From Candidatus Latescibacterota bacterium (lineage in GTDB: Bacteria; Latescibacterota; UBA2968; UBA8231): a stretch of 64,000 nucleotides of DNA. The position numbers and the translations under genes are program-made. This document shows positions 1 through 64,000 of this stretch, piece by piece. The notes beneath the pieces are model-generated. The model did not search any database. It was not told where the DNA came from and saw only the letters and a list, made by a program, of their open reading frames with translations. Where the stretch lies: positions 704,001 through 768,000 of the forward strand of contig CBDCSU010000004.1 in the NCBI GenBank assembly GCA_965221775.1, in the 5' to 3' direction. Within the stretch, counting starts at the first letter, position 1. Each line of letters opens with the position of its first letter.

Positions 1-1398
1 CCGGGCATCTGGTCCCGGGCCTTCGGCTACAACACCCGCTTCGGCTGGGGCTACCGGGCGCGCGCCACCGACAGCCACCCGGACATGTACGTCCCCCGGG
101 GCCGTCTGGTGGGCGGCTCCAGCGCCGTCAACGCCCAGATCTTCCTGCGCGGCGTCCCGGAGGACTACGACGGCTGGGCCGCGGCCGGCAACCCGGAGTG
201 GGCCTGGGAGAAGGTCCTGCCCTGCCTGAAGCGGATCGAGGCCGACCCCGACTTCGACGGCGACTTCCACGGCGCCGAGGGGCCGATCCCAGTCCACCGC
301 TTCCGTTACGAGGCCTGCGCCGCCGAGCAGAAGGCCTTCTACGACGCCCTGCGCGACCGGGGCCAGGCGGACTGCCCGGACCACAACGACCCGGACTCCA
401 CCGGCGTCGGCCCCCTGCCGCTGAACAACGCCGGCGGCATCCGCTGGAGCGCCGCCCTCGGCTACCTGACCGCCGAGGTTCGGGCGCGCCCGAACCTGGA
501 GATCCGCGGCGACGCCCCGGCCGGGCGGGTCCTCGTCGAAGGGGGCCGCGCCGCGGCCGTTGAGGTCCGCGGTCCCGCCGGCGCGGAGCGCATCGCCGCC
601 GGTGAGATCCTGCTCACGGGCGGGGCCATCGGCTCCCCCCAGCTGCTGCTGCTCTCCGGCATCGGACCCGCCGGTGACCTGGAGGCCCTCGGCATCCCGG
701 TGCAGGCGGACCTGCCGGGGGTGGGCGGCAACCTGCGCTGTCACCCCCAGTGCGGCCTCAGCGTCGAGGCGGAGCCCGCCTTCCTCGGCACCGGGGAAGG
801 TCCGGCCCTCCAGATGGGGTGCCGCTACACCGCCGCCGGCTCCAACCTGCGCAACGACATGTTCCTCCACCCCGGCTCCAGCGCCCCCCGGGGCGGCTAC
901 TACAACGACGCCGAGATCGTCGGCTTCAACCTGGTGGCCTCCATCTACCTGGCCGCCGGCGCCGGCAGCCTGCGCCTGGCCTCCGCCGATCCCGGGCGCC
1001 GGCCGCTGCTCGACTACAACTACCTCGCAGAGTCCGTCGATCTCGACCGCATGCGCGAGGGGGTGCGGATCCTGCTCGACCTGATCGAGCACGAGGCCTT
1101 CCGCGGGATCTCCCGGGGGCCGCTGAACATCTCCCCCGCCGACACCGCCTCCGACGCCGCCCTCGACGACTGGATGCGCCGCGTCGTGGCCACCAGCCAC
1201 CACGTCTCGGGCACCTGCAAGATGGGCCCCGACAGCGACGCCGCGGCCGTCGTCGACGAGTGCGGCCGGGTGAAGGGGGTGGAGGGCCTGCGGGTGGCCG
1301 ACGCCTCGATCATGCACGACTGCATCCGCGCCAACACCAACTACACGACCATGATGATCGCCGAGCGCCTAGCCGACCTCATGGCCGAAGGCCGCTGA
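1..1398 (+). CDS. GMC (glucose-methanol-choline) family oxidoreductase, choline dehydrogenase-like; 5' end outside window
   Basis: Frame open from base 1; motifs PRGRLVGGSSAVNAQIFLRG, GAIGSPQLLLLSGIG, GVGGNL, HVSGTCKMG, GLRVADASIM, ANTNYTTMMIAER. Confidence 0.93.
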   Translation, partial: PGIWSRAFGYNTRFGWGYRARATDSHPDMYVPRGRLVGGSSAVNAQIFLRGVPEDYDGWAAAGNPEWAWEKVLPCLKRIEADPDFDGDFHGAEGPIPVHRFRYEACAAEQKAFYDALRDRGQADCPDHNDPDSTGVGPLPLNNAGGIRWSAALGYLTAEVRARPNLEIRGDAPAGRVLVEGGRAAAVEVRGPAGAERIAAGEILLTGGAIGSPQLLLLSGIGPAGDLEALGIPVQADLPGVGGNLRCHPQCGLSVEAEPAFLGTGEGPALQMGCRYTAAGSNLRNDMFLHPGSSAPRGGYYNDAEIVGFNLVASIYLAAGAGSLRLASADPGRRPLLDYNYLAESVDLDRMREGVRILLDLIEHEAFRGISRGPLNISPADTASDAALDDWMRRVVATSHHVSGTCKMGPDSDAAAVVDECGRVKGVEGLRVADASIMHDCIRANTNYTTMMIAERLADLMAEGR

Positions 1399-1421
1399 GG
1401 GACGCGGCCGCACCGAGGGGG

Positions 1422-4109
1422 CTACGGGCCCAGGTACACCGTCTTCCGCACGCTCTCCAATCCGCCCTCGAGATAGAGGGCGATGAAATAGACTCCCGAT
1501 CCTCTTTCCCGGGGGGTCCACTCGAACCGGCTCACTCCCGCGCCGAGGACCTCGTCCACCAGTACTTCCTCAAGCTGGCCAAGGGTGTTGTAGACCTCGA
1601 GGGTAACCGCTTTCGGGCTGCCCAGAGTGAGATCGAGCCCAACTGTAGAGAAAGACGGATTGGGATACGCCTCTGACAGATCGAACTCTCTGCTCCCGAG
1701 GGGCCCGTACACGCTGTTGACCTGACCCGGGGTCCCCCCCTCCTCCAAGGAAGCCAGCCACTGAAGGGGATCGGCATTGTCCCCTCCAGGGCCACGCAAC
1801 TCCAGCGTGGTACCATCCCTGCGAATCTCCTCCGGCCACGGCCAACGGTCCGAATAGGTGACGGAGTCGACCAGCCGTCCCTGGCGGTCGTAGAGGCGGA
1901 CCCGCTCTCCACTGCTTCGGAACCCGAATTCGAAGTCTCCCACACAGTCCACCCCCAGAAGCGCTTCCAGCGCCCCCCCATCCTGACACAGCACGAGGAA
2001 CCCGCGCGGCAGGACAACCGTGCCATGGGGAAGCACGAAGGAGTGCTGGTCATCGTCATCCTGCAGGTACCACCCCGAGAGATTCACGATGGCATCACTC
2101 GGGTTGTGGAGTTCGACCCAATCTCCCGTATCCAGGTCATCCGCGGAGTGGTAGTCTATCTCATTGATCACGACACCGGCCTGCACCAGACCGACGGAGC
2201 GGTCCTGTCGATTGACGCGAGCCACGATCGTTCCCAGGGCCGGCGTGAGCAGCTTCATCGTGTCGCCAAGGGCGATGTCGAAGAAGAGATCCCCCAGTAT
2301 CCGGTCACCCCCCAAAGAGTCCGTAGCCGCCGCCCTGTCCGTGGTGAGCAGGAGGTCGGCTCCCGCAGCAATCTCAGTCCCCGGTGGAAACATGAAGCGG
2401 TTGAAGTACTCCCCGGACTGGAAGCTGCAATAGGAAAGATCCAGCCTCGACTCGCCGGTATTGGCTATCCTGACGGAATGCTCCTTGCCCCTTCGCTGAG
2501 GGTCCTCGATTCGCAGGTGCCGATAGTCCTCGATACCGGCGTTGTTCACATTCAAGGCGAAGGTCTTCGTAGCCGTGTAGTTGATGTAGTACAGGCCATT
2601 GTGGGGATACCTGTACTCTCCCGCTCTGAAGCAGTAGGGAACGAGGCCGGTGTACCCCTCCGGCAAGCGCAGACGGTTGCCGTAGACGAGATCTCCCGCC
2701 AGCAAGTCATCATGCTGGCCATCGTCGAAGAGGACGAGTTCCTGCACCGTAATCGGCTCCCCCCGAGTCCCGTAGGAGGACAAGTCCGTGACGTACTCGA
2801 CCACCAGGCTCTGGGGTTCTGGAGAAGTGGCGCGAAAGACCACGCTTCGATCCTCGCCACGGGGTGAGGGAAATGGATTCGAACAGTACAGATTCGTCAG
2901 GGGTCTTGTCTCGAAGAATCTGAAATCCGTCAGGAACGACTTCCTCGCCGCCAGGAAGTCCTTCACGCGTCTTACCTCCATGTCGAATTCCGCGTTGGTC
3001 CCGACCTTGGCCGGATCCCGGTAGACGTCCGATCTGATCAGCTCGTACGTCAGGTCGATCTGCGCTTCCAAGGCGTCGAAGCCGTAGTCGATGACGACAC
3101 TCACCTGCCTCCAGAACGACTCTCGCCACTGCTCGTGTTCCATCAGCCTCCGAAAGAGCAGATGGTTGCTGAGGAATCGACTCTGGAAGATCGTCTCATA
3201 GTATGGCCGGTATTGACCCGTCCAGTGGTTGCCGAAGGAGCTGTCCTGATCCCAGGGGAATATCCGATGGCGATTCTCCTTCGGGTCGAAGAACAGCAAG
3301 GTGTTCTTCGTCAGAGAATCGAAGCTGGAGATCGAGTAGGCGACGGCGAAGAACCGAAGCACGTCTTCCACGTCCAGCAGGAGAGGCGCCTGCTCTTCAA
3401 AGTCCTCATGGCTCAGGTAGAACAGCTGGTTCAAGAGTCGCTGGACATCGGAGTAATCCGAGTCATCCCCTACTTTCTTGTTCCAGGTGGAACGGTAGCT
3501 GTCGTAGTCCAGTAGGGGTGCGGTGCTGCCCCCGTGATCTTCGGACTTGTAGAGGTCACCGCCTTCATGGCCGTAGCGGCGCAGGAAGTCGCGATTCGGC
3601 TCTTCGAGATGGACAAAGACGCCCATGTACTGATCGTTTACGATCAGGTTGACGTGCCTGGCATTCGGAGCTGCATGGCCGAGGAACTGATACAGCTTCA
3701 TGGCAAGGGTGTTGCGCATCAGCGAGATGTCTCTGTACTCGGCGTTGAGATTGAGCTCCTTGCTTGCGAACGGATTGGATCGATCTTCAAACCAGACCTT
3801 CCAGCTCTTCTTTGGAAGAGTCCGGACCGTGGCGCCGCGGAATCGCACCTCGCACTCGTAGCTCTGTCCTGCCCAGAGCATCCGGGCAGGATAGCGAACC
3901 GCGCTGCGGGGAGAGCCGTACAGGGCCTTCAGATGGCCGGGATCGATAGTCAGACGATAGACGGGCAGGTTGAACTCCTGATCCTGGGCGTGCAGGCACA
4001 TCGCCTGCATGCTCGAGAGCAAGCAGGCCCAGAGACTCAGGGCCGGGAGGTTCTCCCTGAACCTGGACACGCCGGTCGGACTCTTCCGCGGATCAGACCG
4101 CAACGTCAT
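1422..4109 (-). CDS. Secreted CotH kinase family protein with lamin-tail domain(s) and FlgD/T9SS-like C-terminal sorting domain
   Basis: Signal-like N-terminus (ALSLWACLLSSMQAMCLHA); CotH motifs VRFRG..PKKSWKV, LNLNAEYRD..MRN, YMGVFVHLE, IFPWDQDSSFG; LTD motif VVINEIDY..DWVELHN..NLSGWYL..GTPG.VN; C-terminal AYPNP..LEVYNTLGQ..SGVYF. Confidence 0.88.
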   Translation of the reverse strand: MTLRSDPRKSPTGVSRFRENLPALSLWACLLSSMQAMCLHAQDQEFNLPVYRLTIDPGHLKALYGSPRSAVRYPARMLWAGQSYECEVRFRGATVRTLPKKSWKVWFEDRSNPFASKELNLNAEYRDISLMRNTLAMKLYQFLGHAAPNARHVNLIVNDQYMGVFVHLEEPNRDFLRRYGHEGGDLYKSEDHGGSTAPLLDYDSYRSTWNKKVGDDSDYSDVQRLLNQLFYLSHEDFEEQAPLLLDVEDVLRFFAVAYSISSFDSLTKNTLLFFDPKENRHRIFPWDQDSSFGNHWTGQYRPYYETIFQSRFLSNHLLFRRLMEHEQWRESFWRQVSVVIDYGFDALEAQIDLTYELIRSDVYRDPAKVGTNAEFDMEVRRVKDFLAARKSFLTDFRFFETRPLTNLYCSNPFPSPRGEDRSVVFRATSPEPQSLVVEYVTDLSSYGTRGEPITVQELVLFDDGQHDDLLAGDLVYGNRLRLPEGYTGLVPYCFRAGEYRYPHNGLYYINYTATKTFALNVNNAGIEDYRHLRIEDPQRRGKEHSVRIANTGESRLDLSYCSFQSGEYFNRFMFPPGTEIAAGADLLLTTDRAAATDSLGGDRILGDLFFDIALGDTMKLLTPALGTIVARVNRQDRSVGLVQAGVVINEIDYHSADDLDTGDWVELHNPSDAIVNLSGWYLQDDDDQHSFVLPHGTVVLPRGFLVLCQDGGALEALLGVDCVGDFEFGFRSSGERVRLYDRQGRLVDSVTYSDRWPWPEEIRRDGTTLELRGPGGDNADPLQWLASLEEGGTPGQVNSVYGPLGSREFDLSEAYPNPSFSTVGLDLTLGSPKAVTLEVYNTLGQLEEVLVDEVLGAGVSRFEWTPRERGSGVYFIALYLEGGLESVRKTVYLGP

Positions 4110-4863
4110 CTCCCCTGCCGATTCGTTCCAGACAGCTGTCGATGACGTAGCGGTACTTCGAGTATCCGCGCTGCACCAGGGAGAAGCGTTTCACCAGGTC
4201 CAGGGCCCAGAAAGGCACCAGGGACTCGGTCTTGATCTCCACGACGACGGGAGAGCCCGCCCACTGCGCGGTGACCTCGTCGTCGTAGTAGCTCATCTCC
4301 TCGTCCCGGCTCCACAGGTCGTATGAACCGCTCATCAGCCGGTAGCGCATGGCGCGGTCGAAGGTTATGCGGCCGTAGGCGTCGACCTCGCTCACGTAGG
4401 GCTCCCGCTCATAGCGCACGTGAAGGACCGGTTCGGTACCGTACAGGTGGTGCAGGTCGACGAAGGAACGGGGCATGGTCTCGTGGCGGGGCGACGTGCG
4501 ATCCTCCCTGGCCACTTGAAGCACCCCGGGCCACTCGCTCGTGGCAATGCGCTCGCGGACCTTCCAGACGGTGTGGCTGTGCCGGTACTTGACCTCGAGG
4601 GTAGCCGAGCCGGCTTGGCCGGTTCCGTAGTAGCGGACCCTCGGCTTGAAGCGCAACAGCTGGCGTAGCCTGGTGTCGTTGTAGAAACGCAACCCCGGAG
4701 TGTCCATGTACACGCTGTTCACCGTGTAGTGTGCCTGCTCCGCGGGGAGGTTGGCGTCGAGGGTGAACAGCGGTTGAATGAACTGGCGGATCTCCGCAGC
4801 CAGTTCCTCGGTCACGGTGTATTTCAACTCGTACCGGTGGATGGGAGAGAGGTCAATCGCCAT
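4093..4863 (-). CDS. VTC / polyphosphate polymerase (CYTH-like) domain protein
   Basis: RYELKY, YTVNSVYMDT, RFKPRVRYYG, LEVKYR, VRYEREPY, RITFD, VVEIK, YSKY; start placed at MAIDLS (4863). Confidence 0.88.
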   Translation of the reverse strand: MAIDLSPIHRYELKYTVTEELAAEIRQFIQPLFTLDANLPAEQAHYTVNSVYMDTPGLRFYNDTRLRQLLRFKPRVRYYGTGQAGSATLEVKYRHSHTVWKVRERIATSEWPGVLQVAREDRTSPRHETMPRSFVDLHHLYGTEPVLHVRYEREPYVSEVDAYGRITFDRAMRYRLMSGSYDLWSRDEEMSYYDDEVTAQWAGSPVVVEIKTESLVPFWALDLVKRFSLVQRGYSKYRYVIDSCLERIGRGDDVAV

Positions 4864-6163
4864 GGCCCCTCGCCTGCCGCGGCAGCGACTGCGGACCGCC
4901 GATCCCCAGCTCGTAGTACAGGAAGTAGAGGGCGTGGGACAGATTGCGCTCGCCCTCGGCGATGGCGACCCGTGCATCCATGATCGTGCGCTCCAGCTCC
5001 AGGATCTCGTCCGCCGGCACCGTGGGATGGTCGTGCGTCCGGACCACCACGAGCGACGCGGCCTGGATGATGGTTTCGGCCTCCCGTCGAGTCAGGTTGC
5101 GGGCGAGCAACGCCTCGGTGTAGTCCGAGAGACCCTCGCAGACCTCGTCGGCAATGCGCTCCCGAACCGATTCCGCCTCCCGCTCGCTCTCCGACACCGC
5201 AAGGGAGAGGCCGGCGAGGTTGTCCGCATTGCGGTTGAACAGAGGGAGCTCTACCCCGAAGGTCAGCTCGTGCCAGTCGTCTTCGGCCCTCTCGACATGT
5301 CGCGACATCTCCAGGAAGGACAACTGCGGCAGCAGCCGCCGGCTCTCGAAGTGGCGCCGGTCGAGGGCGAGCCGATGCCTCTCCTCCGCCAGCCGAAGCT
5401 CCGGGCGGTTGGCCCAGGCGAGGGCCACGAGCTCTTCCTCACTCCCAACGATCTCCGGAAGCGGCTCGGCGGCCAGCTGGATCCGCGCAGAGACGCCCGT
5501 CAGGCGCCGCAGCCTGCGTTCCTCCTCCCGCAGCGCATGCAGGCTTCGAAGGTGGGTCTGCCGCGCCTCGGCGACGGCGGTCCTGGCCTTGGTGAAGTAC
5601 ACAATCGACCGCCGGCCGAGATCGACCATGGTCTCGATCTGGGAGATCCGCCGGCTCTCGTTGTCGATCCGCCCGGCTGCCAGGCGTGCCAGCTCAGCGT
5701 ACATGGTGAGGTCGGCGCAGGACCGGCGCACCCGCGAGGCCAGCCAGTGCCGTCCGCGGATCGCCTCGGCCCTGCGCTCCCACATGGTCACCTGCTTCCG
5801 CTGTCTGCGCATCCTCGCTTCGCCAGGTGCTGGCGGACGCCAGCGGATGCCGATCTCGAGCTCGTCGACTCGGGCCCTCCCGCGCCGGGCGGCCAGGTTG
5901 CGCACGCGGATCTCGGGATTGTCGATCCAGTCGAGGGAGCGCATGCGGTACGTGCGGAGATCGGCCTCCGACTCGAGCAAGCCAACGCGGGGGTTGTTGC
6001 GCAGACCGATGGCCACCGTCTCTTCGATGGTCAGAGTCAGCTCCTCCCTGCCGCCGCCGGCGGCCCCCGGGTCCTGGCCGCCCTCGCTCGGGGCCGCAGT
6101 CGAGCAGAGGCTGACGCCGAAGGGGACCAGCACAGCCGCGAGAGACCGGCCGCCGCGCTTCAT
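4853..6163 (-). CDS. TolC family outer-membrane efflux protein
   Basis: Signal peptide; LTLTIEETVAIGLRNNP, LVALAWANRPELR, GVELPLFNRN; adjacent to HlyD gene. Confidence 0.8.
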   Translation of the reverse strand: MKRGGRSLAAVLVPFGVSLCSTAAPSEGGQDPGAAGGGREELTLTIEETVAIGLRNNPRVGLLESEADLRTYRMRSLDWIDNPEIRVRNLAARRGRARVDELEIGIRWRPPAPGEARMRRQRKQVTMWERRAEAIRGRHWLASRVRRSCADLTMYAELARLAAGRIDNESRRISQIETMVDLGRRSIVYFTKARTAVAEARQTHLRSLHALREEERRLRRLTGVSARIQLAAEPLPEIVGSEEELVALAWANRPELRLAEERHRLALDRRHFESRRLLPQLSFLEMSRHVERAEDDWHELTFGVELPLFNRNADNLAGLSLAVSESEREAESVRERIADEVCEGLSDYTEALLARNLTRREAETIIQAASLVVVRTHDHPTVPADEILELERTIMDARVAIAEGERNLSHALYFLYYELGIGGPQSLPRQARGHGD

Positions 6164-7215
6164 GGGCCCGCTCTCCCGAGCACGGAGGATCGATCGATGA
6201 AGCCCACGCGCACAGACTCACCAGGCAGCAGAAGGTGACCGGCCTCGAGGACGACGCGGACCTTCCGGGCCCACAGCATCTGCCCGCGAAGCCACAGCCG
6301 CTCCGGCATCGGTGAGTACCCTGGATGGACGAAGTCGATCCGCCCCCGGGCGTCGAAGTCGCCCGACCGTCTCGACATCACTTCCACCGCCTGGCCGACC
6401 TGCAACTGCAGGTCCTCCGTCTCCGGGACGTAGACTTCCACCACGGAGGCCTGGGCACTCTCCACGGTGACGATGGGCAGGAAGGCGTCGACCGTACTGC
6501 CCGGCAGAGCCAGGATCCGGGAAACCAGGCCATTGGAAGGCGACCGGACCGTTCGATACTCGATGCGCTGGTCGATGAGCGTGATCGACTGACGGACCTC
6601 GTGGATGCGCTGCAGGCGGTCTCCGAGAAGTGAGGTCAGGATACTGTCGCCGAAGGCGGCCGAATCGTCGCTGCCGAGGTGCACCACTTCGGGCCGGATG
6701 AGCGCCGACTGTTCGGCGACGGACCGCGCCAGGACATCGCGGCGAATGGTCATGCGGGTCAGATCGCGGTCATGGCCCAGGCCGGCCTTCTCCGCGGCCA
6801 CCAGCGCCTCGATCTCCCGGCTGAGGGCATCGAGCTCGGCTTCCTCCGCCTGTACCTGGGCGTATCGCTCGGACACGCGCAGCCGCAGCAGGTCGTACTC
6901 GACGTGGTAGCGGCGCCGGTCCGCCGCCGCGATCGACTCCAGGACGGCCAGCTCTTCCGCACGCAGCCGCCTCTCCGCCGACAGGTCCGACACGTCCAGG
7001 CGAGCCAGGACCTGTCCGGCCGCGACGGCCTGGCCCACTGCGGCGTGCATCTCGTGGATGGTTCCCCCCTCGCGGGCCCCCACCGACTGCACCGTGGACA
7101 CGACGGTGCCCACCAGGTACGGATCGACCTGCCACTGCCAGTAGCCGTAGACGGCCGCCATCACGGCCACCGCCCACAGGGCACGGAAGGAGTTCCTCGT
7201 CAGCCAACGCTTCAT
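6160..7215 (-). CDS. HlyD family membrane-fusion (periplasmic adaptor) protein
   Basis: N-terminal TM; lipoyl half-motifs GTIHEMHAAVGQAVAAGQVLARLD and VRSPSNGLVSRI flanking a coiled coil; beta-barrel ending LLPGESVRV. Confidence 0.85.
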   Translation of the reverse strand: MKRWLTRNSFRALWAVAVMAAVYGYWQWQVDPYLVGTVVSTVQSVGAREGGTIHEMHAAVGQAVAAGQVLARLDVSDLSAERRLRAEELAVLESIAAADRRRYHVEYDLLRLRVSERYAQVQAEEAELDALSREIEALVAAEKAGLGHDRDLTRMTIRRDVLARSVAEQSALIRPEVVHLGSDDSAAFGDSILTSLLGDRLQRIHEVRQSITLIDQRIEYRTVRSPSNGLVSRILALPGSTVDAFLPIVTVESAQASVVEVYVPETEDLQLQVGQAVEVMSRRSGDFDARGRIDFVHPGYSPMPERLWLRGQMLWARKVRVVLEAGHLLLPGESVRVGFIDRSSVLGRAGP

Positions 7216-7218
7216 GGG

Positions 7219-7899
7219 CTACACCTCCACTGCAGAGGTGTGGTTCATGAAGGTCAACCCGCGAAGGCCCTCGATCCGTCCCAAGGCCTCGATCAATCGC
7301 GTCGAGTCCGCCTCCCGGACGAGCTTGACCTGGTATGTGCAGTCCACGAGATCGCCCTGGGCCACGTCGCGCATCGTCACCAGGCCGAAGGTCCGCGGTA
7401 TCTGCTGAAACACCTGGGCCACCTGGGCGGCGAAGTCCGGCGCCGCCGGGATCTGGAAGCGCACGAGTCCATCGAACTTCATGCGCGTGCCGAAGAGAGA
7501 GGAGTGCATGAGCACGGCGGTGGTACAGAACAGGGCGGTGGCGAGGGTGGCAGCGATGTAGCTCTGCACCCCGCTGGCCACGCCCGCACCGAGAGCGGCG
7601 AAGAGGAACACCAGGTCCCGGGGATCGCGCAGGTTGGTGCGGAAGCGGATGATCGCCAGCGATCCCACGATACCGATGCCCCTGGCCACGTTGTCGCCGA
7701 TGGCGATCATCAGCAGACAGGTGATGAGGCTGCCCAGCCCCATGGTCTCCATCAGACCCCGCGACCAGGACAGGCCATGGAACGTCCACTCGTACACCAT
7801 TGCGATCGTGCTCGACAGGCAGAAGGCGAATACCAGGGAGAGCAGCACCGTATTCCAGTGGAGCTTGATCGTCCCGAAATCGAGCAGCAGACTGTCCAT
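7219..7899 (-). CDS. DUF4956 domain membrane protein
   Basis: IGDNVARGIGIVGSLAIIRFRTNLRDPRDLVFLFAALGAGVASG signature; ATG at 7899 with AAGGAG RBS. Confidence 0.88.
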   Translation of the reverse strand: MDSLLLDFGTIKLHWNTVLLSLVFAFCLSSTIAMVYEWTFHGLSWSRGLMETMGLGSLITCLLMIAIGDNVARGIGIVGSLAIIRFRTNLRDPRDLVFLFAALGAGVASGVQSYIAATLATALFCTTAVLMHSSLFGTRMKFDGLVRFQIPAAPDFAAQVAQVFQQIPRTFGLVTMRDVAQGDLVDCTYQVKLVREADSTRLIEALGRIEGLRGLTFMNHTSAVEV

Positions 7900-7935
7900 C
7901 AGCTGGTCTCCTTTGGCGTCGTGCCACGTGTGGCA

Positions 7936-7951
7936 TGCAAGAATTGTGCCG
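7936..7951 (-). promoter_or_regulatory. sigma54 (-24/-12) promoter of the DUF4956-HlyD-TolC-VTC-CotH operon
   Basis: Minus strand reads CGGCACAATTCTTGCA: GG-N10-GC, close to consensus TGGCACG-N4-TTGCW, 37 bp before the ATG. Confidence 0.8.
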
Positions 7952-8043
7952 TCCACAGGGCCGCCTGCCGCAGCACCCGCCACCGGCCAGTCTCTGCCCG
8001 CACCCCCGACTGTGGGCCTGCAGAGGCAGGGCGCATCGGAGCT

Positions 8044-8125
8044 CTCCGGCTCTCGGGACAACCGCCTCTTCCGCTTTCCTGGACGGGCACTCGGCCCAGT
8101 GGGGGGTCAGTCCGATTCTCCGGAC
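8044..8125. promoter_or_regulatory. Putative bEBP enhancer (UAS) array
   Basis: Perfect-arm palindrome GTCCG-ATTCTC-CGGAC at 8110-8125; degenerate copies TTCCG-CTTTCC-TGGAC at 8069-8084 and CTCCG-GCTCTC-GGGAC at 8044-8059. Confidence 0.65.
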
Positions 8126-8398
8126 CGGTGCTCTTGACCCATCCGCCAAGGGACGCACCCAGCTGGCACGGGGCATTGAAGACCGCCGGCCGCACCGGTC
8201 CGGCGCGGCCAAGGGCAGGAGATCAGGGTGCTGGCGCTATCGGCGCGCTACGAAGGAGAGCGCCGAGCGCTTCTCAAGAGGCGAGTACTCGCGCCGAGGG
8301 GCGTACGAGGAACCAGCTTCACGGCATGCATGGGGCTGCAGGAGGACGAGCGGGTCGAGGACGACGCAGAGGTCGCGTCTCCCCGGGACTGGCGCCAA

Positions 8399-11300
8399 CT
8401 AGTCCCGGGAGGCCGGGACCACCTGTAGGAGCTGGCGCTGTCGCAGGTCTCCATCCTCCAGGTACACACAGACGTACAGTCCAGGGGAGACCAACCGCCC
8501 CCCGCGGTCGGTTCCATCCCAGGCGAGGGTGCGGCTCTCCGGACCTGCCGTCAGTCTCTCCACCAACTCGCCGGCCGTGTTGAAGATCCGTATCTCGACT
8601 CTTCCCGAGCCACGGAACCAGAAGGTCGTAGGCTGTCCCCGGGAGACCGGATTGGGATAGTTGTAGACCGCGATCTGCTCGTCGATCACCTGCGCCGTCA
8701 GGATCACGGTCCGGGTGCCCCCGTCGCCGGTCAGGCTCAGGACCTCCTGAACCTTCTCCGACTTCCCCGATAGACCGTCGTCGATGGCCGACCTGAAGAG
8801 GACCCACACCTCCGCCGTGTCCCCGGATGCCAGGCTGAGGGACGACATTTCCGCGGCGAACTGGCGGGTCCCTTCGACCGTCGGTGGATCCAGGTTGAGC
8901 CGTGCATCACCGCGGTTGTGCACCGGCAGGGCCTTCCACAGGGAGTCGCCCACGGAGACGCCGCCGAAGTCCAGGGTATCGGCAAGCACTTCCAGCACCG
9001 GCGCTACGCCCGTGAGCGTGAAGGAGACCTGGATTGTCGGTTGGTCGGGATCATTGCTCTCTATGGTCAGGATGCTCACATGCGGGCCGAGCCGACCGGG
9101 AGAGACGGGGACCGTGACCTCGCTGCTTTCCCCGGGTTCCAGGGGCCAGGGAAAGCGGTCTTCCAGAGCCTCCATGGGCTCACCGTCCCAGAGGAGTTCC
9201 TCGATGACCAGCTCCGCCTCACCCGCGTTGGTAAGGGTCAAGATCACCGGGACGGCCTCATCTGCCCTGACCTCGCCCAATTCCACCAGGCGCGGCTCGA
9301 CTTCCAGGCGCGGCTTGATTCCACGCCCCCTCAGCGGCAAGTCGAGGAAGCTGTTGTCAGGGTCGTTGCTGGTCAGTCCCAACGATGCCTCCACGGTACT
9401 GGCGTCGCGAGGACTGAAGGTGATCACCACGGTCGTATCCCTCCCCGGTTCCAGGTCAAAGGACTGAGGCGATACCCTGAATTGCTCGTCCGTCGTGGCT
9501 GCGTCCACACCCAGCAGACCTGTGCCGCTGTTTTCCACGACCAGAGTCCTTTCGGCGGACTTGCTCACGGCCACTTCTCCGAAGAAGACCGTGTCGGAGA
9601 CCGATACCTGGATCTGCGGCTTCTGGCTGCCGGCCTTGAGATCGATGATGATCACCGGCGCATTGGGATCGTTGGTTGTGAGCACCAGCGCCGCCTCAAT
9701 CCTCGGGAAGTTGGTCGAGGGATCGAATTTCAGCTCCATGACCAGACTGTCACCCGGACTGATGCTGATCCCGGGGCCGGGGCTCTCCACCTCGAACTCC
9801 GGTTTGGTCGTGATGAGCTGATTGATCACCAGATCGGCCTCGCCCCTGTTGTAGAGCACCAGTTCTCTGTGGACAGGGTCGCCGGAAATGCCGAAATCGA
9901 CGCGATCGGAGGACAGATCTATCTCGGGGATCAGCTGGGACATGACAATGCTCACGCTATCGCTCTTGAGCCCCGGGGCGGAGGCCTTCACCGTGGCGAT
10001 TCCGGGCAACGTGCCCGCTGTAAAGGAGACGCTGGCCATGCCCTGCACTACTACGGCGCTGGATACCTCCAGGTGGCCCAGATCCTCGGGACCTTCGACA
10101 ACCGCAAAGGACACCTCCGTGCTGTTGTCGGTCTTGAGCCGCCCCCCGAGGGAGTCCTGCACCACGGCGGTCAGGATCGATCTGTCCTCGCCGTTGGCTC
10201 TGATGCTCGCGGATGAGGCCTCCAGGACGATCTTGAACCGGCTCAGGACGATACCGAAGACCCCTCCACCAACGGTGCCGGCGTAGACTTGCCGGGGGCG
10301 AGAGCGCCCCATTGCCACGGTCAGCACATCGGGGTGGGTCAGACCCGGCTCGACGGGCTGCCAGCTGTCGCCGCGGTCCAGGCTGCGGAAGACCCCGCCG
10401 CGAGTGCCGGCGTACAGGTGCAGTGAATCGGCCGGGTCCAAGGCCAGGGCGCGAATCGACGAAGGGGTCAGCCCCGCGTTGATCTCCTCCCAGGTGAGGC
10501 CGTGGTCCAGGCTGCGGAAGATCCCGCCGTCGGTGCCGGCAAAGACGGCACGGCCCGCCGCATCCAGGGCCAGGGCCCGCACCGACAATCCCCCCATGCC
10601 GTCGCTCGAGGGCGTCCAGCTCGAGCCCCCGTCGCCGCTGCGGAAGACCCCCTCCCCGGTGCCCGCAAAGACCAACTCCCCCCCCGGATGCAGCGCCAGG
10701 GACTGCACCGACAGGGCAGCCAGCCCCTGGCTGCCGGACGACCAGCTCAATCCCCCGTCGAGGCTGCGATAGACCCCCTTCTCCGTGCCCGCAAAGACGG
10801 CCGTCCCCGTCGCCCCCACCGCCAGGGCTTGCACGGACAGAGTATCGAGTGCCTCGGCGGCTGACGACCATGTCGAGCCGCCATCGAGGCTGCGGTAGAC
10901 CCCGGCATGAGTGCCGGCGAACATCCGTGGAGGCGAACCCGGGTCGACCAGGAGCGCATGGACTTCCAGACCGGCCTGACTGCGCGTCCAGGAGGCGCCT
11001 CCGTCGAGGCTGTTGAAGATCCCGGACTCGCCCCCCGCGTACAGGCGCAGCGCATCGGAAGGATCCACGGCCAGTGTCCGCACCGACAAGGCGGACAGAC
11101 CTTTGTTGGCCTCCCCCCAACTCGTCCCCCCATCGAGGCGGAAGACCCCGGCCCGGGTACCCGCAAACAGCCGCGAGCCGTCGAGCGGGTCCAGCCACAA
11201 GGCTCGCACGGGCACCGTGGGCAAACCCTGGTCGAGAGCGGTCCACGTAGCGCCCCCGTCGAGGCTGCGGAAGACCCCGGACTCGCCCCCCGCGTAGAGC

Positions 11301-12082
11301 CGCAGGCCATCAGAGGGGTCGACGCCTACAGCGTTGACGGCTGACAGCCGCAACCCCTCGCCGACCGGCTCCCAGCTGGCGCCCCGGTCGCTGCTGCGGA
11401 ACAGGCCGGCGTCCGTACCGGCGTACACCCATCCCGAGCCGCCGTCCACGGCCAGGACCCATACCCCGGCCCCGCCCAGCCCCTCGCTGGCGCCGGTCCA
11501 CGTCTGCCCCCTGTCCTCGCTCAGGAAGACGCCCGCCTCTGTACCCGCGTACAGGCGCAGCGTATCGGCGGCCTCCACGGCCAGGGCTCGCACGGGACCG
11601 ACCAGCCCCTGGCTGGAGATGTTCCACTCCAACCCCCCGTCCGCAGTCGACAGGAAGCCGGCGTCCGTGCCCGCGTAGGCGCGCAGGGTGTCGCGGGGAT
11701 CGATGGCCAGGGCCGCCACCGACAGGAGCTCCAACTCCTCCCCGGTGGACCACGTCGAGCCACCATCGAGGCTGCGGAACAGCCCGGCATCGGTGCCGGC
11801 CAACAGGTACAGAGGACGTTCCGGATCCACGGCGAAGCTCCGCACGACCCGGCCGGCGATGCCGGAGGCGATCCAGGTCGCGCCCCCGTCGAGGCTGCGG
11901 AAGACCCCATCCATCGTGCCGGCATAGACGACGTGCCCGGCGTCAGGCCGCGTTGCCAGGGCCGCCACCGGCCCCCCGAAGAGACCGAACGGACTCCAGA
12001 CATTCTCCGCGCCCCAGGCCCTCGGCGCGGCTCCGAGGAGCATCATGCTCGCGAGCAGGCTTCGCCTCCCCCGCCCCGTCAC
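8399..12082 (-). CDS. Secreted BNR/VPS10-type beta-propeller protein (14 blades) + Big_1 Ig + four ASH/choice-of-anchor D domains + FlgD/T9SS-like CTD
   Basis: Signal peptide; ~14 repeats V.ALAVDP..LYAGT..GVFRSLDGG.TW; ASIRANGEDRSILTAVVQD; repeated DFG.V..N.G.A.L..TNDP; C-terminal YNYPNP..IFNTAGELV..WDGTD..VSPGLY. Confidence 0.85.
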   Translation of the reverse strand: MTGRGRRSLLASMMLLGAAPRAWGAENVWSPFGLFGGPVAALATRPDAGHVVYAGTMDGVFRSLDGGATWIASGIAGRVVRSFAVDPERPLYLLAGTDAGLFRSLDGGSTWSTGEELELLSVAALAIDPRDTLRAYAGTDAGFLSTADGGLEWNISSQGLVGPVRALAVEAADTLRLYAGTEAGVFLSEDRGQTWTGASEGLGGAGVWVLAVDGGSGWVYAGTDAGLFRSSDRGASWEPVGEGLRLSAVNAVGVDPSDGLRLYAGGESGVFRSLDGGATWTALDQGLPTVPVRALWLDPLDGSRLFAGTRAGVFRLDGGTSWGEANKGLSALSVRTLAVDPSDALRLYAGGESGIFNSLDGGASWTRSQAGLEVHALLVDPGSPPRMFAGTHAGVYRSLDGGSTWSSAAEALDTLSVQALAVGATGTAVFAGTEKGVYRSLDGGLSWSSGSQGLAALSVQSLALHPGGELVFAGTGEGVFRSGDGGSSWTPSSDGMGGLSVRALALDAAGRAVFAGTDGGIFRSLDHGLTWEEINAGLTPSSIRALALDPADSLHLYAGTRGGVFRSLDRGDSWQPVEPGLTHPDVLTVAMGRSRPRQVYAGTVGGGVFGIVLSRFKIVLEASSASIRANGEDRSILTAVVQDSLGGRLKTDNSTEVSFAVVEGPEDLGHLEVSSAVVVQGMASVSFTAGTLPGIATVKASAPGLKSDSVSIVMSQLIPEIDLSSDRVDFGISGDPVHRELVLYNRGEADLVINQLITTKPEFEVESPGPGISISPGDSLVMELKFDPSTNFPRIEAALVLTTNDPNAPVIIIDLKAGSQKPQIQVSVSDTVFFGEVAVSKSAERTLVVENSGTGLLGVDAATTDEQFRVSPQSFDLEPGRDTTVVITFSPRDASTVEASLGLTSNDPDNSFLDLPLRGRGIKPRLEVEPRLVELGEVRADEAVPVILTLTNAGEAELVIEELLWDGEPMEALEDRFPWPLEPGESSEVTVPVSPGRLGPHVSILTIESNDPDQPTIQVSFTLTGVAPVLEVLADTLDFGGVSVGDSLWKALPVHNRGDARLNLDPPTVEGTRQFAAEMSSLSLASGDTAEVWVLFRSAIDDGLSGKSEKVQEVLSLTGDGGTRTVILTAQVIDEQIAVYNYPNPVSRGQPTTFWFRGSGRVEIRIFNTAGELVERLTAGPESRTLAWDGTDRGGRLVSPGLYVCVYLEDGDLRQRQLLQVVPASRD

Positions 12083-13680
12083 GGCGGTTCCGCCTGTCCC
12101 CTCAGCAGCTCGAAGAGGCGGTTGCTCCCTTCTCCCTTCTGCAAGTACTCCAGCTGCGACAGTCCGGCAAGGTCCACCCGGCGGCCGGCCAGCTCGATGG
12201 GATCGCCGCGGCTGAGTCTGGCCGCTTCGCGATAGCAGTTGGCAGCGCCGGTGAAGTCACCGGAGAGTTCCGACAGCAGGCCGGCCACGTAGTAGGTGTG
12301 GGGGTAGCTGGGGTCCCGTCGCGCGGCTGTCAACAGCCACCGCTCCGAGTGGGAGGTCTCGCGGCTCTCCAACCGGCTGTAGGCCCTCGCCACCGCGGCG
12401 ACGGCCTCGGGGTGGTGCTCCAGGGCAAAGGAGCCCCGCAACCGCACCCGCTCCTCCAGCAGAATCTCAAAGGCATATCGCCCCTCGAGCAGATAGCCGC
12501 TGCCCTCAAGCCAGTCCGCGGCGGGCTGGAAGGGAAAGGCGACCCCGTGGTCGGACAGGTGCAGATCATCCGCACGGACCTCTTCCAGAACCACCCCGTC
12601 GGGGCCGTAGAGGATCAGTTTCAGACGTCGATGGTCCCAATCCCGGGCCGAGGTGGGATAGCGAAGCTCGATCTGCAACAGGGCTTCATCCGCCGGCCGC
12701 AGACGGGCCTCGGGGACCGGCTCTCCGTCGCGCTGCAGGCGCCAGCCATCGAAGTGGAGCGGAAACTGGTAGCGCCCCCAGGAGGCGGCCACCCCCAGGG
12801 TCCTGGTGTCGCCCAGGAAAGGCCGGTCCTCCACGATGTACTGCGCGGTGCCGCGGCCCGAGCCCACGGTCAGACCCAGGCGCCAGCTCGTGCCCACGCC
12901 CGAGGTCCGCTCGATGGCGCCGCCCAGGCTCAGGTCGAGAGGCCCTGGCGCCAGGGGCGCGCTGACACCAAGGGTCCAGCGCCCGCTGCGCGGCTGACAG
13001 CCGATCGACAGCAGCGGGCCTTTCCTCACCACGGCCGCGCTCAGAATCGGGCTCCATGGCGCTCCGTCCAAGGTCGACCAGGCATTGCGCACCGTCGCTC
13101 CCAGGCGCAGTTCGAAGGCTTGGTCGAGTGCCAGGGCAGCCAGTCCTCCGACGTCCAGCCCGACGTCACTCCAGCTCTGGCTGCCGGTATCGACCCGGAG
13201 CCAGTGGATCCCCAGACCGAGTTGGGGCGGGCCTGCATCGGTCCAGGGCCGCAGCCCCTCAAAAGCCTTGCCCGCTGCCATCACGACCCGGGCTTCGCCA
13301 TGGGATCCGTAGCCCTCGATATTCCCTTGAGGATCGGACCGCAGCACGCGGCTGGTGCCCAGGCGATCCAGGCCGATTCCCCCGCCCCACGAGTTGTTGC
13401 TGCGCACGAGACTGACCAGGTCGTGGCCGAGGTCCAGCCCGTCGAATACCTCGGCGTGCGAGAAGGCCGCGTGGTACCGTCGCTCCAGCCTTGCCAGACC
13501 CGCTGGATTCCAGTAGAGCCCACCCTGGTCCGCGGCCACCGCCACAGAAGCCGGCCCCAGCACCGCTGCCCGTCCCCAGGCCGCGGGATGGGCGAAGGCC
13601 CCCTCGACCTGGCCCTGGACCCGCCCGGCGCTCACCAGCAGGAGCGGCCCGGCCCACAGCAAGGTCCGGGCGCGGCTCAT
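12079..13680 (-). CDS. PorV/PorQ (UPF0164)-like outer-membrane barrel protein with C-terminal TPR-like region
   Basis: Signal peptide; GRAAVLGPASVAVAADQGGLYWNPAGLARL; amphipathic strands; C-terminal DPSYPHTYYVAGLLSELSGDFTGAANCYREA. Confidence 0.7.
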   Translation of the reverse strand: MSRARTLLWAGPLLLVSAGRVQGQVEGAFAHPAAWGRAAVLGPASVAVAADQGGLYWNPAGLARLERRYHAAFSHAEVFDGLDLGHDLVSLVRSNNSWGGGIGLDRLGTSRVLRSDPQGNIEGYGSHGEARVVMAAGKAFEGLRPWTDAGPPQLGLGIHWLRVDTGSQSWSDVGLDVGGLAALALDQAFELRLGATVRNAWSTLDGAPWSPILSAAVVRKGPLLSIGCQPRSGRWTLGVSAPLAPGPLDLSLGGAIERTSGVGTSWRLGLTVGSGRGTAQYIVEDRPFLGDTRTLGVAASWGRYQFPLHFDGWRLQRDGEPVPEARLRPADEALLQIELRYPTSARDWDHRRLKLILYGPDGVVLEEVRADDLHLSDHGVAFPFQPAADWLEGSGYLLEGRYAFEILLEERVRLRGSFALEHHPEAVAAVARAYSRLESRETSHSERWLLTAARRDPSYPHTYYVAGLLSELSGDFTGAANCYREAARLSRGDPIELAGRRVDLAGLSQLEYLQKGEGSNRLFELLRGQAEPP

Positions 13681-15587
13681 TCGAACAGTCCCACCAGGTC
13701 GTCCCTCCCCAGCATTCTCGCCAGGACCGCAGCCCTGTGGGCATTCTCCGCGGACAGCCCGCCGCGCCGCGCGATGCGCAGCATCTCCACCCAGGCCTGT
13801 CCAACCGTCACCGGCACCAACACTTCGACCACGGCGCCGGGATCGACCTGCAGACGCTCGACGTAGTCGGCCTGGCCGGGACGCAGGACGTGCAGCTTGT
13901 AGGTCCCGGGCAGGAGAGTCGAGAGGCGGATGGGCAAACGGTCGCCGAAGCGGTTCTCCTCGGTCGCCTCCTGAAGGAAGAGCCCGGCCTCAAAGGCGAC
14001 CTCATCCCCCAGATCGAGGGTATCGACCCGCGCTCTGACGCGCAGTCGGGCCGGCTCCTGCTCGAGGAGGATCCGCACCGTGGTTTCGTCGACCACCTCG
14101 ATACGCTCGGGGGCGACCGGATAGCCGACCCCGTACTGAGCCGCCCGCAGCTGCAGCAGCGTCAGGTTCGCCCGACCGCGGATCAGGCGCTCGTCGAAGA
14201 CCACGAGGCCCCTTGAATCCGCCCGGCCCAGCAAGAGATCCGCGGCCCACAGCTCGATACCGGGCCAGGGTACCCCCTGCCCGCCGACCACGGTCACTGC
14301 CACGGGCTTGGGCTCGAACACGACCCGCAGATCGTAGACGCCCGGCTCGCGAGACTCGGTGGCAAAGCGGCCCCGCTCGAAGGCGAGCCCCAACTGGACG
14401 AGGCTGATCGCTTCGAGTTCGTCGGGGGCCAGTCGCTTTCTGACCCGCACCCGCCCCCGGCGGTTCGTGGTGCCGGCCGCCTCTCCGTTGAGCAGGACGT
14501 CGACGTCGGGGAAGAGCCGCCCGGAGGTGTCCAGCACCTCGATGGTGAACAGGTTCTCGGCCGGGCGCAGCAGAACCGACCTGTGGATGCGGCCCGGACG
14601 GAGCATCTCCACCACGGGCGAGGTCGGACTGGCTTCGTACCCGGGCCGCACCACGGCGAAGGTGTGGCGGCCAGGCTCCACGAGAAAGACCCCCGGGGTC
14701 ACTCCGAGGGTGTCGCCGTCGAGCACGACGATCGAGCCGGGGGGGTCGGAGTCCACCTGGAGGAGGGGCGGCACGATCGAAAAGCTGCGCACGGCCTCCT
14801 CATTCGACAGCCGGGGCCCCTCCCCGTCCGGGTCGGTCACCCGGACCGCGACCTCCCCGAGGCCGACGTGACCATCGCCGTCTTCATCGCGGCCCGTCTT
14901 CAGCTCCTGGAGCAGGCGCGCAGTGAACCCGCCGTCCACGGCGGGCCGGCGGCCGACTTCGACCACGCCAGCGCTCTCCGGAAGGAAGTCCCCCCGGTGT
15001 CCGCCGGGGGTGAAGCCGTCGTACTCCCGGTCGTCCGCCGGCGAATCGGGGCTGGTGAAACCCTTGCCGCCCATGTCCCCGCTGTACGAGGCGTCGATGA
15101 CCGCGCAGGTCCGAGTCGTTCTCAGGCGCTGGAGGAACTGGCCTATCTCGTCGTCGCGCAGGAAGCTCTCCCCCGTCGCCCCCTGGGCGTCAAAGGGCAA
15201 GAGGCACTCGTCGTACTGATCGACCTGCTCGTCGAGAAACAGATCGTCCTCGAGGCGGGAACCGCGCCCCGAGAAGTAGAACAGGAACAGATCGTCCCCG
15301 CCCACCTGGCTGATGAGCGCCTGAAAGGCCCGATGAATGCCCTCGTAGGTGGCGGCCGAATCGGTGAGAGCCACGATGCGGTCGAACCCGCCTTCAACCG
15401 TCAGGAAGCGCTGCAGAGCGCCGACTTCGGACACCGGGTGCTCCAAGGGCGGCACGCCCGATCTCTCGGGATAGGCCGCCACGCCCACCAGCATGGCCCA
15501 GCGTTGAGCGCTCCAGGAGGCTTGACACAGACCCAGGAGCAGGACCGCCACAGCCATTCCCCTCCGCCGGCCGCCCATGGGACTCAC
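13677..15587 (-). CDS. Exported caspase-like (C14, catalytically degenerate) + PEGA domain protein
   Basis: Signal peptide; RWAMLVGV..Y, LTDSAAT, LFYFSGRG, DECLLPFD, IDASYSG; PEGA VDSDPPGSIVVLDG..LGVTP; start uncertain (GTG 15587, ATG 15578 or 15557). Confidence 0.8.
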   Translation of the reverse strand: MSPMGGRRRGMAVAVLLLGLCQASWSAQRWAMLVGVAAYPERSGVPPLEHPVSEVGALQRFLTVEGGFDRIVALTDSAATYEGIHRAFQALISQVGGDDLFLFYFSGRGSRLEDDLFLDEQVDQYDECLLPFDAQGATGESFLRDDEIGQFLQRLRTTRTCAVIDASYSGDMGGKGFTSPDSPADDREYDGFTPGGHRGDFLPESAGVVEVGRRPAVDGGFTARLLQELKTGRDEDGDGHVGLGEVAVRVTDPDGEGPRLSNEEAVRSFSIVPPLLQVDSDPPGSIVVLDGDTLGVTPGVFLVEPGRHTFAVVRPGYEASPTSPVVEMLRPGRIHRSVLLRPAENLFTIEVLDTSGRLFPDVDVLLNGEAAGTTNRRGRVRVRKRLAPDELEAISLVQLGLAFERGRFATESREPGVYDLRVVFEPKPVAVTVVGGQGVPWPGIELWAADLLLGRADSRGLVVFDERLIRGRANLTLLQLRAAQYGVGYPVAPERIEVVDETTVRILLEQEPARLRVRARVDTLDLGDEVAFEAGLFLQEATEENRFGDRLPIRLSTLLPGTYKLHVLRPGQADYVERLQVDPGAVVEVLVPVTVGQAWVEMLRIARRGGLSAENAHRAAVLARMLGRDDLVGLFE

Positions 15588-17614
15588 GGCTGCTTGAGAC
15601 GGTACTTGCGGATCAGGTCGTAGAGGCGGCTGCGCGACAGGCCCAGATCGCTGGCCACGATTTCCAGCTGCCAGTCCTTCTCCTCGAGCTTGTCCAGGAT
15701 CCACTTGCGATCGAATTGCTCTCGGGCCTTGCGCAAGGTCAGGTCCCTGTCGAGGTCGAGCTCCGCCGCTTCCCCGGGCTCCTTCTGCAGGCGGCCCCAG
15801 AGATGGAGGACCTGCAGGCGCTCTCCCCCGGCCATGACCCGGGCGCTGGTCAACTGATTCTCCAGCTCGCGGATATTCCCCGGCCACTGATAGCCTCTGA
15901 GCAGCTCCATGGCTGCCGGGTCGATCCCGGCGGGGTAGTCGGCCAGGAAGTGCTCCACCAGCAGCGGGACATCGATGAGCCGCTGACGCAAGGGCGGCAG
16001 GGGGATGACCAACACGTAGAGGCGGTAGAACAGATCGGCTCGGAACCGCCCCTCGGCCACTTCCTTTTCCAGGTCCCGGTTGGTGGCGCAGACCAGGCGC
16101 ACGTCCACCGGGCGCGGGTGCTCCTCCCCCACCCGCTGTACCTCCCCCTCTTGCAGCACCCGCAACAGCTTCACCTGGGTGGACGGGCTGGTCTCGCTGA
16201 TCTCGTCGAGGAGCAGAGTGCCCCCGGTCGCTGCCTCGAACAGTCCCTTGCGATCCTCGAAGGCCCCGGTGTAGGCCCCCTTCTTGTGACCGAACAGTTC
16301 GCTCTCGAGCAGACTCTCGGTGAGGGCGCCGCAGTTGATGCCGAGGAACCGCCCGTGGCGCCGGGCGCTCGTGCGGTGGATTGTGCGCGCCACCTCCTCC
16401 TTCCCCGTGCCCGTCTCACCGTGCACCAGTACGGTGATGTCCGACTCACTCGCTTTCTGCATGAGGACGAAGACGCGACGCATGGTGCGGCTCTGACCGA
16501 TGATGTGGGGGAATGGCTGCTCCCCCTGGGGCACGGGTTCGACCTGGGGCAGATGCACACCCCCGCCCGCCGGAACCGGAAACTCTTCGGCTCCGGTTCC
16601 ACCCCGATCCTCTGCGCGCCGGAGGGCTTCTTCCAGCAGTCTGTTGCGAATGCGGCAGAGACCATCGTCCCCCCGGCGAATGGCTCCCAGCAGTTCCAGT
16701 TGGGTAACCAACGGGGAGGTGCGGTCGTGGCGCGGTTGCTTTCTGCCCTCGAGTAGAGCTCTGAGCCACTGGGAGCCCTCGGCAGAACGCGTGAGACCCG
16801 CCACGACCCGCTGGAGATTGTCGTCGCCGCGGCTGAGCAAGCGCTCCGCTGCCTCTCCGACCTTCAGGTCGGGATCGGCTCCGAGGAGCACACAGAGGCG
16901 CGCCGTGAGATTGGGGTGCCCCTGGGCCCACTCGTGGACCGGGCCGGTGAGAGCCCCCCCTCTGGCGTCGGCTCGCTCGAGGAGTTGCAGCATCTGCCCA
17001 ACCCCCTCGATATCGAAGTCGGTGGTGTAGACCTCCTCGCTGATGTTGAAGGGCGACAGACCGCTTTCGGGAGCGATGAGGGTTCGCGGATCCGTGGCCC
17101 CGGCAAGGACGAAGACGTAACGCTCGAACTCGGGCTGGGTAGCGCGTTCGTTGTACACCGTGCGGATGGTGCCGAAAAAGCCCTCCCGCCAGGGCTGGGG
17201 AACCGCCTCGAACTCGTCGAGACTCACGACGATGCGCTTCACCCCTGCGCAACCCGCTATGGTCTTGAGGTCCTGGTAGAACCCGATCGATTCGGCGCCG
17301 GCCTGCACCGTACTCCGCTCCGCCACGGACAGGGCCCCGGCAATGCGATCACCGACAAAGCCGTAGAGCTGGGCACATCCGGCGTCTTTCACCGGGGTCA
17401 GGTCGATCGGCACCGAGACGTACATATCGGCTGACAGACGGCGGTGCAGGTGGTACAGGAGGCTCGTCTTGCCCGTCTGGCGGGCCCCCAGGACGGTCAC
17501 GTAGTGGCCGCGCCGGACCAGTTCCAGCACTTCGTCGTCCACCGGTCTTTCCACGTAGAGGCTCTGCTCGGGATCGGCGATGGGGCCGCGCGTCTGGATC
17601 TTCCTGAGTGCCAT
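15584..17614 (-). CDS. sigma54-dependent enhancer-binding protein with N-terminal AAA_35/STAND-like ATPase and C-terminal Fis-type HTH
   Basis: N-terminal YVERPVD..GARQTGKTS, SLDEFE, SPFNI, GHPNLT; central HGETGTGKE, ESELFGHKKGAYTGA, LLDEI, KLLRVLQE, ATNRDL, FRADLFYRL, WPGNIRELEN; HTH ASDLGLSRSRLY. Confidence 0.92.
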   Translation of the reverse strand: MALRKIQTRGPIADPEQSLYVERPVDDEVLELVRRGHYVTVLGARQTGKTSLLYHLHRRLSADMYVSVPIDLTPVKDAGCAQLYGFVGDRIAGALSVAERSTVQAGAESIGFYQDLKTIAGCAGVKRIVVSLDEFEAVPQPWREGFFGTIRTVYNERATQPEFERYVFVLAGATDPRTLIAPESGLSPFNISEEVYTTDFDIEGVGQMLQLLERADARGGALTGPVHEWAQGHPNLTARLCVLLGADPDLKVGEAAERLLSRGDDNLQRVVAGLTRSAEGSQWLRALLEGRKQPRHDRTSPLVTQLELLGAIRRGDDGLCRIRNRLLEEALRRAEDRGGTGAEEFPVPAGGGVHLPQVEPVPQGEQPFPHIIGQSRTMRRVFVLMQKASESDITVLVHGETGTGKEEVARTIHRTSARRHGRFLGINCGALTESLLESELFGHKKGAYTGAFEDRKGLFEAATGGTLLLDEISETSPSTQVKLLRVLQEGEVQRVGEEHPRPVDVRLVCATNRDLEKEVAEGRFRADLFYRLYVLVIPLPPLRQRLIDVPLLVEHFLADYPAGIDPAAMELLRGYQWPGNIRELENQLTSARVMAGGERLQVLHLWGRLQKEPGEAAELDLDRDLTLRKAREQFDRKWILDKLEEKDWQLEIVASDLGLSRSRLYDLIRKYRLKQP

Positions 17615-17639
17615 GGATGCTCTCTTCGGTGGCTGGTGC

Positions 17640-20600
17640 CTACGCAGAGGCAAGGTCCCGGGAGAACCCCGTTCCGGGCTTCACTTGTTCGATGGCCTCG
17701 TCGATGTTCTTCACTCTGTGGAGGATTTCCGGGAAGGCCTTGGCGGTGAAGGCATAGGGGGGACGATCCGTCTCCAGGATGGCGCACATGTGGAGATTGG
17801 ACAAGGCCGTGTCCAGAGCCGCTCCCGGAACCTCCAGGCCGGCGCGCCGCAAACCCTCTTCCAGCCCTTCCCGCGACAGCCCGGGGCCGCCAGGCGCCTC
17901 GGCCATGACCAGGGTCACGGTGCGTTCGAGGGGATCGCCCTGGCCCCAGATGGTCTCGATGAACTCGGCCTGGAACTCGCCCGAATCGAGCACGCTCTGG
18001 CAGTGGTACGGGGTGACCCGCCGGCTCTGCTCGCGGGCCATGCGGCGCACGAGCCGGTCGCACAGGTACTGGATGATGCGCGGATGGCAGGAGGAGACAC
18101 CGAGAATCCGTCCCACGAGGTCTTCGGCATCGACCAGCTCTATGTCCATCAGCTCCATGGGCTCGACGACGATGCGCCGGGCATTGGCCGGATCGAGATA
18201 GCGCAGAGGCAGGGCGTCACAGAAATTGAGCATGGGCGAGGCCAGGTCGTGGAGCTGACCGTGGAGAATGCGCTCACCGCTGAACACGAAGCGGCACTTG
18301 CCCTCTTCCGACAGGGCCCTGAAGGTCTTGAAGAGGAGCTCGTCGTGATGGGTGTCAAAGCGCAGCAGGGCGTCCATCTCGTCCATGAGGAAGACGATCG
18401 TCTTCTCCTCTTCCTCGTATAGCCGGGTGATGAGCTGGTGGAAGCGCTCGGGCTCCTCCCCCTCCACCTGCAGGCCCCAGTTGCTGCGCACGTGGGCGAA
18501 GAAAGCCTGGTAGTTGGTCACCGCCTGATAGTTGGCGTAGAAGGGCCGGTAGTCGCTGGCGGGAAGCCTGAAGGTGCGGTACACCTTCTGCAACACGGAA
18601 GTCTTGCCGATGCGGCGCCCCCCGACGATGCCGATGTTCTTGGTATGGAGCGTCTGGACGATGGTCTTGATCTCCTCTTCGCGGCCGAAGAAGATCGTGT
18701 CCGGCACAGGTCCCGTCGTGACATAGGGAGAGACGACGATGAGATCGACCTGTTGCAGCACCGGGCGCATGAAGACACGGTGGCGGAAGTGGTCGGTGGA
18801 AGCGGCGATCCTCCTGATCTCCGCCTGGCTCAGAACTATGAAGTCGTATCCCAGGCCCTGGGCCTGGGTCCTGATGGTGAAGCGGGCCTCCAGCTCGTTC
18901 AGGTAGACCACCACCAGGGCAAAGCGGCCGATGAGCCCGAAGGACTCCATCAAGGTCCGCAGATGGGACAGGTCCTCCGCCTCGAAGACCGGGCGCTGGA
19001 GGAAGATCAGGGGAAAGGGTGATGGGATCTTGGCGCCCCGCAGCGATGTGGTGTGGACGACAGTGCCCCAGAAAGGCCCACTCCGCCGGCCCGCTTCCTC
19101 GTCCACGGTGAAGCCCAGGGTCCTGCACAGCAGGTCGGCCCCCTGTCCCGCGGCCTCGGCAAAGGCCCGGAGCGCGGACGGACGGCTGGCGTTCAGCAGG
19201 CCGAGCCCCTGTCGCCAGTGCTCGTCGAACTGCCGCAGAACCTGGCGCTGCGCCGGGGCAAAGGCGATGTGCTCGCCGTCGACCTCCAGGTCGAACTCCT
19301 CGTGTTCGGCCATGTAGCGCTGTCCGGCGTACGAGCGGTGGATGCGGGGAATGCCCCCCAGGTGAAACCGGCCCACCGATCTCCCATCCTCGTGCGGGCC
19401 GGTCCCCTGGTCGAGATCGTCGTTCCACACTCCGAGGAGCCCTTCCTCGATCTGCCGGTCCCAATTGGGGTAGCTGCGCCGCCGGTCCTCCTTCACCTGC
19501 CGCTGGCGCCGGATGCGGTACCCCAGACAGGCGGCGACCAGCAGGGCTGCCCCGCTGCCCGCCACGATCCGGTCCCAGGGCCGCGCGGTGGGCGGCGGCT
19601 TCAAGCGTGCCCGGACGGGCTCCTGGCGGTTGGAGCCATCCACGGTGAGCTCCTTCTTCCAGACCGCCTCTCCCTTGCTGACCCGCAGGGTGTGGGTGCC
19701 CGGTTCCAGGAAGACCTCCACCGGCGTCGTCAGGTCGACCAGGCGGTCGTCGATCCACACCTGGGAGTGGAGGGAGTCGGAATCGATGACCAGGGTCGCA
19801 CCGGCCAGGGGCAGACTGCGGAACAGGCGATTGGCCGGCTGCAGACGGGGCCGTGCCGTCTCTCGGAGCCGGCCCAGCTCGTGCAGCGACTCGTACACCT
19901 CGCCCAACCTCACCACGTGGTCGGCCTCCCGCAGCTGCGCGGCCAGAGGCACGGTGAACACGCCCTCCCGGATCGCCTCGGCCGGACCGCCGGCGCTGAG
20001 CACGGCGGCGTCTGCCGGCAGGTAGTCGGTCCGGGTGATGCCGTCCAGGAAGCCGGCTTCCGCCATTTTCTCCAAGGGGCTCGTCACACCCTTGTCCGAC
20101 AGCCCGTCGCCGGTGTACCCGGCGTCGATGGCGACGACCGTGTAGCGCCCCCGCAGTCTGCGCAACTGGCGCCCCAACTCGTCGTCGCGCCAGTACGTGT
20201 CCGTCTGTCCATGGACGGCATCGACCAACAGCAGGCACTCGTCGAGCCGGTCCGGTTCCATATCCGGATAGAGGTCGTCCCTTGTGCGTGTGCCGCGGCC
20301 TGAGAAATAGAAGAAGACCAGGTCCTCCTCCCCCACCTGGTCGGACAGACGGGCGAAGAGCGTTTGCAGGGAGGCCCGGGTGGCCTCGGAGTCGACCAGG
20401 CTGCTGATGCGCTCGGGGTCAAAGGCGGCGCCCTCGATCAGGGCCTGCCGCACGAGTTCGACATCGAGCGGGGCTCGCTCCAGGGGTTGGAAGCCCGAGT
20501 CGGGACCATAGGCTCCGACACCGACCAGAATGGCCCAGCGTTGGCGGAAGGAGAGGTGCTCGTACTGGCTGCTGGCCGCGGCATCGGCCAGCGGCAGGGC

Positions 20601-20666
20601 CAGGATCAACGTCAACACGCCTGTCAGGCGGCACCGAGGGCCTGGGACGGCAAGTCCCTGGGTCAT
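17640..20666 (-). CDS. Transmembrane protein: exported pseudo-caspase + PEGA + TM + cytoplasmic STAND-like AAA ATPase
   Basis: Signal peptide from MTQGL (GGAGG RBS); RWAILVGV, FFYFSGRG, IDAGYTG; PEGA-like QVWIDD..TTP..LEPGTHTLRV; TM IVAGSGAALLVAACLGY followed by RIRRQR; SPYVTTGPV..FFGREEE, GGRRIGKTS, FLMDEMD, CHPRIIQYLC. Confidence 0.85.
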   Translation of the reverse strand: MTQGLAVPGPRCRLTGVLTLILALPLADAAASSQYEHLSFRQRWAILVGVGAYGPDSGFQPLERAPLDVELVRQALIEGAAFDPERISSLVDSEATRASLQTLFARLSDQVGEEDLVFFYFSGRGTRTRDDLYPDMEPDRLDECLLLVDAVHGQTDTYWRDDELGRQLRRLRGRYTVVAIDAGYTGDGLSDKGVTSPLEKMAEAGFLDGITRTDYLPADAAVLSAGGPAEAIREGVFTVPLAAQLREADHVVRLGEVYESLHELGRLRETARPRLQPANRLFRSLPLAGATLVIDSDSLHSQVWIDDRLVDLTTPVEVFLEPGTHTLRVSKGEAVWKKELTVDGSNRQEPVRARLKPPPTARPWDRIVAGSGAALLVAACLGYRIRRQRQVKEDRRRSYPNWDRQIEEGLLGVWNDDLDQGTGPHEDGRSVGRFHLGGIPRIHRSYAGQRYMAEHEEFDLEVDGEHIAFAPAQRQVLRQFDEHWRQGLGLLNASRPSALRAFAEAAGQGADLLCRTLGFTVDEEAGRRSGPFWGTVVHTTSLRGAKIPSPFPLIFLQRPVFEAEDLSHLRTLMESFGLIGRFALVVVYLNELEARFTIRTQAQGLGYDFIVLSQAEIRRIAASTDHFRHRVFMRPVLQQVDLIVVSPYVTTGPVPDTIFFGREEEIKTIVQTLHTKNIGIVGGRRIGKTSVLQKVYRTFRLPASDYRPFYANYQAVTNYQAFFAHVRSNWGLQVEGEEPERFHQLITRLYEEEEKTIVFLMDEMDALLRFDTHHDELLFKTFRALSEEGKCRFVFSGERILHGQLHDLASPMLNFCDALPLRYLDPANARRIVVEPMELMDIELVDAEDLVGRILGVSSCHPRIIQYLCDRLVRRMAREQSRRVTPYHCQSVLDSGEFQAEFIETIWGQGDPLERTVTLVMAEAPGGPGLSREGLEEGLRRAGLEVPGAALDTALSNLHMCAILETDRPPYAFTAKAFPEILHRVKNIDEAIEQVKPGTGFSRDLASA

Positions 20667-20732
20667 GGCCGCCTCCGCGTGCCGGCGTGGTCCGAGTCCG
20701 AGGGTGAGGAGGTCTGCATGTTCAGCCAAGCT

Positions 20733-20748
20733 AGCAATATGCGTGCCG
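20733..20748 (-). promoter_or_regulatory. sigma54 (-24/-12) promoter of the pseudo-caspase/STAND/bEBP operon
   Basis: Minus strand reads CGGCACGCATATTGCT: GG-N10-GC, matches TGGCACG-N4-TTGCW except the first base. Confidence 0.82.
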
Positions 20749-20802
20749 GCGACAAACCGCTCGAAAACGTCCAACGGCGGGGCATGTAGCGTGCGGCGGC
20801 CA

Positions 20803-20877
20803 GCCTGGCTCGCCGGACTTCATGCGGTTTTCTGGACAGGGCAGCCCCGGATCGGTCGTCTGTCCGATTTTCCGGAC
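20803..20877. promoter_or_regulatory. Putative bEBP enhancer (UAS) array
   Basis: GTCCG-ATTTTC-CGGAC at 20862-20877 (15/16 identical to 8110-8125); degenerate ATGCG-GTTTTC-TGGAC at 20822-20837 and GCCTG-GCTCGC-CGGAC at 20803-20818. Confidence 0.65.
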
Positions 20878-20984
20878 AGCCGCCGCTCGGGCTTGACCGT
20901 TCTTGCGGAAACGGCCTGTATCGGGGCATGCGGTGTGCCCCACCGCGTCGCCGGAGATCAGAGCCTGCTCCCTGCCAGCAAGCC

Positions 20985-22652
20985 ATGAGCACGACCGACC
21001 TGCACATTCAGCTCGACCTGCGGATCCCCATGCGCGACGGCGTCGAGCTGTACGCCGCCCTGTACCGCCCTCGCCACGGGGAGCGGTTCCCGGTGCTGCT
21101 GATCCGCTCGCCCTACAGCACCCAGCGTCAGCGCTACGTCGACTGGTCCGTGCGCTTCGCCGCCGCCGGCTACGCCGTGGTCATGCAGGACTGCCGCGGC
21201 CGCTACGAGTCGGAGGGCAAGTGGCGGCCCTACATCGATGAGACCGACGACGGCTACGACACCTGCCAGTGGCTCGGGGCCCAGCCCTGGTGCGACGGCC
21301 ACATCGGCACCTTCGGCGTCTCCTACCCCGGCTTCACGCAGATCCTGCCCGCCCACCTGCGCAGCCCGTACGTGAAGGGCCTGGTGCCGATCGCCAACCA
21401 GGAGGACAACTACGGGCACATGCGCTGCGACGGCGTCCTGCAGCTGCAGAACGCGATGAACTTCATCTGGCTCGGGGACCGCACCAACCAGGACGCGCCC
21501 CGGGACCTGATCGACTGGGACGAGGTCTACCGCCGCCTGCCGCTGGTGAGCGCCCTCGACGACCTCGGCGAGCGCCCCTTCTACCGGGAGATCGTGCGCC
21601 ACAGCCGCTTCGACGAGTTCTGGACCTCGTACAGCATGAAGGAGCGCTATCCCGAGGTGGAGACGCCGGCGTACTTCATCACCGGCTGGTACGACAACCT
21701 GCTCCACGAGGGCTTCAAGTGCTTCCACGGCTTCCGCAACCGCGCCCGCGAGCCGGCCCGCCGGCACACCCGACTCCTCGTGGGGCCCTGGACCCACACC
21801 GCCATCGGCGACAGCGCCCCCTTCGGCGACATCGGCTTCGGCGCCGAGGCGGCCGTCGACATCCCCGCCGAGCACCTGCGCTGGTACGACCAGCGGCTGC
21901 GGGGCATCGACACCGGGATCGACGACGAGCCGCCGGTGCGGATCTTCGTGATGGGCGCCAACCGCTGGCGCACCGGCCACGAGTGGCCCCTGGCCGGCAC
22001 CCGCTGCACCCCCTTCTACCTGCGCGGCTCGGGACGGGCCAACTCCCTCTTCGGCGACGGCCGCCTGTCGACGCGGGCCCCGGCCGAGGCGGAACCGCCC
22101 GACACCTTCACCTACGACCCGGAGGACCCGGTGCCGACCTGGGGCGGGCAGAGCATGTTCGTTGAGAACACGGGCCCCCGGGACCGCCGGCCCATGCAGC
22201 GGCGCGACGATGTCCTGGTCTACACCAGCGATCCCCTGGAGCAGGACCTGGAGGTCACCGGGCCGGTGGAGCTGGTCCTCCACGCCGCCTCGGACGCGCC
22301 GGACACCGACTTCACCGCCACCCTGGTGGACGTGCACCCCGGCGGCGCGGCGATCCACCTGTGCGAGGGGATCGTGCGCGCCCGCTTCCGCGAGTCCTTC
22401 ACCGAGCCGAGCCTCATCGAGCCGGGGCGCGCATACGAGTACCGCATCCGCCTGTGGGAGACGAGCAACCTCTTCCGCCGCGGCCACCGCATCCGCCTGG
22501 AGGTCTCGAGCAGCAACTTCCCGCGCTTCGACCGCAACCTCAACACCGGCGCGGACCCGGCCGACGACGACCAGCCGAGGCCGGCCGCGCAGACGGTGTA
22601 CCACGACCCCGCGCGCCCGTCCCACCTGATCCTGCCCGTGATGCCCGCGTGA
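20985..22652 (+). CDS. CocE/NonD family hydrolase (peptidase S15-like)
   Basis: IPMRDGVEL, LIRSPY, QDCRGRYESEG, nucleophile GVSYPG, GWYD, LVGPWTH, SSSNFPRFDRNLNTG. Confidence 0.93.
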   Translation: MSTTDLHIQLDLRIPMRDGVELYAALYRPRHGERFPVLLIRSPYSTQRQRYVDWSVRFAAAGYAVVMQDCRGRYESEGKWRPYIDETDDGYDTCQWLGAQPWCDGHIGTFGVSYPGFTQILPAHLRSPYVKGLVPIANQEDNYGHMRCDGVLQLQNAMNFIWLGDRTNQDAPRDLIDWDEVYRRLPLVSALDDLGERPFYREIVRHSRFDEFWTSYSMKERYPEVETPAYFITGWYDNLLHEGFKCFHGFRNRAREPARRHTRLLVGPWTHTAIGDSAPFGDIGFGAEAAVDIPAEHLRWYDQRLRGIDTGIDDEPPVRIFVMGANRWRTGHEWPLAGTRCTPFYLRGSGRANSLFGDGRLSTRAPAEAEPPDTFTYDPEDPVPTWGGQSMFVENTGPRDRRPMQRRDDVLVYTSDPLEQDLEVTGPVELVLHAASDAPDTDFTATLVDVHPGGAAIHLCEGIVRARFRESFTEPSLIEPGRAYEYRIRLWETSNLFRRGHRIRLEVSSSNFPRFDRNLNTGADPADDDQPRPAAQTVYHDPARPSHLILPVMPA

Positions 22653-24742
22653 GTTCGAGGGCGGTGCGCATCGGCGCCGACGTGGGCGGCACCTTCACCG
22701 ACGTCGTCCTCATCGACGGCGAGGGCCGGGTCCACACCCACAAGGCGCCCTCCACCCCGCCCGGGTACGAGCGCGGCGTCCTCGACGCCGTGGCCCATCT
22801 CCTCGAGACGGCGGAGACCGGCGGCGGTCAGGTGCGGCAGGTCGCCCACGGGACGACGGTGGCCACCAACGCCGTCCTCGAGCGCCGCGGGGCGCGCACG
22901 GCCCTGGTCACGACCCGCGGCTTCCGGGACGTCCTCGAGCTGCGCCGCATCCGGGCGCCGCAGATCTACGACCTGTTCTTCACCAAGCCGCCGCCCCTGG
23001 TGGAGCGCTCCCTGCGGATCGAGGCGGACGAGCGCATGGCCGCCGACGGAGAGGTGCTGGAGCCGCTCACCGAGGCAGGCCTGGATGAGCTGGTCGAGCG
23101 GCTGCGGGGCGAGGCCGTGGAGTCGGTGGCCGTCTGCCTGCTCCACTCCTACGCCTGGCCGGCCCACGAGGAGGCCGTCGGCGAGCGCCTCCGCCGCGAC
23201 TTGGCCGGCGTCCCGGTGTCGCTGTCGTGCGAGGTCCTGCCCGAGCGCAAGGAGTACGAGCGCTCGGCCACGACCGTGGTCAACGCCTACGTCCGCCCGG
23301 TGATGGAGCGCTATCTCGGGTCGATGCGCGCCGGCCTGGGCCGCCTCGGGGCCGAGGCGCCGCTGCTGATCATGCAGTCCGCCGGGGGTCTCACGCCCGA
23401 GGCGGACGCGGCCACGCGGCCGGTCTTCGCCCTGGAGTCGGGCCCGGCCGCCGGGGTCCTGGCCGCGGCCCTGACCTGCGAAGCGGCGGGCGAGCCGAAC
23501 CTGATCACCCTGGACATGGGCGGCACCACCGCCAAGGCGTCGATCATCGAGGAGGGCGAACTCTCCTACAGCCCCCAGTACGAGGTCGGGGCGTCGCTGT
23601 CTACAGGGGGCCGGCTGCTGGGCGGCGCCGGGGAGCTGATCCGGGCGCCGAGCATCGACATCGCCGAGGTCGGCGCCGGCGGCGGCAGCGTCGCCTGGCT
23701 GGACCGGGCCGGCGGCCTCCAGGTGGGGCCGCGCAGTGCCGGCGCCGTGCCCGGCCCGGTCTGCTACGGCCGCGGCGGCACCGAGCCGACCCTGACCGAC
23801 GCCAACGTCGTCCTCGGGTACATCCGCGGCGGCGAGCTGGCCGGGGGCGAGGTGAGCATCGACCCGGAAGCCGCGCACCGGGCGGTCCACGACCGCATCG
23901 CCGCCCCCCTCTCCCTGGGCCTGCTGGAGGCGGCCGAGGGCATCCACCGCATCGCCAACGCCCGCACCATGCGGGCCTTGCGCTCGGTCTCCACCGAGCG
24001 CGGGCGCGACCCCCGGGAGTTCGCCCTCATGGCCTTCGGCGGGGCGGGGCCCGTGCATGCCGCCGGCCTCGGGCGGGAGCTGGGGATCGGCCGCCTCTAC
24101 GTGCCCCCCATGCCGGGGCTGTTCAGCGCCTTCGGCCTGCTGTTCTCCGGCGTCGAGCACCACGCCGTGCGCAGCTGCCTGCTCTCCGGGGAGGAGCTGC
24201 GCGCCGGGCCGATCCAGCGGCTCCGGGACGAGCTGGCGGCGGAGCTGGTCGAGCGCTTCGCCGGGGAGGGCTTCGCCGCCGGCGAGGTGAGCCTGAGCGC
24301 CGGGGTCGACGTGCGCTTCCGCGGACAGACCTCCGACATCGCCGTCCCCCTGGCCGCGGAGGTCCTCACCGCCGAGGGCCTGGACCGGGCGCGGGCGGCC
24401 TTCGTCGCCGAGCACGAGCGCCTCTACGGGCACCGCTCCGATCCCGCCAACCCGGTGGAGGTCACCGCCGTGCGCGTGGTCGGCCGGGCCGGGGAGCGGG
24501 GCCTGCCCGGCACCCTGGAGGCGGCCCGGACCGCCCCCGGCGAGGGCAGCCGCCCGGCCTGCTTCGACCCCCGGGAGGGGGCGGTGGAGACCCGCGTGGC
24601 GGCGAGGCGGGACCTGGCGGACGGGGACGAGGGCCCACTGCTGATCGACGAGTACGACTCGACGATCGTCGTGCCCCCCGGGGTGGGGGTGAGGACCGAC
24701 GATCTGGGCAACATCGTCATGGAGCTGCCGCGAGAGAGATGA
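22649..24742 (+). CDS. Hydantoinase/oxoprolinase subunit A (N-methylhydantoinase A-like)
   Basis: IGADVGGTFTD, HGTTVATNA, TTRGFRD, EYERSATTVVNAY, ESGPAAG, DMGGTT, GPVCYGRGG; GTG start overlaps upstream stop. Confidence 0.93.
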   Translation: MSSRAVRIGADVGGTFTDVVLIDGEGRVHTHKAPSTPPGYERGVLDAVAHLLETAETGGGQVRQVAHGTTVATNAVLERRGARTALVTTRGFRDVLELRRIRAPQIYDLFFTKPPPLVERSLRIEADERMAADGEVLEPLTEAGLDELVERLRGEAVESVAVCLLHSYAWPAHEEAVGERLRRDLAGVPVSLSCEVLPERKEYERSATTVVNAYVRPVMERYLGSMRAGLGRLGAEAPLLIMQSAGGLTPEADAATRPVFALESGPAAGVLAAALTCEAAGEPNLITLDMGGTTAKASIIEEGELSYSPQYEVGASLSTGGRLLGGAGELIRAPSIDIAEVGAGGGSVAWLDRAGGLQVGPRSAGAVPGPVCYGRGGTEPTLTDANVVLGYIRGGELAGGEVSIDPEAAHRAVHDRIAAPLSLGLLEAAEGIHRIANARTMRALRSVSTERGRDPREFALMAFGGAGPVHAAGLGRELGIGRLYVPPMPGLFSAFGLLFSGVEHHAVRSCLLSGEELRAGPIQRLRDELAAELVERFAGEGFAAGEVSLSAGVDVRFRGQTSDIAVPLAAEVLTAEGLDRARAAFVAEHERLYGHRSDPANPVEVTAVRVVGRAGERGLPGTLEAARTAPGEGSRPACFDPREGAVETRVAARRDLADGDEGPLLIDEYDSTIVVPPGVGVRTDDLGNIVMELPRER

Positions 24743-26466
24743 CCCGCACCGATCCGATCACCCGCGAGATCGTCCGGAACGCCCTCGCCTCGGCCGCCGA
24801 CGAGATGGCCGTCGCCCTCTACCGGACCGCCTACTCCACCGTGGTGCGCGACTGCCTCGACTACTCCACCTCCCTGTGCGACGCCGACGGCGAGATGATC
24901 GCCCAGGGGGTGACGATCCCCCTGCACCTGGGGGCGGTGCCGTACGCCATGGAGACCCTCTTCGCCCGCTTCGGCGACGACATCGATCCCGGCGACGTCT
25001 TCATCCTCAACGATCCCTTCGACGGCGGCATGCACATCCCCGACATCTTCGTGGTGCAGCCCGTCTTCCGGGAGGGGGAGCGGGTCGCCTTCGCCGTGAG
25101 CACCGCCCACCACCTGGACCTCGGCGGCCGCCTGCCGGGCAGCTCGGCGTGCGACAACACCGAGATCTTCCAGGACGGCCTGCGCATCCCCTGGCTCAAG
25201 CTCTACCGCCGCGGCGAGCCCGACGAGAGCCTCTTCACCTTGCTGAGGGCGAACGTCCGCGTGCCGCACATGACGATCGGCGACCTGCGGGCCCAGCTCG
25301 CCGCCTGCCACATGGGCGAGCGCGCCATCCACGAGCTGATCGACCGCTACGGGTGCGAGACCTTCCGGCGCTGCGCCGCCGACCTGATCGACTACACCGA
25401 GCGCCTGGTGCGCGCCGAGATCGCCTCCTGGCCCGACGGCAGCCAGACCTTCGTCGACCACATGGACGACGACGGCGTCGGCGGCGGCTCCGTGCGCCTG
25501 CAGGTCAAGATCACCGTTGACGGCGACCGGCTCACCGCCGACTTCACCGGCTCGGCGCCCCAGGTGCGCGGCGCTCTGAACAACACCCTCTCCTTCACCG
25601 CCTCGGTGGTGGGCCTGTGCGTGCGCTCGGTCCTGCGCGGGGAGGTGCCGAACACGTCGGGCATGTTCCGGCCCCTGGAGATCATCGCCCCCGAGGGGAC
25701 GGTGGTGCACGGGGCCATGCCCGCGGCCTCGTCCATGCGCGGGGTCACCGGCTTCCGCCTCGTCGACACGGTCCTGGGCGCTCTCTCCGGCCTGCTCCCC
25801 GACCGGGTGATGGCCGCCGGCGAGGGCGGCAACTCCCTCGTCGTCTTCGGCGGCGCCCGCGACGACGGCGAGCCCTACGTCTACTACGAGCTGATGTCGG
25901 GGACCTGGGGCGGGCGGCCGGACCGCGACGGCAACGACGGCCTGTGCAACCCCGCCAACGTGGCCAGCAACATCCCCGTGGAGCAGGCCGAGTCGGAGTA
26001 CCCCATCCGCATCGAGCGTTACGGGTACGTGCCCGACAGCGGCGGCGGCGGGACCTTCCGCGGCGGCCTCGGCCTGGAGCGGGAGTGGCGCCTGCTCTCC
26101 GGGGAGGCGCACCTGGCGATCCGCTCGGACCGCCGGCGGCACCCGCCGTACGGCCTCTACGGCGGGCGGCCGGGCCGGCCCTCCCACACGGTGCTCCACC
26201 GCGAGGGGGGCGAGGAGGTGCTGCCGACGATGATCTCCACGAGGATCGGCGCCGGCGAGCGCGTCCACCACCGGCAGGCCGGCGGCGGCGGCTGGGGCGA
26301 CCCCCTGGGCCGGGACCCGCGGGCGGTGGCCGACGACGTGCGCAACGGCAAGGTCAGCGCCGAGGCGGCGCGGAACGAGCACGGGGTGGTGCTGGAGGCG
26401 GGGACCGGGGAGGTGGATACGGCGGCTACGGAGGCCCTGCGCCGGCGGATGTCGGAGGAGGGATAG
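24739..26466 (+). CDS. Hydantoinase B/oxoprolinase family protein
   Basis: DPITREIVRNAL..ADEM, NDPFDGGMHIPD, HHLDLGG, EIFQDGLRIP, PDSGGGGTFRGG, GGGGWGDP; ATG at 24739 overlaps upstream stop. Confidence 0.93.
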   Translation: MTRTDPITREIVRNALASAADEMAVALYRTAYSTVVRDCLDYSTSLCDADGEMIAQGVTIPLHLGAVPYAMETLFARFGDDIDPGDVFILNDPFDGGMHIPDIFVVQPVFREGERVAFAVSTAHHLDLGGRLPGSSACDNTEIFQDGLRIPWLKLYRRGEPDESLFTLLRANVRVPHMTIGDLRAQLAACHMGERAIHELIDRYGCETFRRCAADLIDYTERLVRAEIASWPDGSQTFVDHMDDDGVGGGSVRLQVKITVDGDRLTADFTGSAPQVRGALNNTLSFTASVVGLCVRSVLRGEVPNTSGMFRPLEIIAPEGTVVHGAMPAASSMRGVTGFRLVDTVLGALSGLLPDRVMAAGEGGNSLVVFGGARDDGEPYVYYELMSGTWGGRPDRDGNDGLCNPANVASNIPVEQAESEYPIRIERYGYVPDSGGGGTFRGGLGLEREWRLLSGEAHLAIRSDRRRHPPYGLYGGRPGRPSHTVLHREGGEEVLPTMISTRIGAGERVHHRQAGGGGWGDPLGRDPRAVADDVRNGKVSAEAARNEHGVVLEAGTGEVDTAATEALRRRMSEEG

Positions 26467-26551
26467 ACCGCTTGGCGTCAGCCGCCGGGGGCTTTTCGCT
26501 ACGCATAAGGGACGGGAGGGCGGCCGCCCGCCGGCGCCCCCCCGGAGAGCC

Positions 26552-26960
26552 GGGGTAGACCCGACGTGGCCGGTTCATCCGGCGATGCCCGGACCTTCGC
26601 TGCGCGGAGGCAGGCATCGTCACGGAGAGTATGGGGTGCCGACCGCTGTCGACACCCCGGGTACCAGGGAAGACCCGGCTTGTCAGGCTCATCTGGCCGC
26701 CGGGGCCGACCTCCTGCTGCGCGCAGGCACGGTGGTGGACGGCACCGGACCGTTGGCCGCCGGCGTCCCGGAGAGCGGGTAGACTGACGTGACAGCTTCA
26801 CCCGGCCGTGTCGTGGAGGGCACGCGCCGACCGACGTCGACGACCCGGAGACCAGGGGGTAGACCCGACTTGACAGGCTCATCCGGCCGGCGGGCCGACC
26901 TCCTCCTGCGCGGAGGCACCGTGGTGGACGGCACCGGCGCGCTTCCGGTGGCCGCCGACG
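26552..26960 (+). repeat. Four degenerate direct repeats of the translation-start region of the downstream deacylase gene
   Basis: GG(T/A)AGAC(C)CGAC(G/T)TG(A)CAGG(C/T)TCATCCGGC-like units near 26553, 26668, 26777 and 26857; the 26668 copy continues into a decayed ADLLLRAGTVVDGTG. Confidence 0.7.
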
Positions 26961-28486
26961 TGGCCGTGGGCGGCGGGCGCATCCTCGAAATCGGTCCCAC
27001 CCTCGGGCTGACCGCCGCCGAGACCCTGGACGTCTCCGGCCTTCTCGTGACCCCCGGGTTCATCGACATCCACAGCCACTCCGACTTCACCCTCACCGTC
27101 GATCCGCGGGCGGTCAGCGCCATCGCCCAGGGGGTGACCCTGGAGGTGGTGGGCAACTGCGGCCACGGATGCGCCCCCGTCGCCGACCCGGAGGCCGTGA
27201 AGGGGAGCGTCTACGGGTACTCGGAGGAGCATCCCATCCGCTGGCGCACGGTGGCCGAGTACCTCGACGTGCTGGAGGCGGGAGGGCCGGCGGTCAACGT
27301 CCTCACCCTGGTGCCCAACGGCAACCTGCGCCTGGCCGCCGCCGCGGACCTCGACCGGCCGAGCACCGACGCCGAGCTGGGACAGATGGAGCGCCTCCTG
27401 GAGCAGGGCCTGGAGGAGGGCGCCTTCGGATTCTCCACCGGCCTGGAGTACGGTCCCGAGCGGGCCTGCTCCGAGGAGGAGGTGACCCGCCTGTGCCGCG
27501 CAACCGCCCGGGCCGGGGGTTTCTACGCCACCCACACCCGCAACCGCGCCGGCCAGGCGCGGGAGACCGTGGCCGAGGCGATCCGCACGGCCGAGGCTTC
27601 CGGGGTGCCGCTGCAGGTCTCCCACATCTCGGTGGTGGCGCGGCTGGCCGCGGACGGGGGCCGGGCGGTGGCCGAGGCGGTGGAGCAGGTCGACGCGGCC
27701 CGGCGCCGCGGGGTGGACGCCGGCTTCGACATGCACACCCGCCTCTTCGGCACCACCAACCTGAGCGCCGTGCTGCCCCCCGAGGCCCTGGCCGGCTCGC
27801 GGCGGGAGATCTCCGCCCGGCTGTCCGGGGCCTCCGCCCGCCGGGAGCTGAAACGCTACCCGAGCATCGTCCACGCGCTGGCCCGCGGCGACTGGAGCCG
27901 CATCCTGCTGGCCGAGTGCAGCGACCCCGAGCTGTGCCACCGGAGCGTGGCCGAGGTCGCCGAGGCCCGCGGCCTGGAGCCCCTGGACGCGGTCTACGAC
28001 ATGCTCCTGGAGGAGATCGAGGACCTGCACCGGCCGATGATCCTCGCCTTCTGCTACCGCGAGGAGGAGACCCGCCCCGCCTTCGAGCACCCGGACTGCA
28101 TGGTCGGCTCCGACGCCACCGCACTGGCCCCGGACGGCCCGCTGGCCGGGTCCGTCTTCCACGGCGCCTACACCTGGGCCGCCTGGTTCTACCGCCACTT
28201 CGTCACCGACCTCGGGCTGCTGCGGCCCGAGGAGGCGGTCCGGCGCCTGACCTCGCTGCCGGCGGATCGCCTGGGGCTGACCGACCGGGGGCGCATCCGT
28301 CCCGGTGCCTGGGCCGACCTTGTGGTGCTGGAGCCGCAGGGGTTCGCCGAACGGGGCACGACCCGCGACCCGAACCGCACCGCCGCCGGGGTGCGCCACG
28401 TCCTGGTCAACGGCCGGATGGCCCTGCGCGACGGCGCCCTCACCGCCGAGCGCGGGGGGCGGGTCCTGCGCCGGGCCTCCTCCTGA
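26870..28486 (+). CDS. N-acyl-D-amino-acid deacylase / D-aminoacylase family amidohydrolase
   Basis: DLLLRGGTVVDGTG, PGFIDIHSHSD, GNCG, GFSTGLEY, MVGSDA, DRGRIRPGAWADLVV; TTG 26870 or GTG 26789 start. Confidence 0.92.
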   Translation: MTGSSGRRADLLLRGGTVVDGTGALPVAADVAVGGGRILEIGPTLGLTAAETLDVSGLLVTPGFIDIHSHSDFTLTVDPRAVSAIAQGVTLEVVGNCGHGCAPVADPEAVKGSVYGYSEEHPIRWRTVAEYLDVLEAGGPAVNVLTLVPNGNLRLAAAADLDRPSTDAELGQMERLLEQGLEEGAFGFSTGLEYGPERACSEEEVTRLCRATARAGGFYATHTRNRAGQARETVAEAIRTAEASGVPLQVSHISVVARLAADGGRAVAEAVEQVDAARRRGVDAGFDMHTRLFGTTNLSAVLPPEALAGSRREISARLSGASARRELKRYPSIVHALARGDWSRILLAECSDPELCHRSVAEVAEARGLEPLDAVYDMLLEEIEDLHRPMILAFCYREEETRPAFEHPDCMVGSDATALAPDGPLAGSVFHGAYTWAAWFYRHFVTDLGLLRPEEAVRRLTSLPADRLGLTDRGRIRPGAWADLVVLEPQGFAERGTTRDPNRTAAGVRHVLVNGRMALRDGALTAERGGRVLRRASS

Positions 28487-28768
28487 AGCCGGTAGAACCA
28501 GGATGCCCGCTCCTACCTTGGCATCGACGACCAGGCGTCAGGCGATGAGCGGGACACCTCAGCGACGGAGCGGCCTCGGCGGCGCTATCGACCGCCGGAT
28601 TCACAATGGACGGAACGTCGAGGTGACTCTACAGTTGCCGTGAGGCGGCATGGAACGGGGAAGGCCCATGCGGATTCCCAGCCCGCCCGCGAATCGGCGC
28701 GACGCTCATCTCGACCGGTACTCCCGTCCGGCGCGGCGTGCGGAGTGCCGGGGAGGAGTGAGGACGAG

Positions 28769-29094
28769 GTGACCAGCGGACGGATCATTCGGGATCGCAT
28801 CACGCGCACCGACCTGGCGCACCTAGCCGAGGAGCAGTTCGGGGACTGGATCAAGGCCGTGGTCGACGTGTCGCGTGAGATCATGGCGATCGGCGGGGAT
28901 CTGCACGCCGACGACGAGGCAGTGCTCCTGGCGGATGGATCCCGCCAGCGCGATCTCTGGGGAATCAATCTCTTGAGTTCGACTCGATGATCAATCTGCG
29001 CCCGAGCCAGGGAAACCGTTCGCTGGGCGTCGACGACGAATCGATCCAGGCCCGAATCCGCGAGGTGGTCGAATCCCTGGTTCCACCGGAATGA
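28769..29094 (+). pseudogene. DUF5674 family protein, frameshifted by internal deletion
   Basis: FGDWIKAVVDV..GGDLHADDEAVLL..GSRQRDLWGINL, then a frame change at ~28973 into EFDSMINLRPSQGNRSLGVDDESI; the usual YP..I segment between the halves is missing. Confidence 0.78.
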
Positions 29095-29107
29095 GAGTTT
29101 CCGCGCC

Positions 29108-29485
29108 GTGACCAGGGTCCTGCACAAGAACGCCGCGGAGGGCTGGGGGCGGCTGGAGCTCGTGGAGCAGCTCGGGAACGTGGGCAGCGAGGTGGAGCGC
29201 GCGATCCGGGCCCACGAGGCCGGCCGAACCGACCGGTTCGAGAGCGCTCTCGAGCGCGCCCTGGAGCTGTTCGATCTGACCGCCTCCGACCCCCGCTGGC
29301 GGGGTCACCGCTGCCAGGAGATCCTGCGCGCACGGGAGGAGTTCTGCCGCCTGTTCTTCGATCCCGACGTGCCGGCCGACTCGGCCCGCGGGCTCAGGCG
29401 CTACTTCTTCGGATTCGCGTGGGCCGCCCGGGCGCTTCATCATCGCCGCCAGTCCGGGGCCCACGAGGTCGAACGCCAGTCCTGA
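29108..29485 (+). CDS. Conserved hypothetical helical protein (partner of DUF5674)
   Basis: W.RLELVEQLGNVGSEVERAI..ERALELFDLT..DPR..EILRARE; directly downstream of DUF5674 gene. Confidence 0.65.
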   Translation: MTRVLHKNAAEGWGRLELVEQLGNVGSEVERAIRAHEAGRTDRFESALERALELFDLTASDPRWRGHRCQEILRAREEFCRLFFDPDVPADSARGLRRYFFGFAWAARALHHRRQSGAHEVERQS

Positions 29486-29503
29486 TGGTGCTCGGGTTTA
29501 CGC

Positions 29504-31120
29504 ATGCCGGCGGTCGGTCCAGAGCTCGGTTCCGCCGGCCGGAGCCTACCCCAAGTGCCCATCACTGACAGCACAACGGGGCCATCGAGTGGCCCTCCCC
29601 CATCCGACGCTGGACAGGACGTAGGCGCCCACGGCTCTACCGGGCTCATCCGCGCCGCCGCCGTGACCCTGGCCGCGGCCGGGTTCTACCGCCTCCTCCA
29701 GCAGCTTGTCACCGTCCCTGGCCTGGATCCGTCGGTCCTGGCCGAGTATGGACCGGACGCTCCGAAGGGATTGCCCACAGGCGGGGCCGTGCACCTCGTG
29801 GCGCCGTGGATGCCCCACGCCGTCTCGGGTACCGCGGCCATCGGCACCTATGTCAGTGCCTCGGTCCTGGTCCTGCTCCTGAGCGGTGTGCTCCCCGCCC
29901 TGCGGCGCCTGCGGGAGGCGGGTGTCTCGAACCAGGCCGCCTTCCAGCGGGTCATCGCGGCGGCGACGGCCCTCCTGGCCGCGGCGCACGGCCTCGGGAC
30001 GGCGCTCTACCTCGAGGGAATCCACGGACCGGCCTCCGGCCTGCCCGCGGTCCCCCATCCGGGATGGGCTTTCCGCACGGGGACGATGCTGACCCTGGCC
30101 GCGGCCGCTCTGCTGATCCTGTGGCTGGCGCGGCAGGTCACGGCCCGGGGTCTCGGCAACGGCGTGGTCCTGCTGCTGGCGGCCGACATCCTCGGCCGGT
30201 GGCACTCGGCGGCGCCGGCCCAGTGGCGGGACTGGTCGGGAGCCGCCGACCCGGTCTATCAGGGACTCCGGGCGGCCCTCTTCCTCCTGGCTCTGCTCGT
30301 GCTGGCGGTGATCCTGCTGAAGGGGCGGCGCCCCGGGCCCCTGGAACGGTCAGCCGGCGCCGGGCCAGAGGCTGGAGCGGCGCCGGCCCTGCCCCTGCGG
30401 ATCCATCCCGCCGGGGCCCTGCCCGTGGCAGCGGCGTCGGTGTGGCTCTTCGCTTTCGATCCGACCGGAGATCCCTCCCTGGTCTTCGGCCTCGCCTTCT
30501 GCCTTCTGGTGGCGCTGGCCGCCCACCTGTACGCCGTGAACGCCTTCCAGCCGCGCGACGCCGTCGAGCGCCTGGAGCGGCTCGGGTTCCGCCTTGCGGG
30601 CGCCGCTTCCCCGGAGGACGCCGTGCGCCGCCTGCGCGACGCTCAGCAGCGGGTCATGGTGCCCGGCACTCTCGGACTCTGCCTGCTGGGGTTCGCCCCC
30701 TGGATCGCGGACAGCGGATTGGGCCTGCACCCGGAATGGAGCCGTACCTGCGGACTCGACGCGCTCGTACTCGCCGCCGTGGGCGTGCACCTGCGGCAGC
30801 AGGTGCGGAGCAGGAGGTCCCTCGCCGGCCGCGAGGCGGTTGCGGTGATGGCCGCCGAGACGCGATTCGAGCTCGAACTCGCCGGCGACGTCCTGCGCCG
30901 GGCCGGCATCGACAGCCGGGTCCGCGACGACCGTGCGATCGCCGCCACCGGCACCCTCGCCCTCTGGGAGGTGAGCCGGCCGCGGTGGCCGAGCCTGACG
31001 GTGTACCCCCATCTCGGCGGCGGCCGGGCCCTGCTGTTGGTGGACGCCGCCGAGGCCGGGGCCGCGGAGGGAGTGCTGCGGGAGGCCGGCCAGGCCGGGC
31101 AGAGATCAAACGCCGGCTGA
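29504..31120 (+). CDS. Divergent SecY-like membrane protein fused to C-terminal DUF2007-like domain
   Basis: SecY-like segments VTVPGLD, IGTYVSASVLVLLL, LILWLARQVTARGLGNGVVLLL, LPLRIHPAGALPV, AFQPRDAVERL; C-terminal ELELAGDVLRRAGID..GGRALLLV..AAEGVL; start uncertain. Confidence 0.7.
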   Translation: MPAVGPELGSAGRSLPQVPITDSTTGPSSGPPPSDAGQDVGAHGSTGLIRAAAVTLAAAGFYRLLQQLVTVPGLDPSVLAEYGPDAPKGLPTGGAVHLVAPWMPHAVSGTAAIGTYVSASVLVLLLSGVLPALRRLREAGVSNQAAFQRVIAAATALLAAAHGLGTALYLEGIHGPASGLPAVPHPGWAFRTGTMLTLAAAALLILWLARQVTARGLGNGVVLLLAADILGRWHSAAPAQWRDWSGAADPVYQGLRAALFLLALLVLAVILLKGRRPGPLERSAGAGPEAGAAPALPLRIHPAGALPVAAASVWLFAFDPTGDPSLVFGLAFCLLVALAAHLYAVNAFQPRDAVERLERLGFRLAGAASPEDAVRRLRDAQQRVMVPGTLGLCLLGFAPWIADSGLGLHPEWSRTCGLDALVLAAVGVHLRQQVRSRRSLAGREAVAVMAAETRFELELAGDVLRRAGIDSRVRDDRAIAATGTLALWEVSRPRWPSLTVYPHLGGGRALLLVDAAEAGAAEGVLREAGQAGQRSNAG

Positions 31121-31158
31121 CTCCAGGGCGGACACGCCTGCGGGGAGTGCCCCCCTCG

Positions 31159-31545
31159 TCACCAGTGCCGGTTCACACCGTATCGGTCGAAGGCGCCGTC
31201 GATCGACACGATCGCCAGGTCGCGCGACAGGGCCTGGGCGATGAGCATCCGGTCGAAGGGATCGCGATGTGGTCCGGGCAGGCGTCCGGCTCGCTCGGCA
31301 TCGGCAACGCTGATGGCCAGCTCCTCGAACCCCTGGCTGGCAACGGCGCCGGCAATGTCGAGGGCCACAGCCTCGGTTACCGTCAGCTTGCCGAGCCGGA
31401 GCTTGGTGGCGATCTCCCAGGCGGAGGCCGCGCTGACCAGGATCGCGTTCGATTCGTCAGCCATCACGCGGCGCGCGGGGATCGACAGCCGCTCGCTGTC
31501 CGCGAGCCACCACAGGAACGCATGCGTGTCCAGAAGCGCTCGCAC
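31159..31545 (-). CDS. vapC: VapC family PIN-domain toxin
   Basis: LLDTHAFLWW, VSAASAWEIA, HRDPFDRMLIAQA, SID. Confidence 0.93.
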   Translation of the reverse strand: MRALLDTHAFLWWLADSERLSIPARRVMADESNAILVSAASAWEIATKLRLGKLTVTEAVALDIAGAVASQGFEELAISVADAERAGRLPGPHRDPFDRMLIAQALSRDLAIVSIDGAFDRYGVNRHW

Positions 31546-31546
31546 C

Positions 31547-31780
31547 TCAGCTACCTTCCCAGGCTTCCAGCTCTTCTTCCGGCAGCGGGTCGAGGAAGCT
31601 GTCGGGAACGGTGACCTTGCCCTTCAGGACATCGGGCTGCCGCTTGCCTGGCGGCTTGCAGCCGACGAGCCGTGCCACGGGCTCGCCCCGGCGGGCGATC
31701 ACCACCTCCTCGCCGGTCTCGACTTGCGCCAGCAGCCGCGAGAGTTGGGTCTTGGCCTGATGAACATTGACGACAACCAT
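31547..31780 (-). CDS. Phd/YefM (prevent-host-death) family antitoxin
   Basis: VNVHQAKTQLSRLL..VETGEEVVIARRGEPVARLV. Confidence 0.93.
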   Translation of the reverse strand: MVVVNVHQAKTQLSRLLAQVETGEEVVIARRGEPVARLVGCKPPGKRQPDVLKGKVTVPDSFLDPLPEEELEAWEGS

Positions 31781-31803
31781 GGCTCCTGCCCCCTTGAAGG
31801 ATG

Positions 31804-31829
31804 ATCTTAGCTAGATATATAGCTAAGAT
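31804..31829. promoter_or_regulatory. Palindromic operator of the Phd-VapC operon
   Basis: Perfect inverted repeat ATCTTAGCTA-gatata-TAGCTAAGAT, AT-rich, 24 bp upstream of antitoxin ATG. Confidence 0.7.
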
Positions 31830-31955
31830 TGGATCCCGGTCAAGGCCAACCTCCCGCATCACCCGGACCTCATTGCCGGGACGGGATTGGCCCGCTCCGG
31901 CCGATCGCCTATGATGAGCGCCCGCCGCTGCCCCTTCGCCACGGAAAGCAACCAG

Positions 31956-32321
31956 ATGCAAGCCCGATCTCCCCTCTTCATCCACTATGTCGCCGACATG
32001 GAGAGGGCGGTCCGGTTCTACACGGGCGTCTTCGAGGCCCCCGTCGCCTTCCGGTCCTCCGGCTGGACAACCCTCGACTTCGACGGCTTCCAGCTCGCCC
32101 TGCACGTCTGGACCGCGGACCGGTTGAAGGAGGTACTCCTGCCGAACGCCGGGCTCTGCCTGCTGGTCGACTCGATCGAGGAGTTCCAGCGCGCCATCGA
32201 GTCCCACGGCGGTTCGATGGAGAGCCTCCGGGAGCCCAAGGAGAACGTCCCGGTCCGGGTGGCCTCCTTCCGCGATCCGGAAGGCAACGGCTTCGACCTG
32301 CGGCAGGAGGTCGCCGGCTGA
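31956..32321 (+). CDS. VOC / glyoxalase family protein
   Basis: YVADMERAVRFY..VF, LLVDSIE, SFRDPEGNGFDL. Confidence 0.88.
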   Translation: MQARSPLFIHYVADMERAVRFYTGVFEAPVAFRSSGWTTLDFDGFQLALHVWTADRLKEVLLPNAGLCLLVDSIEEFQRAIESHGGSMESLREPKENVPVRVASFRDPEGNGFDLRQEVAG

Positions 32322-33349
32322 TGTCCCGTGTGCGGTTAGCCCTCGTGGGCTGCGGCGGCATGTCGAGGTCGCACCTGCGCCGGTTCCACGTGCTCTCGGA
32401 TCGCCTGGAGTTGGCCGCCGCCGTCGATGTCGATTCCGACAAGGCCGCCGCCGTGGCGGAGATGATGCCCGGCGTGCGCACCGCCTCCGACTACCGCGAG
32501 GTCCTCGACGACGTCGATGCCGTCCTCCTCGTGCTCCCCCACCACGAGCACCACCCGGTGGGGCTCGCCTGCCTGCGGGCCGGCAAGCACGTCCTGCTGG
32601 AGAAGCCGATGGCCATCGGCGAGGCCGCCTGCCTGGAGCTGATCGACGCCGGCCGCGCCGCCGGCCGGGTGCTGATGATCGCCTACTGCATGCGCTTCCA
32701 CCCCCTCGTGTCGGGCATGAAGCGGCTCATCGACGACGGCGCCTGCGGCGATGTCTTCCAGGTCTCCATCTGGACCGAGCAGCTCACCCGCTACCACGAG
32801 GGCCACTGGGCCCTGAAGGCGGCCACCCTCGGCGGCGGCCAGTTCTTCAGCCACGGCTGCCACTACGTCGACATCCTGCTGTGGTACCTGGGGCGGCCGG
32901 TGCGCGGCGTGCACGTGGGAACGAACCGCGGCACTCCCTGGATGGAGCGCGAAGGGACCAGCAACGCGGTCATGGAGTTCGAGGGCGGCCGACTGGGCTA
33001 CCACTTCGGCACCTGGGGCGCCCGCGGCACGCGCCTGGGCTACGCCTTCCACGCCCACGGCACCGAGGGCATGATCGAGGCCGACATCCGCGGCGGCGAG
33101 CTGCGCCTGCTCAAGGGCGGCGAGACCGAGGTCGTGGGCCGCCACGAGACCGGCAAGCACACGGAGAACGAGATGGCCCACTTCCTGGACTGCATCGAGA
33201 GCGGCCGGGAGCCGCTCACCGGGGGACCGGCGAGCCTGCAGAGCCTGCGGGCGATCTGGCGCATGTACGAGGCCGAGGCCTCCGGCGGGATGGCCGACCT
33301 GAGGGGCCTGGGCCTGGACCAGGTGGACGAGCGAGGGAGGCTGAAGTGA
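32321..33349 (+). CDS. Gfo/Idh/MocA family oxidoreductase
   Basis: LALVGCGGMS, AGKHVLLEKPMA, AYCMRF, GGGQFFSHGCHYVD. Confidence 0.92.
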   Translation: MSRVRLALVGCGGMSRSHLRRFHVLSDRLELAAAVDVDSDKAAAVAEMMPGVRTASDYREVLDDVDAVLLVLPHHEHHPVGLACLRAGKHVLLEKPMAIGEAACLELIDAGRAAGRVLMIAYCMRFHPLVSGMKRLIDDGACGDVFQVSIWTEQLTRYHEGHWALKAATLGGGQFFSHGCHYVDILLWYLGRPVRGVHVGTNRGTPWMEREGTSNAVMEFEGGRLGYHFGTWGARGTRLGYAFHAHGTEGMIEADIRGGELRLLKGGETEVVGRHETGKHTENEMAHFLDCIESGREPLTGGPASLQSLRAIWRMYEAEASGGMADLRGLGLDQVDERGRLK

Positions 33350-34620
33350 AGGCAGGGATCGCCCAGGTCGACATCACCCCCCGGGAGCCGGTCTGGCTCA
33401 CGGGGTACGCGAACCGCGACCACCGCTCGGAGGGCTCGTACGCCCCGCTCCTCGCCGGCGCCCTCTACCTGGAGGGGGACGGGGACCGCGCCCTGGTGCT
33501 GACCGCCGACGTCATCGGCTTCTCGCCGCCCTGCGACGCCGAGGCCCGGCAGGCGGTCTGCGACGCCACTGGCCTGCTGCCGCGGCAGGTGGTGCTCACC
33601 GCCACCCACACCCACTGCGGCCCCTTCTTCTCGCCCTGGAACATGCCCGGCGAGGTCGAGGCCGGGTACGCGGACTGGCTGATCGGGCGCCTCCAGGAGG
33701 CCGCGGTCACCGCCGCCGGCGCCGCCGTGGAGGGGCGGGTCGAGTTCTCCCGGGGGCGCTCGGCCTTCGGCGTCAACCGGCGCCTGCCCGACGGCCGCGG
33801 CGGCGTCCGCTTCGCGCCGAACCCCGAGGGACCGATCGACCGCGACCTGGACACCCTGTGGTTCCGCGGCGACGCGGGCGATCTGCTCGCCTCCCTCACC
33901 GTGTACGGGTGCCACCCCACCAGCATCGGCGGCTACCTCGTGGGCCCGGACTACCCCGGCTTCCTCTGCCGCCACCTGGGGGCCCGCACCGGGGCGCCCG
34001 CCCTCTTCGCAACGGGATGCGCCGGCGACGTGCGGCCGTGGTTCGGCGCCGGCGACCACGACGGCTTCGCGCGCCCGACGCTCGAGGAGCTGGAGGAGGC
34101 CGGGGCGGGCATGGCTGCGGAAGTGATGGAATCGCTCGACGCCGCCGAGGCCGTGGCCGCCGACGGCCTGCGCGTCGACCATCTGTACCACCGGCTGCCC
34201 TACGCCGAACTCCCGTCGATGGAACGCCTGGAGGAGGCGGCGGACAGCAGCGACGACCACTGGCGCCGCTGGGGCGAGACGATGCTGCCGCGGGCGAAGG
34301 CCGGCGGCCTGGCGGACGCCTGCGTCCACGAGATCCAGATGCTGCGGCTGAACCCGGACTTCCGCGTCGTCTTCCTCGGCGGCGAGGTGCTCTCCGAGAT
34401 CGGCCTGCACATCAAGAAGGCCCTCGCCCCCGCCACGACGATGACGGTGGCCTACGCCAACGGCCTCATCGCCTACGTGCCCGGCGCCGCCGCCGTCCCC
34501 CTCGGGGGCTACGAGGTGGACGGATCGTTCCACTACTTCATGAGGCCCGCCCCCTTCACCGCCGACTGCGAGAGGCTCCTCGTCGAGGGGACCGCCTCCC
34601 TGGCCGCCAGCCTGGGTTGA
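33346..34620 (+). CDS. Neutral/alkaline ceramidase N-terminal domain-like hydrolase
   Basis: AGIAQVDITP..LTGY..R, ATHTHCGP, GVNRR, YGCHPT, DYPG, GCAGDV, YVP..GGYE. Confidence 0.8.
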   Translation: MKAGIAQVDITPREPVWLTGYANRDHRSEGSYAPLLAGALYLEGDGDRALVLTADVIGFSPPCDAEARQAVCDATGLLPRQVVLTATHTHCGPFFSPWNMPGEVEAGYADWLIGRLQEAAVTAAGAAVEGRVEFSRGRSAFGVNRRLPDGRGGVRFAPNPEGPIDRDLDTLWFRGDAGDLLASLTVYGCHPTSIGGYLVGPDYPGFLCRHLGARTGAPALFATGCAGDVRPWFGAGDHDGFARPTLEELEEAGAGMAAEVMESLDAAEAVAADGLRVDHLYHRLPYAELPSMERLEEAADSSDDHWRRWGETMLPRAKAGGLADACVHEIQMLRLNPDFRVVFLGGEVLSEIGLHIKKALAPATTMTVAYANGLIAYVPGAAAVPLGGYEVDGSFHYFMRPAPFTADCERLLVEGTASLAASLG

Positions 34621-34623
34621 GAG

Positions 34624-35532
34624 ATGCCATACGATCCGGAGAACCGCACCTTCGACTGCGACCCCACCCTGAACGACTCCCAGGTCCTCGAGTTCTGCCG
34701 CGAGGGCTACCTGATGCTCCCCGGCGCCGTTCCCGACGAGATCAACGAGCGCGCCTGCCGCTACCTGAACGGGGAGATCCCCGTCGATCCGTCGTGGATG
34801 CCGGAGGGCCTGACCATCGAGGAGCTCGAGCGCATGCGCGGCACCCACGAGCCGAGCGGGATCCTGCTCGAGGACTGGTTCGTCGAGCACGTGCTGCTGA
34901 ACCCGGCCCTGGCCGGGGCCATGCGCTCCCTCCTGGGCGCCCGCGTCGGCCTGCCGGTCCTCGTCAGCAACCACAGGGTCGAGTGTCCCGCCGAGGCCCA
35001 GGGCTGGCACCACGACGCCGACCGGGTCTTCGGCCCGGAGCTGGAGTTCGCCGAGGTCTTCTACTTCCCCCAGGACACGCCGCCCGAGATGGGGCCCACC
35101 GAGATCGCCCCGCGCACCCACATCTCCCGCAGCGACGGCGACTTCACCGGCGAGGCCGTCCTCGCCGGCGGGCCCGCCGGCACCCTGGGTATCCACCACC
35201 AGAGCATCCTGCACCGCCGCGGCGCCTCCACCGCCACCGGGGTGCGCCACATGCTCAAGTACAACTACTGGCGCACCTCGCCCCCCTGCCGCGACTGGAT
35301 CGACGACCCCGAGTTCGACCCGCGCAGCGCCTGGTACGGCGGCCACGCCCACTGCCAGTACGTGGCTCACATGTTCTGGTGGCTGCAGGGCAAGGGGGAC
35401 GAGTACCGCATCATCGGGGGGCAGGGCTGGCCCTTCCGCACCCCGAACCAGATCGGCCCGTCCTACGGCTACGGACGGCCCGAGGGATACCAGCCCGACT
35501 GGCGCGGGAACCCGGACGGGTACTCGCGCTGA
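34624..35532 (+). CDS. Phytanoyl-CoA dioxygenase (PhyH) family protein
   Basis: F.REGYL, QGWHHD, YFPQDT..MGPT.IAP.TH, HHQSILHRRG. Confidence 0.85.
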   Translation: MPYDPENRTFDCDPTLNDSQVLEFCREGYLMLPGAVPDEINERACRYLNGEIPVDPSWMPEGLTIEELERMRGTHEPSGILLEDWFVEHVLLNPALAGAMRSLLGARVGLPVLVSNHRVECPAEAQGWHHDADRVFGPELEFAEVFYFPQDTPPEMGPTEIAPRTHISRSDGDFTGEAVLAGGPAGTLGIHHQSILHRRGASTATGVRHMLKYNYWRTSPPCRDWIDDPEFDPRSAWYGGHAHCQYVAHMFWWLQGKGDEYRIIGGQGWPFRTPNQIGPSYGYGRPEGYQPDWRGNPDGYSR

Positions 35533-35548
35533 GGCGGTTCCTTCGAGT

Positions 35549-36358
35549 CTAGGCCGCCGGGGCGGCGGCCACGTCGGCGCTGTCGACGCTCCAGCACCAG
35601 AACTTCTCCGCGTACCCCACCACCAGCCGGGTGCCCTCGTCGTGGTCGACGTAGGGCGGGCGCGCCGGGCTGTACATGGTGTCGGTGAGGTCGCGGATCA
35701 GGGCCGTCTCCACCCCCCACTTGGTCATCTGCTTGATGCCGAAGCTGCGGTGGAGGACGCACATGTTGGTGTGCACGCCGAGGATCAGCATGCGGCTCAC
35801 GCCGCGGGCCTGCAGGCAGGCGTAGACGAGGCGGCCGTCGTCGGAGATCAGGTCCCGCTCCGGGTCGATGTCGATGCCGGGGTGCTGGCTCGTCCAGGCC
35901 TTGTAGGAGTCGTTCTCGGCCACGGTGGTGCCGTTGTCGGCGGCGTCCACCGGCAGGGGCGGGTCGTACTCGGCCGCTGTACCGCCCGGGGCGAAGAGCT
36001 GCCCCACGAGGGAGCCGGGGTCCCGCGCCGCCGCCGGCAGCCCCTCCGCGGGATCGGCCGGCTCCGCCTCCAGGGCCCGGAGGCGGGCCGGGTGCTCCGC
36101 GTAGAACTCCATTGTCCCCGAGGGCGCGTGGACGATCTGCACCCCGGCGGCGCGGGCCACCGTCACCGTCTGGTTCATGCGCGGCACCAGCGGCTCCATG
36201 CGCTCGCGCGCGCCGCGGCACCAGTGGCTGTCCCAGACGTCGCACAGCAGCAGGGCCGTGGCCGCCGCCGGCCACGCCGCCTCCTCCGTTACCGCGCGCC
36301 ACACGCGGTGGCCGCCCTCGTCGACGGTCAGCCGCTGGCGGCGCAGGTGGAGGTTCAT
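35549..36358 (-). CDS. Isochorismatase / cysteine hydrolase family protein
   Basis: TALLLCDVWDSHWC, IVHAPS, LGVHTNMCVL, RDLTDTMY. Confidence 0.82.
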   Translation of the reverse strand: MNLHLRRQRLTVDEGGHRVWRAVTEEAAWPAAATALLLCDVWDSHWCRGARERMEPLVPRMNQTVTVARAAGVQIVHAPSGTMEFYAEHPARLRALEAEPADPAEGLPAAARDPGSLVGQLFAPGGTAAEYDPPLPVDAADNGTTVAENDSYKAWTSQHPGIDIDPERDLISDDGRLVYACLQARGVSRMLILGVHTNMCVLHRSFGIKQMTKWGVETALIRDLTDTMYSPARPPYVDHDEGTRLVVGYAEKFWCWSVDSADVAAAPAA

Positions 36359-36359
36359 C

Positions 36360-37517
36360 TTAGAAGGAGTCCTTCACGTCCATGGTCCGGGACGGCCCCT
36401 CCTTGACCCTGGAGGTGGCCACCCGCTTCTGCAGCTCGTCGTAGTAGAGATCGGCGTCGACGGGGATGTCGACCCAGCTGTCGGTCCAGGTGGACAGGAG
36501 CATGGCGTTGAACAGCTCGACGCTGTGGATGCCGTCGAGGCCGGGGGCCAGCAACTCGGTCTCGCCGCCGTCGCGGATCGACTGCACCCAGTTGGCCGTG
36601 ATCGTCCGGTGCTCGCCGTCGCCGCCGGCGGGCGGCACCTTGCAGGTCCACACGTCGGGGCTGCCGAAGCCGCCGGGGTACTCCTTCAGGAAGCGGCTCA
36701 CCGACTGCTCGGTGCGGTGGAAGACGATGCCGCCGTCCTCGGCGACGATCTTGCCGCGGTCGCCGGTGATCTCGAGGCGGTTGGTCCCCGGCGCGTCACC
36801 GGTGCCGGTGACGAAGACGCCCGTGGCGCCGTTGGGGTACTCGACGAAGGCGGTGACGTCGTCCTCCACCTCGATGTCGTGGTGCTTGCCGAAGTAGCAG
36901 AAGCCCCGCAGGCGCGAGGGCATGCCGCAGACCCACTGCCAGAGGTCGAGGTTGTGGGGGCACTGGTTGGCGAGCACGCCGCCGCCCTCGCCGGCCCAGG
37001 TCGCCCGCCAGCCGCCGGAGTCGTAGTAGCTCTGGGCGCGGAACCAGTCGGTGATGATGTAGTTGGTGCGCTGGATCTCGCCCAGCTCGCCGGAGGAGAC
37101 CAGCTCATGGAGCTTCCGCGTCTGGCCGCGGGCCCGCTGGTTGAGCATCAGGGCGAAGACCGTCCCCGCCTTCTCGGCGGCGGCGTTCATCTGCTTCACC
37201 TGGCGCGTGTACACGCCGGCGGGCTTCTCGGACATCACGTGCAGGCCGGCCTCGAAGGCGGCGATGGCGATGGGCGGGTGCAGGTAGTGGGGGGTGGCGA
37301 TGAGCACGGCGTCGATCTCGCCCGAGCCGATCATCCCCTCCGGCGTGTCGAAGCGCTCGACGCCGTCCAGGTTGCTCTCGGCCCACGCGAGCCTCTCGGG
37401 GCTGGCGTCGGCCACCGCGGCGAGCCGGCCCGCCGGGATCTGCCCCTTCGACAGGTACTCGCAGTGATTGCCCCCCATGCCGCCGATGCCGGCGACGCCG
37501 ATCCGTACCTCGTCCAT
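36360..37517 (-). CDS. Gfo/Idh/MocA family oxidoreductase
   Basis: RIGVAGIGGMG, IATPHYLH, HVMSEKPA, WRATWAGEGGGVLANQCPHNLD, IEVEDD. Confidence 0.93.
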   Translation of the reverse strand: MDEVRIGVAGIGGMGGNHCEYLSKGQIPAGRLAAVADASPERLAWAESNLDGVERFDTPEGMIGSGEIDAVLIATPHYLHPPIAIAAFEAGLHVMSEKPAGVYTRQVKQMNAAAEKAGTVFALMLNQRARGQTRKLHELVSSGELGEIQRTNYIITDWFRAQSYYDSGGWRATWAGEGGGVLANQCPHNLDLWQWVCGMPSRLRGFCYFGKHHDIEVEDDVTAFVEYPNGATGVFVTGTGDAPGTNRLEITGDRGKIVAEDGGIVFHRTEQSVSRFLKEYPGGFGSPDVWTCKVPPAGGDGEHRTITANWVQSIRDGGETELLAPGLDGIHSVELFNAMLLSTWTDSWVDIPVDADLYYDELQKRVATSRVKEGPSRTMDVKDSF

Positions 37518-37657
37518 CCTGTCTCTCCTTGCTCTTTCCGTGTGGGTCAGCCGGCGGCGGAGCCGAGACGCTCCGGCGCGCCGAGTCCATCCTGTCTCTC
37601 CTTGCTCTTTCCGTGTGGGTCAGCCGGCGGCGGAGCCGAGACGCTCCGGCGCGCCGA
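37512..37657. repeat. Perfect 73-bp tandem duplication spanning a gene junction
   Basis: 37512-37584 equals 37585-37657 (GTCCATCCTGTCTCTCCTTG...GGCGCGCCGA). Confidence 0.92.
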
Positions 37658-38510
37658 CGGGTTGGCCGGAACGGCAGACGACCGGGAAATGGGGTCCCGC
37701 CCCGGCCATCGGGGCGCCGTCCGGCAGCTCGACGAACTGCTTCATCACGTGGTTGCCGCCGGCGTCGAAGCGGGCCTCGCCGGTCATGTAGTGGATGGCG
37801 ATCGCCCGCCGCGGACGCCCCGAGGTGTTGTGGGGCGAGCCGTGCCAGGTCAGGGAGTGGTGGAAGGAGATCTCCCCCCGCCGCACCGGCCAGGGCCGCG
37901 GCCGCACCTCGCTCACGTCGGTGCCGTCGGGCGGCTCGAAGCCCTCGATGGCCGAGAAGTCGGCCAGGTCTTCCAGGTGGCGCTGGGTGCGCAGGAACTC
38001 GATCTGGTTCCCCCAGCGGTGGCTGCCGGGGACCATCCACATGCAGCCGTTCTCCTCGTCGGCGTCGTCCATGGGGATCCACGCCGAGACCGGGGTCATG
38101 GGCTTGATGATCGGCCACAGGGGCGCGTCCTGGTGCCAGTTGGTGGGCCCCCCCGCCGACGCCGGCTTGTACTGGATCTGGTCGTGCCACACCTGCAGGT
38201 CCCGCTGCCCCGTGAGCTGGCTGACCGCCTTGACGACAAGAGGGTGGTAGATCAGCCGCTCGAAGGCCGGATGGGCCTCCCAGATGTTGACGATCTGCCA
38301 TACCGGCGAGGAACTCACGCCGCCGCCGCGGGACTTCATGTCGTGAAACAGGACCGGCCGCGTCTGGCCCTCGGCGAAGCCGTCGGGGCCGATCTCCAGG
38401 ATCTCCTCCAGGCCGGCGGTGATCCCGCCGACCTCGCTCTCCTGCAGGACGGGTCCGCTGTTGAGGAACCCGTCCTCGTGGAACCGCTCGATCTGTTCGG
38501 AAGTGAGCAT
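37620..38510 (-). CDS. Phytanoyl-CoA dioxygenase (PhyH) family protein
   Basis: MLTSEQIERFHEDGF, HDQIQYKP, WHQD, SAWIPMDDADEENGCMWMVPGSH, FHHSLTWHGS..N.S..PRRA. Confidence 0.92.
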   Translation of the reverse strand: MLTSEQIERFHEDGFLNSGPVLQESEVGGITAGLEEILEIGPDGFAEGQTRPVLFHDMKSRGGGVSSSPVWQIVNIWEAHPAFERLIYHPLVVKAVSQLTGQRDLQVWHDQIQYKPASAGGPTNWHQDAPLWPIIKPMTPVSAWIPMDDADEENGCMWMVPGSHRWGNQIEFLRTQRHLEDLADFSAIEGFEPPDGTDVSEVRPRPWPVRRGEISFHHSLTWHGSPHNTSGRPRRAIAIHYMTGEARFDAGGNHVMKQFVELPDGAPMAGAGPHFPVVCRSGQPVGAPERLGSAAG

Positions 38511-38655
38511 CCGGCCTCTTCGCCTCGGGTGGCGGGCAAGTGTACGCCGGGGGGATGGGATCTTCAATCGCCGGCGCCGCTCACCCTTGAATCCCCCCTC
38601 GGCGCGGCCCTTCGTTCTCCCCGCCCTCTCCCCCATTCCAGATGGAAGGCCCACC

Positions 38656-40602
38656 GTGACCGAATCCGACTGGCTCCGCTACCTGTTGCCCCTGCCCCGT
38701 CAGGTGTCGATCCCGGGCTCCGTGACCTGCCCGCGAACCTCGATCCGCGTCGCCGCCGCCGGACCCGCCGACGAGGTCCTGGACGAGGCGGTGGGCATGC
38801 TCGCCGAGGTGGTCGGCCAGCCCTGCGTGGGGGAGCCGCGGCTCACCGTCACCCTCGGCCGCATCGCCGACCTCGACGCCGTCCCGGAGGACCGCCTGGC
38901 CGGCGCCCGCCATCGCGGGCAGGCCTACGTGATCACCTCCCCCTCGGCGGAGGAGATCGTCATCGCCGGCGGCTCGAGCGTGGGGGCCGTGTACGGGGCC
39001 GTCACCCTGGCGCAGCTGCTCGACGCGTCGGACGGCGCCGACGACCTGGAGGTCCCGCTCCCCGAGATCGCCGACTGGCCGGAGATCGAGGAGCGCGGCG
39101 TCTGGAACTTCCCCGACGCGCCCGGCTGGGTGCCGTGGATGGCCGGCCTCAAGCTCAACTATGGCAAGATGGCCGACGTCTCCCTGGGACAGGTGGAGCG
39201 CGGCCGGCCGGTGTCGGCGCGGATCGACGCCGATCTCATGGTCCGGGCGCGGCGGCGCGGATTCAACTACGTGCCGCTGATCTCGCACCTGAACTTCCTC
39301 CACGACACCGGGATCTTCCGCGCCTGGCCGGAGCTGGCCGGCAAGGGCGACGAGGCCCTGGCGGGGCGCTACTTCGCCCACAAGCTCGGCAACCAGCACC
39401 GGGCGCCCTGCGCCTCGCAGCCGGTCCTCGTCGACCTGCTCACCGAGTGGATGCTCTCCATCTGTGAGCAGGGGGCCGGCGAGATCAGCTGCTGGCTCAG
39501 CGAGCGGCCCTGCCAGTGCCAGTGCGAGCGCTGCACCCCCGTGGGCCAGTTCGTGCTGGAGACCCGCGCCTTCGTCGCCGCCTGGGAGCGCGCCCGCCGC
39601 GACCACCCGGGCCTGGTGATCCGCATCTTCTCCTCCACCACCACCCCGGAGCAGGACGAACGTGTCCTGGCGGAACTGCCCGAGGAGGTCCGCTTCGAGC
39701 GCGCCTGCGCCACCGCCATGGAGCGCTGGCGCAACCTGCCGCGGGACCGCTTCGCCAACCCCTGCCTCGACGCCGCCGCCGCCGCCGGACGCTGGATCGC
39801 CAGCTACGACATGCCCCTGCAGGCCTACGGCAACGTCGACACGCCGGAGTTCAAGGTGCCCCAGTTCTCGGCCCAGCGGGTGCGGGACTTCGTCGAGCAG
39901 CTGGCGCGGCGGGGCTACGCCGGCGCCTACGGCATGATGGCCTGGGGCAACCTGACCCGCCAGACCAGCGGCTTCAGCGTCAGCGCCCTGGCCGAGTACG
40001 CCTGGAACCCCGGCGGCCGCAGGGTCCGCGAGTTCGCCGAGGCCTGGGCCACCCGCGAGGGTATCTCGGACCCGGCCGCCGTCGGCGACTGGGCGCAGCT
40101 GCTCGGCGAGGTCGAGTTCGACGTGTACGACTCCGACTTCCCCATGTGCTGGTCCTGGGGCCACGCGGCGGCCATGGTGGAGGAGGGACGGGCGCCGCGC
40201 TTCGGCGACGGCATGTTCCGCCACTTCTCCGGCGAGGAGGATTTCGAGTCGAAGCTGGAGATCTGCCGGAAGGCGGCCGGGCTGGTGGAGGGGCTGGAAC
40301 GCGGGGACCTGGCGCTGGCCACCGAGGTGGTGGGCTCGTACGTGGCCCTGATCCGGGCGGTCTGGCGGATCGCCCACGAAATGGCCCACGCCGACCGGAC
40401 CTCGGAGGCCGGTCAGCGCGGGCTCATGAACCGCGTGGAAGATCTGGAGGAGGCCGGGAAGGCCAACGTCGAGGCGATCCGGGCCTGGCGCTCACACCTG
40501 GGGCCGGAGCCGTGGAACCAGCGCGTCCACGACGCCATCGCCGGCACCCGCGACACGGTGGAGCGCATCGCCCGCCACGTGCGCGACCGCTACATCTACT
40601 GA
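38656..40602 (+). CDS. GH20 zincin-like N-terminal domain protein (putative glycoside hydrolase)
   Basis: LLPLPRQV, QAYVI, GAVYGAVTLAQL, IADWP.IEERG; internal PCASQP and CQCQCERC. Confidence 0.65.
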   Translation: MTESDWLRYLLPLPRQVSIPGSVTCPRTSIRVAAAGPADEVLDEAVGMLAEVVGQPCVGEPRLTVTLGRIADLDAVPEDRLAGARHRGQAYVITSPSAEEIVIAGGSSVGAVYGAVTLAQLLDASDGADDLEVPLPEIADWPEIEERGVWNFPDAPGWVPWMAGLKLNYGKMADVSLGQVERGRPVSARIDADLMVRARRRGFNYVPLISHLNFLHDTGIFRAWPELAGKGDEALAGRYFAHKLGNQHRAPCASQPVLVDLLTEWMLSICEQGAGEISCWLSERPCQCQCERCTPVGQFVLETRAFVAAWERARRDHPGLVIRIFSSTTTPEQDERVLAELPEEVRFERACATAMERWRNLPRDRFANPCLDAAAAAGRWIASYDMPLQAYGNVDTPEFKVPQFSAQRVRDFVEQLARRGYAGAYGMMAWGNLTRQTSGFSVSALAEYAWNPGGRRVREFAEAWATREGISDPAAVGDWAQLLGEVEFDVYDSDFPMCWSWGHAAAMVEEGRAPRFGDGMFRHFSGEEDFESKLEICRKAAGLVEGLERGDLALATEVVGSYVALIRAVWRIAHEMAHADRTSEAGQRGLMNRVEDLEEAGKANVEAIRAWRSHLGPEPWNQRVHDAIAGTRDTVERIARHVRDRYIY

Positions 40603-40631
40603 AAGCGCGGCGGGCGGCCGGCCGGGCGGGC

Positions 40632-41069
40632 TCAGCCGGTGACGGCGGCGTGCATCTCCGTCCAGTCGTCGAGGTTGTTGAGGTTCACCGCGTCGAGGAT
40701 CGAGCCGTCGTCGGCGACGCCGGCGGCCGACAGGATCGAGCCCCGGGTGTCGTCGTCGTGGTTGTACCCGCGGATGGCGGCGTTGGAGGCGTCGACCTCG
40801 TCCTGGGGGATGCTGCCGCCCCGCTGCTGCACGACCCAGGCCTCGAACTGGGCATAGGTGGGCAGGTTGGACTTGATGTAGCCCACGGCGGCGTCGCGGT
40901 CGATGCCGAGGCCGTCGAGGACCATCTGGTCGAAGCCCTGGCCGCACTCGTCGTAGCCGTCCTCGAGCTGTCCCTTGGCGCTCAGCAGCACCTTCGACCA
41001 CAGCCTCGGCAGGTGGATGGCCCCGAGGGGACCGGCCAGGTCCGAGCTGATCAGTGGAATCGTGCCCAT
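40632..41069 (-). CDS. DUF5069 domain protein
   Basis: GPLGAIHLPRLWSK..GQL..Y..FDQMVLDGLGID, LNNLDDW; GGAGG RBS. Confidence 0.7.
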   Translation of the reverse strand: MGTIPLISSDLAGPLGAIHLPRLWSKVLLSAKGQLEDGYDECGQGFDQMVLDGLGIDRDAAVGYIKSNLPTYAQFEAWVVQQRGGSIPQDEVDASNAAIRGYNHDDDTRGSILSAAGVADDGSILDAVNLNNLDDWTEMHAAVTG

Positions 41070-41238
41070 GTTCGTTCCTCCAATGCGGGCCGTGAGGGGA
41101 GGCCCTGTAAGGGGTTGAGGGGGGCGGAGATATAGGACGGCCCGGTTTCGGGCGTCAAGCGGCGGGATTGCGGGCCACCCGGCGGCCGGCTATGCTGCAC
41201 GCCGCCCGGGATACCACCCGATACCAAGGAGCGCGGAG

Positions 41239-42219
41239 ATGCACGTCGGCACGCAGCAGTTCAGCACCAGCGATCACGATCTGGAGTTCCTCGCCCGCCA
41301 CGGCGTGACCGCCAAGAACGAGAACAACATCACCTTCCACCGCGAGTACGGGTGGGACGTGAAGGAGCTGATCGAGAAGAAGGAGAGGTGCGAGAGCTTC
41401 GGCGTCGACATGGAGATGGTGGCCATCCCCGTCCACTCCCTCGGCGTCGACGGCTGCAGCACCCCCCACTACATGCGCGGCCGCTACGACGAGGGCGACA
41501 AGGAGATCGAGCTGGTCTGCAACATGATCCGCCAGGCCGCCGAAGCCGGCATCCCGGCGGTGAAGTACTTCCTGTGCGAGATGGAGAACCAGCGCACCGA
41601 GTCGGTCCCCCTGGGGCGGGGCAACTCGCGCTACAGCACCTGGGACCTGGAGAAGGCCGACGACTCGCCGCGCTACGACGAGCCGCTCACGGCGGAGCAG
41701 AACTGGGAGCGCATCACCTACTACCTGGAACGGGTCGTGCCGGTGGCCGAGGAGTGCAAGGTGCGCATGGCCTGCCACCCCTGCGACCCGTGGCTGCCGC
41801 CGGGCTTCAAGGGTGTCGACCGCGTCCTCGGCGGCCCCGAGGGCTTCCGGCGCTTCATCACCATCTGCGAGAGCGACTACCACGGCGTCAACCTGTGCCT
41901 CGGCTGCATGGCCGAGGCCTCCACCGACCCGCGCAACGAGGTGCCCGAGATCATCCGCTACTTCGGGTCGCGCAACAAGATCTTCCTCTGCCACTTCCGC
42001 AACATCGTCGGGGGGCGCAACAAGTTCCAGGAGGTGTGGCCCGACGAGGGCGTCATGAGCATGCACCGCAACATCCGCGCCCTGCAGGAAGTGGGTTACC
42101 CGCACATGGTCGTGCCCGACCACGCCCCCGGCCACCCCGACTCCGACGCCTACCAGGCCTGGGCCTACGAGTTCGGCTACATCCAGGCGATGATCCAGTC
42201 GGTGACCGACGAGGACTGA
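41239..42219 (+). CDS. Mannonate dehydratase (UxuA) family protein
   Basis: AAEAGIPAVKY, WERITYYLERVVPVAEE..VRMACHPCDP, LCLGC, IFLCHFRNI, DEG, VPDHAP. Confidence 0.85.
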   Translation: MHVGTQQFSTSDHDLEFLARHGVTAKNENNITFHREYGWDVKELIEKKERCESFGVDMEMVAIPVHSLGVDGCSTPHYMRGRYDEGDKEIELVCNMIRQAAEAGIPAVKYFLCEMENQRTESVPLGRGNSRYSTWDLEKADDSPRYDEPLTAEQNWERITYYLERVVPVAEECKVRMACHPCDPWLPPGFKGVDRVLGGPEGFRRFITICESDYHGVNLCLGCMAEASTDPRNEVPEIIRYFGSRNKIFLCHFRNIVGGRNKFQEVWPDEGVMSMHRNIRALQEVGYPHMVVPDHAPGHPDSDAYQAWAYEFGYIQAMIQSVTDED

Positions 42220-42238
42220 GCCCCGGGAGGCGCCGCCT

Positions 42239-44770
42239 CTACAGGGCGGAGGCGCGCCTCATCAACTCGGCCCGCGCCTCGGCGAAGAGGGCGATCAGCC
42301 GCGCCCGCACCGCCTCGTCGCTGAAGACGCCGATGCGCTCGGCCCAGGCGGTGCCGCCCTCCATGTGGGTGAGCAGGTACTCGCCGTCGGCTTCCTCGAA
42401 GGCGCCCCTCCGGCCGACGTCGACGTAGACCGGCGACGAGTGGGCCATCACCGGGCCGGCGTCGGTGGCGTACGGCCCCCAGCAGCGCGCCGCGATCCAG
42501 CAGGGTTCCCCGCACTCGATCTCCGTCTGGAGCGTGACCGAGCGCTCCCCTTCCGCGGCCGTCTCCCGCTCCCGGGGGACGCCGTTGACGACGAGTTGCA
42601 CCGCCGTCAGGGGCCAGACGCTCCAGGCCCGGGCGTCCACCTCCACGGTCCCGCCGTTGCCGGGCAGGTCCAACTGCCCGCCCATGGGCACCCCGTCGAC
42701 GCGCAGGTCGATCATGGCGCCGGTGCTGGCGAAGGTCTGGCCGCTGCGCACCGCCCGGCACCAGTTGTCGAAGGTGAACTCCCGGCCCTCGGGGATTCGC
42801 GCATAGGTCCGCGAGCCCCCGAGGATGCGGCCGTTCGACATCTTGTCGGTGCCGCCGACGATGGGCAGCTTCTGGCCCACGTTCAGCCAGCGGTAGTAGC
42901 CGCGCTCGCCCTGGCCGATCTCCTCCCCTTCCCAGACCCAGCACATCTCCGCCGCGTCGGCCTGGCCGAGGACGATGTTGGCGGCGTTCTCGAAGTCGGG
43001 CACCGGCATGTGGGGCATGATCACCAGCCCGCCCTGGGCGCGGCACTCCTCGGCCCAGTCCGCCATGAGCGCCTGGATCTCGCCGCCGACCCAGTCCTCC
43101 TGCGGCCCGCCGGTGCACATGGGGGCCACCAACTCGCGCAGACCCAGGAGGCTGATGTGGCCGAGGACGTGCTGGCGGTTCTCCTGGCTCACGTAGACGA
43201 GGTGGTTCTCCGTCGACGTGGGGGCCACGCCGCCGGTGAACTCCTCCCAGCTGGTGAACAGCCGCCCCCACTGGCTGGCGAGCAGGTGCACCACGTTCAG
43301 GTCCTCCCCCTCGGCCTCCAGCACGCTCGACTGGGAGGAGAGGAAGTGGACGTGGGTGTCCCCGGAGAAGAAGCCCTCGGCCTTCATGTCGAAGGCGCGC
43401 TTCACGGGCAGGGTCAGGTGCCGCTGCCCAGGCTTGATCTCCAGTTGGCGGCGGGTGGGCTCGTACTCGAAGCCGCGCGCCACCTCGACGAAGCTGGCCC
43501 CCACGGGCAGCTCGATCTGGCAGGTGCCGTCGATGTAGGCGTAGGGGGTGCCGCCCGTCTTGCAGTCGCCCCCCATGTCCTCGAACCAGGCGATGTTGAC
43601 GTCGGCCTGGTGGCCGTGGGGAGCGAGGTAGACGCCCTCCTTGGAGCGGAAGTGGACGCGGCAGCCCACGGGATCGCCCGTGTCGGCGTCGACGACGCGG
43701 ACGTGCACCCACTGGCGGCCCTCGCCGTCCACCACCTGCACGCGCACCGGTCCGGACTCGGCCTCGCCCCGCTCCAGGACCTCGCCCCAGCGGAAGCCGG
43801 CACCGGCTTCTCCGGCCTTCACCTCCAGGTTGGCCCGCGGCGAGCCGTGGACCTCCACCTGCCCTCCCGGGCCGACCCGCTGTCCGCCGCGGCCCCAGCC
43901 GGTCTCGTCGGTGGTGAGGAAGTCGCCGCCGGGGACGAAGAGATCGTCCTGGCGCGCCACCACCCCGCGGTCGACGCCGATCTCCGGGGCCGCCTCTCCT
44001 CCCTCCACCGTCACCGCCACGGTGCGCCGCATCTCCCAGTGGAAGGGGTCGTCCTCCTCGTTGCACAGGGTGACCGCGCCGAGGACGATGGGTGTCGCCG
44101 TCGCCGCCTCGAGGACGACCTCGGCGATCTCCGCCTCCGGGCGGTCCACGGCCAGGTCGAAGAGCCACCAGCCCGTCAGGTCGCCGCCCATGGCGCCCGG
44201 GCCGCCGGCGGGACGGCCGTCGGCGCGGTCGTAGCGCGAGTACACGCCGACCTGGGCGCCGCCGTAGCCGACGGCCGGCTCGTGGAGGCTGGTGGAATCG
44301 AAGTGGCGGCAGTTGCGGCAGAGGAAGGGATGGTGTCCCCAGGGGGCGTTGATGTCGTGGATCTCCCAGCGCCGGCGCAGGGGCTGCGCCGTCTCGGAGC
44401 CGTCGGCGAAGCGGACGACGTACTGGCCGAGGCTCTCCCCCGCCCCCTCGAGGGTGGCCCACTCCCCGTCCACCGGAGCGCAGGCGTGGGCGAAGAGCAG
44501 CCGCCGCGCCGCGGCGCCCACGGGGATGACGACCCGCGACTCGGTTCCCTCCCCGGCCGCGGCGACCACGAAGCGGCGCTCCGCGTCGGTTTCCGCCAGA
44601 TGGAAGGGGACGCCGAGGAAGAGGCACTCGCCCGACGGCAGTCCGTCCAGCGGCGTCGCGTGGGGGTCGTCGCCGCGGGGCCACAGCCAGCGGCCGCCGC
44701 CGAGATCGACGTTGCGGGTTCCGGCGTTGCACAGGCCGGACAGGTCCAGGGGCTGGAAGGAGTCGTTCAT
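42239..44770 (-). CDS. CehA/McbA family (PHP-like) metallohydrolase
   Basis: VARGFEY, SGDTHVH, AEGEDL, SQENR..GHISLLGL, YYRWLN.G.KLPIVGGTD, G.TFASTG, AHSSPVYV. Confidence 0.8.
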   Translation of the reverse strand: MNDSFQPLDLSGLCNAGTRNVDLGGGRWLWPRGDDPHATPLDGLPSGECLFLGVPFHLAETDAERRFVVAAAGEGTESRVVIPVGAAARRLLFAHACAPVDGEWATLEGAGESLGQYVVRFADGSETAQPLRRRWEIHDINAPWGHHPFLCRNCRHFDSTSLHEPAVGYGGAQVGVYSRYDRADGRPAGGPGAMGGDLTGWWLFDLAVDRPEAEIAEVVLEAATATPIVLGAVTLCNEEDDPFHWEMRRTVAVTVEGGEAAPEIGVDRGVVARQDDLFVPGGDFLTTDETGWGRGGQRVGPGGQVEVHGSPRANLEVKAGEAGAGFRWGEVLERGEAESGPVRVQVVDGEGRQWVHVRVVDADTGDPVGCRVHFRSKEGVYLAPHGHQADVNIAWFEDMGGDCKTGGTPYAYIDGTCQIELPVGASFVEVARGFEYEPTRRQLEIKPGQRHLTLPVKRAFDMKAEGFFSGDTHVHFLSSQSSVLEAEGEDLNVVHLLASQWGRLFTSWEEFTGGVAPTSTENHLVYVSQENRQHVLGHISLLGLRELVAPMCTGGPQEDWVGGEIQALMADWAEECRAQGGLVIMPHMPVPDFENAANIVLGQADAAEMCWVWEGEEIGQGERGYYRWLNVGQKLPIVGGTDKMSNGRILGGSRTYARIPEGREFTFDNWCRAVRSGQTFASTGAMIDLRVDGVPMGGQLDLPGNGGTVEVDARAWSVWPLTAVQLVVNGVPRERETAAEGERSVTLQTEIECGEPCWIAARCWGPYATDAGPVMAHSSPVYVDVGRRGAFEEADGEYLLTHMEGGTAWAERIGVFSDEAVRARLIALFAEARAELMRRASAL

Positions 44771-45747
44771 CCGTGTCCTCCGCCGGCGAGCACGCCGGCA
44801 TAGTAGTCCAGGGGAAGGTTGCCGCCGCTGAGGACGCCCACGACCCGCTTCCCCGCCAGACGCGAACCCAGACGCGCCGCCGCCGCCAGGGGCGCCGCCG
44901 CCGCGCCCTCGGCCACGAGCCGGGCCTCGCGGGCATACCAGCGGATCGCCTCCTCGATCTCGCCGTCGTCCACGAGGACGAGGTCGTCGAGGAGGCGCCA
45001 GAGGATCTCCAGGGGCATCTGAAAGGGGACGCGCGTGGCCAGGCCCTCGTGGGCGGTTCTCATCTCCGCCTCCACGTCGAGGCGGCGCTGGGTCCAGGCG
45101 CGCCAGACCGCGGGGGCCGCCGAGGACTGCACGCCGATGACCTCGATGGCCGGGTTCCGGGCCTTGGCCACCAGGCAGGTCCCGGCGGCGCCGCTGCCGC
45201 CGCCCACCGGCACGAGTATCACCTCCGTCTCCGGCGCCGCCTCTAGGATCTCCACCGCCATGGTGCCGGCGCCGGCGATCAGCTCGGGCTCGTTGGCCGA
45301 GTGCACGTAGCGGCGGCCCTCCCGGCGGGCGACCTCCTCCACCTCGACCCGGGCCTCATCGAAGTCGCGGCCGTGGCGGCGCACCTCGGCCCCGAGGCGC
45401 TCCATGGCCTCCAGCTTTGCGGGGTTGGCGCCCTCGGCCGGGGCGTAGATCACCACCGAGGCGCCGAAGCGGGTGCCGGCCCAGGCCATGGCCTGACCGT
45501 GGTTGCCGGTGCTGGCGCTGATCAGGCCGCGGGACCGCTCCTCTTCGGACAGGTGCCCCACCACGTTGAGGGCGCCGCGCACCTTGAAGGCACCCACGGG
45601 CTGGAAGCTCTCGCACTTGACCCGGTAGTCGCAGCCGAGCCGCTGCGACAACGCCTCGCTGCGCACCAGGGGCGTGGGCTCCAGGTGATCGGCGATGAAG
45701 GCCCGGGCCGCGTCGACATCGGCCGCCGTGGGAGGAGGCCGGGTCAC
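44767..45747 (-). CDS. PLP-dependent threonine/serine dehydratase family protein
   Basis: PTPL, KCESFQPVGAFKVRGA, ASTGNHG, VPVGGGSG, VAEGAAA, SGGN; GTG start overlaps upstream stop. Confidence 0.9.
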   Translation of the reverse strand: MTRPPPTAADVDAARAFIADHLEPTPLVRSEALSQRLGCDYRVKCESFQPVGAFKVRGALNVVGHLSEEERSRGLISASTGNHGQAMAWAGTRFGASVVIYAPAEGANPAKLEAMERLGAEVRRHGRDFDEARVEVEEVARREGRRYVHSANEPELIAGAGTMAVEILEAAPETEVILVPVGGGSGAAGTCLVAKARNPAIEVIGVQSSAAPAVWRAWTQRRLDVEAEMRTAHEGLATRVPFQMPLEILWRLLDDLVLVDDGEIEEAIRWYAREARLVAEGAAAAPLAAAARLGSRLAGKRVVGVLSGGNLPLDYYAGVLAGGGHG

Positions 45748-46523
45748 GGCCGGTGCTCGCGCACGGCGGCCAGCGCTTCGCCCAGGTGGCGCCGGTAGAG
45801 GTCGAGGTCGAGGCCGACGGCGAGGATGCGGTAGCCCTTGTCGAGCAGCTCGCGCGCCTCCTCGGCGGTGGCGGCGAGGCGGCCCAGGGCCTTGCCCTCG
45901 GCCTCGCAGGCGCGGCGCACTTCGTCCTCGGCGGCGAGGTAGTCGGGGTGGTCGAAGAGACCCGGACGGCCGCTGAAGTTGGCCAGGTCGAACTGGCCGA
46001 TCCAGAGGACGTCGATCCCCTTGACGGCGGCGATCTCCGGGGCGTTGCGGACCCCCCAGGGGCTCTCGATCTGGGCGATCACCAGGGTGCGCTCGTTGGC
46101 CTGCCGCATCTTCTCCTCCAGCGGCTCGCCGGTGCGGTAGTCGTCGTGGGCGACGCCGAAGGCGGCTCCGCGGCGCCCGGTCAGGGGATAGCGGCAGAAC
46201 CCGGCCAGGCTCCGGGCCTGGTCGGCGTCGTCGACCATGGGCGCCATGACGCCGAGGGCGCCGGCGTCGAGGACCCGCGCCGCGAAGTGGTACTCCGCCG
46301 TGGGGATGCGCACGAAGGGCACCGCGCCGGTGCAGCCGCAGGTGGCCACGAGGCCGCGGATCGTCTCCATCGACCAGGCGGTGTGCTCCATGTCGAAGAG
46401 CACGAACTCGGCGCCGGCGTTGTCGGCGAGACGGGCCACGCCGGTGGTGCCGAACTCCATCACCATGGTGCCCAGGGACCGGCCGCCCTCCTGCAGGCGG
46501 CGCCTCACGGGGTTCTCTCTCAT
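45744..46523 (-). CDS. HpcH/HpaI aldolase family protein
   Basis: FVLFDMEH, VRIP, RVLDAGA.GVMAPMV, RYP..G.RG, IAQIES, GIDVLWIG. Confidence 0.9.
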   Translation of the reverse strand: MRENPVRRRLQEGGRSLGTMVMEFGTTGVARLADNAGAEFVLFDMEHTAWSMETIRGLVATCGCTGAVPFVRIPTAEYHFAARVLDAGALGVMAPMVDDADQARSLAGFCRYPLTGRRGAAFGVAHDDYRTGEPLEEKMRQANERTLVIAQIESPWGVRNAPEIAAVKGIDVLWIGQFDLANFSGRPGLFDHPDYLAAEDEVRRACEAEGKALGRLAATAEEARELLDKGYRILAVGLDLDLYRRHLGEALAAVREHRP

Positions 46524-47566
46524 TCGCCCCTCCTGCGGCGGGCGCAGGCATCCAACTTCGCCTGGAAGCACTCCGTCTCCAGCACCTCGGCGTTGACCAC
46601 GTGATCCGGCGCCCGGCCCTCGGAGACGGCGAGGATGCCGGCGAAGGCGCTCTCCCCCATGAGGCGGAAGCTCTCGTCGGTCCAGGCCAGGGAGTGGGGC
46701 GCCACGATGACGTTGTCCTGCTCTAGGAGCGGGTTTCGCGGATCGACGGGCTCCTCCTCGAAGACGTCGAGGGCGGCGCCGGCGACGGCGCCCTCCCGCA
46801 GCGCCGCGGTGAGGGCCGCCTGATCGACGATGGGCCCGCGGGCGACGTTGATCAAATGGGCCGTGGGCTTCATCCGCTCCAGCTCCGCGGGGCCGATGAG
46901 GTGGCGGGTCTCCGCGGTCAGGGCGCAGCAGACGAGGACGAAGTCGGCCTCGTCGAGCAGCTCCGGCAACGGCGCCAGCCGCACCCCCAGCCCGGCGGCG
47001 GCCTCGGCGTCGGCGAAGGGATCGGCGGCGACCAGGGTCATCCCGAAAGGCGCGCACAGACGCGCGATCTCGCCGCCGATGTTGCCCAGCCCCACCAGCC
47101 CCAAAGTTCGCCCCCGCAGGCCGAGGCCCATGTAGTCGGCCTTCTCCGCCCAGCGCCCCTCCCGCGTGAGCCGGTCCTTCAGGGGCAGGCGGTGGGCCAG
47201 GGCCAGGAGGAAGGCCATGGCGGCGCTGGCCACGGGGCGGCGCACGCCGTCGGGGGTGATGGTCACCGCCACCCCGGCGCGGGTGCAGGCCTCCAGGTCC
47301 ACCGAGTCGTAGCCGACGCCGATGCGGGCCACCACCGCCAGGCGCCCGGCCCCCTCCAGGGTGGCGGCCGAGATCCGCGGACTCAGCACCAGCAGGGCGT
47401 CGCAGCCGGCGGCGGCCTCGGCCGGCACCTCCTCCGCCCCCGCGCCCAGGTTGTGCCACTCCACGCCCCTGGCGCGGTCGAGGACGGAGAGGTCGATGTC
47501 GGGAAAGGCCTGCCCGCCTTCGGGGCGCAGGAAGTCGACGGTGAGGCCGACGCGGAACATCCTCAT
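46520..47566 (-). CDS. D-isomer-specific 2-hydroxyacid dehydrogenase (PGDH-like)
   Basis: RIGVGYDSVD, GLVGLGNIG, MKPTAHLINVARGPIVD, AALDVFEEEP, APH. Confidence 0.9.
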   Translation of the reverse strand: MRMFRVGLTVDFLRPEGGQAFPDIDLSVLDRARGVEWHNLGAGAEEVPAEAAAGCDALLVLSPRISAATLEGAGRLAVVARIGVGYDSVDLEACTRAGVAVTITPDGVRRPVASAAMAFLLALAHRLPLKDRLTREGRWAEKADYMGLGLRGRTLGLVGLGNIGGEIARLCAPFGMTLVAADPFADAEAAAGLGVRLAPLPELLDEADFVLVCCALTAETRHLIGPAELERMKPTAHLINVARGPIVDQAALTAALREGAVAGAALDVFEEEPVDPRNPLLEQDNVIVAPHSLAWTDESFRLMGESAFAGILAVSEGRAPDHVVNAEVLETECFQAKLDACARRRRGE

Positions 47567-48303
47567 CCTCCCCCGGAGCGGATCCGGGCCTCGGCCTCGC
47601 TCAGAGCCGCGGCGTTGTCCCAGGCGGCGATGCGCTCTGCGCGGGCCTGCTCGGTCTCTCCGCTCAGCCGCCCGGCCGCGGCGATGAGGGCGGGCAGGGC
47701 GCGGACCACGTTGTCGACGATCGTCACCGTGGCGGCTCGGGCCGTGCGCGACAGCGGGTTCAGGTCGACGGTCAGGACCTGCCGTCCCATGCGCCGGAGC
47801 GCCTCGCAGCGGTCGCCGTCCTCCAAGGGGACGAAGATCGCGTCCGCCTTCAGGATGCCCTCCGGATGGACGAGCCGGCGGTTCGAGGCGAGGCCCTCCA
47901 GGACGGTCCCGTCGACGGGCCGCAGCACCCGCTCGGCGCCGTGGGCCTGCAGGTGGGCGGCGACGGCTGCCTCGCGCTCGCGGGAGCCGTGGAAGATGTT
48001 GACCTCCAGGGGGGCGCCGGTCTGCCGCGAGAGCCGCACCAGCTCGCCGGGGACCAGGGCGGCGGCGTTGCCGTTCACCGAGAGCACCGGATGCTCCGCC
48101 GCCAGCAGCCAGGCCGCCGCCGCCTCGCAGGCGCGCAGGGCCCAGGGGCCGCTCTCCTCCCCCAGCAGATAGTCGTAGGCCTCCCCCCGGCCGTGGGCGA
48201 TCAGCCCGTGGGGCGAGGTGATGCCCGCCTCCACGCCGGCCACGATCCGGTCCCGCGTCAGCAGGGAGGCGCGCCTCGGGTGGTCCTCGGGGACGTCGGT
48301 CAC
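47563..48303 (-). CDS. Archaeal-type phosphopantothenate synthetase (4-phosphopantoate--beta-alanine ligase)
   Basis: HPR..SL..R, GLIAHGRGEAYDYLLGE, HPVLSVNGN.AAL, LEVNIFH, ADAIFVPLEDGDRCEAL, DLNPLSRTA..ATVTIVDNVVRA. Confidence 0.92.
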   Translation of the reverse strand: MTDVPEDHPRRASLLTRDRIVAGVEAGITSPHGLIAHGRGEAYDYLLGEESGPWALRACEAAAAWLLAAEHPVLSVNGNAAALVPGELVRLSRQTGAPLEVNIFHGSREREAAVAAHLQAHGAERVLRPVDGTVLEGLASNRRLVHPEGILKADAIFVPLEDGDRCEALRRMGRQVLTVDLNPLSRTARAATVTIVDNVVRALPALIAAAGRLSGETEQARAERIAAWDNAAALSEAEARIRSGGG

Positions 48304-49148
48304 GGGTCGATCAGGCCGACGCGGCGCGTCGACAGGGCGGTCTCGGTGGAGCCCGGGAAGGGCGTGTCGCTGAAGACGGCGTTTCCGAGCATGATCATCG
48401 AGGCCTCGCCGCCCCCGCCGGTCACCTCTTCGACGGCGGCGAGCACCCCCTCGTGGGCCATGAGGCCGCTGCCGGCGGCGAAGGCGCGGGACTCGCGGAT
48501 GACGCTGCCCAGGTCCAGCGAAGTCGCATCGCGGAGACGGGCGAGGGCTGCCAAGGCTTCGTCGGCGGCAGCGTTGATCCGCCGGCGCCGCTCCGGGTCG
48601 GAGAGGATGTCCCGCGTGCGGATGGGGCCGAAGTAGCGGTAGTGGATCGGCGCCCCCGCCGCCAGGGGCATGCGCTGCGCCGCGAGAGGGTCGCCGGCGA
48701 CGAGCTTCACCAGGCAGCCGCCGTGGTACTGGGCGCAGACATCGCCGAGGCCGGTGAGGTTCTCCACCTCGGCCACGTGGGCGGCGGTGGCCAGGGCGCG
48801 CTCCGACAGGCGGAGGTCTAACAGGGCGTTGGCGGCGTAGGCCGCCGCCAGGGACGAGGCGCCGCTGAGGCCGAAGCCGCTGCTCAGGGGCAGGGGCGTC
48901 TCGATCTCGACGGCCAGCCGCTGGCCCGGCGCCACCCGCTCCAGCACCGCCGCCACCGTGGGGAACTCGATCCCCTCGCCGTTGAAGGTGACGCTGGCGG
49001 CCCCGGCGCGGCGGACGGAGGCGGTGGCCCCCTCGCGCACGGTGAAGCCGAGGCCGAGGGAGTGCATCCGCGCCGGGTCGTCGTGGGGGATCACCTTGAA
49101 GACGCCGGAGATGTTCCCCGGCGCGAAGGCGGACGCCGCCTCAGGCAT
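48300..49148 (-). CDS. Archaeal-type pantoate kinase (GHMP kinase family)
   Basis: AFAPGNISGVF, SLGLGF, GHMP motif PLSSGFGLSGA, AHVAEVENLTGLGDV, ASMIMLGNAVF; adjacent to PPS. Confidence 0.88.
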   Translation of the reverse strand: MPEAASAFAPGNISGVFKVIPHDDPARMHSLGLGFTVREGATASVRRAGAASVTFNGEGIEFPTVAAVLERVAPGQRLAVEIETPLPLSSGFGLSGASSLAAAYAANALLDLRLSERALATAAHVAEVENLTGLGDVCAQYHGGCLVKLVAGDPLAAQRMPLAAGAPIHYRYFGPIRTRDILSDPERRRRINAAADEALAALARLRDATSLDLGSVIRESRAFAAGSGLMAHEGVLAAVEEVTGGGGEASMIMLGNAVFSDTPFPGSTETALSTRRVGLIDP

Positions 49149-49839
49149 GGACGGCCTCCGGCATCAGCCGCTGTTGGCGCAGCCAGCCCGGCAGTTGCGC
49201 GACGCCGTCGAGCAGGGCGAGAGGCGCGTAGGGGGCGAAGGCCGGCGACTGCGTGGTGCCGCTGAGGACGGCGGTGAAGCGGATCCCGCCGCGGCGCGCC
49301 GCCTCGGCGTCGGGGAGACTGTCCCCCACGTAGAGGGAGTCGCCGGCATCTACCCCGAGACGCTCCAGGGCCAGGTGCAGGCAGCCGGGATCCGGCTTGT
49401 GCTCGGTGACGTCCTCCGCCCCGACGACGGCCCCCACGAGGTGGCGCAGCCCCTCGCGGTCGAGGATGCCCTCGATGCGGTAGCGGTACTTGGTGGAGGC
49501 AATGCCGCAGACCACGCCCCGGGCGCGGAGATCCGCCAGCACCCCGGGGACAGCGTCGTAGACCACGGTGCCCGCCGCCATCACCCGGTCGGCGCGCTCG
49601 AGGAAGAGCCTCCCGAACTCCTCGCTGCGCGGACGCTCGGCCTCGCCGTTGAGGGTGGCCACGATGTCGGGCACGGAGAGGCCGATGGTGCGCCGGATCT
49701 CCTCCTCCCCGGACAACTCGAGCCCCATGCGCCGCTGGGCATGGCGCACGCAGTCGATGACGCCCACGGCGGAATCCGCCAGGGTATAGTCGAAGTCGAA
49801 GAGAACCGCCTTGAGCGGCGTCGGACCCATGGCGGTCAC
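49141..49839 (-). CDS. HAD family phosphatase (phosphoglycolate phosphatase-like)
   Basis: FDFDYTLADS, IASTK, HKPDP, YVGDS..D; start GTG 49839 or ATG 49830. Confidence 0.9.
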   Translation of the reverse strand: MTAMGPTPLKAVLFDFDYTLADSAVGVIDCVRHAQRRMGLELSGEEEIRRTIGLSVPDIVATLNGEAERPRSEEFGRLFLERADRVMAAGTVVYDAVPGVLADLRARGVVCGIASTKYRYRIEGILDREGLRHLVGAVVGAEDVTEHKPDPGCLHLALERLGVDAGDSLYVGDSLPDAEAARRGGIRFTAVLSGTTQSPAFAPYAPLALLDGVAQLPGWLRQQRLMPEAVHA

Positions 49840-50621
49840 GCCGGCGCGCCGGCGTTGATGCCCAGCCCTCGGCGGTAGGCCTCCAGGGAGAGCAGGTCTT
49901 CGGGCGCCACGTTGCCGATGTTGACCCGGGGGCCGAAGCGGTCGATCAGATCGCGGCGCATGGCGTGCACATGGTGCTCCTCCACCCCCGGGATCCAGGG
50001 TCCCGGAAGCTCGAACATCACCTTCTCCAGGCCCACGGCGGCGACGATCCCGTCGATGTCGGCCGCGGTCTCCGCGCCGCCGTGGATCAACTCCACCGCC
50101 TCCACCAGAAGCAGGCTGGCCCCCGCCTCCATGCACGCCTTCGCGTCGTCGGTCAGCGGAACCGCGTTGGCCAGACCCTCCTTCTTCCCCACCTCACCGA
50201 GGACCCTCAGCCCGAACTCCTCCACCGCCCGGGCGATGATCCGTTCCTTCCAGCTCAGGCTCACCGGGGCGATGTTGTCGGAGACCTCCACCCAGCGGTA
50301 GCCCGCTTCGACGCAGGCCGGCAGGTAGCGGTCGAGATAGCCGTGGACCTCGGCGTACTCCAGGAACTGCCCCCCCGGGAAGGGCTCCACGTCCCACGAC
50401 AGGTAGCGGTCGATCTTCTCCGTCAGCAGCTCCGGCGGGTGCAGCCGCGACAGGCCCACGGCGATCTTGGCGAAGTCGAAGTGGTCGGCCCCCATGTCGG
50501 TGAGATCCCGCTGCCGGCGGGGGCCGATCCCCCAGTCGATGACCATGGTCAGCCCCGAGGCGCGGGGCTTGGCGGTGCGCTCGCCGGCCAGATGTCCGTC
50601 GAGACCTTGGAACGGATGCAA
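49836..50621 (-). CDS. comA: Phosphosulfolactate synthase (ComA) family protein
   Basis: KPRASGLTMVIDWG, GGQFLE, EVSDN, EVGKK, MFELP, FGPRVNIGNV..LLSLEAYRRGL. Confidence 0.85.
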   Translation of the reverse strand: MHPFQGLDGHLAGERTAKPRASGLTMVIDWGIGPRRQRDLTDMGADHFDFAKIAVGLSRLHPPELLTEKIDRYLSWDVEPFPGGQFLEYAEVHGYLDRYLPACVEAGYRWVEVSDNIAPVSLSWKERIIARAVEEFGLRVLGEVGKKEGLANAVPLTDDAKACMEAGASLLLVEAVELIHGGAETAADIDGIVAAVGLEKVMFELPGPWIPGVEEHHVHAMRRDLIDRFGPRVNIGNVAPEDLLSLEAYRRGLGINAGAPA

Positions 50622-50773
50622 TGCGGGTCCTTCGTGGTGGTGTTCGGAAGCGGGCTAACCTACGAAAGGGCCCTTACCTCGTCACGGCACTTGCCGGGCC
50701 GCAGACAGGACGGCGATGTTACAGGCCGTCCCGGCGACGAACCCTCTGCGCGCTGTTCCCCGAGGAGCCGACC

Positions 50774-51682
50774 ATGACCACCACAGCCGACGTGCAAACC
50801 CTTCCCCAGCGCCTCCTCGGCAAGACCGGCGAGCGCGTCCCCGTCCTCGGCCTGGGCACCGCCTGCGGAGGACTGGGCATGCCCGACGCCGAGGCGATCG
50901 AGCTCTACGAGGCGGCCATCGACCGCGGCGTAACCTACCTCGACACCGCCCCCGGGTACGAGCGCGCCCAGCGGCAACTCGGCCACGTGGTGCCCCGCCG
51001 CCGCGACGAGATCTTCCTGGTCACCAAGTCCCCCACCGCCGACGGCGCCGAAGCCGAACGCCTGCTGGAACAGAACCTGCGCGACCTCGGCACCGACGCC
51101 GTCGACCTGTGCTACGTCCACTCCCTCGGCAACTACGATCCCGACCAGGTCCTCGCCCCCGACGGCTCCCTCGCCGGCCTGCGCGAAGCCCAGAGGCGGG
51201 GACTGACGCGCTACGTCGGCTTCACCGCCCACCACAGGACCGGCAGCTCCGAGCGCGTCCTCCGGGAGGCGGAAGTCGACGTCATCATGGTCTCCCTCAA
51301 CTTCGCCGACCACCACACCTACGGCTTCGACCGCACCGTGCTGCCCTTGGCCGCCGAGCGCGACGTCGGCGTGGCGGCCATGAAGGTCTACGGTGGCGCC
51401 GAGGCGATGGAGTACCACACGAAGGAGGGAGAGGACCAGCGCCCCTCCGCCCTTCAGGCCAGCGAGCCCGCCTTCGACCACGAACGCGCCCTGCGCTGGG
51501 CCCTCGGCCTGGCGGGAGTGAACGTCGCCGTCATCGGCATGTACTCGGAGGAGGAGCTGGACCGCAACATCGAGTGGGTGCGCCGCTGGCAGCCGCTGAC
51601 GGCGGAGGAGGAGACGCAGCTGCTGGAGGAGGGCCGTCGCATCGCCCGCTCCTGGGGCGACCACTACGGGGATACCACATGA
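50774..51682 (+). CDS. Aldo/keto reductase
   Basis: LGKTG..VPVLGLG, YLDTAPGY, FLVTK, LGTDAVDL.YVH, RYVGFTAH, AAMKVYGG. Confidence 0.92.
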   Translation: MTTTADVQTLPQRLLGKTGERVPVLGLGTACGGLGMPDAEAIELYEAAIDRGVTYLDTAPGYERAQRQLGHVVPRRRDEIFLVTKSPTADGAEAERLLEQNLRDLGTDAVDLCYVHSLGNYDPDQVLAPDGSLAGLREAQRRGLTRYVGFTAHHRTGSSERVLREAEVDVIMVSLNFADHHTYGFDRTVLPLAAERDVGVAAMKVYGGAEAMEYHTKEGEDQRPSALQASEPAFDHERALRWALGLAGVNVAVIGMYSEEELDRNIEWVRRWQPLTAEEETQLLEEGRRIARSWGDHYGDTT

Positions 51683-51795
51683 CAAAGCCCATCGGGACAT
51701 ACACAGTCCGCATGTTGTGACGCTGTAGACTGAACGGTTACACTTGAGGGGCAACACCAGCGTTGAGTCTGGTTTGCCCGCAAGGAGGAGCCCCA

Positions 51796-52113
51796 TTGAG
51801 CGCCAGAATCGACATTCCCAGAGACGAGATAGCTGCCTTTTGCCAGCGCCACCGCATCCGCCGTATGGCCCTGTTCGGCTCCGTGCTGCGCGACGACTTT
51901 TCGCCTGAGAGCGACGTGGACTTGCTCGTGGAATTCGAGCCAAACACGCGTATAGGCTACATCGGCTTGGCAGGGTTGGAGATTGAGCTGGGGAAAGTTC
52001 TGGGACGAAGGGCTGACTTGCACACCTTGGAAGGAGTTCGCAGCAGCCGCAACTGGCTCCTCCGGGACGAGATACTGGGTTCGAGAGAGGCGGTATATGA
52101 GCAGGCGCGATGA
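51796..52113 (+). CDS. MntA-like minimal nucleotidyltransferase antitoxin
   Basis: FCQRHRIRRMALFGSVLRDDF..ESDVDLLVEF; TTG start after AGGAGG. Confidence 0.9.
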   Translation: MSARIDIPRDEIAAFCQRHRIRRMALFGSVLRDDFSPESDVDLLVEFEPNTRIGYIGLAGLEIELGKVLGRRADLHTLEGVRSSRNWLLRDEILGSREAVYEQAR

Positions 52114-52441
52114 TCAGATCAGCTTGGTGGACATGCTGAACCACGCACGGGAAGCGGTCGCCCTTTTGGGCGAGGCAGGCCCGGATGACCTCGCAGGAGA
52201 TCGGATCCGGGAACTCGCACTACGGAAGTTGGTGGAGATCGTTGGAGAAGCGGCCAATCGCGTTTCGGAACAGACACGCCAGTCCCATCAGGCAATACCC
52301 TGGCCCCAGATTGCTGGAATGCGCAACCGGCTGATTCACGGCTACGATGACGTCAGTCTGGGTAGATTGTGCGATACCATCAAGGAGGACCTGCCTCCCC
52401 TCATTGACCAACTACAAGCCAGCGTCGGCGAACAGGAGTAG
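52097..52441 (+). CDS. HepT-like (DUF86) HEPN ribonuclease toxin
   Basis: EIVGEAANRVS, IPWPQIAGMRNRLIHGY (RX4H motif). Confidence 0.9.
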   Translation: MSRRDDQISLVDMLNHAREAVALLGEAGPDDLAGDRIRELALRKLVEIVGEAANRVSEQTRQSHQAIPWPQIAGMRNRLIHGYDDVSLGRLCDTIKEDLPPLIDQLQASVGEQE

Positions 52442-52473
52442 TGGTGCCGCTCCACAAGCCACCGGCTTGAGCA

Positions 52474-52852
52474 CCGACCACCAAACCTACGGCTTCGACC
52501 GCACCGGTTGCCCCTGGCCGCCGAACGTAAGGTCGGCATGGCCGCCATGAAGGTCGACGGCGGCTCCGAGGCGATGGAGTACCACACCAAGGAGGACGAG
52601 GACGGGCGCCCAACCGCACTGTGGGCCAGCGCGCCCGCCTTCGACCACGAACGAGCCCTGCGCTGGGCCCTCGGACTGCCGGGCATCGGCATCGCCGTGA
52701 TCGGCATGTACTCGGAAGAGGAGATGGACCGCAACATCGAGTGGGTGCGCCGCTGGCAGCCGCTGACGGCGGAGGAGGAGACGCAACTGCTGGAGGAGGG
52801 CCGCCGCCGGATCGCCCGCTCCTGGGGCGACCACCACGGGGACTTGGTGTGA
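52474..52852 (+). pseudogene. Duplicated 3' part of the aldo/keto reductase gene (remnant)
   Basis: Diverged copy of ~51306-51682 (DH.TYGFDRT..AAMKV..MEYHTKE..FDHERALRWALGL..SWGDH), with a 1-nt indel near 52506 and no N-terminus. Confidence 0.88.
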
Positions 52853-53094
52853 GGATCTCCGATCTGCGGCGGCAGTCCGCGGAGAGCCGCGCCGACTTCG
52901 TCAGGGAAATCGCCGACGACGTGAGCCGGCGAATCCGCGAGGGGCTGGTGGCCGAGCCCGAGGCGCGGGAGCTGGCCGCGGGACTGCGCTTTCAGGCGGG
53001 ACTGCTGATGCCCGAGAGGCTGGAGGCGTTCGACCGCATCTACGGAGCCCGCTTCGAGCGCCTGATCCGCCAGTTTCTGCGGGGGGAGGGCTGA
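52849..53094 (+). CDS. Small hypothetical protein (81 aa)
   Basis: GTG overlaps the TGA of the AKR remnant; LMPERLEAFDRIYGARFERLIRQF; GC-rich codon usage. Confidence 0.6.
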   Translation: MRISDLRRQSAESRADFVREIADDVSRRIREGLVAEPEARELAAGLRFQAGLLMPERLEAFDRIYGARFERLIRQFLRGEG

Positions 53095-53206
53095 CCACCA
53101 AGGCGCCGGTCACCATGCCGTCGATTAGAGCGAAGACACTGCGGCACGACTGCGAGCTTCATCTTGTGGATCTCGCTTACGCGTCTTCCAGCATTCGCGC
53201 AGGAGG

Positions 53207-54226
53207 ATGCGCAAGTCTCATGGTGTAGACTTGGCGATCAGCAAACAAGCATTTAGAAGAGCTTACACGGCGAAGCCGACCTTTGCTGCTGAGCAGGGAG
53301 CAGTGGCTCTTGATGGACTGGGACTGGGTTCGGTTATCGAATGGGCTGAACTTGACGCCAATCCTACTAACTGTGTCTACAAAGCAGTGTGTTGCGAAGG
53401 CAGCTACATTGTCAAGATCAAGTATCGAAGAGCTTTCTCTCTGGTAGTGGAACAGAGAATTACCACACTGCTACGAGAAACAACCACTCTGCCCGTCCCT
53501 GAGATTTGTGTATTGTGCGAGAGCACCGATGCCTTCGGACATCCTTATATGATTTCCAGTCTGCTCCCCGGTATTCAAGGGCGCGACTTCTTCGAGATGC
53601 CCGGCACCTGCGATGATCGGAGGTGTCGCCTGCTCGAGGAATTTGGCTCAGTGGTTGCAATCATCAATAACCAAGGAGTCTCGGACGGTCTGATACCGGT
53701 GCAGGATATGACCGAATGGCGAGAGGACATACGGGCAAAGCTCCTTGAAAATCAGGAGTTGGTAGCCGACCTGCCAGAAGATTGTCAAGCGAAGTTGCCC
53801 ACTATCGAGGATCTTCTGGACAGAATAGATGTCGTGCCGGATCCGGGCCCGCAAGGGCTTCTATGGGGAGATGCCGCTATACACAATCTACTGGTTGATG
53901 ATGACGGCCATATAGTCGGTATTCACGATTTTGAGAATGGAGCTACTGGCGACCTTCTACATGAACAACTGCACGTCGCAGCAGAGTTTAGCCGAGAGCC
54001 CCGAGAGATCTACGGTCGCGATCACTACCCGCAGATGTTCTGGTCCGGGTATGTGGAGGCAGGTGGAGTGCGGATAGAGCCAGACGAGACGTACCTCAGG
54101 GTCAGACAAGCCACAATGGGCGCCGGCCTATGCTGGTTCTGGGAAGTACTGGGTGTTTTCCACCCCAGAACGCCGCAATGGCTGGACGACTTGGAAGGCG
54201 CATTGAGGGGCCTTGTGGAATCCTGA
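53207..54226 (+). CDS. Aminoglycoside phosphotransferase / choline kinase-like protein, low GC
   Basis: YIVKI, E..L..LPVPEI, PYMIS..LPG, LLWGD..HNLLV, GIHDFE. Confidence 0.75.
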   Translation: MRKSHGVDLAISKQAFRRAYTAKPTFAAEQGAVALDGLGLGSVIEWAELDANPTNCVYKAVCCEGSYIVKIKYRRAFSLVVEQRITTLLRETTTLPVPEICVLCESTDAFGHPYMISSLLPGIQGRDFFEMPGTCDDRRCRLLEEFGSVVAIINNQGVSDGLIPVQDMTEWREDIRAKLLENQELVADLPEDCQAKLPTIEDLLDRIDVVPDPGPQGLLWGDAAIHNLLVDDDGHIVGIHDFENGATGDLLHEQLHVAAEFSREPREIYGRDHYPQMFWSGYVEAGGVRIEPDETYLRVRQATMGAGLCWFWEVLGVFHPRTPQWLDDLEGALRGLVES

Positions 54227-54262
54227 CCAACGCATCTGCCTGCGCCGAGGCGGCCCATCCCC

Positions 54263-56935
54263 TCAGAACGCCGTCGCCGAGACCGCCTTGGCGATCATCA
54301 GCGTCGCCGCGCAGAACATGCCCACCAGGGACATGCCCACGCCGAAGCCGACGGCCAGGACCATGGCGTACTGGCGCCACTGCTGGCGGCCGTAGCGCGG
54401 CCACAGGTAGTGCTTGGCCACGAGGGCGCCGATGACCTCGGTGAACATGGCGAAGAAGGTCGCCGCCCCGGCCGAGGCCACGCCCCGGATGAAGCCCCAC
54501 ACGAAGAACATGGGCATGCCGAAGAACCCGAGGATCGAGTAGAGGCCGAGGCCGAAGGCCAGGCCCACGACGATGATGGGCCACTTCACGCCGCCCGTGG
54601 GGTGGCGCAGGTCCTCGTCCACCTCGCCGTCGCCGTCGTCGTCCTTCTGGTTGAGTACCTCCTCGTCGGCGAGTCCGTCGAAGTCCTCGTCGCGGCCGTC
54701 GCCCGTCGACTTGGGGTCCTTCCAGTAGATCTGGAAGAACATGGGCGTCTCCACCGAGCTCTGGTAGAAGTCGCCGCGGAAGCCGGGATGGGTGTCCAGC
54801 TCGAAGAGGGTGATCAACTCGCGGTCGTGCCAGGCTTCCGGCAGGCGCACGCGCAGCATGGTCTCGGCGGCGGTCACCACGCCGGCGTCGTCGGGTGACA
54901 GCCTCAGGGGCCGCGGCAGGTCGGGGTTGATCTTGCTGTCGGGAGCCGGCTCCAGCAGGATCGGCATCTGACGGTCGGGGCCGGCTCCGGTGAAGTCGGT
55001 GTAGAAGTGGCCCGTCGCCGACCAGGGGCCGTAGCGGCGCAGCCCGGGGTTGGTGATCTCCACCTCGTCGGTGACGCGCACGCGCCAGTAGTAGAGGGAG
55101 CGGTCCTTCAGGTTGGCCGGACTCCACACCACTTCCCCGGCAGGCAGGACTTGCCCCTCCACCTCCTCCCCGGCCTGGTATGTGAGGCTGTACTGGGTCG
55201 CCGAGAACCGCACCGCTTCCTGGAAGGCGCGGGCCGGCCAGAAGGTCTGCACGTAGGGGTAGGCGTCGGAGGGGATCGGCGCCAGCTTCCACAGGAAGCT
55301 CCAGTACATCAGGCTGGCGCCGAGAACGATCGGCACCATGACCAGCTCCGCCTTCAGGAGGCTGGTGAAGCGCATCCCCGTGAGCTCGATGATGCGGAAG
55401 GTCTCGGCGTTGCCGCCGAAGTCGGCTCCCGCCAAGGGCACGAACCAGATCTCGACGCCGCGGTACCCGGTGAGGAAGACGATCGCCTCGTGCAGGTGCG
55501 GGATCTGCACGTTCTGCCCGATCAGCCCGTCGAGGCGGGCCGAGACGAAGGACATGATCGGCGCGTACACGAAGGCGATGAGGATGATCACCACCAGGAT
55601 GGTGGTGGTGATCAGCGACGGGAAGAGGGTCTTGGCCAGGACGATGGGATAGGCGGAGGCGATGAAGAACAGGGTGAGGCAGATCCACACCGGGAAGTCG
55701 CCGCGGTTGAGGTGCTTCATGCAGTAGCCGCGGATGCGGGCGGGCTCGTTGCACTCCGGGTGCAGGCAGACATCCGGGTCGTGGCCGTGGGTTTTGGCGT
55801 GGGACTGGTCCTCGCGGTGGTCCCGGGTGCCGCGCACCACCTGCACCATGGAGATGACGGTGGTGGCGAAGATGACGCCCAGTCCGAAGGGCTGCCAGAA
55901 GTCGACGCCGGCGGTGATCTGGGTCTGCACGGCGCCCATGCCGGGCACCCAGTGGGGCATGAAACCGTAGTGATGGAGCAGGGGCGACAGGACGATGAAG
56001 GAGACGACGGCGGCGAAGGAGCCCATGACGCTCCAGAACGGCAGCAGCAGGCCGGCGAAGATCGGCGACAGGCTGAAGCTGATGGCGATCGGCGTCGCCC
56101 CGAGGTAGCGTCCCAGGACCGGCGTAAGGTCGGCGAAGGGGATGGGCAGGATCGACACCTTGACGCCGGCGAAGACCTCGGTGAGGGTGGGGATCGCCAC
56201 GTACACGAACCCGAAGACGAGGCCGATCGACCCGCCCATGGTGAAGCAGGGCCACTTCCAGGTCTGTCTCTCCGAGCCGCTCTCCTCGGCCAGGGCCATC
56301 GCCCCGAGGGCGGCCTGGGGCGCCGTGGGGAAGGGCAGGCGCTCGCGGTCGGAGACCAGCCGGAAGAGGACGTACCCCGAGGTGAACCAGGTGATGCGGC
56401 CCACGAGGATGCCGAGCACCAGCAGGGCGATGGGCAGGGCCCAGTCCATGTGCAGGAAGGTGCGCTGCACGATCGCCTCGGAGTCGGGGGCCGGCGAGAA
56501 CCACCCGTGGCCGAGCCACTTCAGGCCCACCAGTTTCTCGGTGAGGCCGAACTGGGCGGCTTCCGGCGAGCCGACGAAGTACTGGCGCCAGATCAGCTGC
56601 AGGAAGGTGCCGGTCTCGGCGCGCACGATCAGCTGCGACGCCACGTACGTGAGCAGGAAGATCTCCTGCCGCCTGAGGGTGGTGAAGGAGCGCTTGGCGA
56701 TCTCCAGGAAGAGGATCACCGTCACCCACTGCGCCGCATCGCCGATGCCGATGCCGGTGACCAGACCCAGGTACATCTGCCCCGGCGTCATGATGAAGGC
56801 GATGAACAGCACCCCCACCAGCGTCTTGATGGTGTACCCGTGCTCGAAGCGCTCCGGCGCCTGCAGCAGATCCCGATACTCGTGGATCTCCTGGTACTGG
56901 CGCTCGCGCTTCGTTTGTCGGCGGTCCTCTGCCAC
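54263..56935 (-). CDS. OPT-like (peptide transporter) multi-TM protein with inserted soluble domains
   Basis: MTPGQMYLGLV.G..IG.AAQWVTVILF.E, DRERLPFPTAP, WKLAPIPS.AYPY..FWP, VLAVGFGVGMSL; many TM segments. Confidence 0.75.
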   Translation of the reverse strand: MAEDRRQTKRERQYQEIHEYRDLLQAPERFEHGYTIKTLVGVLFIAFIMTPGQMYLGLVTGIGIGDAAQWVTVILFLEIAKRSFTTLRRQEIFLLTYVASQLIVRAETGTFLQLIWRQYFVGSPEAAQFGLTEKLVGLKWLGHGWFSPAPDSEAIVQRTFLHMDWALPIALLVLGILVGRITWFTSGYVLFRLVSDRERLPFPTAPQAALGAMALAEESGSERQTWKWPCFTMGGSIGLVFGFVYVAIPTLTEVFAGVKVSILPIPFADLTPVLGRYLGATPIAISFSLSPIFAGLLLPFWSVMGSFAAVVSFIVLSPLLHHYGFMPHWVPGMGAVQTQITAGVDFWQPFGLGVIFATTVISMVQVVRGTRDHREDQSHAKTHGHDPDVCLHPECNEPARIRGYCMKHLNRGDFPVWICLTLFFIASAYPIVLAKTLFPSLITTTILVVIILIAFVYAPIMSFVSARLDGLIGQNVQIPHLHEAIVFLTGYRGVEIWFVPLAGADFGGNAETFRIIELTGMRFTSLLKAELVMVPIVLGASLMYWSFLWKLAPIPSDAYPYVQTFWPARAFQEAVRFSATQYSLTYQAGEEVEGQVLPAGEVVWSPANLKDRSLYYWRVRVTDEVEITNPGLRRYGPWSATGHFYTDFTGAGPDRQMPILLEPAPDSKINPDLPRPLRLSPDDAGVVTAAETMLRVRLPEAWHDRELITLFELDTHPGFRGDFYQSSVETPMFFQIYWKDPKSTGDGRDEDFDGLADEEVLNQKDDDGDGEVDEDLRHPTGGVKWPIIVVGLAFGLGLYSILGFFGMPMFFVWGFIRGVASAGAATFFAMFTEVIGALVAKHYLWPRYGRQQWRQYAMVLAVGFGVGMSLVGMFCAATLMIAKAVSATAF

Positions 56936-57084
56936 TAAGCCACCTGTCTCGGGGCGGGATCACCCCACAAGAGTTTCGCGCCAGCGAAACTCGCAACAAA
57001 GCCGCGCAGCGGCTTTGCGATCTCCTGATATTGGCGCTCCCGCTTCGTCTGTCGGCGGTCCTCCGCCACTAAGCCACCTGTCTC
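56885..57084 (-). repeat. 66-bp direct repeat of the OPT gene 5' end (56885-56950 and 57019-57084) flanking a 68-bp double hairpin
   Basis: Five mismatches, all synonymous third positions; hairpins GAGTTTCGC-gcca-GCGAAACTC (56971-56992) and CAAAGCCGC-gca-GCGGCTTTG (56997-57017). Confidence 0.88.
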
Positions 57085-60000
57085 ACGACGCCACTTCTTC
57101 CGCCGGCTCGAGCTCCACCTCGCTCGCCGCCATGACCACCTCGCGGCAGTGGACGGCGTGCTCCTCCTGGATGTCGTGCTTCAGCGTCTGCCACACCAGG
57201 AACTGCTTCCGCAGCTCCAGCATGAAGCCGAGGTTGAGGCGCTGCCAGAACGCCACGGGCCCGCTGATGCGCTCGATGTAGAGGTCGATCTCGCAGATCC
57301 GCGGATGGTCGGTGGGCGCGATGGTGAATTGCAGGTACTGGCTCACCCCCATGTCGAAGGGCGCCAGCCACAGCAGCAACTGCACGGTGTGCACCTTGCC
57401 GCCGTCCCCTTCCTCCACCAGGACGCGGGTGCGCTCGGTGTACATGCGGCCCACCGACTCGTGGCCGTACGAGGTGAAGAAGGTGTGGAGGTAGCCGCAC
57501 AGGGACTCCACGGCGTTGACGTTCACCGTGAAGGGGAAGGGGAAGCGCCAGATGTCGTCCACCGGATCGGGCAGCTGCCAGCGCCGCACCACATCGGGCA
57601 CGGCCATCTGCGATGCCGTGCGCGCCGGATAGACGGTGGACAGCAACACGACGGCGATCACCAGCAGGGCCGAGCTGATCGCCGCGGTGGAGGAGTAGTT
57701 GAGGGAGACCCCGCCCAGCAGGTCGAGGGCGAGGAGCACCCGGCCCCCCGCCTGGCCGAGGACGTAGCCGATGACCACGCCGAGGACGCCGTAGACGCAG
57801 GACTCGGCGATGAAGAGGAAGGCGATGTGGACCGGCGCCAGGCCCACCGAGGAGTAGACGCCGATCTCGCGGAAGCGCTCGTACACGGCGCCCATCATGG
57901 TGTTGAGGACGATGAGGGCGGCGATGAGCATGGGGATGACGAGGGCCCCCAGACCCTCCACGCTGGTGGCGCCCATGCTGCTGTAGGCATAGGTCCTCAG
58001 CTCCCCCTCCTCGTCGGGCATGCCCACGAAGAGGCGGAAGGTCGCCCGCGTGAGGTACTCCTCGATCAGCTCGCGGCTCGGCACCTCCTCGTCGAAGGCG
58101 ATGGCCACCGACATGAGCTCGGCCCCCAGGCTCTCCAGCCGGCCGTAGGGCATGACCGCCAGCCGCGCCGAGGGCAGGTGCTCGTAGCCGACGTCGATGT
58201 CGGCGTCGGCGAAGAAGTTGTTCATCATGAACATCTGGTCGAGGCCGGGCATGTTGAACTGCTCGAACTTCTCCTTTGCCGGCGTCAGGGGCTCGTTGTT
58301 CAGGTCGCGCACGTCCTCGAAGAGGTCCGGGTCGTAGATGCCCACGACCTTCCACCCCTGGCCGAAGACGCGCACCAGCGGCCCCTCCCCACGCTCCACC
58401 GCCTCCACCGAAACGCCGAGCTGCTCGGCCACCGGCGCCGCCAGGATGGTGCTGCTCTCCCCGGGGTCGTCGAACCAGCGGCCGGCGAGGAGGGCGCGGT
58501 CGATGCCCGTCACCTCGGTCTCCTCGGGGGTCAGGCCGAGGACGCCGAGGGCGGCCGCCTCCCGCCCCCGGTAGCGCATGGGGATGTAGCCCTCCTCCTC
58601 GAAGCCCATGGTCATCCAGGTCCGCGCCGCCACGGTGCCGGACCCGCCGAAGTGGGAGAACAGGTAGTCGTACACCGGCGGCTCCCAGGACCACCAGTGG
58701 ATGTCGTGCATGAGGACGCCGCGGTAGAGGGGCTCCCAGTCCTTCTCGAAACCGACGAAGCGGATCGCCGGCTTGAAGGAGGTGAAGGAGAGGACGGTGA
58801 AGGTGAGCATGGTGATCGTCGTCAGCGTCAGGCCCGTGCGCAGGACGCGGCGGCGCATGTTGGAGATGCCGAGCATGAAGGCCACGTAGGCGGTGCCCGA
58901 GCGGCTGAGGTCGCCGCTGGCGGTGCCCGCCGCCCGCTGGCGCAGCTCGGTCATGTAGCTGTTGAACCGCGACATGACGAGGGTGATGACGAAGACGGCC
59001 ATGACCATCACCATGAGGGCCAGGAGCACGATCACCGGGTGGGCCAGCTCGAAGGCCGGGTGCACCTGGGCGAGGATCATCCAGATGACCAGCATGATCA
59101 CCGTGAACCAGGCGATCTGGCGGCGGATGTCGGGGGCCGCGAAGAGCAGGCGCTCGGCGAAGAACGCCGCCGGCACCAGCAGGGCGACGAAGAACACGAG
59201 GCCGAGGATGATGTCGTCCTGGGTGCCGCGCACGTCCGGGTAGGCGCGGTACTCCAGGCCGATCGCCTCGCGCACGTACTTGGCGTAGCGGTCCCAGTCG
59301 AGGGCGGCCATCGCCTCCTCGGCCTTCTCCAGGGCGGTGAGCGAGCGCTGGTGCAGGGCGTCGAGGCGCGGGTTCTCGATGGCGAACTGGCGCATGCGCT
59401 CCATGCGCACGTCGTCGAGGCGCCACATGTCCTTCGTCGACTGCAGGCTGGCGTACGGGATCAGGCGCCTCTGCGACAGGTCGAAGCCGGCCCCCTGGGC
59501 GGTGAGCTCGTCCACGGCGCCGGCGTTGTTGAGCAGCACCATCGACTTGTCCACCATGCGCAGCGGCTCCCCCGGCTCTCCGTAGAGGACCATCATGCGC
59601 TCGAGGTAGTCGCCCATGACGAAGCCGTACTGGCGGGGCACGGCGCCGCGGTCGTCGAGGACCTTCATGCTGCGGCTGGAGTTGCCGAAGGTGAAGTGGA
59701 AGCCGGCGTGGATGCGGTCGTGGATCTCGACGCTCTCGGCCTCGAAGAGGATCGTCGTCCACACCGTCTCGGCCTTGGTCAGGCCCTGCTCCCAGGCGCC
59801 GATCTTCTGGGCCCGCTCGCCGTGGTCGGTGGCGAAGGTGACCTCGCCGGTCTCCTTGTCGAGGAGGAAGCCGCGCACCCCGACCTTGCCCTTGGAGAGG
59901 CCCTTGACGGTGTAGTTGCCCTCGTCGTCGGCGAGGGCGATCCAGGGCCGCCACATGTCGGGGTAGTAGTCGTGGAGGATGACGACGGTGCCGTGGGGCA

Positions 60001-61855
60001 CCGGATCCTCGGGGGTGGCGGAGCGCCTCGGCAGCAGCCGCAGCCGGCCGTCGATGGCGACGCGGCGGTCGGGCAGGTTGCGGTCGTGGGCGGGGCCGAG
60101 CTTCTCCCACTCGGGGCCGAAGAGGCCGGGGTCGGCCAGGGCCCGGGTGAGGACCTCGTTGATCATCTCGCTCTGGCGCTGCACGTTGCCGAAGTCGACC
60201 CGGTCCGGCCGGTCCAGGGGGCTGTCGAGGACCGCGCGGCGGTCGGTGGTGGTCACCAGGTTGAGGGTCACCAGGCCCACGTCGCGCGCGATCCGGCCGT
60301 CCTCGATGAAGACGTCGTCGTCGAGGTAGCTGTCCCACGACAGACCCTTGATGGGGCTGACGAGGTTGACGAGACCGTTGGGCTCCCGCCCCAGCGCCGC
60401 GGCGGCCTCGTCGGCGTGGCGCGAGAAGCTGCGCCCGAGGGAGACGAAGAACCGGCGGTGGGCGGAGAGGCGGGCGCTGTGCACCAGACCGACCTGGTCG
60501 GACTGGCTCGACAGGTCGAGGGCCAGGAAGAGATCGATGTCGAGGCTGTCCGGCTCCAGGCGGATGCCGAGGGAGTCGGGCTTGATGCGCCGGCGCTTGA
60601 GCTGCGCCGTGAGACGTTCCAGGTCGACGGACTCGAGGACCGGCCCGCCCCCCGAGTCGCCCAGCCGCACCCCCAGGGTGTCGAGAGGGATGCCGAGGTC
60701 GGCCGTCTGCCGCACCAGCTTGTCCACCTTCAGCGAGTCGGCGACGAAGCGCTTGGGCATGCGGTTGCGGAACAGGGGCAGCCGGCGCGCGTGCCGGTCG
60801 AGGAACTGGAACAGCCCCTGGTCGCCCTGGAAGTGCGAGCCCGTGGCCACCAGCACCACCGAGCGCGCCGGCGGTTGGTCGCGCAGGTGGCGGGCCAACT
60901 CCAGAAGGGCGGCGACGCCGCAGGCGGCCTCGGCGGCGGGCGCGTCCGAGGGCACTACCGAGAGGCCGTCGTAGTAGGCGTGGACGGCTACCAGCTCCTC
61001 CGAAAGCTCCGGGTCGACGCCGGGCACGCGGCCCCAGATCGCCCAGGTGGTGTGGCTCTCGAAGTCCATGCGCGCCCGAAGGCGCACCGGCAGCTCCCCC
61101 TCGCCGAGACGCTGGCGCAGGCCCAGGGCCGCCTGCCGTCCGAGCCAGAACCGGGGCACGTCGACGGGGGTCCAGCTCCACTTGGTGCGCGACTCGAAGT
61201 TCGTCGTCTCCTCGGGCTCGACGAAGACGATCGCCCCGGCGCCGAGGGCGGCGGCGTTCTTCCAGTTCGTCCAGGTGTTGTACTCCATCAGGACGACGGC
61301 GCCGTCCATGACGTGTCCGTTGAAGTCGGCGTGCTCCCCGGCGCCGCCGTAGAACAGGTGTCCGCGCCGGCCCTCCGGTCCGAGGGTGTTGGTGCGCACG
61401 AGATTCGGCCACAGCGACTGCAGCGGGATCGTCTCCAGCACGCCGCCGCCCTCGTCGAGCAGCTCCATGGAAGCGCCGTGGTCCATGGGAACGACGATGT
61501 CGTAGGGCTCGCGCTGCACCTCCCGCACGCCAGCGGCCTTCAGCTCCCGCTCCACGAAGTCGGCGGCGAAGCGGTCCCCCGGGTAGCCGGCGATCCGCGA
61601 CCCGTGGGAGGAGAGCTGGCGGATGGTGTGGGCGATGCGGCCGAAGGCGTCGTCCTCGGGGGCCTGCTCGACTTGCGCGGGGGCCGGCGATGCGGCAGCC
61701 GGCGTCGATTCAGCGGGGGCCGGCGGCGCGGCGGCCGGCGCGGCTTCCGCGGAGGATGTCACCGGGGAAGCCAGGACCGGCGATGAGAGGGCCAGGGCCA
61801 GCGCCGGCAGGAGCGGCCGCCAGGAGGCGCCGCGAAGACGGGCGGTGCTTCTCAT
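57083..61855 (-). CDS. Giant membrane protein: PA + degenerate M28 peptidase ectodomain + FtsX/MacB-like permease
   Basis: Signal peptide; SHGSRIAGYPG, HAYYDG..APAAEAACGVAALLELA; ISNMRRRVLRTGLTL; NTMMGAVYERFREIGVYSSVGLAP..FIAES, YPARTAS; ATG 61855 overlaps upstream stop. Confidence 0.82.
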   Translation of the reverse strand: MRSTARLRGASWRPLLPALALALSSPVLASPVTSSAEAAPAAAPPAPAESTPAAASPAPAQVEQAPEDDAFGRIAHTIRQLSSHGSRIAGYPGDRFAADFVERELKAAGVREVQREPYDIVVPMDHGASMELLDEGGGVLETIPLQSLWPNLVRTNTLGPEGRRGHLFYGGAGEHADFNGHVMDGAVVLMEYNTWTNWKNAAALGAGAIVFVEPEETTNFESRTKWSWTPVDVPRFWLGRQAALGLRQRLGEGELPVRLRARMDFESHTTWAIWGRVPGVDPELSEELVAVHAYYDGLSVVPSDAPAAEAACGVAALLELARHLRDQPPARSVVLVATGSHFQGDQGLFQFLDRHARRLPLFRNRMPKRFVADSLKVDKLVRQTADLGIPLDTLGVRLGDSGGGPVLESVDLERLTAQLKRRRIKPDSLGIRLEPDSLDIDLFLALDLSSQSDQVGLVHSARLSAHRRFFVSLGRSFSRHADEAAAALGREPNGLVNLVSPIKGLSWDSYLDDDVFIEDGRIARDVGLVTLNLVTTTDRRAVLDSPLDRPDRVDFGNVQRQSEMINEVLTRALADPGLFGPEWEKLGPAHDRNLPDRRVAIDGRLRLLPRRSATPEDPVPHGTVVILHDYYPDMWRPWIALADDEGNYTVKGLSKGKVGVRGFLLDKETGEVTFATDHGERAQKIGAWEQGLTKAETVWTTILFEAESVEIHDRIHAGFHFTFGNSSRSMKVLDDRGAVPRQYGFVMGDYLERMMVLYGEPGEPLRMVDKSMVLLNNAGAVDELTAQGAGFDLSQRRLIPYASLQSTKDMWRLDDVRMERMRQFAIENPRLDALHQRSLTALEKAEEAMAALDWDRYAKYVREAIGLEYRAYPDVRGTQDDIILGLVFFVALLVPAAFFAERLLFAAPDIRRQIAWFTVIMLVIWMILAQVHPAFELAHPVIVLLALMVMVMAVFVITLVMSRFNSYMTELRQRAAGTASGDLSRSGTAYVAFMLGISNMRRRVLRTGLTLTTITMLTFTVLSFTSFKPAIRFVGFEKDWEPLYRGVLMHDIHWWSWEPPVYDYLFSHFGGSGTVAARTWMTMGFEEEGYIPMRYRGREAAALGVLGLTPEETEVTGIDRALLAGRWFDDPGESSTILAAPVAEQLGVSVEAVERGEGPLVRVFGQGWKVVGIYDPDLFEDVRDLNNEPLTPAKEKFEQFNMPGLDQMFMMNNFFADADIDVGYEHLPSARLAVMPYGRLESLGAELMSVAIAFDEEVPSRELIEEYLTRATFRLFVGMPDEEGELRTYAYSSMGATSVEGLGALVIPMLIAALIVLNTMMGAVYERFREIGVYSSVGLAPVHIAFLFIAESCVYGVLGVVIGYVLGQAGGRVLLALDLLGGVSLNYSSTAAISSALLVIAVVLLSTVYPARTASQMAVPDVVRRWQLPDPVDDIWRFPFPFTVNVNAVESLCGYLHTFFTSYGHESVGRMYTERTRVLVEEGDGGKVHTVQLLLWLAPFDMGVSQYLQFTIAPTDHPRICEIDLYIERISGPVAFWQRLNLGFMLELRKQFLVWQTLKHDIQEEHAVHCREVVMAASEVELEPAEEVAS

Positions 61856-62577
61856 GCCTCGCCCGTGCGCCTGCGGAAGAAGGCGTCCCAGTCGCGGGTC
61901 GGCTCGAAGCCGAGGATGCGGCGCGCCTTCTCCCACGTGTAGGTCCCGGGGCCGCGGTACGAGAGCACGGGGAAGCACTGGAAGTCGTCGGGGATCGACT
62001 CCGCCTCCAGGGCCAGCCTGCAGATGTGGTGGAGATCTTCCCAGACCACGGTGAAGGGGGGCGCCGCCCGCGGCCCGTCCGCCGGCTCCGGCGCCGGCCC
62101 CAGGCCGTTGAAGACGAAGTAGGCGGTCTGGATGCCGTGGGCCTGGGCGAAGACCCGGCAGATCTCGGCGCTCAGCCACTTGGAGAGCATGTAGAGGCTG
62201 CTGCCCGGCGTGGCGGGCGCGTCGTCGACGCCGAAGTCGTGATCGTAGGCGTAGCGCAACCCCTGGGGGCCGGAGTGGATGACCTTGCCGATCCCCAGCT
62301 CGGCGGCGGCCTTCATCACGTGCCAGGCGCCGGCGGTGTTGACGTCGTAGCTGTCCACCGCATGGTCGCGGACGACGGTGAAGTTCATGATCGCCTCCAT
62401 CCCCCGCGCCGCCTCCAGGACCTGCTCGTAGCAGCGCACGTCGACGTGCTCGATGGGGAGGCCCGCCGGGTGGGGCTTCACGTCGGTGAGGCGCAGGTCG
62501 TAGTCCTTCTCCAGGCCCGGCGCGAGATCGGGCCCCACCAGGCCGGAGGCGCCCAGGAGGAGGACCTTCTTCTTCAT
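61852..62577 (-). CDS. NAD-dependent epimerase/dehydratase family (uronate dehydrogenase-like)
   Basis: VLLLGASGLVG, DVNTAG, YMLSK. Confidence 0.85.
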   Translation of the reverse strand: MKKKVLLLGASGLVGPDLAPGLEKDYDLRLTDVKPHPAGLPIEHVDVRCYEQVLEAARGMEAIMNFTVVRDHAVDSYDVNTAGAWHVMKAAAELGIGKVIHSGPQGLRYAYDHDFGVDDAPATPGSSLYMLSKWLSAEICRVFAQAHGIQTAYFVFNGLGPAPEPADGPRAAPPFTVVWEDLHHICRLALEAESIPDDFQCFPVLSYRGPGTYTWEKARRILGFEPTRDWDAFFRRRTGEA

Positions 62578-63344
62578 GCGCCGGCCGCCGCCGCCCACTG
62601 GCGGCGGAAGTCGTGCCGCGGCTCGAAGCCCATCCCGCGCATGCCGTCGAGGAGGAACTTCGGGTGCGGCGGCTGGTGGCAGACGTGCCGCACCTGCCAG
62701 CGCCCGATCCAGTTGCGGGCGCCCGCGTGGTCGCGGCCCAGGGCCAGCCCGACGGCGGCGGCCGCATCCCGCGGGTCGAGCCAGCTGAGGTCCGGCTCGC
62801 TGCCCGCCGCGACTTGGTCCTCGCGGACCAGGCGTCCCAGCCGCAGCACGGTGACGCCGAGGGCGTAGTCGCGGGCGAACTCGCGGGTGACCTGCTCGGC
62901 CAGGTGGTACGCCAGCCGCTTCATGGCGGTCCCCGGCCGCGGCCGGTGCTGGTCGGAGACGTACACGTCGTCCGGCACCTCGTGGAAGACCTCCAGGGAG
63001 CTGCAGTAGACGAGGCGGCGGACGCCGGCTTCGACGGCGGCTTGCAGCAGGACGCTGGTCCCCCGCGTGGCGCGGTCGAGGAGGGCGCGCTCGCCCTCGC
63101 AGGAGTCGGCGGGAGGAAGGGCGGGGGGACCGGCGGGACCCGTGTGGACGATGGCGTCGACGCCGCTCACGGCGTTGCCGGCGCCTTCGGGGTCGTGGAG
63201 ATCGGCGTCGACGATGTCGATGCCGGAGGGGCCCGGTGCTTCGGAGTCCGGGTGCCGGGCGACCCGGAGGCGGTGTTCCCCGGAGAGCCTACGGAGGAGG
63301 ATGGTTCCCATGCGGCTCGTACCCTCGGATACAAGAATCCGCAT
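62574..63344 (-). CDS. NAD-dependent epimerase/dehydratase family protein (degenerate motifs)
   Basis: ILVSEGTSRMG, GVDAIVH, GTSVLLQAAVEAGVRRLVYCSS, VLRLG; canonical YxxxK not evident. Confidence 0.72.
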   Translation of the reverse strand: MRILVSEGTSRMGTILLRRLSGEHRLRVARHPDSEAPGPSGIDIVDADLHDPEGAGNAVSGVDAIVHTGPAGPPALPPADSCEGERALLDRATRGTSVLLQAAVEAGVRRLVYCSSLEVFHEVPDDVYVSDQHRPRPGTAMKRLAYHLAEQVTREFARDYALGVTVLRLGRLVREDQVAAGSEPDLSWLDPRDAAAAVGLALGRDHAGARNWIGRWQVRHVCHQPPHPKFLLDGMRGMGFEPRHDFRRQWAAAAGA

Positions 63345-63531
63345 GTGTGGAACGGCTCCTGGGGCCCGCCGGAGGCTCGCGCTCGGGCGGCGGGCGGGAT
63401 GAGGGGGAAGGGCTGCCGGCAGAGTGAGTTACGCTTGCAGCGGGCAACCTATCGACGCCCCGGAGAGGCGTCAAGTTGAGGCGCCGGGACAGCCGCGGGC
63501 CCCGGGGAGTCCCAGGGCGCGGGTCCCGGGC

Positions 63532-63999
63532 CTAGGCGCAGAAGTTCAGGGCCGTGGCCGCATACACCCGCGCCACCCGCACCAGCTCCGCCACCGGGAC
63601 CCGCTCCTCCGTTGTGTGGGCGCCGGTCGCCGCCGGACCGTGGGTGATGGCGGGGATCCCGGCCTGGGCGCAGAAGCGGTTGCCGTCGTCGAGGAAGGGC
63701 TTGTCCGCCCAGGCCAGGGCGGCGCCGTTGACGCCCGTGACCGCAGCCTGGAAAGCCTCCACGAGCGGGTCCTCCCGCCGCAGTTCGAAGGCCTCCCCCA
63801 CGATCTGGAAGTCCACGGTCGCCTCGGCGCCGAAGCGGGAGGCCACGGACGCGGCCAGGGCCGTAAGCTCCTCGCGGGCCTCCTCTCCCCGGCCCTGGGT
63901 GACCCACCGGCGCGTGCCCCGAAGCCGGCAGGAGACCGGCGCCTGGTTGAAGATCTCCCCCGACTCGAGCTGGCCGACGAAGGCGGAATCGCGGCCGCT
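63532..63999 (-). CDS. M20 family metallopeptidase (ArgE/DapE-like), C-terminal part; 5' end outside window
   Basis: Frame open to window end: VGQLESGEIFNQAP..CRLRGTRR, DDG, GIPAITHGP..GAHTTEERV. Confidence 0.82.
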   Translation of the reverse strand, partial: SGRDSAFVGQLESGEIFNQAPVSCRLRGTRRWVTQGRGEEAREELTALAASVASRFGAEATVDFQIVGEAFELRREDPLVEAFQAAVTGVNGAALAWADKPFLDDGNRFCAQAGIPAITHGPAATGAHTTEERVPVAELVRVARVYAATALNFCA

Positions 64000-64000
64000 G

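What the first reader, a model, noticed from the sequence alone, without database searches (positions are those of the whole stretch)
1422..20877. Candidate undescribed trans-envelope signalling system: pseudo-caspase receptor, STAND relay and sigma54 activator controlling a VTC/CotH export operon
Seen: ten co-oriented genes in two tightly packed operons. Each operon has its own sigma54 promoter and the same palindromic enhancer, and operon 1 encodes a sigma54 activator. Its parts span every compartment: surface propeller protein with a sorting CTD, PorV-like OM barrel, exported pseudo-caspase/PEGA protein, inner-membrane pseudo-caspase-TM-STAND protein, and cytoplasmic STAND-bEBP. There is no histidine kinase, receiver domain or ECF sigma. 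Known: bEBPs usually take input through REC, GAF, PAS or FHA domains, and STAND ATPases signal by oligomerisation. Inference: an NLR-like ATPase-to-ATPase relay carries an envelope signal to sigma54, with positive autoregulation and the DUF4956-HlyD-TolC-VTC-CotH operon as output. I do not know of a characterised system with this layout.
Basis: partly seen in the sequence, partly recalled or inferred. Interest (0 to 1): 0.88.

Follow-up and report, generated by a model that had tools for sequence, protein, structure and literature searches.

The report
Envelope receptor cluster driving sigma-54 genes
An uncultured marine bacterium carries a rare gene cluster in which a surface protein, an outer-membrane barrel, two inactive caspase-like proteins and two linked ATPase switches appear to carry a signal from the cell surface to a sigma-54 gene activator, a wiring that does not seem to have been described.

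Summary
Ten co-oriented minus-strand genes form two tight operons. Each has a -24/-12 sigma-54 promoter about 115-160 bp downstream of the palindrome GTCCGGANAATCGGAC, which occurs exactly twice in the 5.36 Mb genome. Both elements are conserved islands in two relatives with about 90% protein identity. Operon 1 encodes a signal peptide-pseudo-caspase-PEGA-TM-NTPase receptor, an AAA_35-sigma-54 activator, an exported paralogous pseudo-caspase/PEGA protein, a divergent PorV-like barrel and a BNR propeller with a sorting tail. This five-gene unit recurs in a relative about 72% identical, without operon 2 beside it.

New support for a relay comes from three results:
- The receptor's cytoplasmic module is a cross-phylum family of single-pass proteins with swappable ectodomains.
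- In Chloroflexi-labelled members the ectodomain is the specific counterpart of this operon's separate propeller.
- Sister genera hold a non-orthologous parallel: an nSTAND2-activator, a sigma-54 promoter, an NTPase-TM-PEGA receptor and further nSTAND2 proteins.

Operon 2 (DUF4956-HlyD-TolC-VTC-CotH) is a known, widespread, uncharacterised cassette. A third similar promoter lies elsewhere in the genome. No binding, ATPase relay or rpoN dependence is shown, and no structure or complex prediction returned a result.

The parts
20862..20877 (-). Enhancer (UAS) of operon 1, GTCCGGAAAATCGGAC. A weaker second site, TGTCCAGAAAACCGCAT, lies about 40 nt downstream.
   Evidence: The block is conserved in L035 and L036.
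20733..20748 (-). Sigma-54 -24/-12 promoter-like site of operon 1, CGGCACGCATATTGCT.
   Evidence: It is conserved in L035 and L036.
17640..20666 (-). Receptor of 1008 aa. Domain order: signal peptide, pseudo-caspase, PEGA, single TM helix (367-385), a 270-300 aa juxtamembrane domain with no Pfam match, a P-loop NTPase (nSTAND1-like, Cdc6/ATPase_2-like), then a C-terminal region.
15584..17614 (-). Sigma-54 activator of 676 aa. It has an N-terminal AAA_35 NTPase (Walker A GARQTGKTS, Walker B LDEFE), a sigma-54 interaction AAA+ domain (GAYTGA loop) and a C-terminal Fis-type HTH.
13677..15578 (-). Exported protein of 633 aa: pseudo-caspase (SGRG, DASYSG), PEGA and beta-sandwich repeats. It is a paralogue of the receptor ectodomain (42% identity).
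12079..13680 (-). 533-aa protein with a signal peptide. The N-terminal half is a divergent PorV/PorQ-like outer-membrane barrel. The C-terminal 230 aa end in a TPR-like stretch.
8399..12082 (-). 1227-aa surface protein: BNR/Sortilin-type propellers, Ig-like domains and a C-terminal FlgD_ig / T9SS-like tail.
8110..8125 (-). Enhancer (UAS) of operon 2, GTCCGGAGAATCGGAC.
   Evidence: It is invariant in L035 and L036.
7936..7951 (-). Sigma-54 -24/-12 promoter-like site of operon 2, CGGCACAATTCTTGCA, 37 nt before the ATG at 7899.
7219..7899 (-). DUF4956 inner-membrane protein of 226 aa with three hydrophobic segments.
6160..7215 (-). HlyD-type periplasmic adaptor.
4853..6163 (-). OEP/TolC-like outer-membrane channel.
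4093..4866 (-). VTC-domain protein resembling a polyphosphate polymerase.
1422..4109 (-). CotH kinase-like protein with lamin-tail domains and a T9SS type A sorting tail.
   Evidence: In one search, TIGR04183 scored 31.5 bits against a cut-off of 23.

Best explanation
MODEL. This is a sigma-54 regulatory circuit whose input side is an envelope-spanning receptor set rather than a kinase. The steps below are inferred.
1. The BNR propeller is put on the cell surface through its T9SS-type tail and held at the PorV-like barrel. It is the primary ligand sensor.
2. The soluble pseudo-caspase/PEGA protein links the outer-membrane pair to the paralogous pseudo-caspase/PEGA ectodomain of the inner-membrane receptor. 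These domains act as binding modules, not proteases.
3. The receptor's cytoplasmic P-loop NTPase switches state or oligomerises.
4. That state is passed to the related AAA_35 NTPase at the N-terminus of the activator. This controls assembly of the activator's sigma-54 AAA+ ring.
5. The activator binds TGTCCGG-N-CGGACA-type enhancers and opens sigma-54 promoters.

CANDIDATE TARGETS IN THIS GENOME.
- The activator's own operon, which would give positive feedback.
- The DUF4956-HlyD-TolC-VTC-CotH cassette.
- A VIT-VWA surface protein gene on another contig.

SHOWN.
- The gene set, the protein topologies and the loss of the catalytic residues.
- The cis-elements, their uniqueness in the genome and their conservation.
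- Family-level and fusion links between the parts.

INFERRED. Every protein contact, the direction of signal flow, the ligand, and rpoN and activator dependence.
For: CIS-ELEMENTS.
- The exact 16-mer palindrome occurs only twice in 5.36 Mb, each copy upstream of a strict GGCAC-N5-TTGC core. There are 43 such cores genome-wide.
- Of 21 sites within 2 mismatches of the 17-mer, only 5 sites at 3 loci have a strict core within 320 nt downstream.
- Both elements are invariant islands in L035 and L036.
- rpoN is present.
- Among 15 activators in the genome, none lies near the third locus.
- The HTH of a related STAND-activator, which sits beside a similar enhancer, finds this activator's HTH as its best match in the genome.

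RECEPTOR LOGIC.
- The topology is signal peptide, then TM helix, then basic residues.
- His to Arg and Cys to Gly/Ser replacements appear in alignment to metacaspase-9 and by direct reading.
- SGRG is kept in all 12 caspase-bearing homologues among 37 examined, including Poribacteria-labelled ones at 36-39% identity.
- The conserved module is a TM helix, about 270-300 aa, then GGR[RK]IGKT. Walker A and B are invariant in 29 sequences.
- Ectodomains vary. Peptidase_C14 occurs in 10 of 29, PEGA in 7 of 29 and Sortilin/BNR in 6 of 29. Some members have none.
- The NTPase is the best conserved part, 94% identical to L051.

FUSION LINK.
- The operon's propeller aligns collinearly with the ectodomain of receptor homologue P0051 (34% identity, E 5e-69).
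- Genome-wide, that ectodomain's best hit is this propeller: 218 bits against 74 for the next hit.

GENE LINKAGE.
- Full-length receptor and AAA_35-activator occur in the same 3 of 168 genomes of the phylum.
- The five-gene order is kept in L051.
- Activator, caspase-bearing protein and barrel homologues share a longest-contig length of 30581.
- A 38% barrel homologue and a 47% AAA_35 protein share a longest-contig length of 8545.

INDEPENDENT PARALLEL. In G164, G106 and G098 the layout is an nSTAND2-activator, then a sigma-54 promoter, then an NTPase-TM-4xPEGA protein. G106 and G098 add nSTAND2 alone and either nSTAND2-SpoIIE or a shorter nSTAND2 protein. The G164 contig ends inside the NTPase gene.
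Against: - No physical contact was tested. One structure job never finished, and the complex job was never accepted.
- The two NTPases are only marginally similar (BLASTP E 0.002 over 62 residues).
- The receptor's nSTAND1 match is below Pfam's cut-off (23.7-25 bits against 27.1).
- The barrel's PorV match is far below its cut-off (25.3 bits against 90).
- All strong instances come from one genus plus two or three metagenome contigs, so co-occurrence is not phylogenetically independent.
- In L051 operon 2 is not adjacent. I saw no matching palindrome there. The only promoter-like site has one extra spacer base.
- The third-locus cassette is also present in G166, where the activator was not found. 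That genome is 83% complete.
- The closest AAA_35 relatives outside the activators carry a TIR domain or a membrane anchor. That fits a conflict system as well as it fits signalling.
Confidence: 0.5

Rival explanations
1. The activator senses a cytoplasmic signal on its own through its AAA_35 NTPase. The other four genes of operon 1 are simply co-regulated envelope cargo (an adhesin-like propeller, its T9SS-type carrier barrel and structural periplasmic proteins). The receptor-like NTPase protein then has an unrelated role.
For: - Activators often sit beside their targets.
- Every sigma-54 unit here includes a protein with a T9SS-type tail: the propeller, CotH and the VIT-VWA protein.
- The genome has many PorV paralogues and tail-bearing proteins.
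- No contact between the two NTPases is shown, and their similarity is marginal.
Against: - The AAA_35 domain of 345 aa has no sensor repeats.
- The receptor gene stays directly upstream of the activator in L051.
- The propeller-receptor fusion in other lineages ties 'cargo' to receptor.
- The parallel nSTAND2 clusters again pair a STAND-activator with a membrane NTPase-PEGA protein.
Confidence: 0.25
2. This is a counter-invader (conflict) system of the multi-STAND type predicted by Kaur and co-workers. A surface or periplasmic sensor would detect phage or a competitor, and paired STAND NTPases would fire an effector. Here the effector happens to be a transcription activator that remodels the surface.
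For: - The caspase domains match NCBIfam 'caspase, EACC1-associated type' below its cut-off.
- The NTPase family matches nSTAND1 in 25 of 29 members.
- nSTAND1/2, inactive caspases and PEGA domains are described in predicted conflict systems (passages of PMC7159879 and PMC8195603).
- The nearest AAA_35 relatives are fused to TIR, CHAT, SpoIIE or metallophosphatase domains.
Against: - PADLOC gave only generic matches to the activator domain and the caspase domain, with no system-specific model.
- The caspase domains are extracytoplasmic and catalytically dead.
- No toxic effector is encoded in the cluster.
- The output genes are a widespread envelope cassette.
- This rival differs from the best explanation mainly in the nature of the signal.
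Confidence: 0.17
3. The shared motifs are chance or leftover duplicated DNA. The two operons would be unrelated neighbours.
For: - The loose sigma-54 pattern is not enriched in the window.
- Operon 2 is not adjacent in L051.
Against: - None of 100 shuffles gave two palindrome matches.
- There are only two exact copies in the genome.
- Both motifs are invariant islands in diverged intergenic DNA of two relatives.
Confidence: 0.03

Closest known systems
Sigma-54 enhancer-binding proteins with non-receiver sensor domains (for example RtcR with its CARF domain, NorR with GAF, PspF controlled by PspA)
   Same: The central Sigma54_activat AAA+ domain is full length (229.8 bits), followed by a lid domain and a Fis-type HTH. 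The best PADLOC and NCBIfam matches are to RtcR/PspF/NifA/NorR-type activators over residues 363-674. The N-terminal domain presumably gates ring assembly, which is family knowledge recalled from memory.
   Different: The N-terminal domain is a P-loop NTPase (AAA_35, 47.7 bits), not CARF, GAF, PAS, REC or FHA. Only three other proteins with this fusion were found among 29 hits. Two full-text searches combining STAND NTPase or STAND/NACHT terms with sigma-54 or enhancer-binding terms found no paper describing such a fusion.
STAND transcription regulators such as MalT, which is held in check by the membrane transporter ATPase MalK (recalled, not tested here)
   Same: A signal-gated NTPase of the STAND/ORC-like class controls a DNA-binding output. 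A membrane-associated ATPase partner modulates it.
   Different: MalT uses a LuxR-type HTH and sigma-70, has its own sensor repeats and has no paired TM-STAND receptor. Here the output is a second AAA+ ring acting on sigma-54.
Predicted multi-STAND conflict systems (nSTAND1, and the nSTAND2 two-gene system; Kaur et al., eLife 2020 and 2021, PMC7159879 and PMC8195603, passages read)
   Same: NTPases of the same class are encoded as pairs. Inactive caspases are proposed as binding modules, and PEGA domains sit beyond TM segments. The parallel clusters in G164, G106 and G098 carry true nSTAND2 domains (132-145 bits).
   Different: A find for 'sigma-54' in the main text of each of the two papers returned no occurrence. 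No window protein reaches the nSTAND1 or nSTAND2 cut-off. The output here is transcription, not a toxic effector.
Trans-envelope signalling to alternative sigma factors: FecA-FecR-FecI-type cell-surface signalling (recalled), and DdvA/DdvS of Myxococcus xanthus (PMC11506125, search listing and start of abstract only)
   Same: An outer or periplasmic sensor is coupled through a single-pass inner-membrane protein to an alternative-sigma regulon. Earlier notes of this scan say DdvA has a periplasmic caspase-like (CHAT) domain.
   Different: Those systems use an anti-sigma factor and an ECF sigma. Here there is no ECF sigma or anti-sigma. The transducer is an NTPase pair feeding sigma-54.
CotH / polyphosphate-polymerase (VTC) / DUF4956 accessory gene set of Gram-positive pel loci (Whitfield et al. 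2020, PMC7112168, passages read)
   Same: Operon 2 holds all three families above their Pfam cut-offs. Earlier notes of this scan list the trio 232 times in at least 217 genomes. One of those notes describes a version with an adaptor and a TolC-like channel.
   Different: Here the cassette sits behind a sigma-54 promoter with a dedicated enhancer, next to its presumed regulator. Its biochemical function remains untested everywhere.

Membership tests
Sigma-54 enhancer-binding protein (bEBP) | Full-length Sigma54_activat AAA+ domain plus lid domain | tested here: met
   PF00158 scored 229.8 bits over profile positions 1-167 of 168. AAA_lid_14 scored 58 bits.
Sigma-54 enhancer-binding protein (bEBP) | GAFTGA-type sigma-54 contact loop (motif recalled from memory) | tested here: met
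   The sequence reads GAYTGA in ...FGHKKGAYTGAFED..., a one-residue variant. Its function was not assayed.
Sigma-54 enhancer-binding protein (bEBP) | C-terminal Fis-type HTH | tested here: inconclusive
   HTH_8 was not listed for the window protein at E<=0.01. Orthologues P0006 and P0007 carry PF02954 as a precomputed hit. The paralogue in L103 has HTH_8 at 32 bits. The C-terminus aligns with it.
Sigma-54 enhancer-binding protein (bEBP) | Sigma-54 in the genome and -24/-12 promoters at the targets | tested here: met
   The rpoN DNA-binding domain scored 206.8 bits. Promoter cores were found. Activity was not tested.
AAA_35 NTPase (PF14516) | Match above the Pfam cut-off, with Walker A and B intact | tested here: met
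   The match scored 47.7 bits against a cut-off of 27. GKTS and DE are invariant in alignment A1.
STAND NTPase, nSTAND1 clade (PF20703) | Match above the Pfam cut-off | tested here: inconclusive
   The window protein scored 23.7-25 bits against a cut-off of 27.1. 25 of 29 family members match at E<=0.001, the best at 1.1e-8. The nearest solved relatives by profile are Cdc6/ORC and archaeal ATPase_2.
Caspase / metacaspase (Peptidase_C14) | Domain match | tested here: met
   The two proteins scored 33.8 and 45.8 bits against a cut-off of 21.4.
Caspase / metacaspase (Peptidase_C14) | Catalytic His-Cys dyad | tested here: not met
   Aligned to metacaspase-9, SGHG corresponds to SGRG. The position of the catalytic Cys, which the two solved chains print as G or A, is Gly (DAGYTG). 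That the native residue there is Cys is recalled from memory. The exported paralogue has SGRG and DASYSG. Both are therefore pseudo-enzymes.
PorV/PorQ outer-membrane barrel family | NCBIfam NF033709 above its cut-off | tested here: not met
   The match scored 25.3 bits against a cut-off of 90, over residues 37-83 only. Transitive support exists. Of 16 proteins picked from the 150 listed hits (168 found), all 11 short hits passed the cut-off. The 5 full-length homologues scored 23-52 bits. No fold was obtained.
T9SS cargo (C-terminal sorting domain) | Type A sorting tail, with T9SS machinery in the genome | tested here: met
   CotH scored 31.5 bits for TIGR04183 against a cut-off of 23. The propeller scored 27.1 bits for FlgD_ig against 27, with partial matches to the ends of PorZ and PorU. 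The genome holds two PorU matches and five PorV-family matches above cut-off.
VTC-DUF4956-CotH cassette | All three families adjacent | tested here: met
   CotH scored 184.8 bits, VTC 99.5 bits and DUF4956 40.6 bits, all above their cut-offs.
Known anti-phage defence systems (PADLOC 2.0) | A system-specific protein model | tested here: not met
   Only generic hits to the RtcR/PspF activator domain and the caspase domain were found. Two weak candidate-model (PDC) hits had E>1e-4.
Two-component or ECF cell-surface signalling | Histidine kinase, receiver, ECF sigma or anti-sigma in the cluster | tested here: not met
   None appears among the ten genes or the flanking ORFs.

The most novel reading that the evidence does not exclude
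Membrane-anchored STAND-type receptors with PEGA-bearing ectodomains, paired with STAND-effector adaptors, form a general and so far unrecognised class of bacterial transmembrane signalling. It would stand beside two-component and ECF/anti-sigma systems. In this class an NLR-like NTPase-to-NTPase oligomerisation relay replaces phosphotransfer. The effectors seen on these adaptors include a sigma-54 activator, a SpoIIE phosphatase, an OmpR-type DNA-binding domain and TIR. In diderms the relay would be extended to the cell surface by a T9SS-anchored propeller, a PorV-like barrel and a periplasmic pseudo-caspase connector.
Probability: 0.3. Interest if true: 0.9.

Novelty: new variant of a known kind. 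Interest (0 to 1): 0.72.

Why it matters
Known routes from the bacterial envelope to transcription are phosphorelays, anti-sigma proteolysis or release, and one-component membrane regulators. An NTPase pair that couples an extracytoplasmic pseudo-enzyme receptor to a sigma-54 activator would be a different logic, close to eukaryotic NLR signalling.

It would also give a function to three kinds of unexplained proteins:
- bacterial pseudo-caspases
- PEGA ectodomains
- AAA_35 and nSTAND proteins, which are at present filed as conflict systems

It also supplies a candidate dedicated regulator and inducing circuit for the VTC-DUF4956-CotH cassette. That cassette is widespread and biochemically unexplained. 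Its promoters could therefore be used to find the conditions under which the cassette is expressed.

The two short enhancers and promoters make the hypothesis directly testable in a heterologous host.

Tried and rejected
STRUCTURE PREDICTION.
- A job for the receptor's cytoplasmic part (alignment A4) was accepted. It was still unfinished after ten collecting calls, the last being.
- No fold, and no fold search, was obtained for the juxtamembrane domain or the barrel.

COMPLEX PREDICTION. The job (receptor cytoplasmic part with the AAA_35 domain) was never accepted because the queue was full or had been full moments before. This happened. There is no verdict of any kind.

OTHER SEARCHES THAT ADDED LITTLE.
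- The ESM Atlas search on receptor residues 390-660 gave one unnamed cluster at score 0.90, which is uninformative.
- PDB sequence searches found nothing significant for the barrel or the AAA_35 domain. The single hits had E 0.67 and 0.18.
- Rfam found no family in 1-22000.
- The terminator scan was not above chance (9 against 6.7). No sigma-70-like promoter was found (0 against 1.4 expected). Both are weak evidence.
- The genome of L051 could not be searched for operon 2 or the enhancer because the record is not held.
- Five other caspase-bearing loci of the phylum (L069-L073) share only the caspase domain and are not this system.

RNA EVIDENCE.
- One metatranscriptome run (X20, word share 0.05) gave contigs at about 90-93% likeness over pieces of all five operon-1 genes and little over operon 2.
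- These are contigs of a relative, and DNA carry-over is not excluded. They show neither transcription nor its absence.

LITERATURE AND EARLIER NOTES.
- Paper searches for AAA_35/PF14516 returned unrelated hits.
- Earlier-findings look-ups by place, by relatives and by sequence returned nothing.
- Supplementary files of the Kaur papers, which hold gene-neighbourhood tables and may list related architectures, were not seen.

Full report
WHAT IS THERE.

The window is G000:C4:704001-768000 of a 5.36 Mb, about 70% G+C genome in six contigs. Records of its two near relatives are titled as Latescibacterota or Gemmatimonadaceae MAGs. Near-identical DNA is held by runs labelled sponge or marine metagenome.

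Ten minus-strand genes fill 1422-20666. Inside each operon the neighbours overlap or lie at most 25 nt apart. A 499-nt spacer (7900-8398) separates the two operons. The flanks hold a convergent GMC oxidoreductase, a divergent peptidase S15 and hydantoinase genes. No histidine kinase, receiver or ECF sigma is present.

CIS-ELEMENTS.

- Promoter-like sites: CGGCACGCATATTGCT (20733-20748) and CGGCACAATTCTTGCA (7936-7951) are the only minus-strand matches to the sigma-54 consensus in this stretch.
- The loose pattern is not enriched in the window (5 matches against a mean of 7.15).
- The strict core GGCAC-N5-TTGC occurs only 43 times in the genome on both strands.
- Upstream of the cores, by 115 and 160 nt, lie GTCCGGAAAATCGGAC and GTCCGGAGAATCGGAC. 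In the window there are 2 matches against 0.21 expected, and none of 100 shuffles reached 2.
- These two are the only exact copies in the genome.
- In the two relatives (L035, L036; proteins 87-93% identical except one 75% HlyD match) the intergenic DNA has many substitutions and indels. The enhancer and the -24/-12 blocks stay invariant or nearly so.
- rpoN is present.
- I take the two-promoter, shared-enhancer observation as confirmed. Its activity is untested.

THE PROTEINS.

Activator, 676 aa:
- It has an AAA_35 NTPase domain at 28-251 (47.7 bits).
- It has a full Sigma54_activat domain (229.8 bits) and a lid domain.
- It carries a GAYTGA loop and a C-terminal Fis-type helix-turn-helix.

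Receptor, 1008 aa:
- It has a signal peptide and one TM helix at 367-385, followed by RIRRQRQ. The first 366 residues are therefore outside and the remaining 620 or so inside.
- Outside are a caspase domain (33.8 bits) and a PEGA domain.
- Aligned to Arabidopsis metacaspase-9, SGHG is SGRG. The residue at the catalytic cysteine position is glycine.

Exported 633-aa protein:
- It is 42% identical to that ectodomain.
- It reads SGRG and DASYSG, so both caspase domains are pseudo-enzymes.
- SGRG is present in all 12 caspase-bearing homologues among 37 proteins examined. That includes Poribacteria-labelled proteins at 36-39% identity, so the loss is old and maintained.

533-aa protein:
- It has a signal peptide and only a short, sub-threshold PorV/PorQ match (25.3 bits against a cut-off of 90).
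- An exhaustive search gave 168 hits.
- Of 16 that I picked from the 150 listed, all 11 proteins of about 300 aa pass the PorV_fam cut-off. The 5 full-length homologues score 23-52 bits.
- I read it as a divergent PorV-like barrel with an added C-terminal part of about 230 aa. This is not confirmed by a fold.

Surface proteins and secretion:
- The genome has two PorU-type sortases, a canonical PorV beside one of them, and about 48 further matches confined to the C-terminal tail of that profile.
- CotH carries a type A sorting tail (31.5 bits against a cut-off of 23). The propeller ends in a FlgD_ig/PorZ-like tail.

HOW FAR THE SYSTEM REACHES.

- Among 168 genomes of the phylum, the full-length receptor and the AAA_35-activator occur in the same three genomes: G000, G160 and G165. 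That is two of the nine other species of the genus.
- A scan of species genomes found only those two relatives. 145 stretches matched a pattern and 2 encode a relative.
- A metagenome scan found one more distant locus, L051 (activator N-domain 72% identical).
- L051 has the same five genes in the same order. Protein identities are 74% (receptor), 71% (activator), 74% (pseudo-caspase/PEGA), 56% (barrel) and 53% (propeller). A TPP-enzyme gene follows, not operon 2.
- Upstream in L051 I saw no matching palindrome. The only promoter-like site has one extra spacer base. The HTH is only 63% identical.
- Matching longest-contig lengths suggest two further instances. Activator P0007, caspase protein P0040 and barrel P0072 share 30581. 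AAA_35-only protein P0009 and barrel homologue P0073 share 8545.
- The conserved unit is therefore the five-gene operon 1.
- The tie to operon 2 rests on the shared enhancer in one genus.

NEW COMPARATIVE EVIDENCE FOR A RECEPTOR-TO-ACTIVATOR LINK.

(i) The receptor's cytoplasmic part defines a family.
- A TM helix is followed after about 270-300 residues by GGR[RK]IGKT. Walker A and B are invariant in 29 aligned sequences.
- 25 of 29 members match nSTAND1 at E<=0.001. The window protein itself stays just below the cut-off.
- N-terminal parts differ: pseudo-caspase/PEGA, BNR/Sortilin propellers, a short stub, or cytoplasmic HEAT/NACHT or kinase-FHA modules.
- This is the pattern of a signalling module with exchangeable sensors.

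(ii) There is a fusion link.
- The first 610 residues or so of this operon's separately encoded propeller align collinearly with the ectodomain of P0051, a Chloroflexi-labelled receptor homologue (34% identity, E 5e-69).
- The reverse search of the whole genome returns this propeller as best hit: 218 and 207 bits, against 74 bits for the next locus.
- So what one lineage builds as a single protein, this diderm encodes as a surface protein plus a periplasmic and inner-membrane set.

(iii) There is a non-orthologous parallel.
- In G164, a member of the same genus without the AAA_35-activator, a 697-aa protein joins nSTAND2 (138.5 bits) to Sigma54_activat.
- It is followed by TGTCCGGGAAACTGGAC, a GGCAC-N5-TTGC core and a P-loop NTPase gene cut by the contig end.
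- The two activators align end to end (38% identity). Their recognition helices are almost identical: SRSRLYDLIRKY against SRSRLYELIRKY.
- nSTAND2 N-domains of this type occur in 12 of 168 genomes, 11 of 75 in the same family, and in none of G000, G160 or G165.
- In G106 and G098 the cluster runs as follows: nSTAND2-activator, sigma-54 promoter, a 793- or 821-aa protein with an N-terminal P-loop NTPase, one TM helix and four PEGA domains, then nSTAND2 alone, then nSTAND2-SpoIIE (596 aa) in G106 or a shorter nSTAND2 protein (363 aa) in G098.
- A membrane-anchored, PEGA-bearing NTPase beside a STAND-activator has thus arisen twice in this family.

REGULON.

- A search for the enhancer with up to two mismatches gave 21 sites. 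Only five sites at three loci have a strict promoter core within 320 nt: operon 1 (a strong site plus a weak site 40 nt on), operon 2, and G000:C6 near 1117266-1117358 (a strong site plus a weak site 41 nt on).
- The C6 locus precedes a VIT-VWA protein with a FlgD_ig tail.
- No activator gene lies near that locus among the 15 in the genome.
- The same cassette of about 130 nt is multi-copy. G160 has two copies and G165 three, one of them with a damaged -12 element. Where a downstream gene was scanned, it encodes a VIT-VWA orthologue or a secreted protein with LDL-receptor-B, dockerin and FlgD_ig domains.
- In five genus members without the activator, three genomes (92-96% complete) lack the cassette. 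G166 (83% complete) has it. G164 has the variant beside its own nSTAND2-activator.
- This fits, but does not prove, control by this class of activators.

OPERON 2.

- CotH, a VTC polyphosphate-polymerase-like domain and DUF4956 are a known accessory trio next to Gram-positive pel loci (passages of PMC7112168).
- Earlier notes of this scan list the trio 232 times. One note describes a version with an adaptor and a TolC-like channel (AI notes, used as leads only).
- Its function is unknown. Polyphosphate synthesis and export, with phosphorylation at the surface, is an inference.

WHAT IS KNOWN AND WHAT IS NEW.

- Passages of Kaur et al. 2020 and 2021 describe nSTAND1 and nSTAND2, inactive caspases as binding modules and PEGA beyond TM segments in predicted conflict systems. 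A find for 'sigma-54' in the main text of each paper returned nothing. Their supplementary tables were not seen.
- Searching 'STAND NTPase' together with 'enhancer-binding' found no paper. A wider STAND / sigma-54 / NtrC / NACHT search listed nothing relevant by title or abstract.
- PADLOC gave only generic domain hits.
- I therefore rate the circuit a new variant of known kinds (sigma-54 activators with unusual sensor domains, and paired STAND systems). It is not a member of any characterised system.

LIMITS.

- No structure or complex prediction was obtained (see Tried and rejected).
- The two NTPases are only marginally alike (E 0.002).
- The strong instances are few and closely related.
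- Every protein contact, the direction of signalling, the ligand and rpoN dependence remain inferences.

Noticed in passing
G000:C6 about 1117266-1117358 (L052: promoter region about 13160-13360, gene 10735-13161, minus strand): A third enhancer/promoter unit. It reads TGTCCGGGAAACCGGAC, then TGTCCAGGAAACTGGAA 41 nt on, then GGGCACGCTTCTTGCG. It precedes a VIT-VWA protein with a FlgD_ig tail. No activator gene lies nearby.
   Followed up: partly
L074-L079 (G160, G165), L089 (G166): The same promoter cassette of about 130 nt is multi-copy in relatives. Where scanned, the downstream genes encode secreted LDL-receptor-B/dockerin/FlgD_ig proteins or VIT-VWA orthologues. One G165 copy has a damaged -12 element.
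   Followed up: partly
L090 (G164:C140), L103 (G106:C1:1370001-1390000), L104 (G098:C5:8001-27000): Clusters with an nSTAND2-sigma-54 activator, a sigma-54 promoter, an NTPase-TM-4xPEGA membrane protein, stand-alone nSTAND2 and nSTAND2-SpoIIE. In L103 a divergent sigma-54 promoter faces an fn3 protein gene.
   Followed up: partly
window about 20895-20917: A conserved inverted repeat, GGCCGTTTCCGC..GAACGGTC, lies between the operon-1 enhancer and the divergent peptidase S15 gene. It is kept in L035 and L036. Its function is unknown.
   Followed up: no
L036 about 13214-13244: The pseudo-caspase/PEGA orthologue in this relative matches in two overlapping pieces in different frames. It is either a frameshift or an assembly error.
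   Followed up: no
window 8248: DNA-run contigs of two studies (X5, X7) carry a 28-nt insertion here. X7 also has small deletions at 8303-8344. All lie in the variable part of the spacer, upstream of the operon-2 enhancer.
   Followed up: no
window 2001-4000 and 9001-10000: G+C falls to 0.58-0.62 inside the CotH gene and part of the propeller gene, against about 0.70 elsewhere in the genome. This may mark foreign origin or domain shuffling.
   Followed up: no
P0008, P0009 (relatives of the activator's N-domain): The closest AAA_35 relatives outside the activators are a TIR fusion with C-terminal hydrophobic segments and a 375-aa protein ending in a membrane anchor. The same adaptor domain may therefore serve non-transcriptional outputs.
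   Followed up: no

Follow-up and report, generated by a model that had tools for sequence, protein, structure and literature searches.

NtrC, an activator of sigma-54 promoters, occupies at glnAp2 tandem dimer sites for its Fis-type HTH, spaced by a whole number of helical turns. In the NtrC family, the AAA+ activator oligomerises on the enhancer and is encoded in or next to the operon under its control. MalT, in turn, works at sigma-70 promoters and carries a LuxR-type HTH and a C-terminal sensor arm. As to geometry, the available part of one source puts activator sites 100–150 bp upstream of sigma-54 promoters (PMC7057263). The available part of a study on Clostridiales gives 100–250 bp, usually with multiple copies and with targets that usually adjoin the activator gene, and reports that 93 of 263 activators controlled 2–6 operons (PMC6615313).

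Here, we describe a 64-kb stretch of DNA from an uncultured bacterium (the window) that contains two candidate sigma-54 promoters, P1 and P2, each preceded by a palindrome (site a) and a weaker companion (site b). We lean towards an explanation in which this two-part enhancer serves each promoter in a sigma-54-dependent manner and the likely binder is an activator encoded in operon A, the operon behind P2.

Two candidate promoters and their upstream sites

A sigma-54 promoter was defined by −24 GG and −12 GC elements exactly 10 nt apart, with the consensus TGGCAC-N5-TTGCW. P1 and P2 (Table 1) both have the GG-N10-GC spacing and an exact GGCAC-N5-TTGC(A/T) core, with C instead of the consensus T before the GG, and both are placed and oriented ahead of a gene. 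Transcription would start near 7925 at P1, 26 nt 5′ of the ATG at 7899, and near 20722 at P2, 56 nt 5′ of the first-gene ATG at 20666; AAAGGAGA lies just 5′ of ATG 7899. Exact GGCAC-N5-TTGC occurs twice in the whole 64 kb (7937–7950 and 20734–20747, both minus strand). Taken alone, this count is weak and not significant (0.74 expected; at least two in 20 of 100 shuffles).

A preliminary description had placed these promoters, and upstream of each a common palindrome, at coordinates and with sequences that the window bears out. The two copies, GTCCGATTCTCCGGAC at P1 and GTCCGATTTTCCGGAC at P2, are identical at 15 of 16 positions and are the only exact matches to GTCCG-N6-CGGAC in the window (0.36 expected; at least two in 4 of 100 shuffles). 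As to whether such a motif might simply be frequent in this DNA, its pairing with the promoters is far beyond chance: each copy has a promoter match on its own strand no more than 300 bp downstream, each promoter match is paired in this way (2/2), and first-order Markov windows gave at least one such case in 1 of 1000 and two cases in 0 of 1000.

The 1227-aa gene, which is on the same strand as the P1 palindrome, has its stop codon 274 bp before it, and degenerate copies of the motif are common (106 with up to two mismatches in the window, against 118.9 expected), as might be anticipated if the palindrome acted in RNA, as a hairpin or by terminating the upstream gene, or were a chance product of GC-rich DNA. 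This view is close to refuted, however. The stem has just 5 bp and no T-run, no terminator-like site was found in 7700–8600 (which includes the 500-bp gap between operons A and B) or in 20500–21200, no Rfam family was matched, P2 has no co-directional upstream gene because its neighbour is divergent, and the promoter pairing is far above chance.

The weaker site, described earlier as ending in TGGAC and lying 41 and 40 bp nearer the promoter, was likewise recovered. Site b is a GTCCA site that starts at 8084 (P1) and 20837 (P2) and is half-conserved (GTCCrGrAA...), and its distance of 40–41 bp from site a corresponds to about four helical turns. From the palindrome through site b, the regions upstream of P1 and P2 align collinearly over about 55 bp with a score of 38, a value that none of 500 shuffles and none of 485 real windows from the same sequence attained. 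The centres of sites a and b fall at about −192 and −152 relative to the predicted start at P1 and at about −148 and −108 at P2, i.e. inverted-repeat sites in multiple copies in the range of about 100–250 bp upstream that is typical of upstream activator sequences. These positions fit the 100–250 bp given in the available parts of the literature (PMC7057263, PMC6615313), which supports the reading as an upstream activator sequence. P1 and P2 thus have the appearance of genuine sigma-54 promoters that share an upstream activator sequence, and we infer their sigma-54 dependence from these features.

A PWM trained on the eight sites of two related loci (L001 and L002, see below) and scanned over the window ranks the four a/b sites 1–4 (14.6–26.0; next best 12.7), a ranking that is in part circular, since the PWM was trained on orthologues of the window's own sites. 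The third, degenerate site of the preliminary description is present at both promoters but does not rise above background, given the motif counts cited above: the PWM scores are at most 8.1, against 14.6–26 for the four a/b sites, and the offset is unequal at the two promoters (25 vs 19 bp). In L002, a 32-bp deletion takes out the third site of P2, and in L001 that of P1 is altered (GCCCC).

Table 1. Promoters, upstream sites and genes of the two operons in the window.
Feature	Position	Strand	Description or basis
P1, candidate sigma-54-type promoter CGGCACAATTCTTGCA	7936–7951	minus (7951–7936)	exact GGCAC-N5-TTGC and conservation
P2, candidate sigma-54-type promoter CGGCACGCATATTGCT	20733–20748	minus (20748–20733)	exact GGCAC-N5-TTGC and conservation
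Site a of P1, inverted repeat GTCCGGAGAATCGGAC (palindrome GTCCGATTCTCCGGAC)	8110–8125	minus	175 bp before −24 GG
Site a of P2, inverted repeat GTCCGGAAAATCGGAC (palindrome GTCCGATTTTCCGGAC)	20862–20877	minus	130 bp before −24 GG
Site b of P1 GTCCAGGAAAGCGGAA	8069–8084	minus	start 41 bp after site a start; PWM score 24.6
Site b of P2 GTCCAGAAAACCGCAT	20822–20837	minus	start 40 bp after site a start; PWM score 14.6, fourth best in window
Doubtful third site of P1 GTCCCGAGAGCCGGAG	8044–8059	minus (8059–8044)	background-level match; PWM score 8.1
Doubtful third site of P2 GTCCGGCGAGCCAGGC	20803–20818	minus (20818–20803)	2 mismatches, background level
Operon A, gene 1, membrane protein, 1008 aa	17640–20666	minus	outer caspase-like and PEGA, cytoplasmic STAND-type NTPase
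Operon A, sigma-54 activator, 676 aa	15584–17614	minus	N-terminal AAA_35/ORC-STAND-like NTPase, linker, sigma-54 AAA+ (GAYTGA), lid, predicted Fis-type HTH
Caspase-like and PEGA protein, 631 aa	13677–15572	minus	Pfam PEGA, Peptidase_C14
533-aa protein, weak N-terminal PorV/PorQ-like match	12079–13680	minus	NCBIfam PorV2 31.4 bits, cut-off 325
Surface protein, 1227 aa, last gene of operon A	8399–12082	minus	BNR/sortilin-type repeats, Ig-like domains, C-terminal FlgD_ig/T9SS-like tail
Operon B, behind P1	1422–7899	minus	Pfam and NCBIfam; ORFs 3 nt apart or overlapping
Operon B, first gene, DUF4956	7219–7899	minus	Pfam/NCBIfam
Operon B, HlyD-type adaptor	6160–7215	minus	Pfam/NCBIfam
Operon B, TolC/OEP-type	4853–6163	minus	Pfam/NCBIfam
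Operon B, VTC domain	4093–4977 (ORF, start uncertain)	minus	Pfam/NCBIfam
Operon B, CotH, lamin-tail and T9SS tail	1422–4109	minus	Pfam/NCBIfam

Conservation of the a/b module

The orthologous loci of two related genomes, L001 and L002, with a DNA identity of about 91%, were used for comparison. Identity at 4-fold sites is 2080/2502 and 2088/2428 (83–86%), and conservation of a 16-mer is just modestly informative because these are close relatives. The preliminary description had pointed to homologous loci as a check, and there P1 and P2 are retained in both relatives, with two exact promoter matches per locus at orthologous places, as are sites a and b (2/2 loci). Site a of P1 is identical in L001 and L002. 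At P2, its left arm varies from GTCCG in the window to GTGCA in L001 and GTCCA in L002, with the right arm GAAAATCGGACAGA invariant in the three genomes; the altered left arms of the relatives imply that an exact palindrome is not required at P2. At site b of P2, the left half CTGTCC is invariant and the offset from site a is the same in both relatives. Across the six instances (P1 and P2 in three genomes), the consensus of site a reads GTsCrGArAATCGGAC, and 30 of 73 columns of the a/b module are invariant, mostly within GT.C.GA.AATCGGAC.GA and GTCC.G.AA..C, the AATCGGAC arm being invariant throughout.

The offset between sites a and b is constant over the three genomes, at 41, 41 and 41 bp for P1 and 40, 40 and 40 bp for P2, and the distance from site a to the promoter floats (175/172/172 bp at P1; 130/131/99 bp at P2). 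Such fixed geometry within the module, combined with a free promoter distance, is the pattern expected of an enhancer and supports one here. It also divides the earlier claim of the ‘same spacing’ at both promoters, which holds between sites a and b but not between palindrome and promoter, where 175 bp stand against 130 bp and one relative has 99 bp.

Could the resemblance simply reflect history? The likeness is collinear over about 55 bp, a–b spacer included, and the three genomes remain 83–86% identical even at 4-fold sites. This would suit a module of that length duplicated together with its sigma-54 promoter during operon assembly and still common through recent divergence. We consider such a history improbable, as the surroundings have diverged: the invariant columns number only 164 of 347 in the P1 intergenic alignment and 187 of 391 in the other intergenic alignment, yet the three longest invariant runs of the P1 alignment coincide with site a (19 columns, 8128–8110), site b (13, GCCCGTCCAGGAA) and the −24 element (10, TGGACGGCAC). 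Flanking intergenic DNA contains indels, and those next to the a–b module (24 and 32 bp) never fall inside it, and DNA just upstream of site a of P1 is unalignable between genomes. Moreover, when P1 is compared with P2, the spacer is far less conserved than the sites. In this comparison of close relatives, the enhancer sites are therefore conserved above flanking non-coding DNA.

The two operons and the activator of operon A

The preliminary description regarded the operons behind P1 and P2 as otherwise unrelated, which is overstated: operons A and B are adjacent and co-directional, their 500-bp gap contains no terminator-like site, both encode envelope proteins, and the last protein of each has a type IX secretion C-terminal tail. 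In operon A, the 1008-aa protein matches Peptidase_C14, PEGA, AAA_22 and nSTAND1 (the last below cut-off) in Pfam and caspase models also in NCBIfam and PADLOC; it has one membrane helix as judged by eye, and its orthologues align from ATG 20666. No Pfam family was matched by the 533-aa protein, and the 1227-aa protein matches F510_1955 (254.5 bits) and choice_anch_D (122.3 bits).

The activator gene lies inside operon A. Its product matches Sigma54_activat (229.8 bits, cut-off 20.2), AAA_lid_14 (58 bits) and AAA_35 (47.7 bits, cut-off 27), all above cut-off, and has the Walker A/B motifs and GAFTGA loop of a sigma-54 interaction domain. Both the loop, here the variant GAYTGA, and the Walker motifs, including GETGTGKE, are conserved in 4/4 family members. 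Tyrosine at this loop position is known from a small number of cases, according to the available part of PMC7057263. The predicted C-terminal Fis-type HTH reaches 17.8 bits with HTH_8 (cut-off 22; E = 0.0029; profile positions 2–42 of 42), its helix LGLSRSRLY.LIRKY is conserved in 4/4 members of the activator family, and the homologues P0002 (68% identity) and P0003 (65%) have a precomputed PF02954 assignment. None of the 35 ORFs scanned within the window is rpoN, whose presence in the organism is implied indirectly by the sigma-54 activator gene.

The sensor at the N terminus is an ORC/STAND-like NTPase, and its fusion to a sigma-54 activator is rare and restricted to three clusters. The module's Walker A and B motifs read GARQTGKTS and LDEFE, respectively, and its AF2 model (pLDDT 87, pTM 0.84) suggests a STAND core of P-loop NBD, helical domain and winged helix. 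The best Foldseek match is 2qen (E = 1.3e-11, TMq 0.59), and further matches include 2fna, ORC/Cdc6, NLR resistosomes, Avs3, CED-4, the maltose-system structure 8bob and a STAND-TPR protein. Some 40 disordered residues (pLDDT <50) link the module to the sigma-54 domain. The label ‘STAND’ of the preliminary description is thus fair with regard to the fold but loose with regard to family, as Pfam assigns AAA_35, the curated model nSTAND3 stays under its cut-off (21.8 vs 27.2 bits) and Pfam finds no repeat sensor (TPR, WD40, LRR or HEAT) in the 676 residues.

That this activator binds sites a and b is plausible, given that it contains the single sigma-54 AAA+ domain in the 64 kb and that P2 would drive its own operon. 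The sites might instead be real and be bound by another factor—a sigma-54 activator encoded elsewhere, or a repressor or DNA-bending accessory protein acting on both promoters. Nothing links the activator's HTH to the site sequence, the HTH_8 match is under cut-off, the view of the genome spans 64 kb, and the available part of the Clostridiales study counts 38 of 263 activators encoded away from their targets (PMC6615313). Another binder is nonetheless rather unlikely: the window's only sigma-54 AAA+ protein sits in one of the target operons, no second regulator of this type is among the 23 ORFs scanned elsewhere in the window, and two sites four helical turns apart, 100–200 bp upstream, are typical activator geometry.

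If the activator of operon A is the binder, as we favour, it would bind as dimers via its Fis-type HTH, and the dimers would assemble into an ATPase ring, contact the closed complex of the sigma-54 holoenzyme by looping and open P1 and P2. P2 would drive the activator's own operon, so that the circuit would be positively autoregulated, and through P1 the neighbouring DUF4956-HlyD-TolC-VTC-CotH operon would be turned on together with operon A. In place of a receiver, GAF or PAS domain, the ORC/STAND-like NTPase at the N terminus would do the gating. The first protein of operon B is widespread (494 hits) and the activator fusion is confined to its three clusters, so that a link between the activator and operon B, if real, would be lineage-specific.

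Comparison with described activators

MalT-type STAND activators resemble the activator of operon A in that an NTP-binding NBD-helical-winged-helix module would gate a DNA-binding activator, with oligomerisation as the presumed switch; unlike in MalT, the module here is followed by the sigma-54 AAA+ domain as a second ATPase and comes without a repeat sensor. From NtrC, the locus differs in motif, which is of the GTCC-N8-GGAC type here and TGCACC-N5-GGTGCA there, and in input, where NtrC has a phosphorylated receiver; unlike at NtrC-family enhancers, no IHF-like site was seen in the spacer of P1 or P2. The two are alike in having tandem sites 100–150 bp upstream of a GG-N10-GC promoter (general features in the available part of PMC7057263).

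A like line of inference underlies the Clostridiales regulons, which were reconstructed by comparative genomics and, as far as the available part of that study goes, also have the activator gene beside its targets, multiple sites 100–250 bp before a conserved promoter and 1–6 operons (PMC6615313). Their motifs differ, being TGT-N10-12-ACA in 15 of 39 groups, and the comparison here, unlike that study, is of three closely related genomes. Its list of abbreviations names GAF, PAS, PRD and RR as regulatory domains and includes no P-loop NTPase (PMC6615313).

The same layout and length are found in P0062 (MFH1567632.1, 690 aa) from a Gemmatimonadota MAG, in which a STAND-type NTPase is likewise followed by a sigma-54 AAA+ domain, a lid and a Fis HTH (nSTAND2, Sigma54_activat and HTH_8). 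Its N-terminal NTPase is nSTAND2 (126.4 bits) and not AAA_35, and its best matched stretch to the activator covers residues 284–675 only; P0062 looks like an independent fusion. Set against these systems, the proposed wiring of enhancer, sigma-54 promoter and self-activating regulator is classical, and it is the input domain of the activator that is unusual.

Paired promoter motifs and candidate enhancer sites

Since all genes concerned are located on the minus strand, this strand was read throughout. The exact sigma-54-type pattern GGCAC-N5-TTGC matches only twice in the 64 kb, at the cores of P1 and P2, the predicted promoters of operon B and of the activator-encoding operon A, respectively. 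On its own, this count is weak (0.74 expected; at least two in 20 of 100 shuffles), and cores with one mismatch occur 12 times in the 64-kb window versus 18.7 expected. The exact palindrome GTCCG-N6-CGGAC, here termed site a, is also found only twice in the window, with 0.36 expected and two or more in 4/100 shuffles. The strong signal is the pairing of palindrome and promoter. Each core is preceded, within 300 bp and on its own strand, by a palindrome, an arrangement of which first-order Markov simulation produced one pair in 1/1000 windows and two pairs in 0/1000. The preliminary observation of two promoter matches with a common palindrome is real and well beyond chance. With the GC element of a sigma-54 promoter conventionally placed at -12, transcription would start near 7925 and 20722, the same positions as estimated earlier, and the centres of sites a and b would fall at about -192/-152 (P1) and -148/-108 (P2).

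Predicted promoter elements, enhancer sites and genes of the two operons
Feature	Sequence or product	Position	Strand	Distance from palindrome start
P1 sigma-54-type core	CGGCACAATTCTTGCA	7951-7936	minus	
P2 sigma-54-type core	CGGCACGCATATTGCT	20748-20733	minus	
Site a of P1 (16-bp inverted repeat)	GTCCGGAGAATCGGAC	8125-8110	minus	
Site a of P2 (16-bp inverted repeat)	GTCCGGAAAATCGGAC	20877-20862	minus	
Site b of P1	GTCCAGGAAAGCGGAA	8084-8069	minus	41 bp
Site b of P2	GTCCAGAAAACCGCAT	20837-20822	minus	40 bp
Third site of P1	GTCCCGAGAGCCGGAG	8059-8044	minus	
Third site of P2	GTCCGGCGAGCCAGGC	20818-20803	minus	
Operon A, gene 1	1008-aa membrane protein: caspase-like and PEGA domains, cytoplasmic STAND-type NTPase	17640-20666	minus	
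Operon A, gene 2	sigma-54 activator	15584-17614	minus	
Operon A, gene 3	second caspase-PEGA protein		minus	
Operon A, gene 4	533-aa protein; PorV-like match only, far below cut-off		minus	
Operon A, gene 5	1227-aa protein: BNR/sortilin-type repeats, Ig-like domains, C-terminal sorting-type tail		minus	
Operon B, in order	DUF4956, HlyD-type adaptor, TolC-type outer-membrane protein, VTC-domain protein, CotH protein	1422-7899	minus	

The resemblance of the two upstream regions extends beyond the palindrome. A collinear alignment of ~55 bp takes in the palindrome and, beyond it, the second, half-conserved site b; its score of 38 was reached neither in 500 shuffles (maximum 30) nor in 485 real windows of the same sequence (maximum 35). 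The ‘same spacing’ ascribed to the two promoters applies within the enhancer but not to its distance from the promoter, which is 175 bp at P1 versus 130 bp at P2 when measured from the palindrome start to the GG of the -24 element. As for the third, degenerate site, it exists as described but is no better than background and was rejected as a distinct element: palindromes with two mismatches number 106 in the window versus 118.9 expected, its offset from the second site is 25 versus 19 bp at the two promoters, its position-matrix score is at most 8.1 compared with 14.6-26.0 for the four good sites, and one relative (the genome L002, see below) has lost it.

Other readings of the two regions were considered as well. 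Searches for a terminator or a sigma-70 promoter found no such site in either region, Rfam returned no match to an RNA family, and the enhancer-promoter spacers (GC 73% and 67%) contain no IHF-like site with at most one mismatch.

Conservation and geometry in related genomes

The activator was aligned with its three full-length homologues, and this alignment served to search species-representative genomes. Among 109 pattern matches, 3 encode a relative: L001, a MAG titled Gemmatimonadaceae (activator protein identity 89%), L002, a MAG titled Candidatus Latescibacterota (90%), and L003, an unrelated gammaproteobacterial activator that matches at 39% identity in the sigma-54 domain only. L001 and L002 are collinear with 5.5-28 kb of the window at ~91% DNA identity, and the check on homologous loci suggested at the outset recovered both promoters and the enhancer sites in each of them.

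At 4-fold degenerate sites of the seven shared genes, identity amounts to 2080/2502 and 2088/2428; both genomes are close relatives, so that conservation of a short motif alone is only modest evidence. The intergenic regions are far more diverged, with 164/347 (P1) and 187/391 (P2) columns invariant and indels present, and directly upstream of the P1 palindrome no alignment between genomes is possible. In the P1 alignment, the longest invariant run is the palindrome plus flank (19 nt, 8128-8110), followed by the second site (13 nt, 8088-8076) and, at 10 nt, the -24 element; at P2, the right part of the palindrome, GAAAATCGGACAGA, ties for the longest run (14 nt). Both promoter cores are exact in L001 and in L002, as is the P1 palindrome, while at P2 the right arm is invariant and the left arm reads GTCCG in the window, GTGCA in L001 and GTCCA in L002. 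Over all six instances of the enhancer module, from site a through site b, 30 of 73 columns are invariant, with a concentration in GT.C.GA.AATCGGAC.GA and GTCC.G.AA..C.

The most telling result is the geometry, in that the offset within the module is fixed and the distance to the promoter varies. Across the three genomes, the start-to-start offset of sites a and b is 41, 41 and 41 bp at P1 and 40, 40 and 40 bp at P2, whereas the promoter lies 175, 172 and 172 bp away at P1 and 130, 131 and 99 bp away at P2. Both relatives have a 24-bp insertion that directly adjoins the module upstream, and L002 has lost 32 bp (~three helical turns) downstream of it, including the third site; neither change enters the module itself. 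A rigid internal layout with a free distance to the promoter is what is expected of an enhancer. The sites are well supported as a shared enhancer, and sites and promoters together are likely functional regulatory elements.

Several further observations concern the same stretch. A perfect TGGCACG at 7921-7927, between P1 and the start codon, has no TTGC at the right distance; it is present in L001 and absent from L002. The 10-nt direct repeat GCCGGCACGC occurs at 20740-20749, where it overlaps the P2 -24 element, and at 20677-20686, immediately upstream of the ribosome-binding site of the first gene, where it lacks a matching -12 element and lies inside a 14-nt run invariant in all three genomes. 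Within the 3′ end of the 1227-aa gene, ~420 bp ahead of the P1 site a, lies a palindrome with one mismatch, GTCCGGAGAGCCGCAC (8529-8544, minus; PWM score 10.7). It is identical in L001 and L002, but as coding sequence, and could be a distant third enhancer site. Between the P2 enhancer and a divergent S15 peptidase gene (start near 20985, plus), two 13-nt invariant runs, GATACAGGCCGTT and GAACGGTCAAGCC (minus), flank the inverted repeat CCGTT...AACGG at 20890-20922. This element may be the promoter or operator of the peptidase gene; a sigma-70 consensus scan of it gave no match. Finally, the ~91% DNA identity of L001 and L002 to 5500-28000 of the window means that at least one of the taxonomic labels is inconsistent.

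The gene order can also be followed in NCBI accessions of an L001-type MAG, which run from MCY3735827 (DUF4956) to MCY3735831 (activator) and MCY3735832 (the caspase-STAND protein, first gene of operon A). The more distant activator homologues P0002 (NKB68411.1) and P0003 are 68% and 65% identical, respectively. For P0002, no adjacent accession was present among the 10 NCBI-sourced DUF4956 clusters looked up out of 120 listed, and no NCBI homologue of the caspase-STAND protein at 60-70% identity was seen among the matches listed.

The activator and its possible signal input

The activator comprises 676 aa from an ATG at 17614, a start backed by its homologues, and tblastn detected no sigma-54 AAA+ domain in the window other than its own. 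An N-terminal AAA_35 domain (47.7 bits) is combined with a sigma-54 interaction domain (229.8 bits) plus lid and a C-terminal helix-turn-helix that spans the entire HTH_8 profile (17.8 bits versus a cut-off of 22). This operon-encoded protein is a reasonable candidate binder of the sites. Its loop reads GAYTGA; PMC7057263 describes tyrosine at the variant position of this motif in few activators.

The N-domain was modelled with confidence (pLDDT 87, pTM 0.84) and is followed by a ~40-residue linker of pLDDT below 50. By structure, the domain best matches two archaeal Walker-type ATPases, 2qen (E = 1.3e-11, TMq 0.59) and 2fna, and lower-ranking matches include ORC/Cdc6, plant NLR resistosomes, Avs3, CED-4, a maltose-system entry and a STAND-TPR protein. 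Given these matches to ORC/Cdc6 and STAND proteins, ‘STAND-like’ is a fair term for the fold. The label ‘STAND’ used in the preliminary description can be kept to that extent only, because no repeat sensor domain was found in the activator and the nSTAND3 model scores below cut-off.

A sigma-54 domain is present in 3/52 N-domain homologues; in the remainder, TIR, winged-helix, CHAT, kinase, cyclase or phosphatase domains occur instead. One cluster among 1.84 billion representatives matches the activator end to end, and judged by such searches the fusion of AAA_35 and sigma-54 domains is rare in sequence space. A Pfam check covered 22 of the 150 matches listed, and AAA_35 occurs in 0 of these 22. 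Among them is P0062, a 690-aa protein of a Gemmatimonadota MAG in which nSTAND2, a sigma-54 interaction domain and HTH_8 are arranged in an activator-like layout, apparently a second fusion of this kind that is independent of the AAA_35 one. Two or three tandem sigma-54 interaction domains per polypeptide were seen in 17 of the 22 (P0053, P0055, P0058-P0061, P0063-P0068, P0070-P0073 and P0076), an odd architecture for sigma-54 AAA+ activators, which are normally homo-hexameric. None of the literature searched describes a sigma-54 activator with a STAND-type input domain, and nothing relevant on AAA_35 (PF14516) was found.

The activator has no recognisable sensor. Its upstream neighbour in the operon codes for a membrane protein, the cytoplasmic part of which is likewise a STAND-type NTPase. 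Homology of the two neighbouring NTPase modules was rejected, as their BLASTP similarity covers the Walker A region alone (25.8 bits, E = 0.002). The only direct hint of hetero-oligomerisation is a weak one from modelling: co-folding of residues 395-1008 of the caspase-STAND protein with residues 1-340 of the activator gave a score of 0.48 (best of 3 controls, 0.00), with runs agreeing in at least 77% of contacts and a partner pLDDT of at least 81. This passes a mark that is also passed by 116/157 solved complexes and 2/215 mismatched pairs, but scores up to 0.60 were obtained for 18/157 solved complexes plus both of the mismatches that passed, and with both chains being AAA+-type, the pass may only mirror likeness to solved AAA+ assemblies. 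It is an unlikely, model-based proposal that the sensorless activator would be switched on by hetero-oligomerising, via its own ORC/STAND-like module, with the STAND NTPase of the caspase-PEGA protein. If true, this would connect the cell envelope to sigma-54 in a new way: an extracytoplasmic caspase-like sensor or protease would drive a STAND-to-STAND relay that self-amplifies through P2 and, through P1, deploys type IX secretion cargo as well as the DUF4956-VTC-CotH module.

The cytoplasmic module of the caspase-PEGA protein (gene at 17640-20666) consists of a ~250-aa region without family and an AAA_22/nSTAND1-type NTPase. In other proteins, among the homologues P0206-P0277, it is fused to HEAT repeats, kinases, FHA, TIR, CHAT or DpnII-type domains, and by these fusions it behaves as a widely shuffled signalling or conflict-system module. 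No known defence system was assigned, as the PADLOC matches were merely generic (caspase and RtcR/PspF-type AAA+).

Two envelope operons as a candidate regulon

Operon A is tight, with gaps of at most 25 nt or 4-nt overlaps, and P1 lies in the 500-bp gap downstream of it. No terminator-like site was found in this gap, so transcription of operon A might read through into operon B, with P1 as a potential internal boost. Contrary to the preliminary description, the operons are hardly unrelated: they adjoin each other in the same orientation, both code for envelope proteins, and the last gene of each likely encodes a type IX secretion substrate, which in operon B is the CotH protein with its lamin-tail domain and type IX secretion tail. 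Two adjacent envelope-protein operons fit a proposal in PMC3162934 that the bacterial exterior is the main target of sigma-54 control.

Within operon B, the HlyD-type adaptor and TolC-type protein split the DUF4956-VTC-CotH trio (1422-7899), for which the literature offered passing mentions only. The DUF4956 protein has 494 matches across phyla, and is 57-75% identical to homologues labelled Latescibacterota, Myxococcales, KSB1 and Bacteroidota. With this protein so widespread and the activator fusion confined to few clusters, the sigma-54 wiring of operon B, if real, would be a lineage-specific addition.

In the most likely mechanism, activator dimers would bind sites a and b on the same helix face and form an active ring, and DNA looping would bring it to the closed sigma-54 complex. 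The ring would open both P2, creating positive feedback on the activator's own operon, and P1, co-inducing the adjacent operon B. The analysis establishes the motif together with its pairing to the promoters, its conservation and its geometry, and infers that both promoters depend on sigma-54, which protein binds them and that there is feedback. The full statement that the activator binds the enhancers, opens both sigma-54 promoters and feeds back on its own operon is somewhat favoured.

A concrete candidate regulon emerges for this uncultured lineage, which is labelled Latescibacterota or Gemmatimonadaceae: a single activator and DNA motif, two promoters, and ten envelope/secreted-protein genes. 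The DNA logic is classical and holds nothing new for sigma-54 biology; novelty might come from the activator, with an NTP-binding ORC/STAND-like switch placed before the sigma-54 ATPase. The NTPase input domain makes the system a variant deserving modest follow-up, and the motif with its two promoters offers a read-out for the gating of such a two-ATPase activator.

Enhancer binding, ring formation, looping and opening are the standard picture in PMC7057263. According to PMC6615313, activator targets adjoin the activator gene and multiple sites lie 100-250 bp upstream, with 93/263 activators controlling 2-6 operons; the layout of the P1 and P2 enhancers and the activator gene agrees with these comparative reconstructions.
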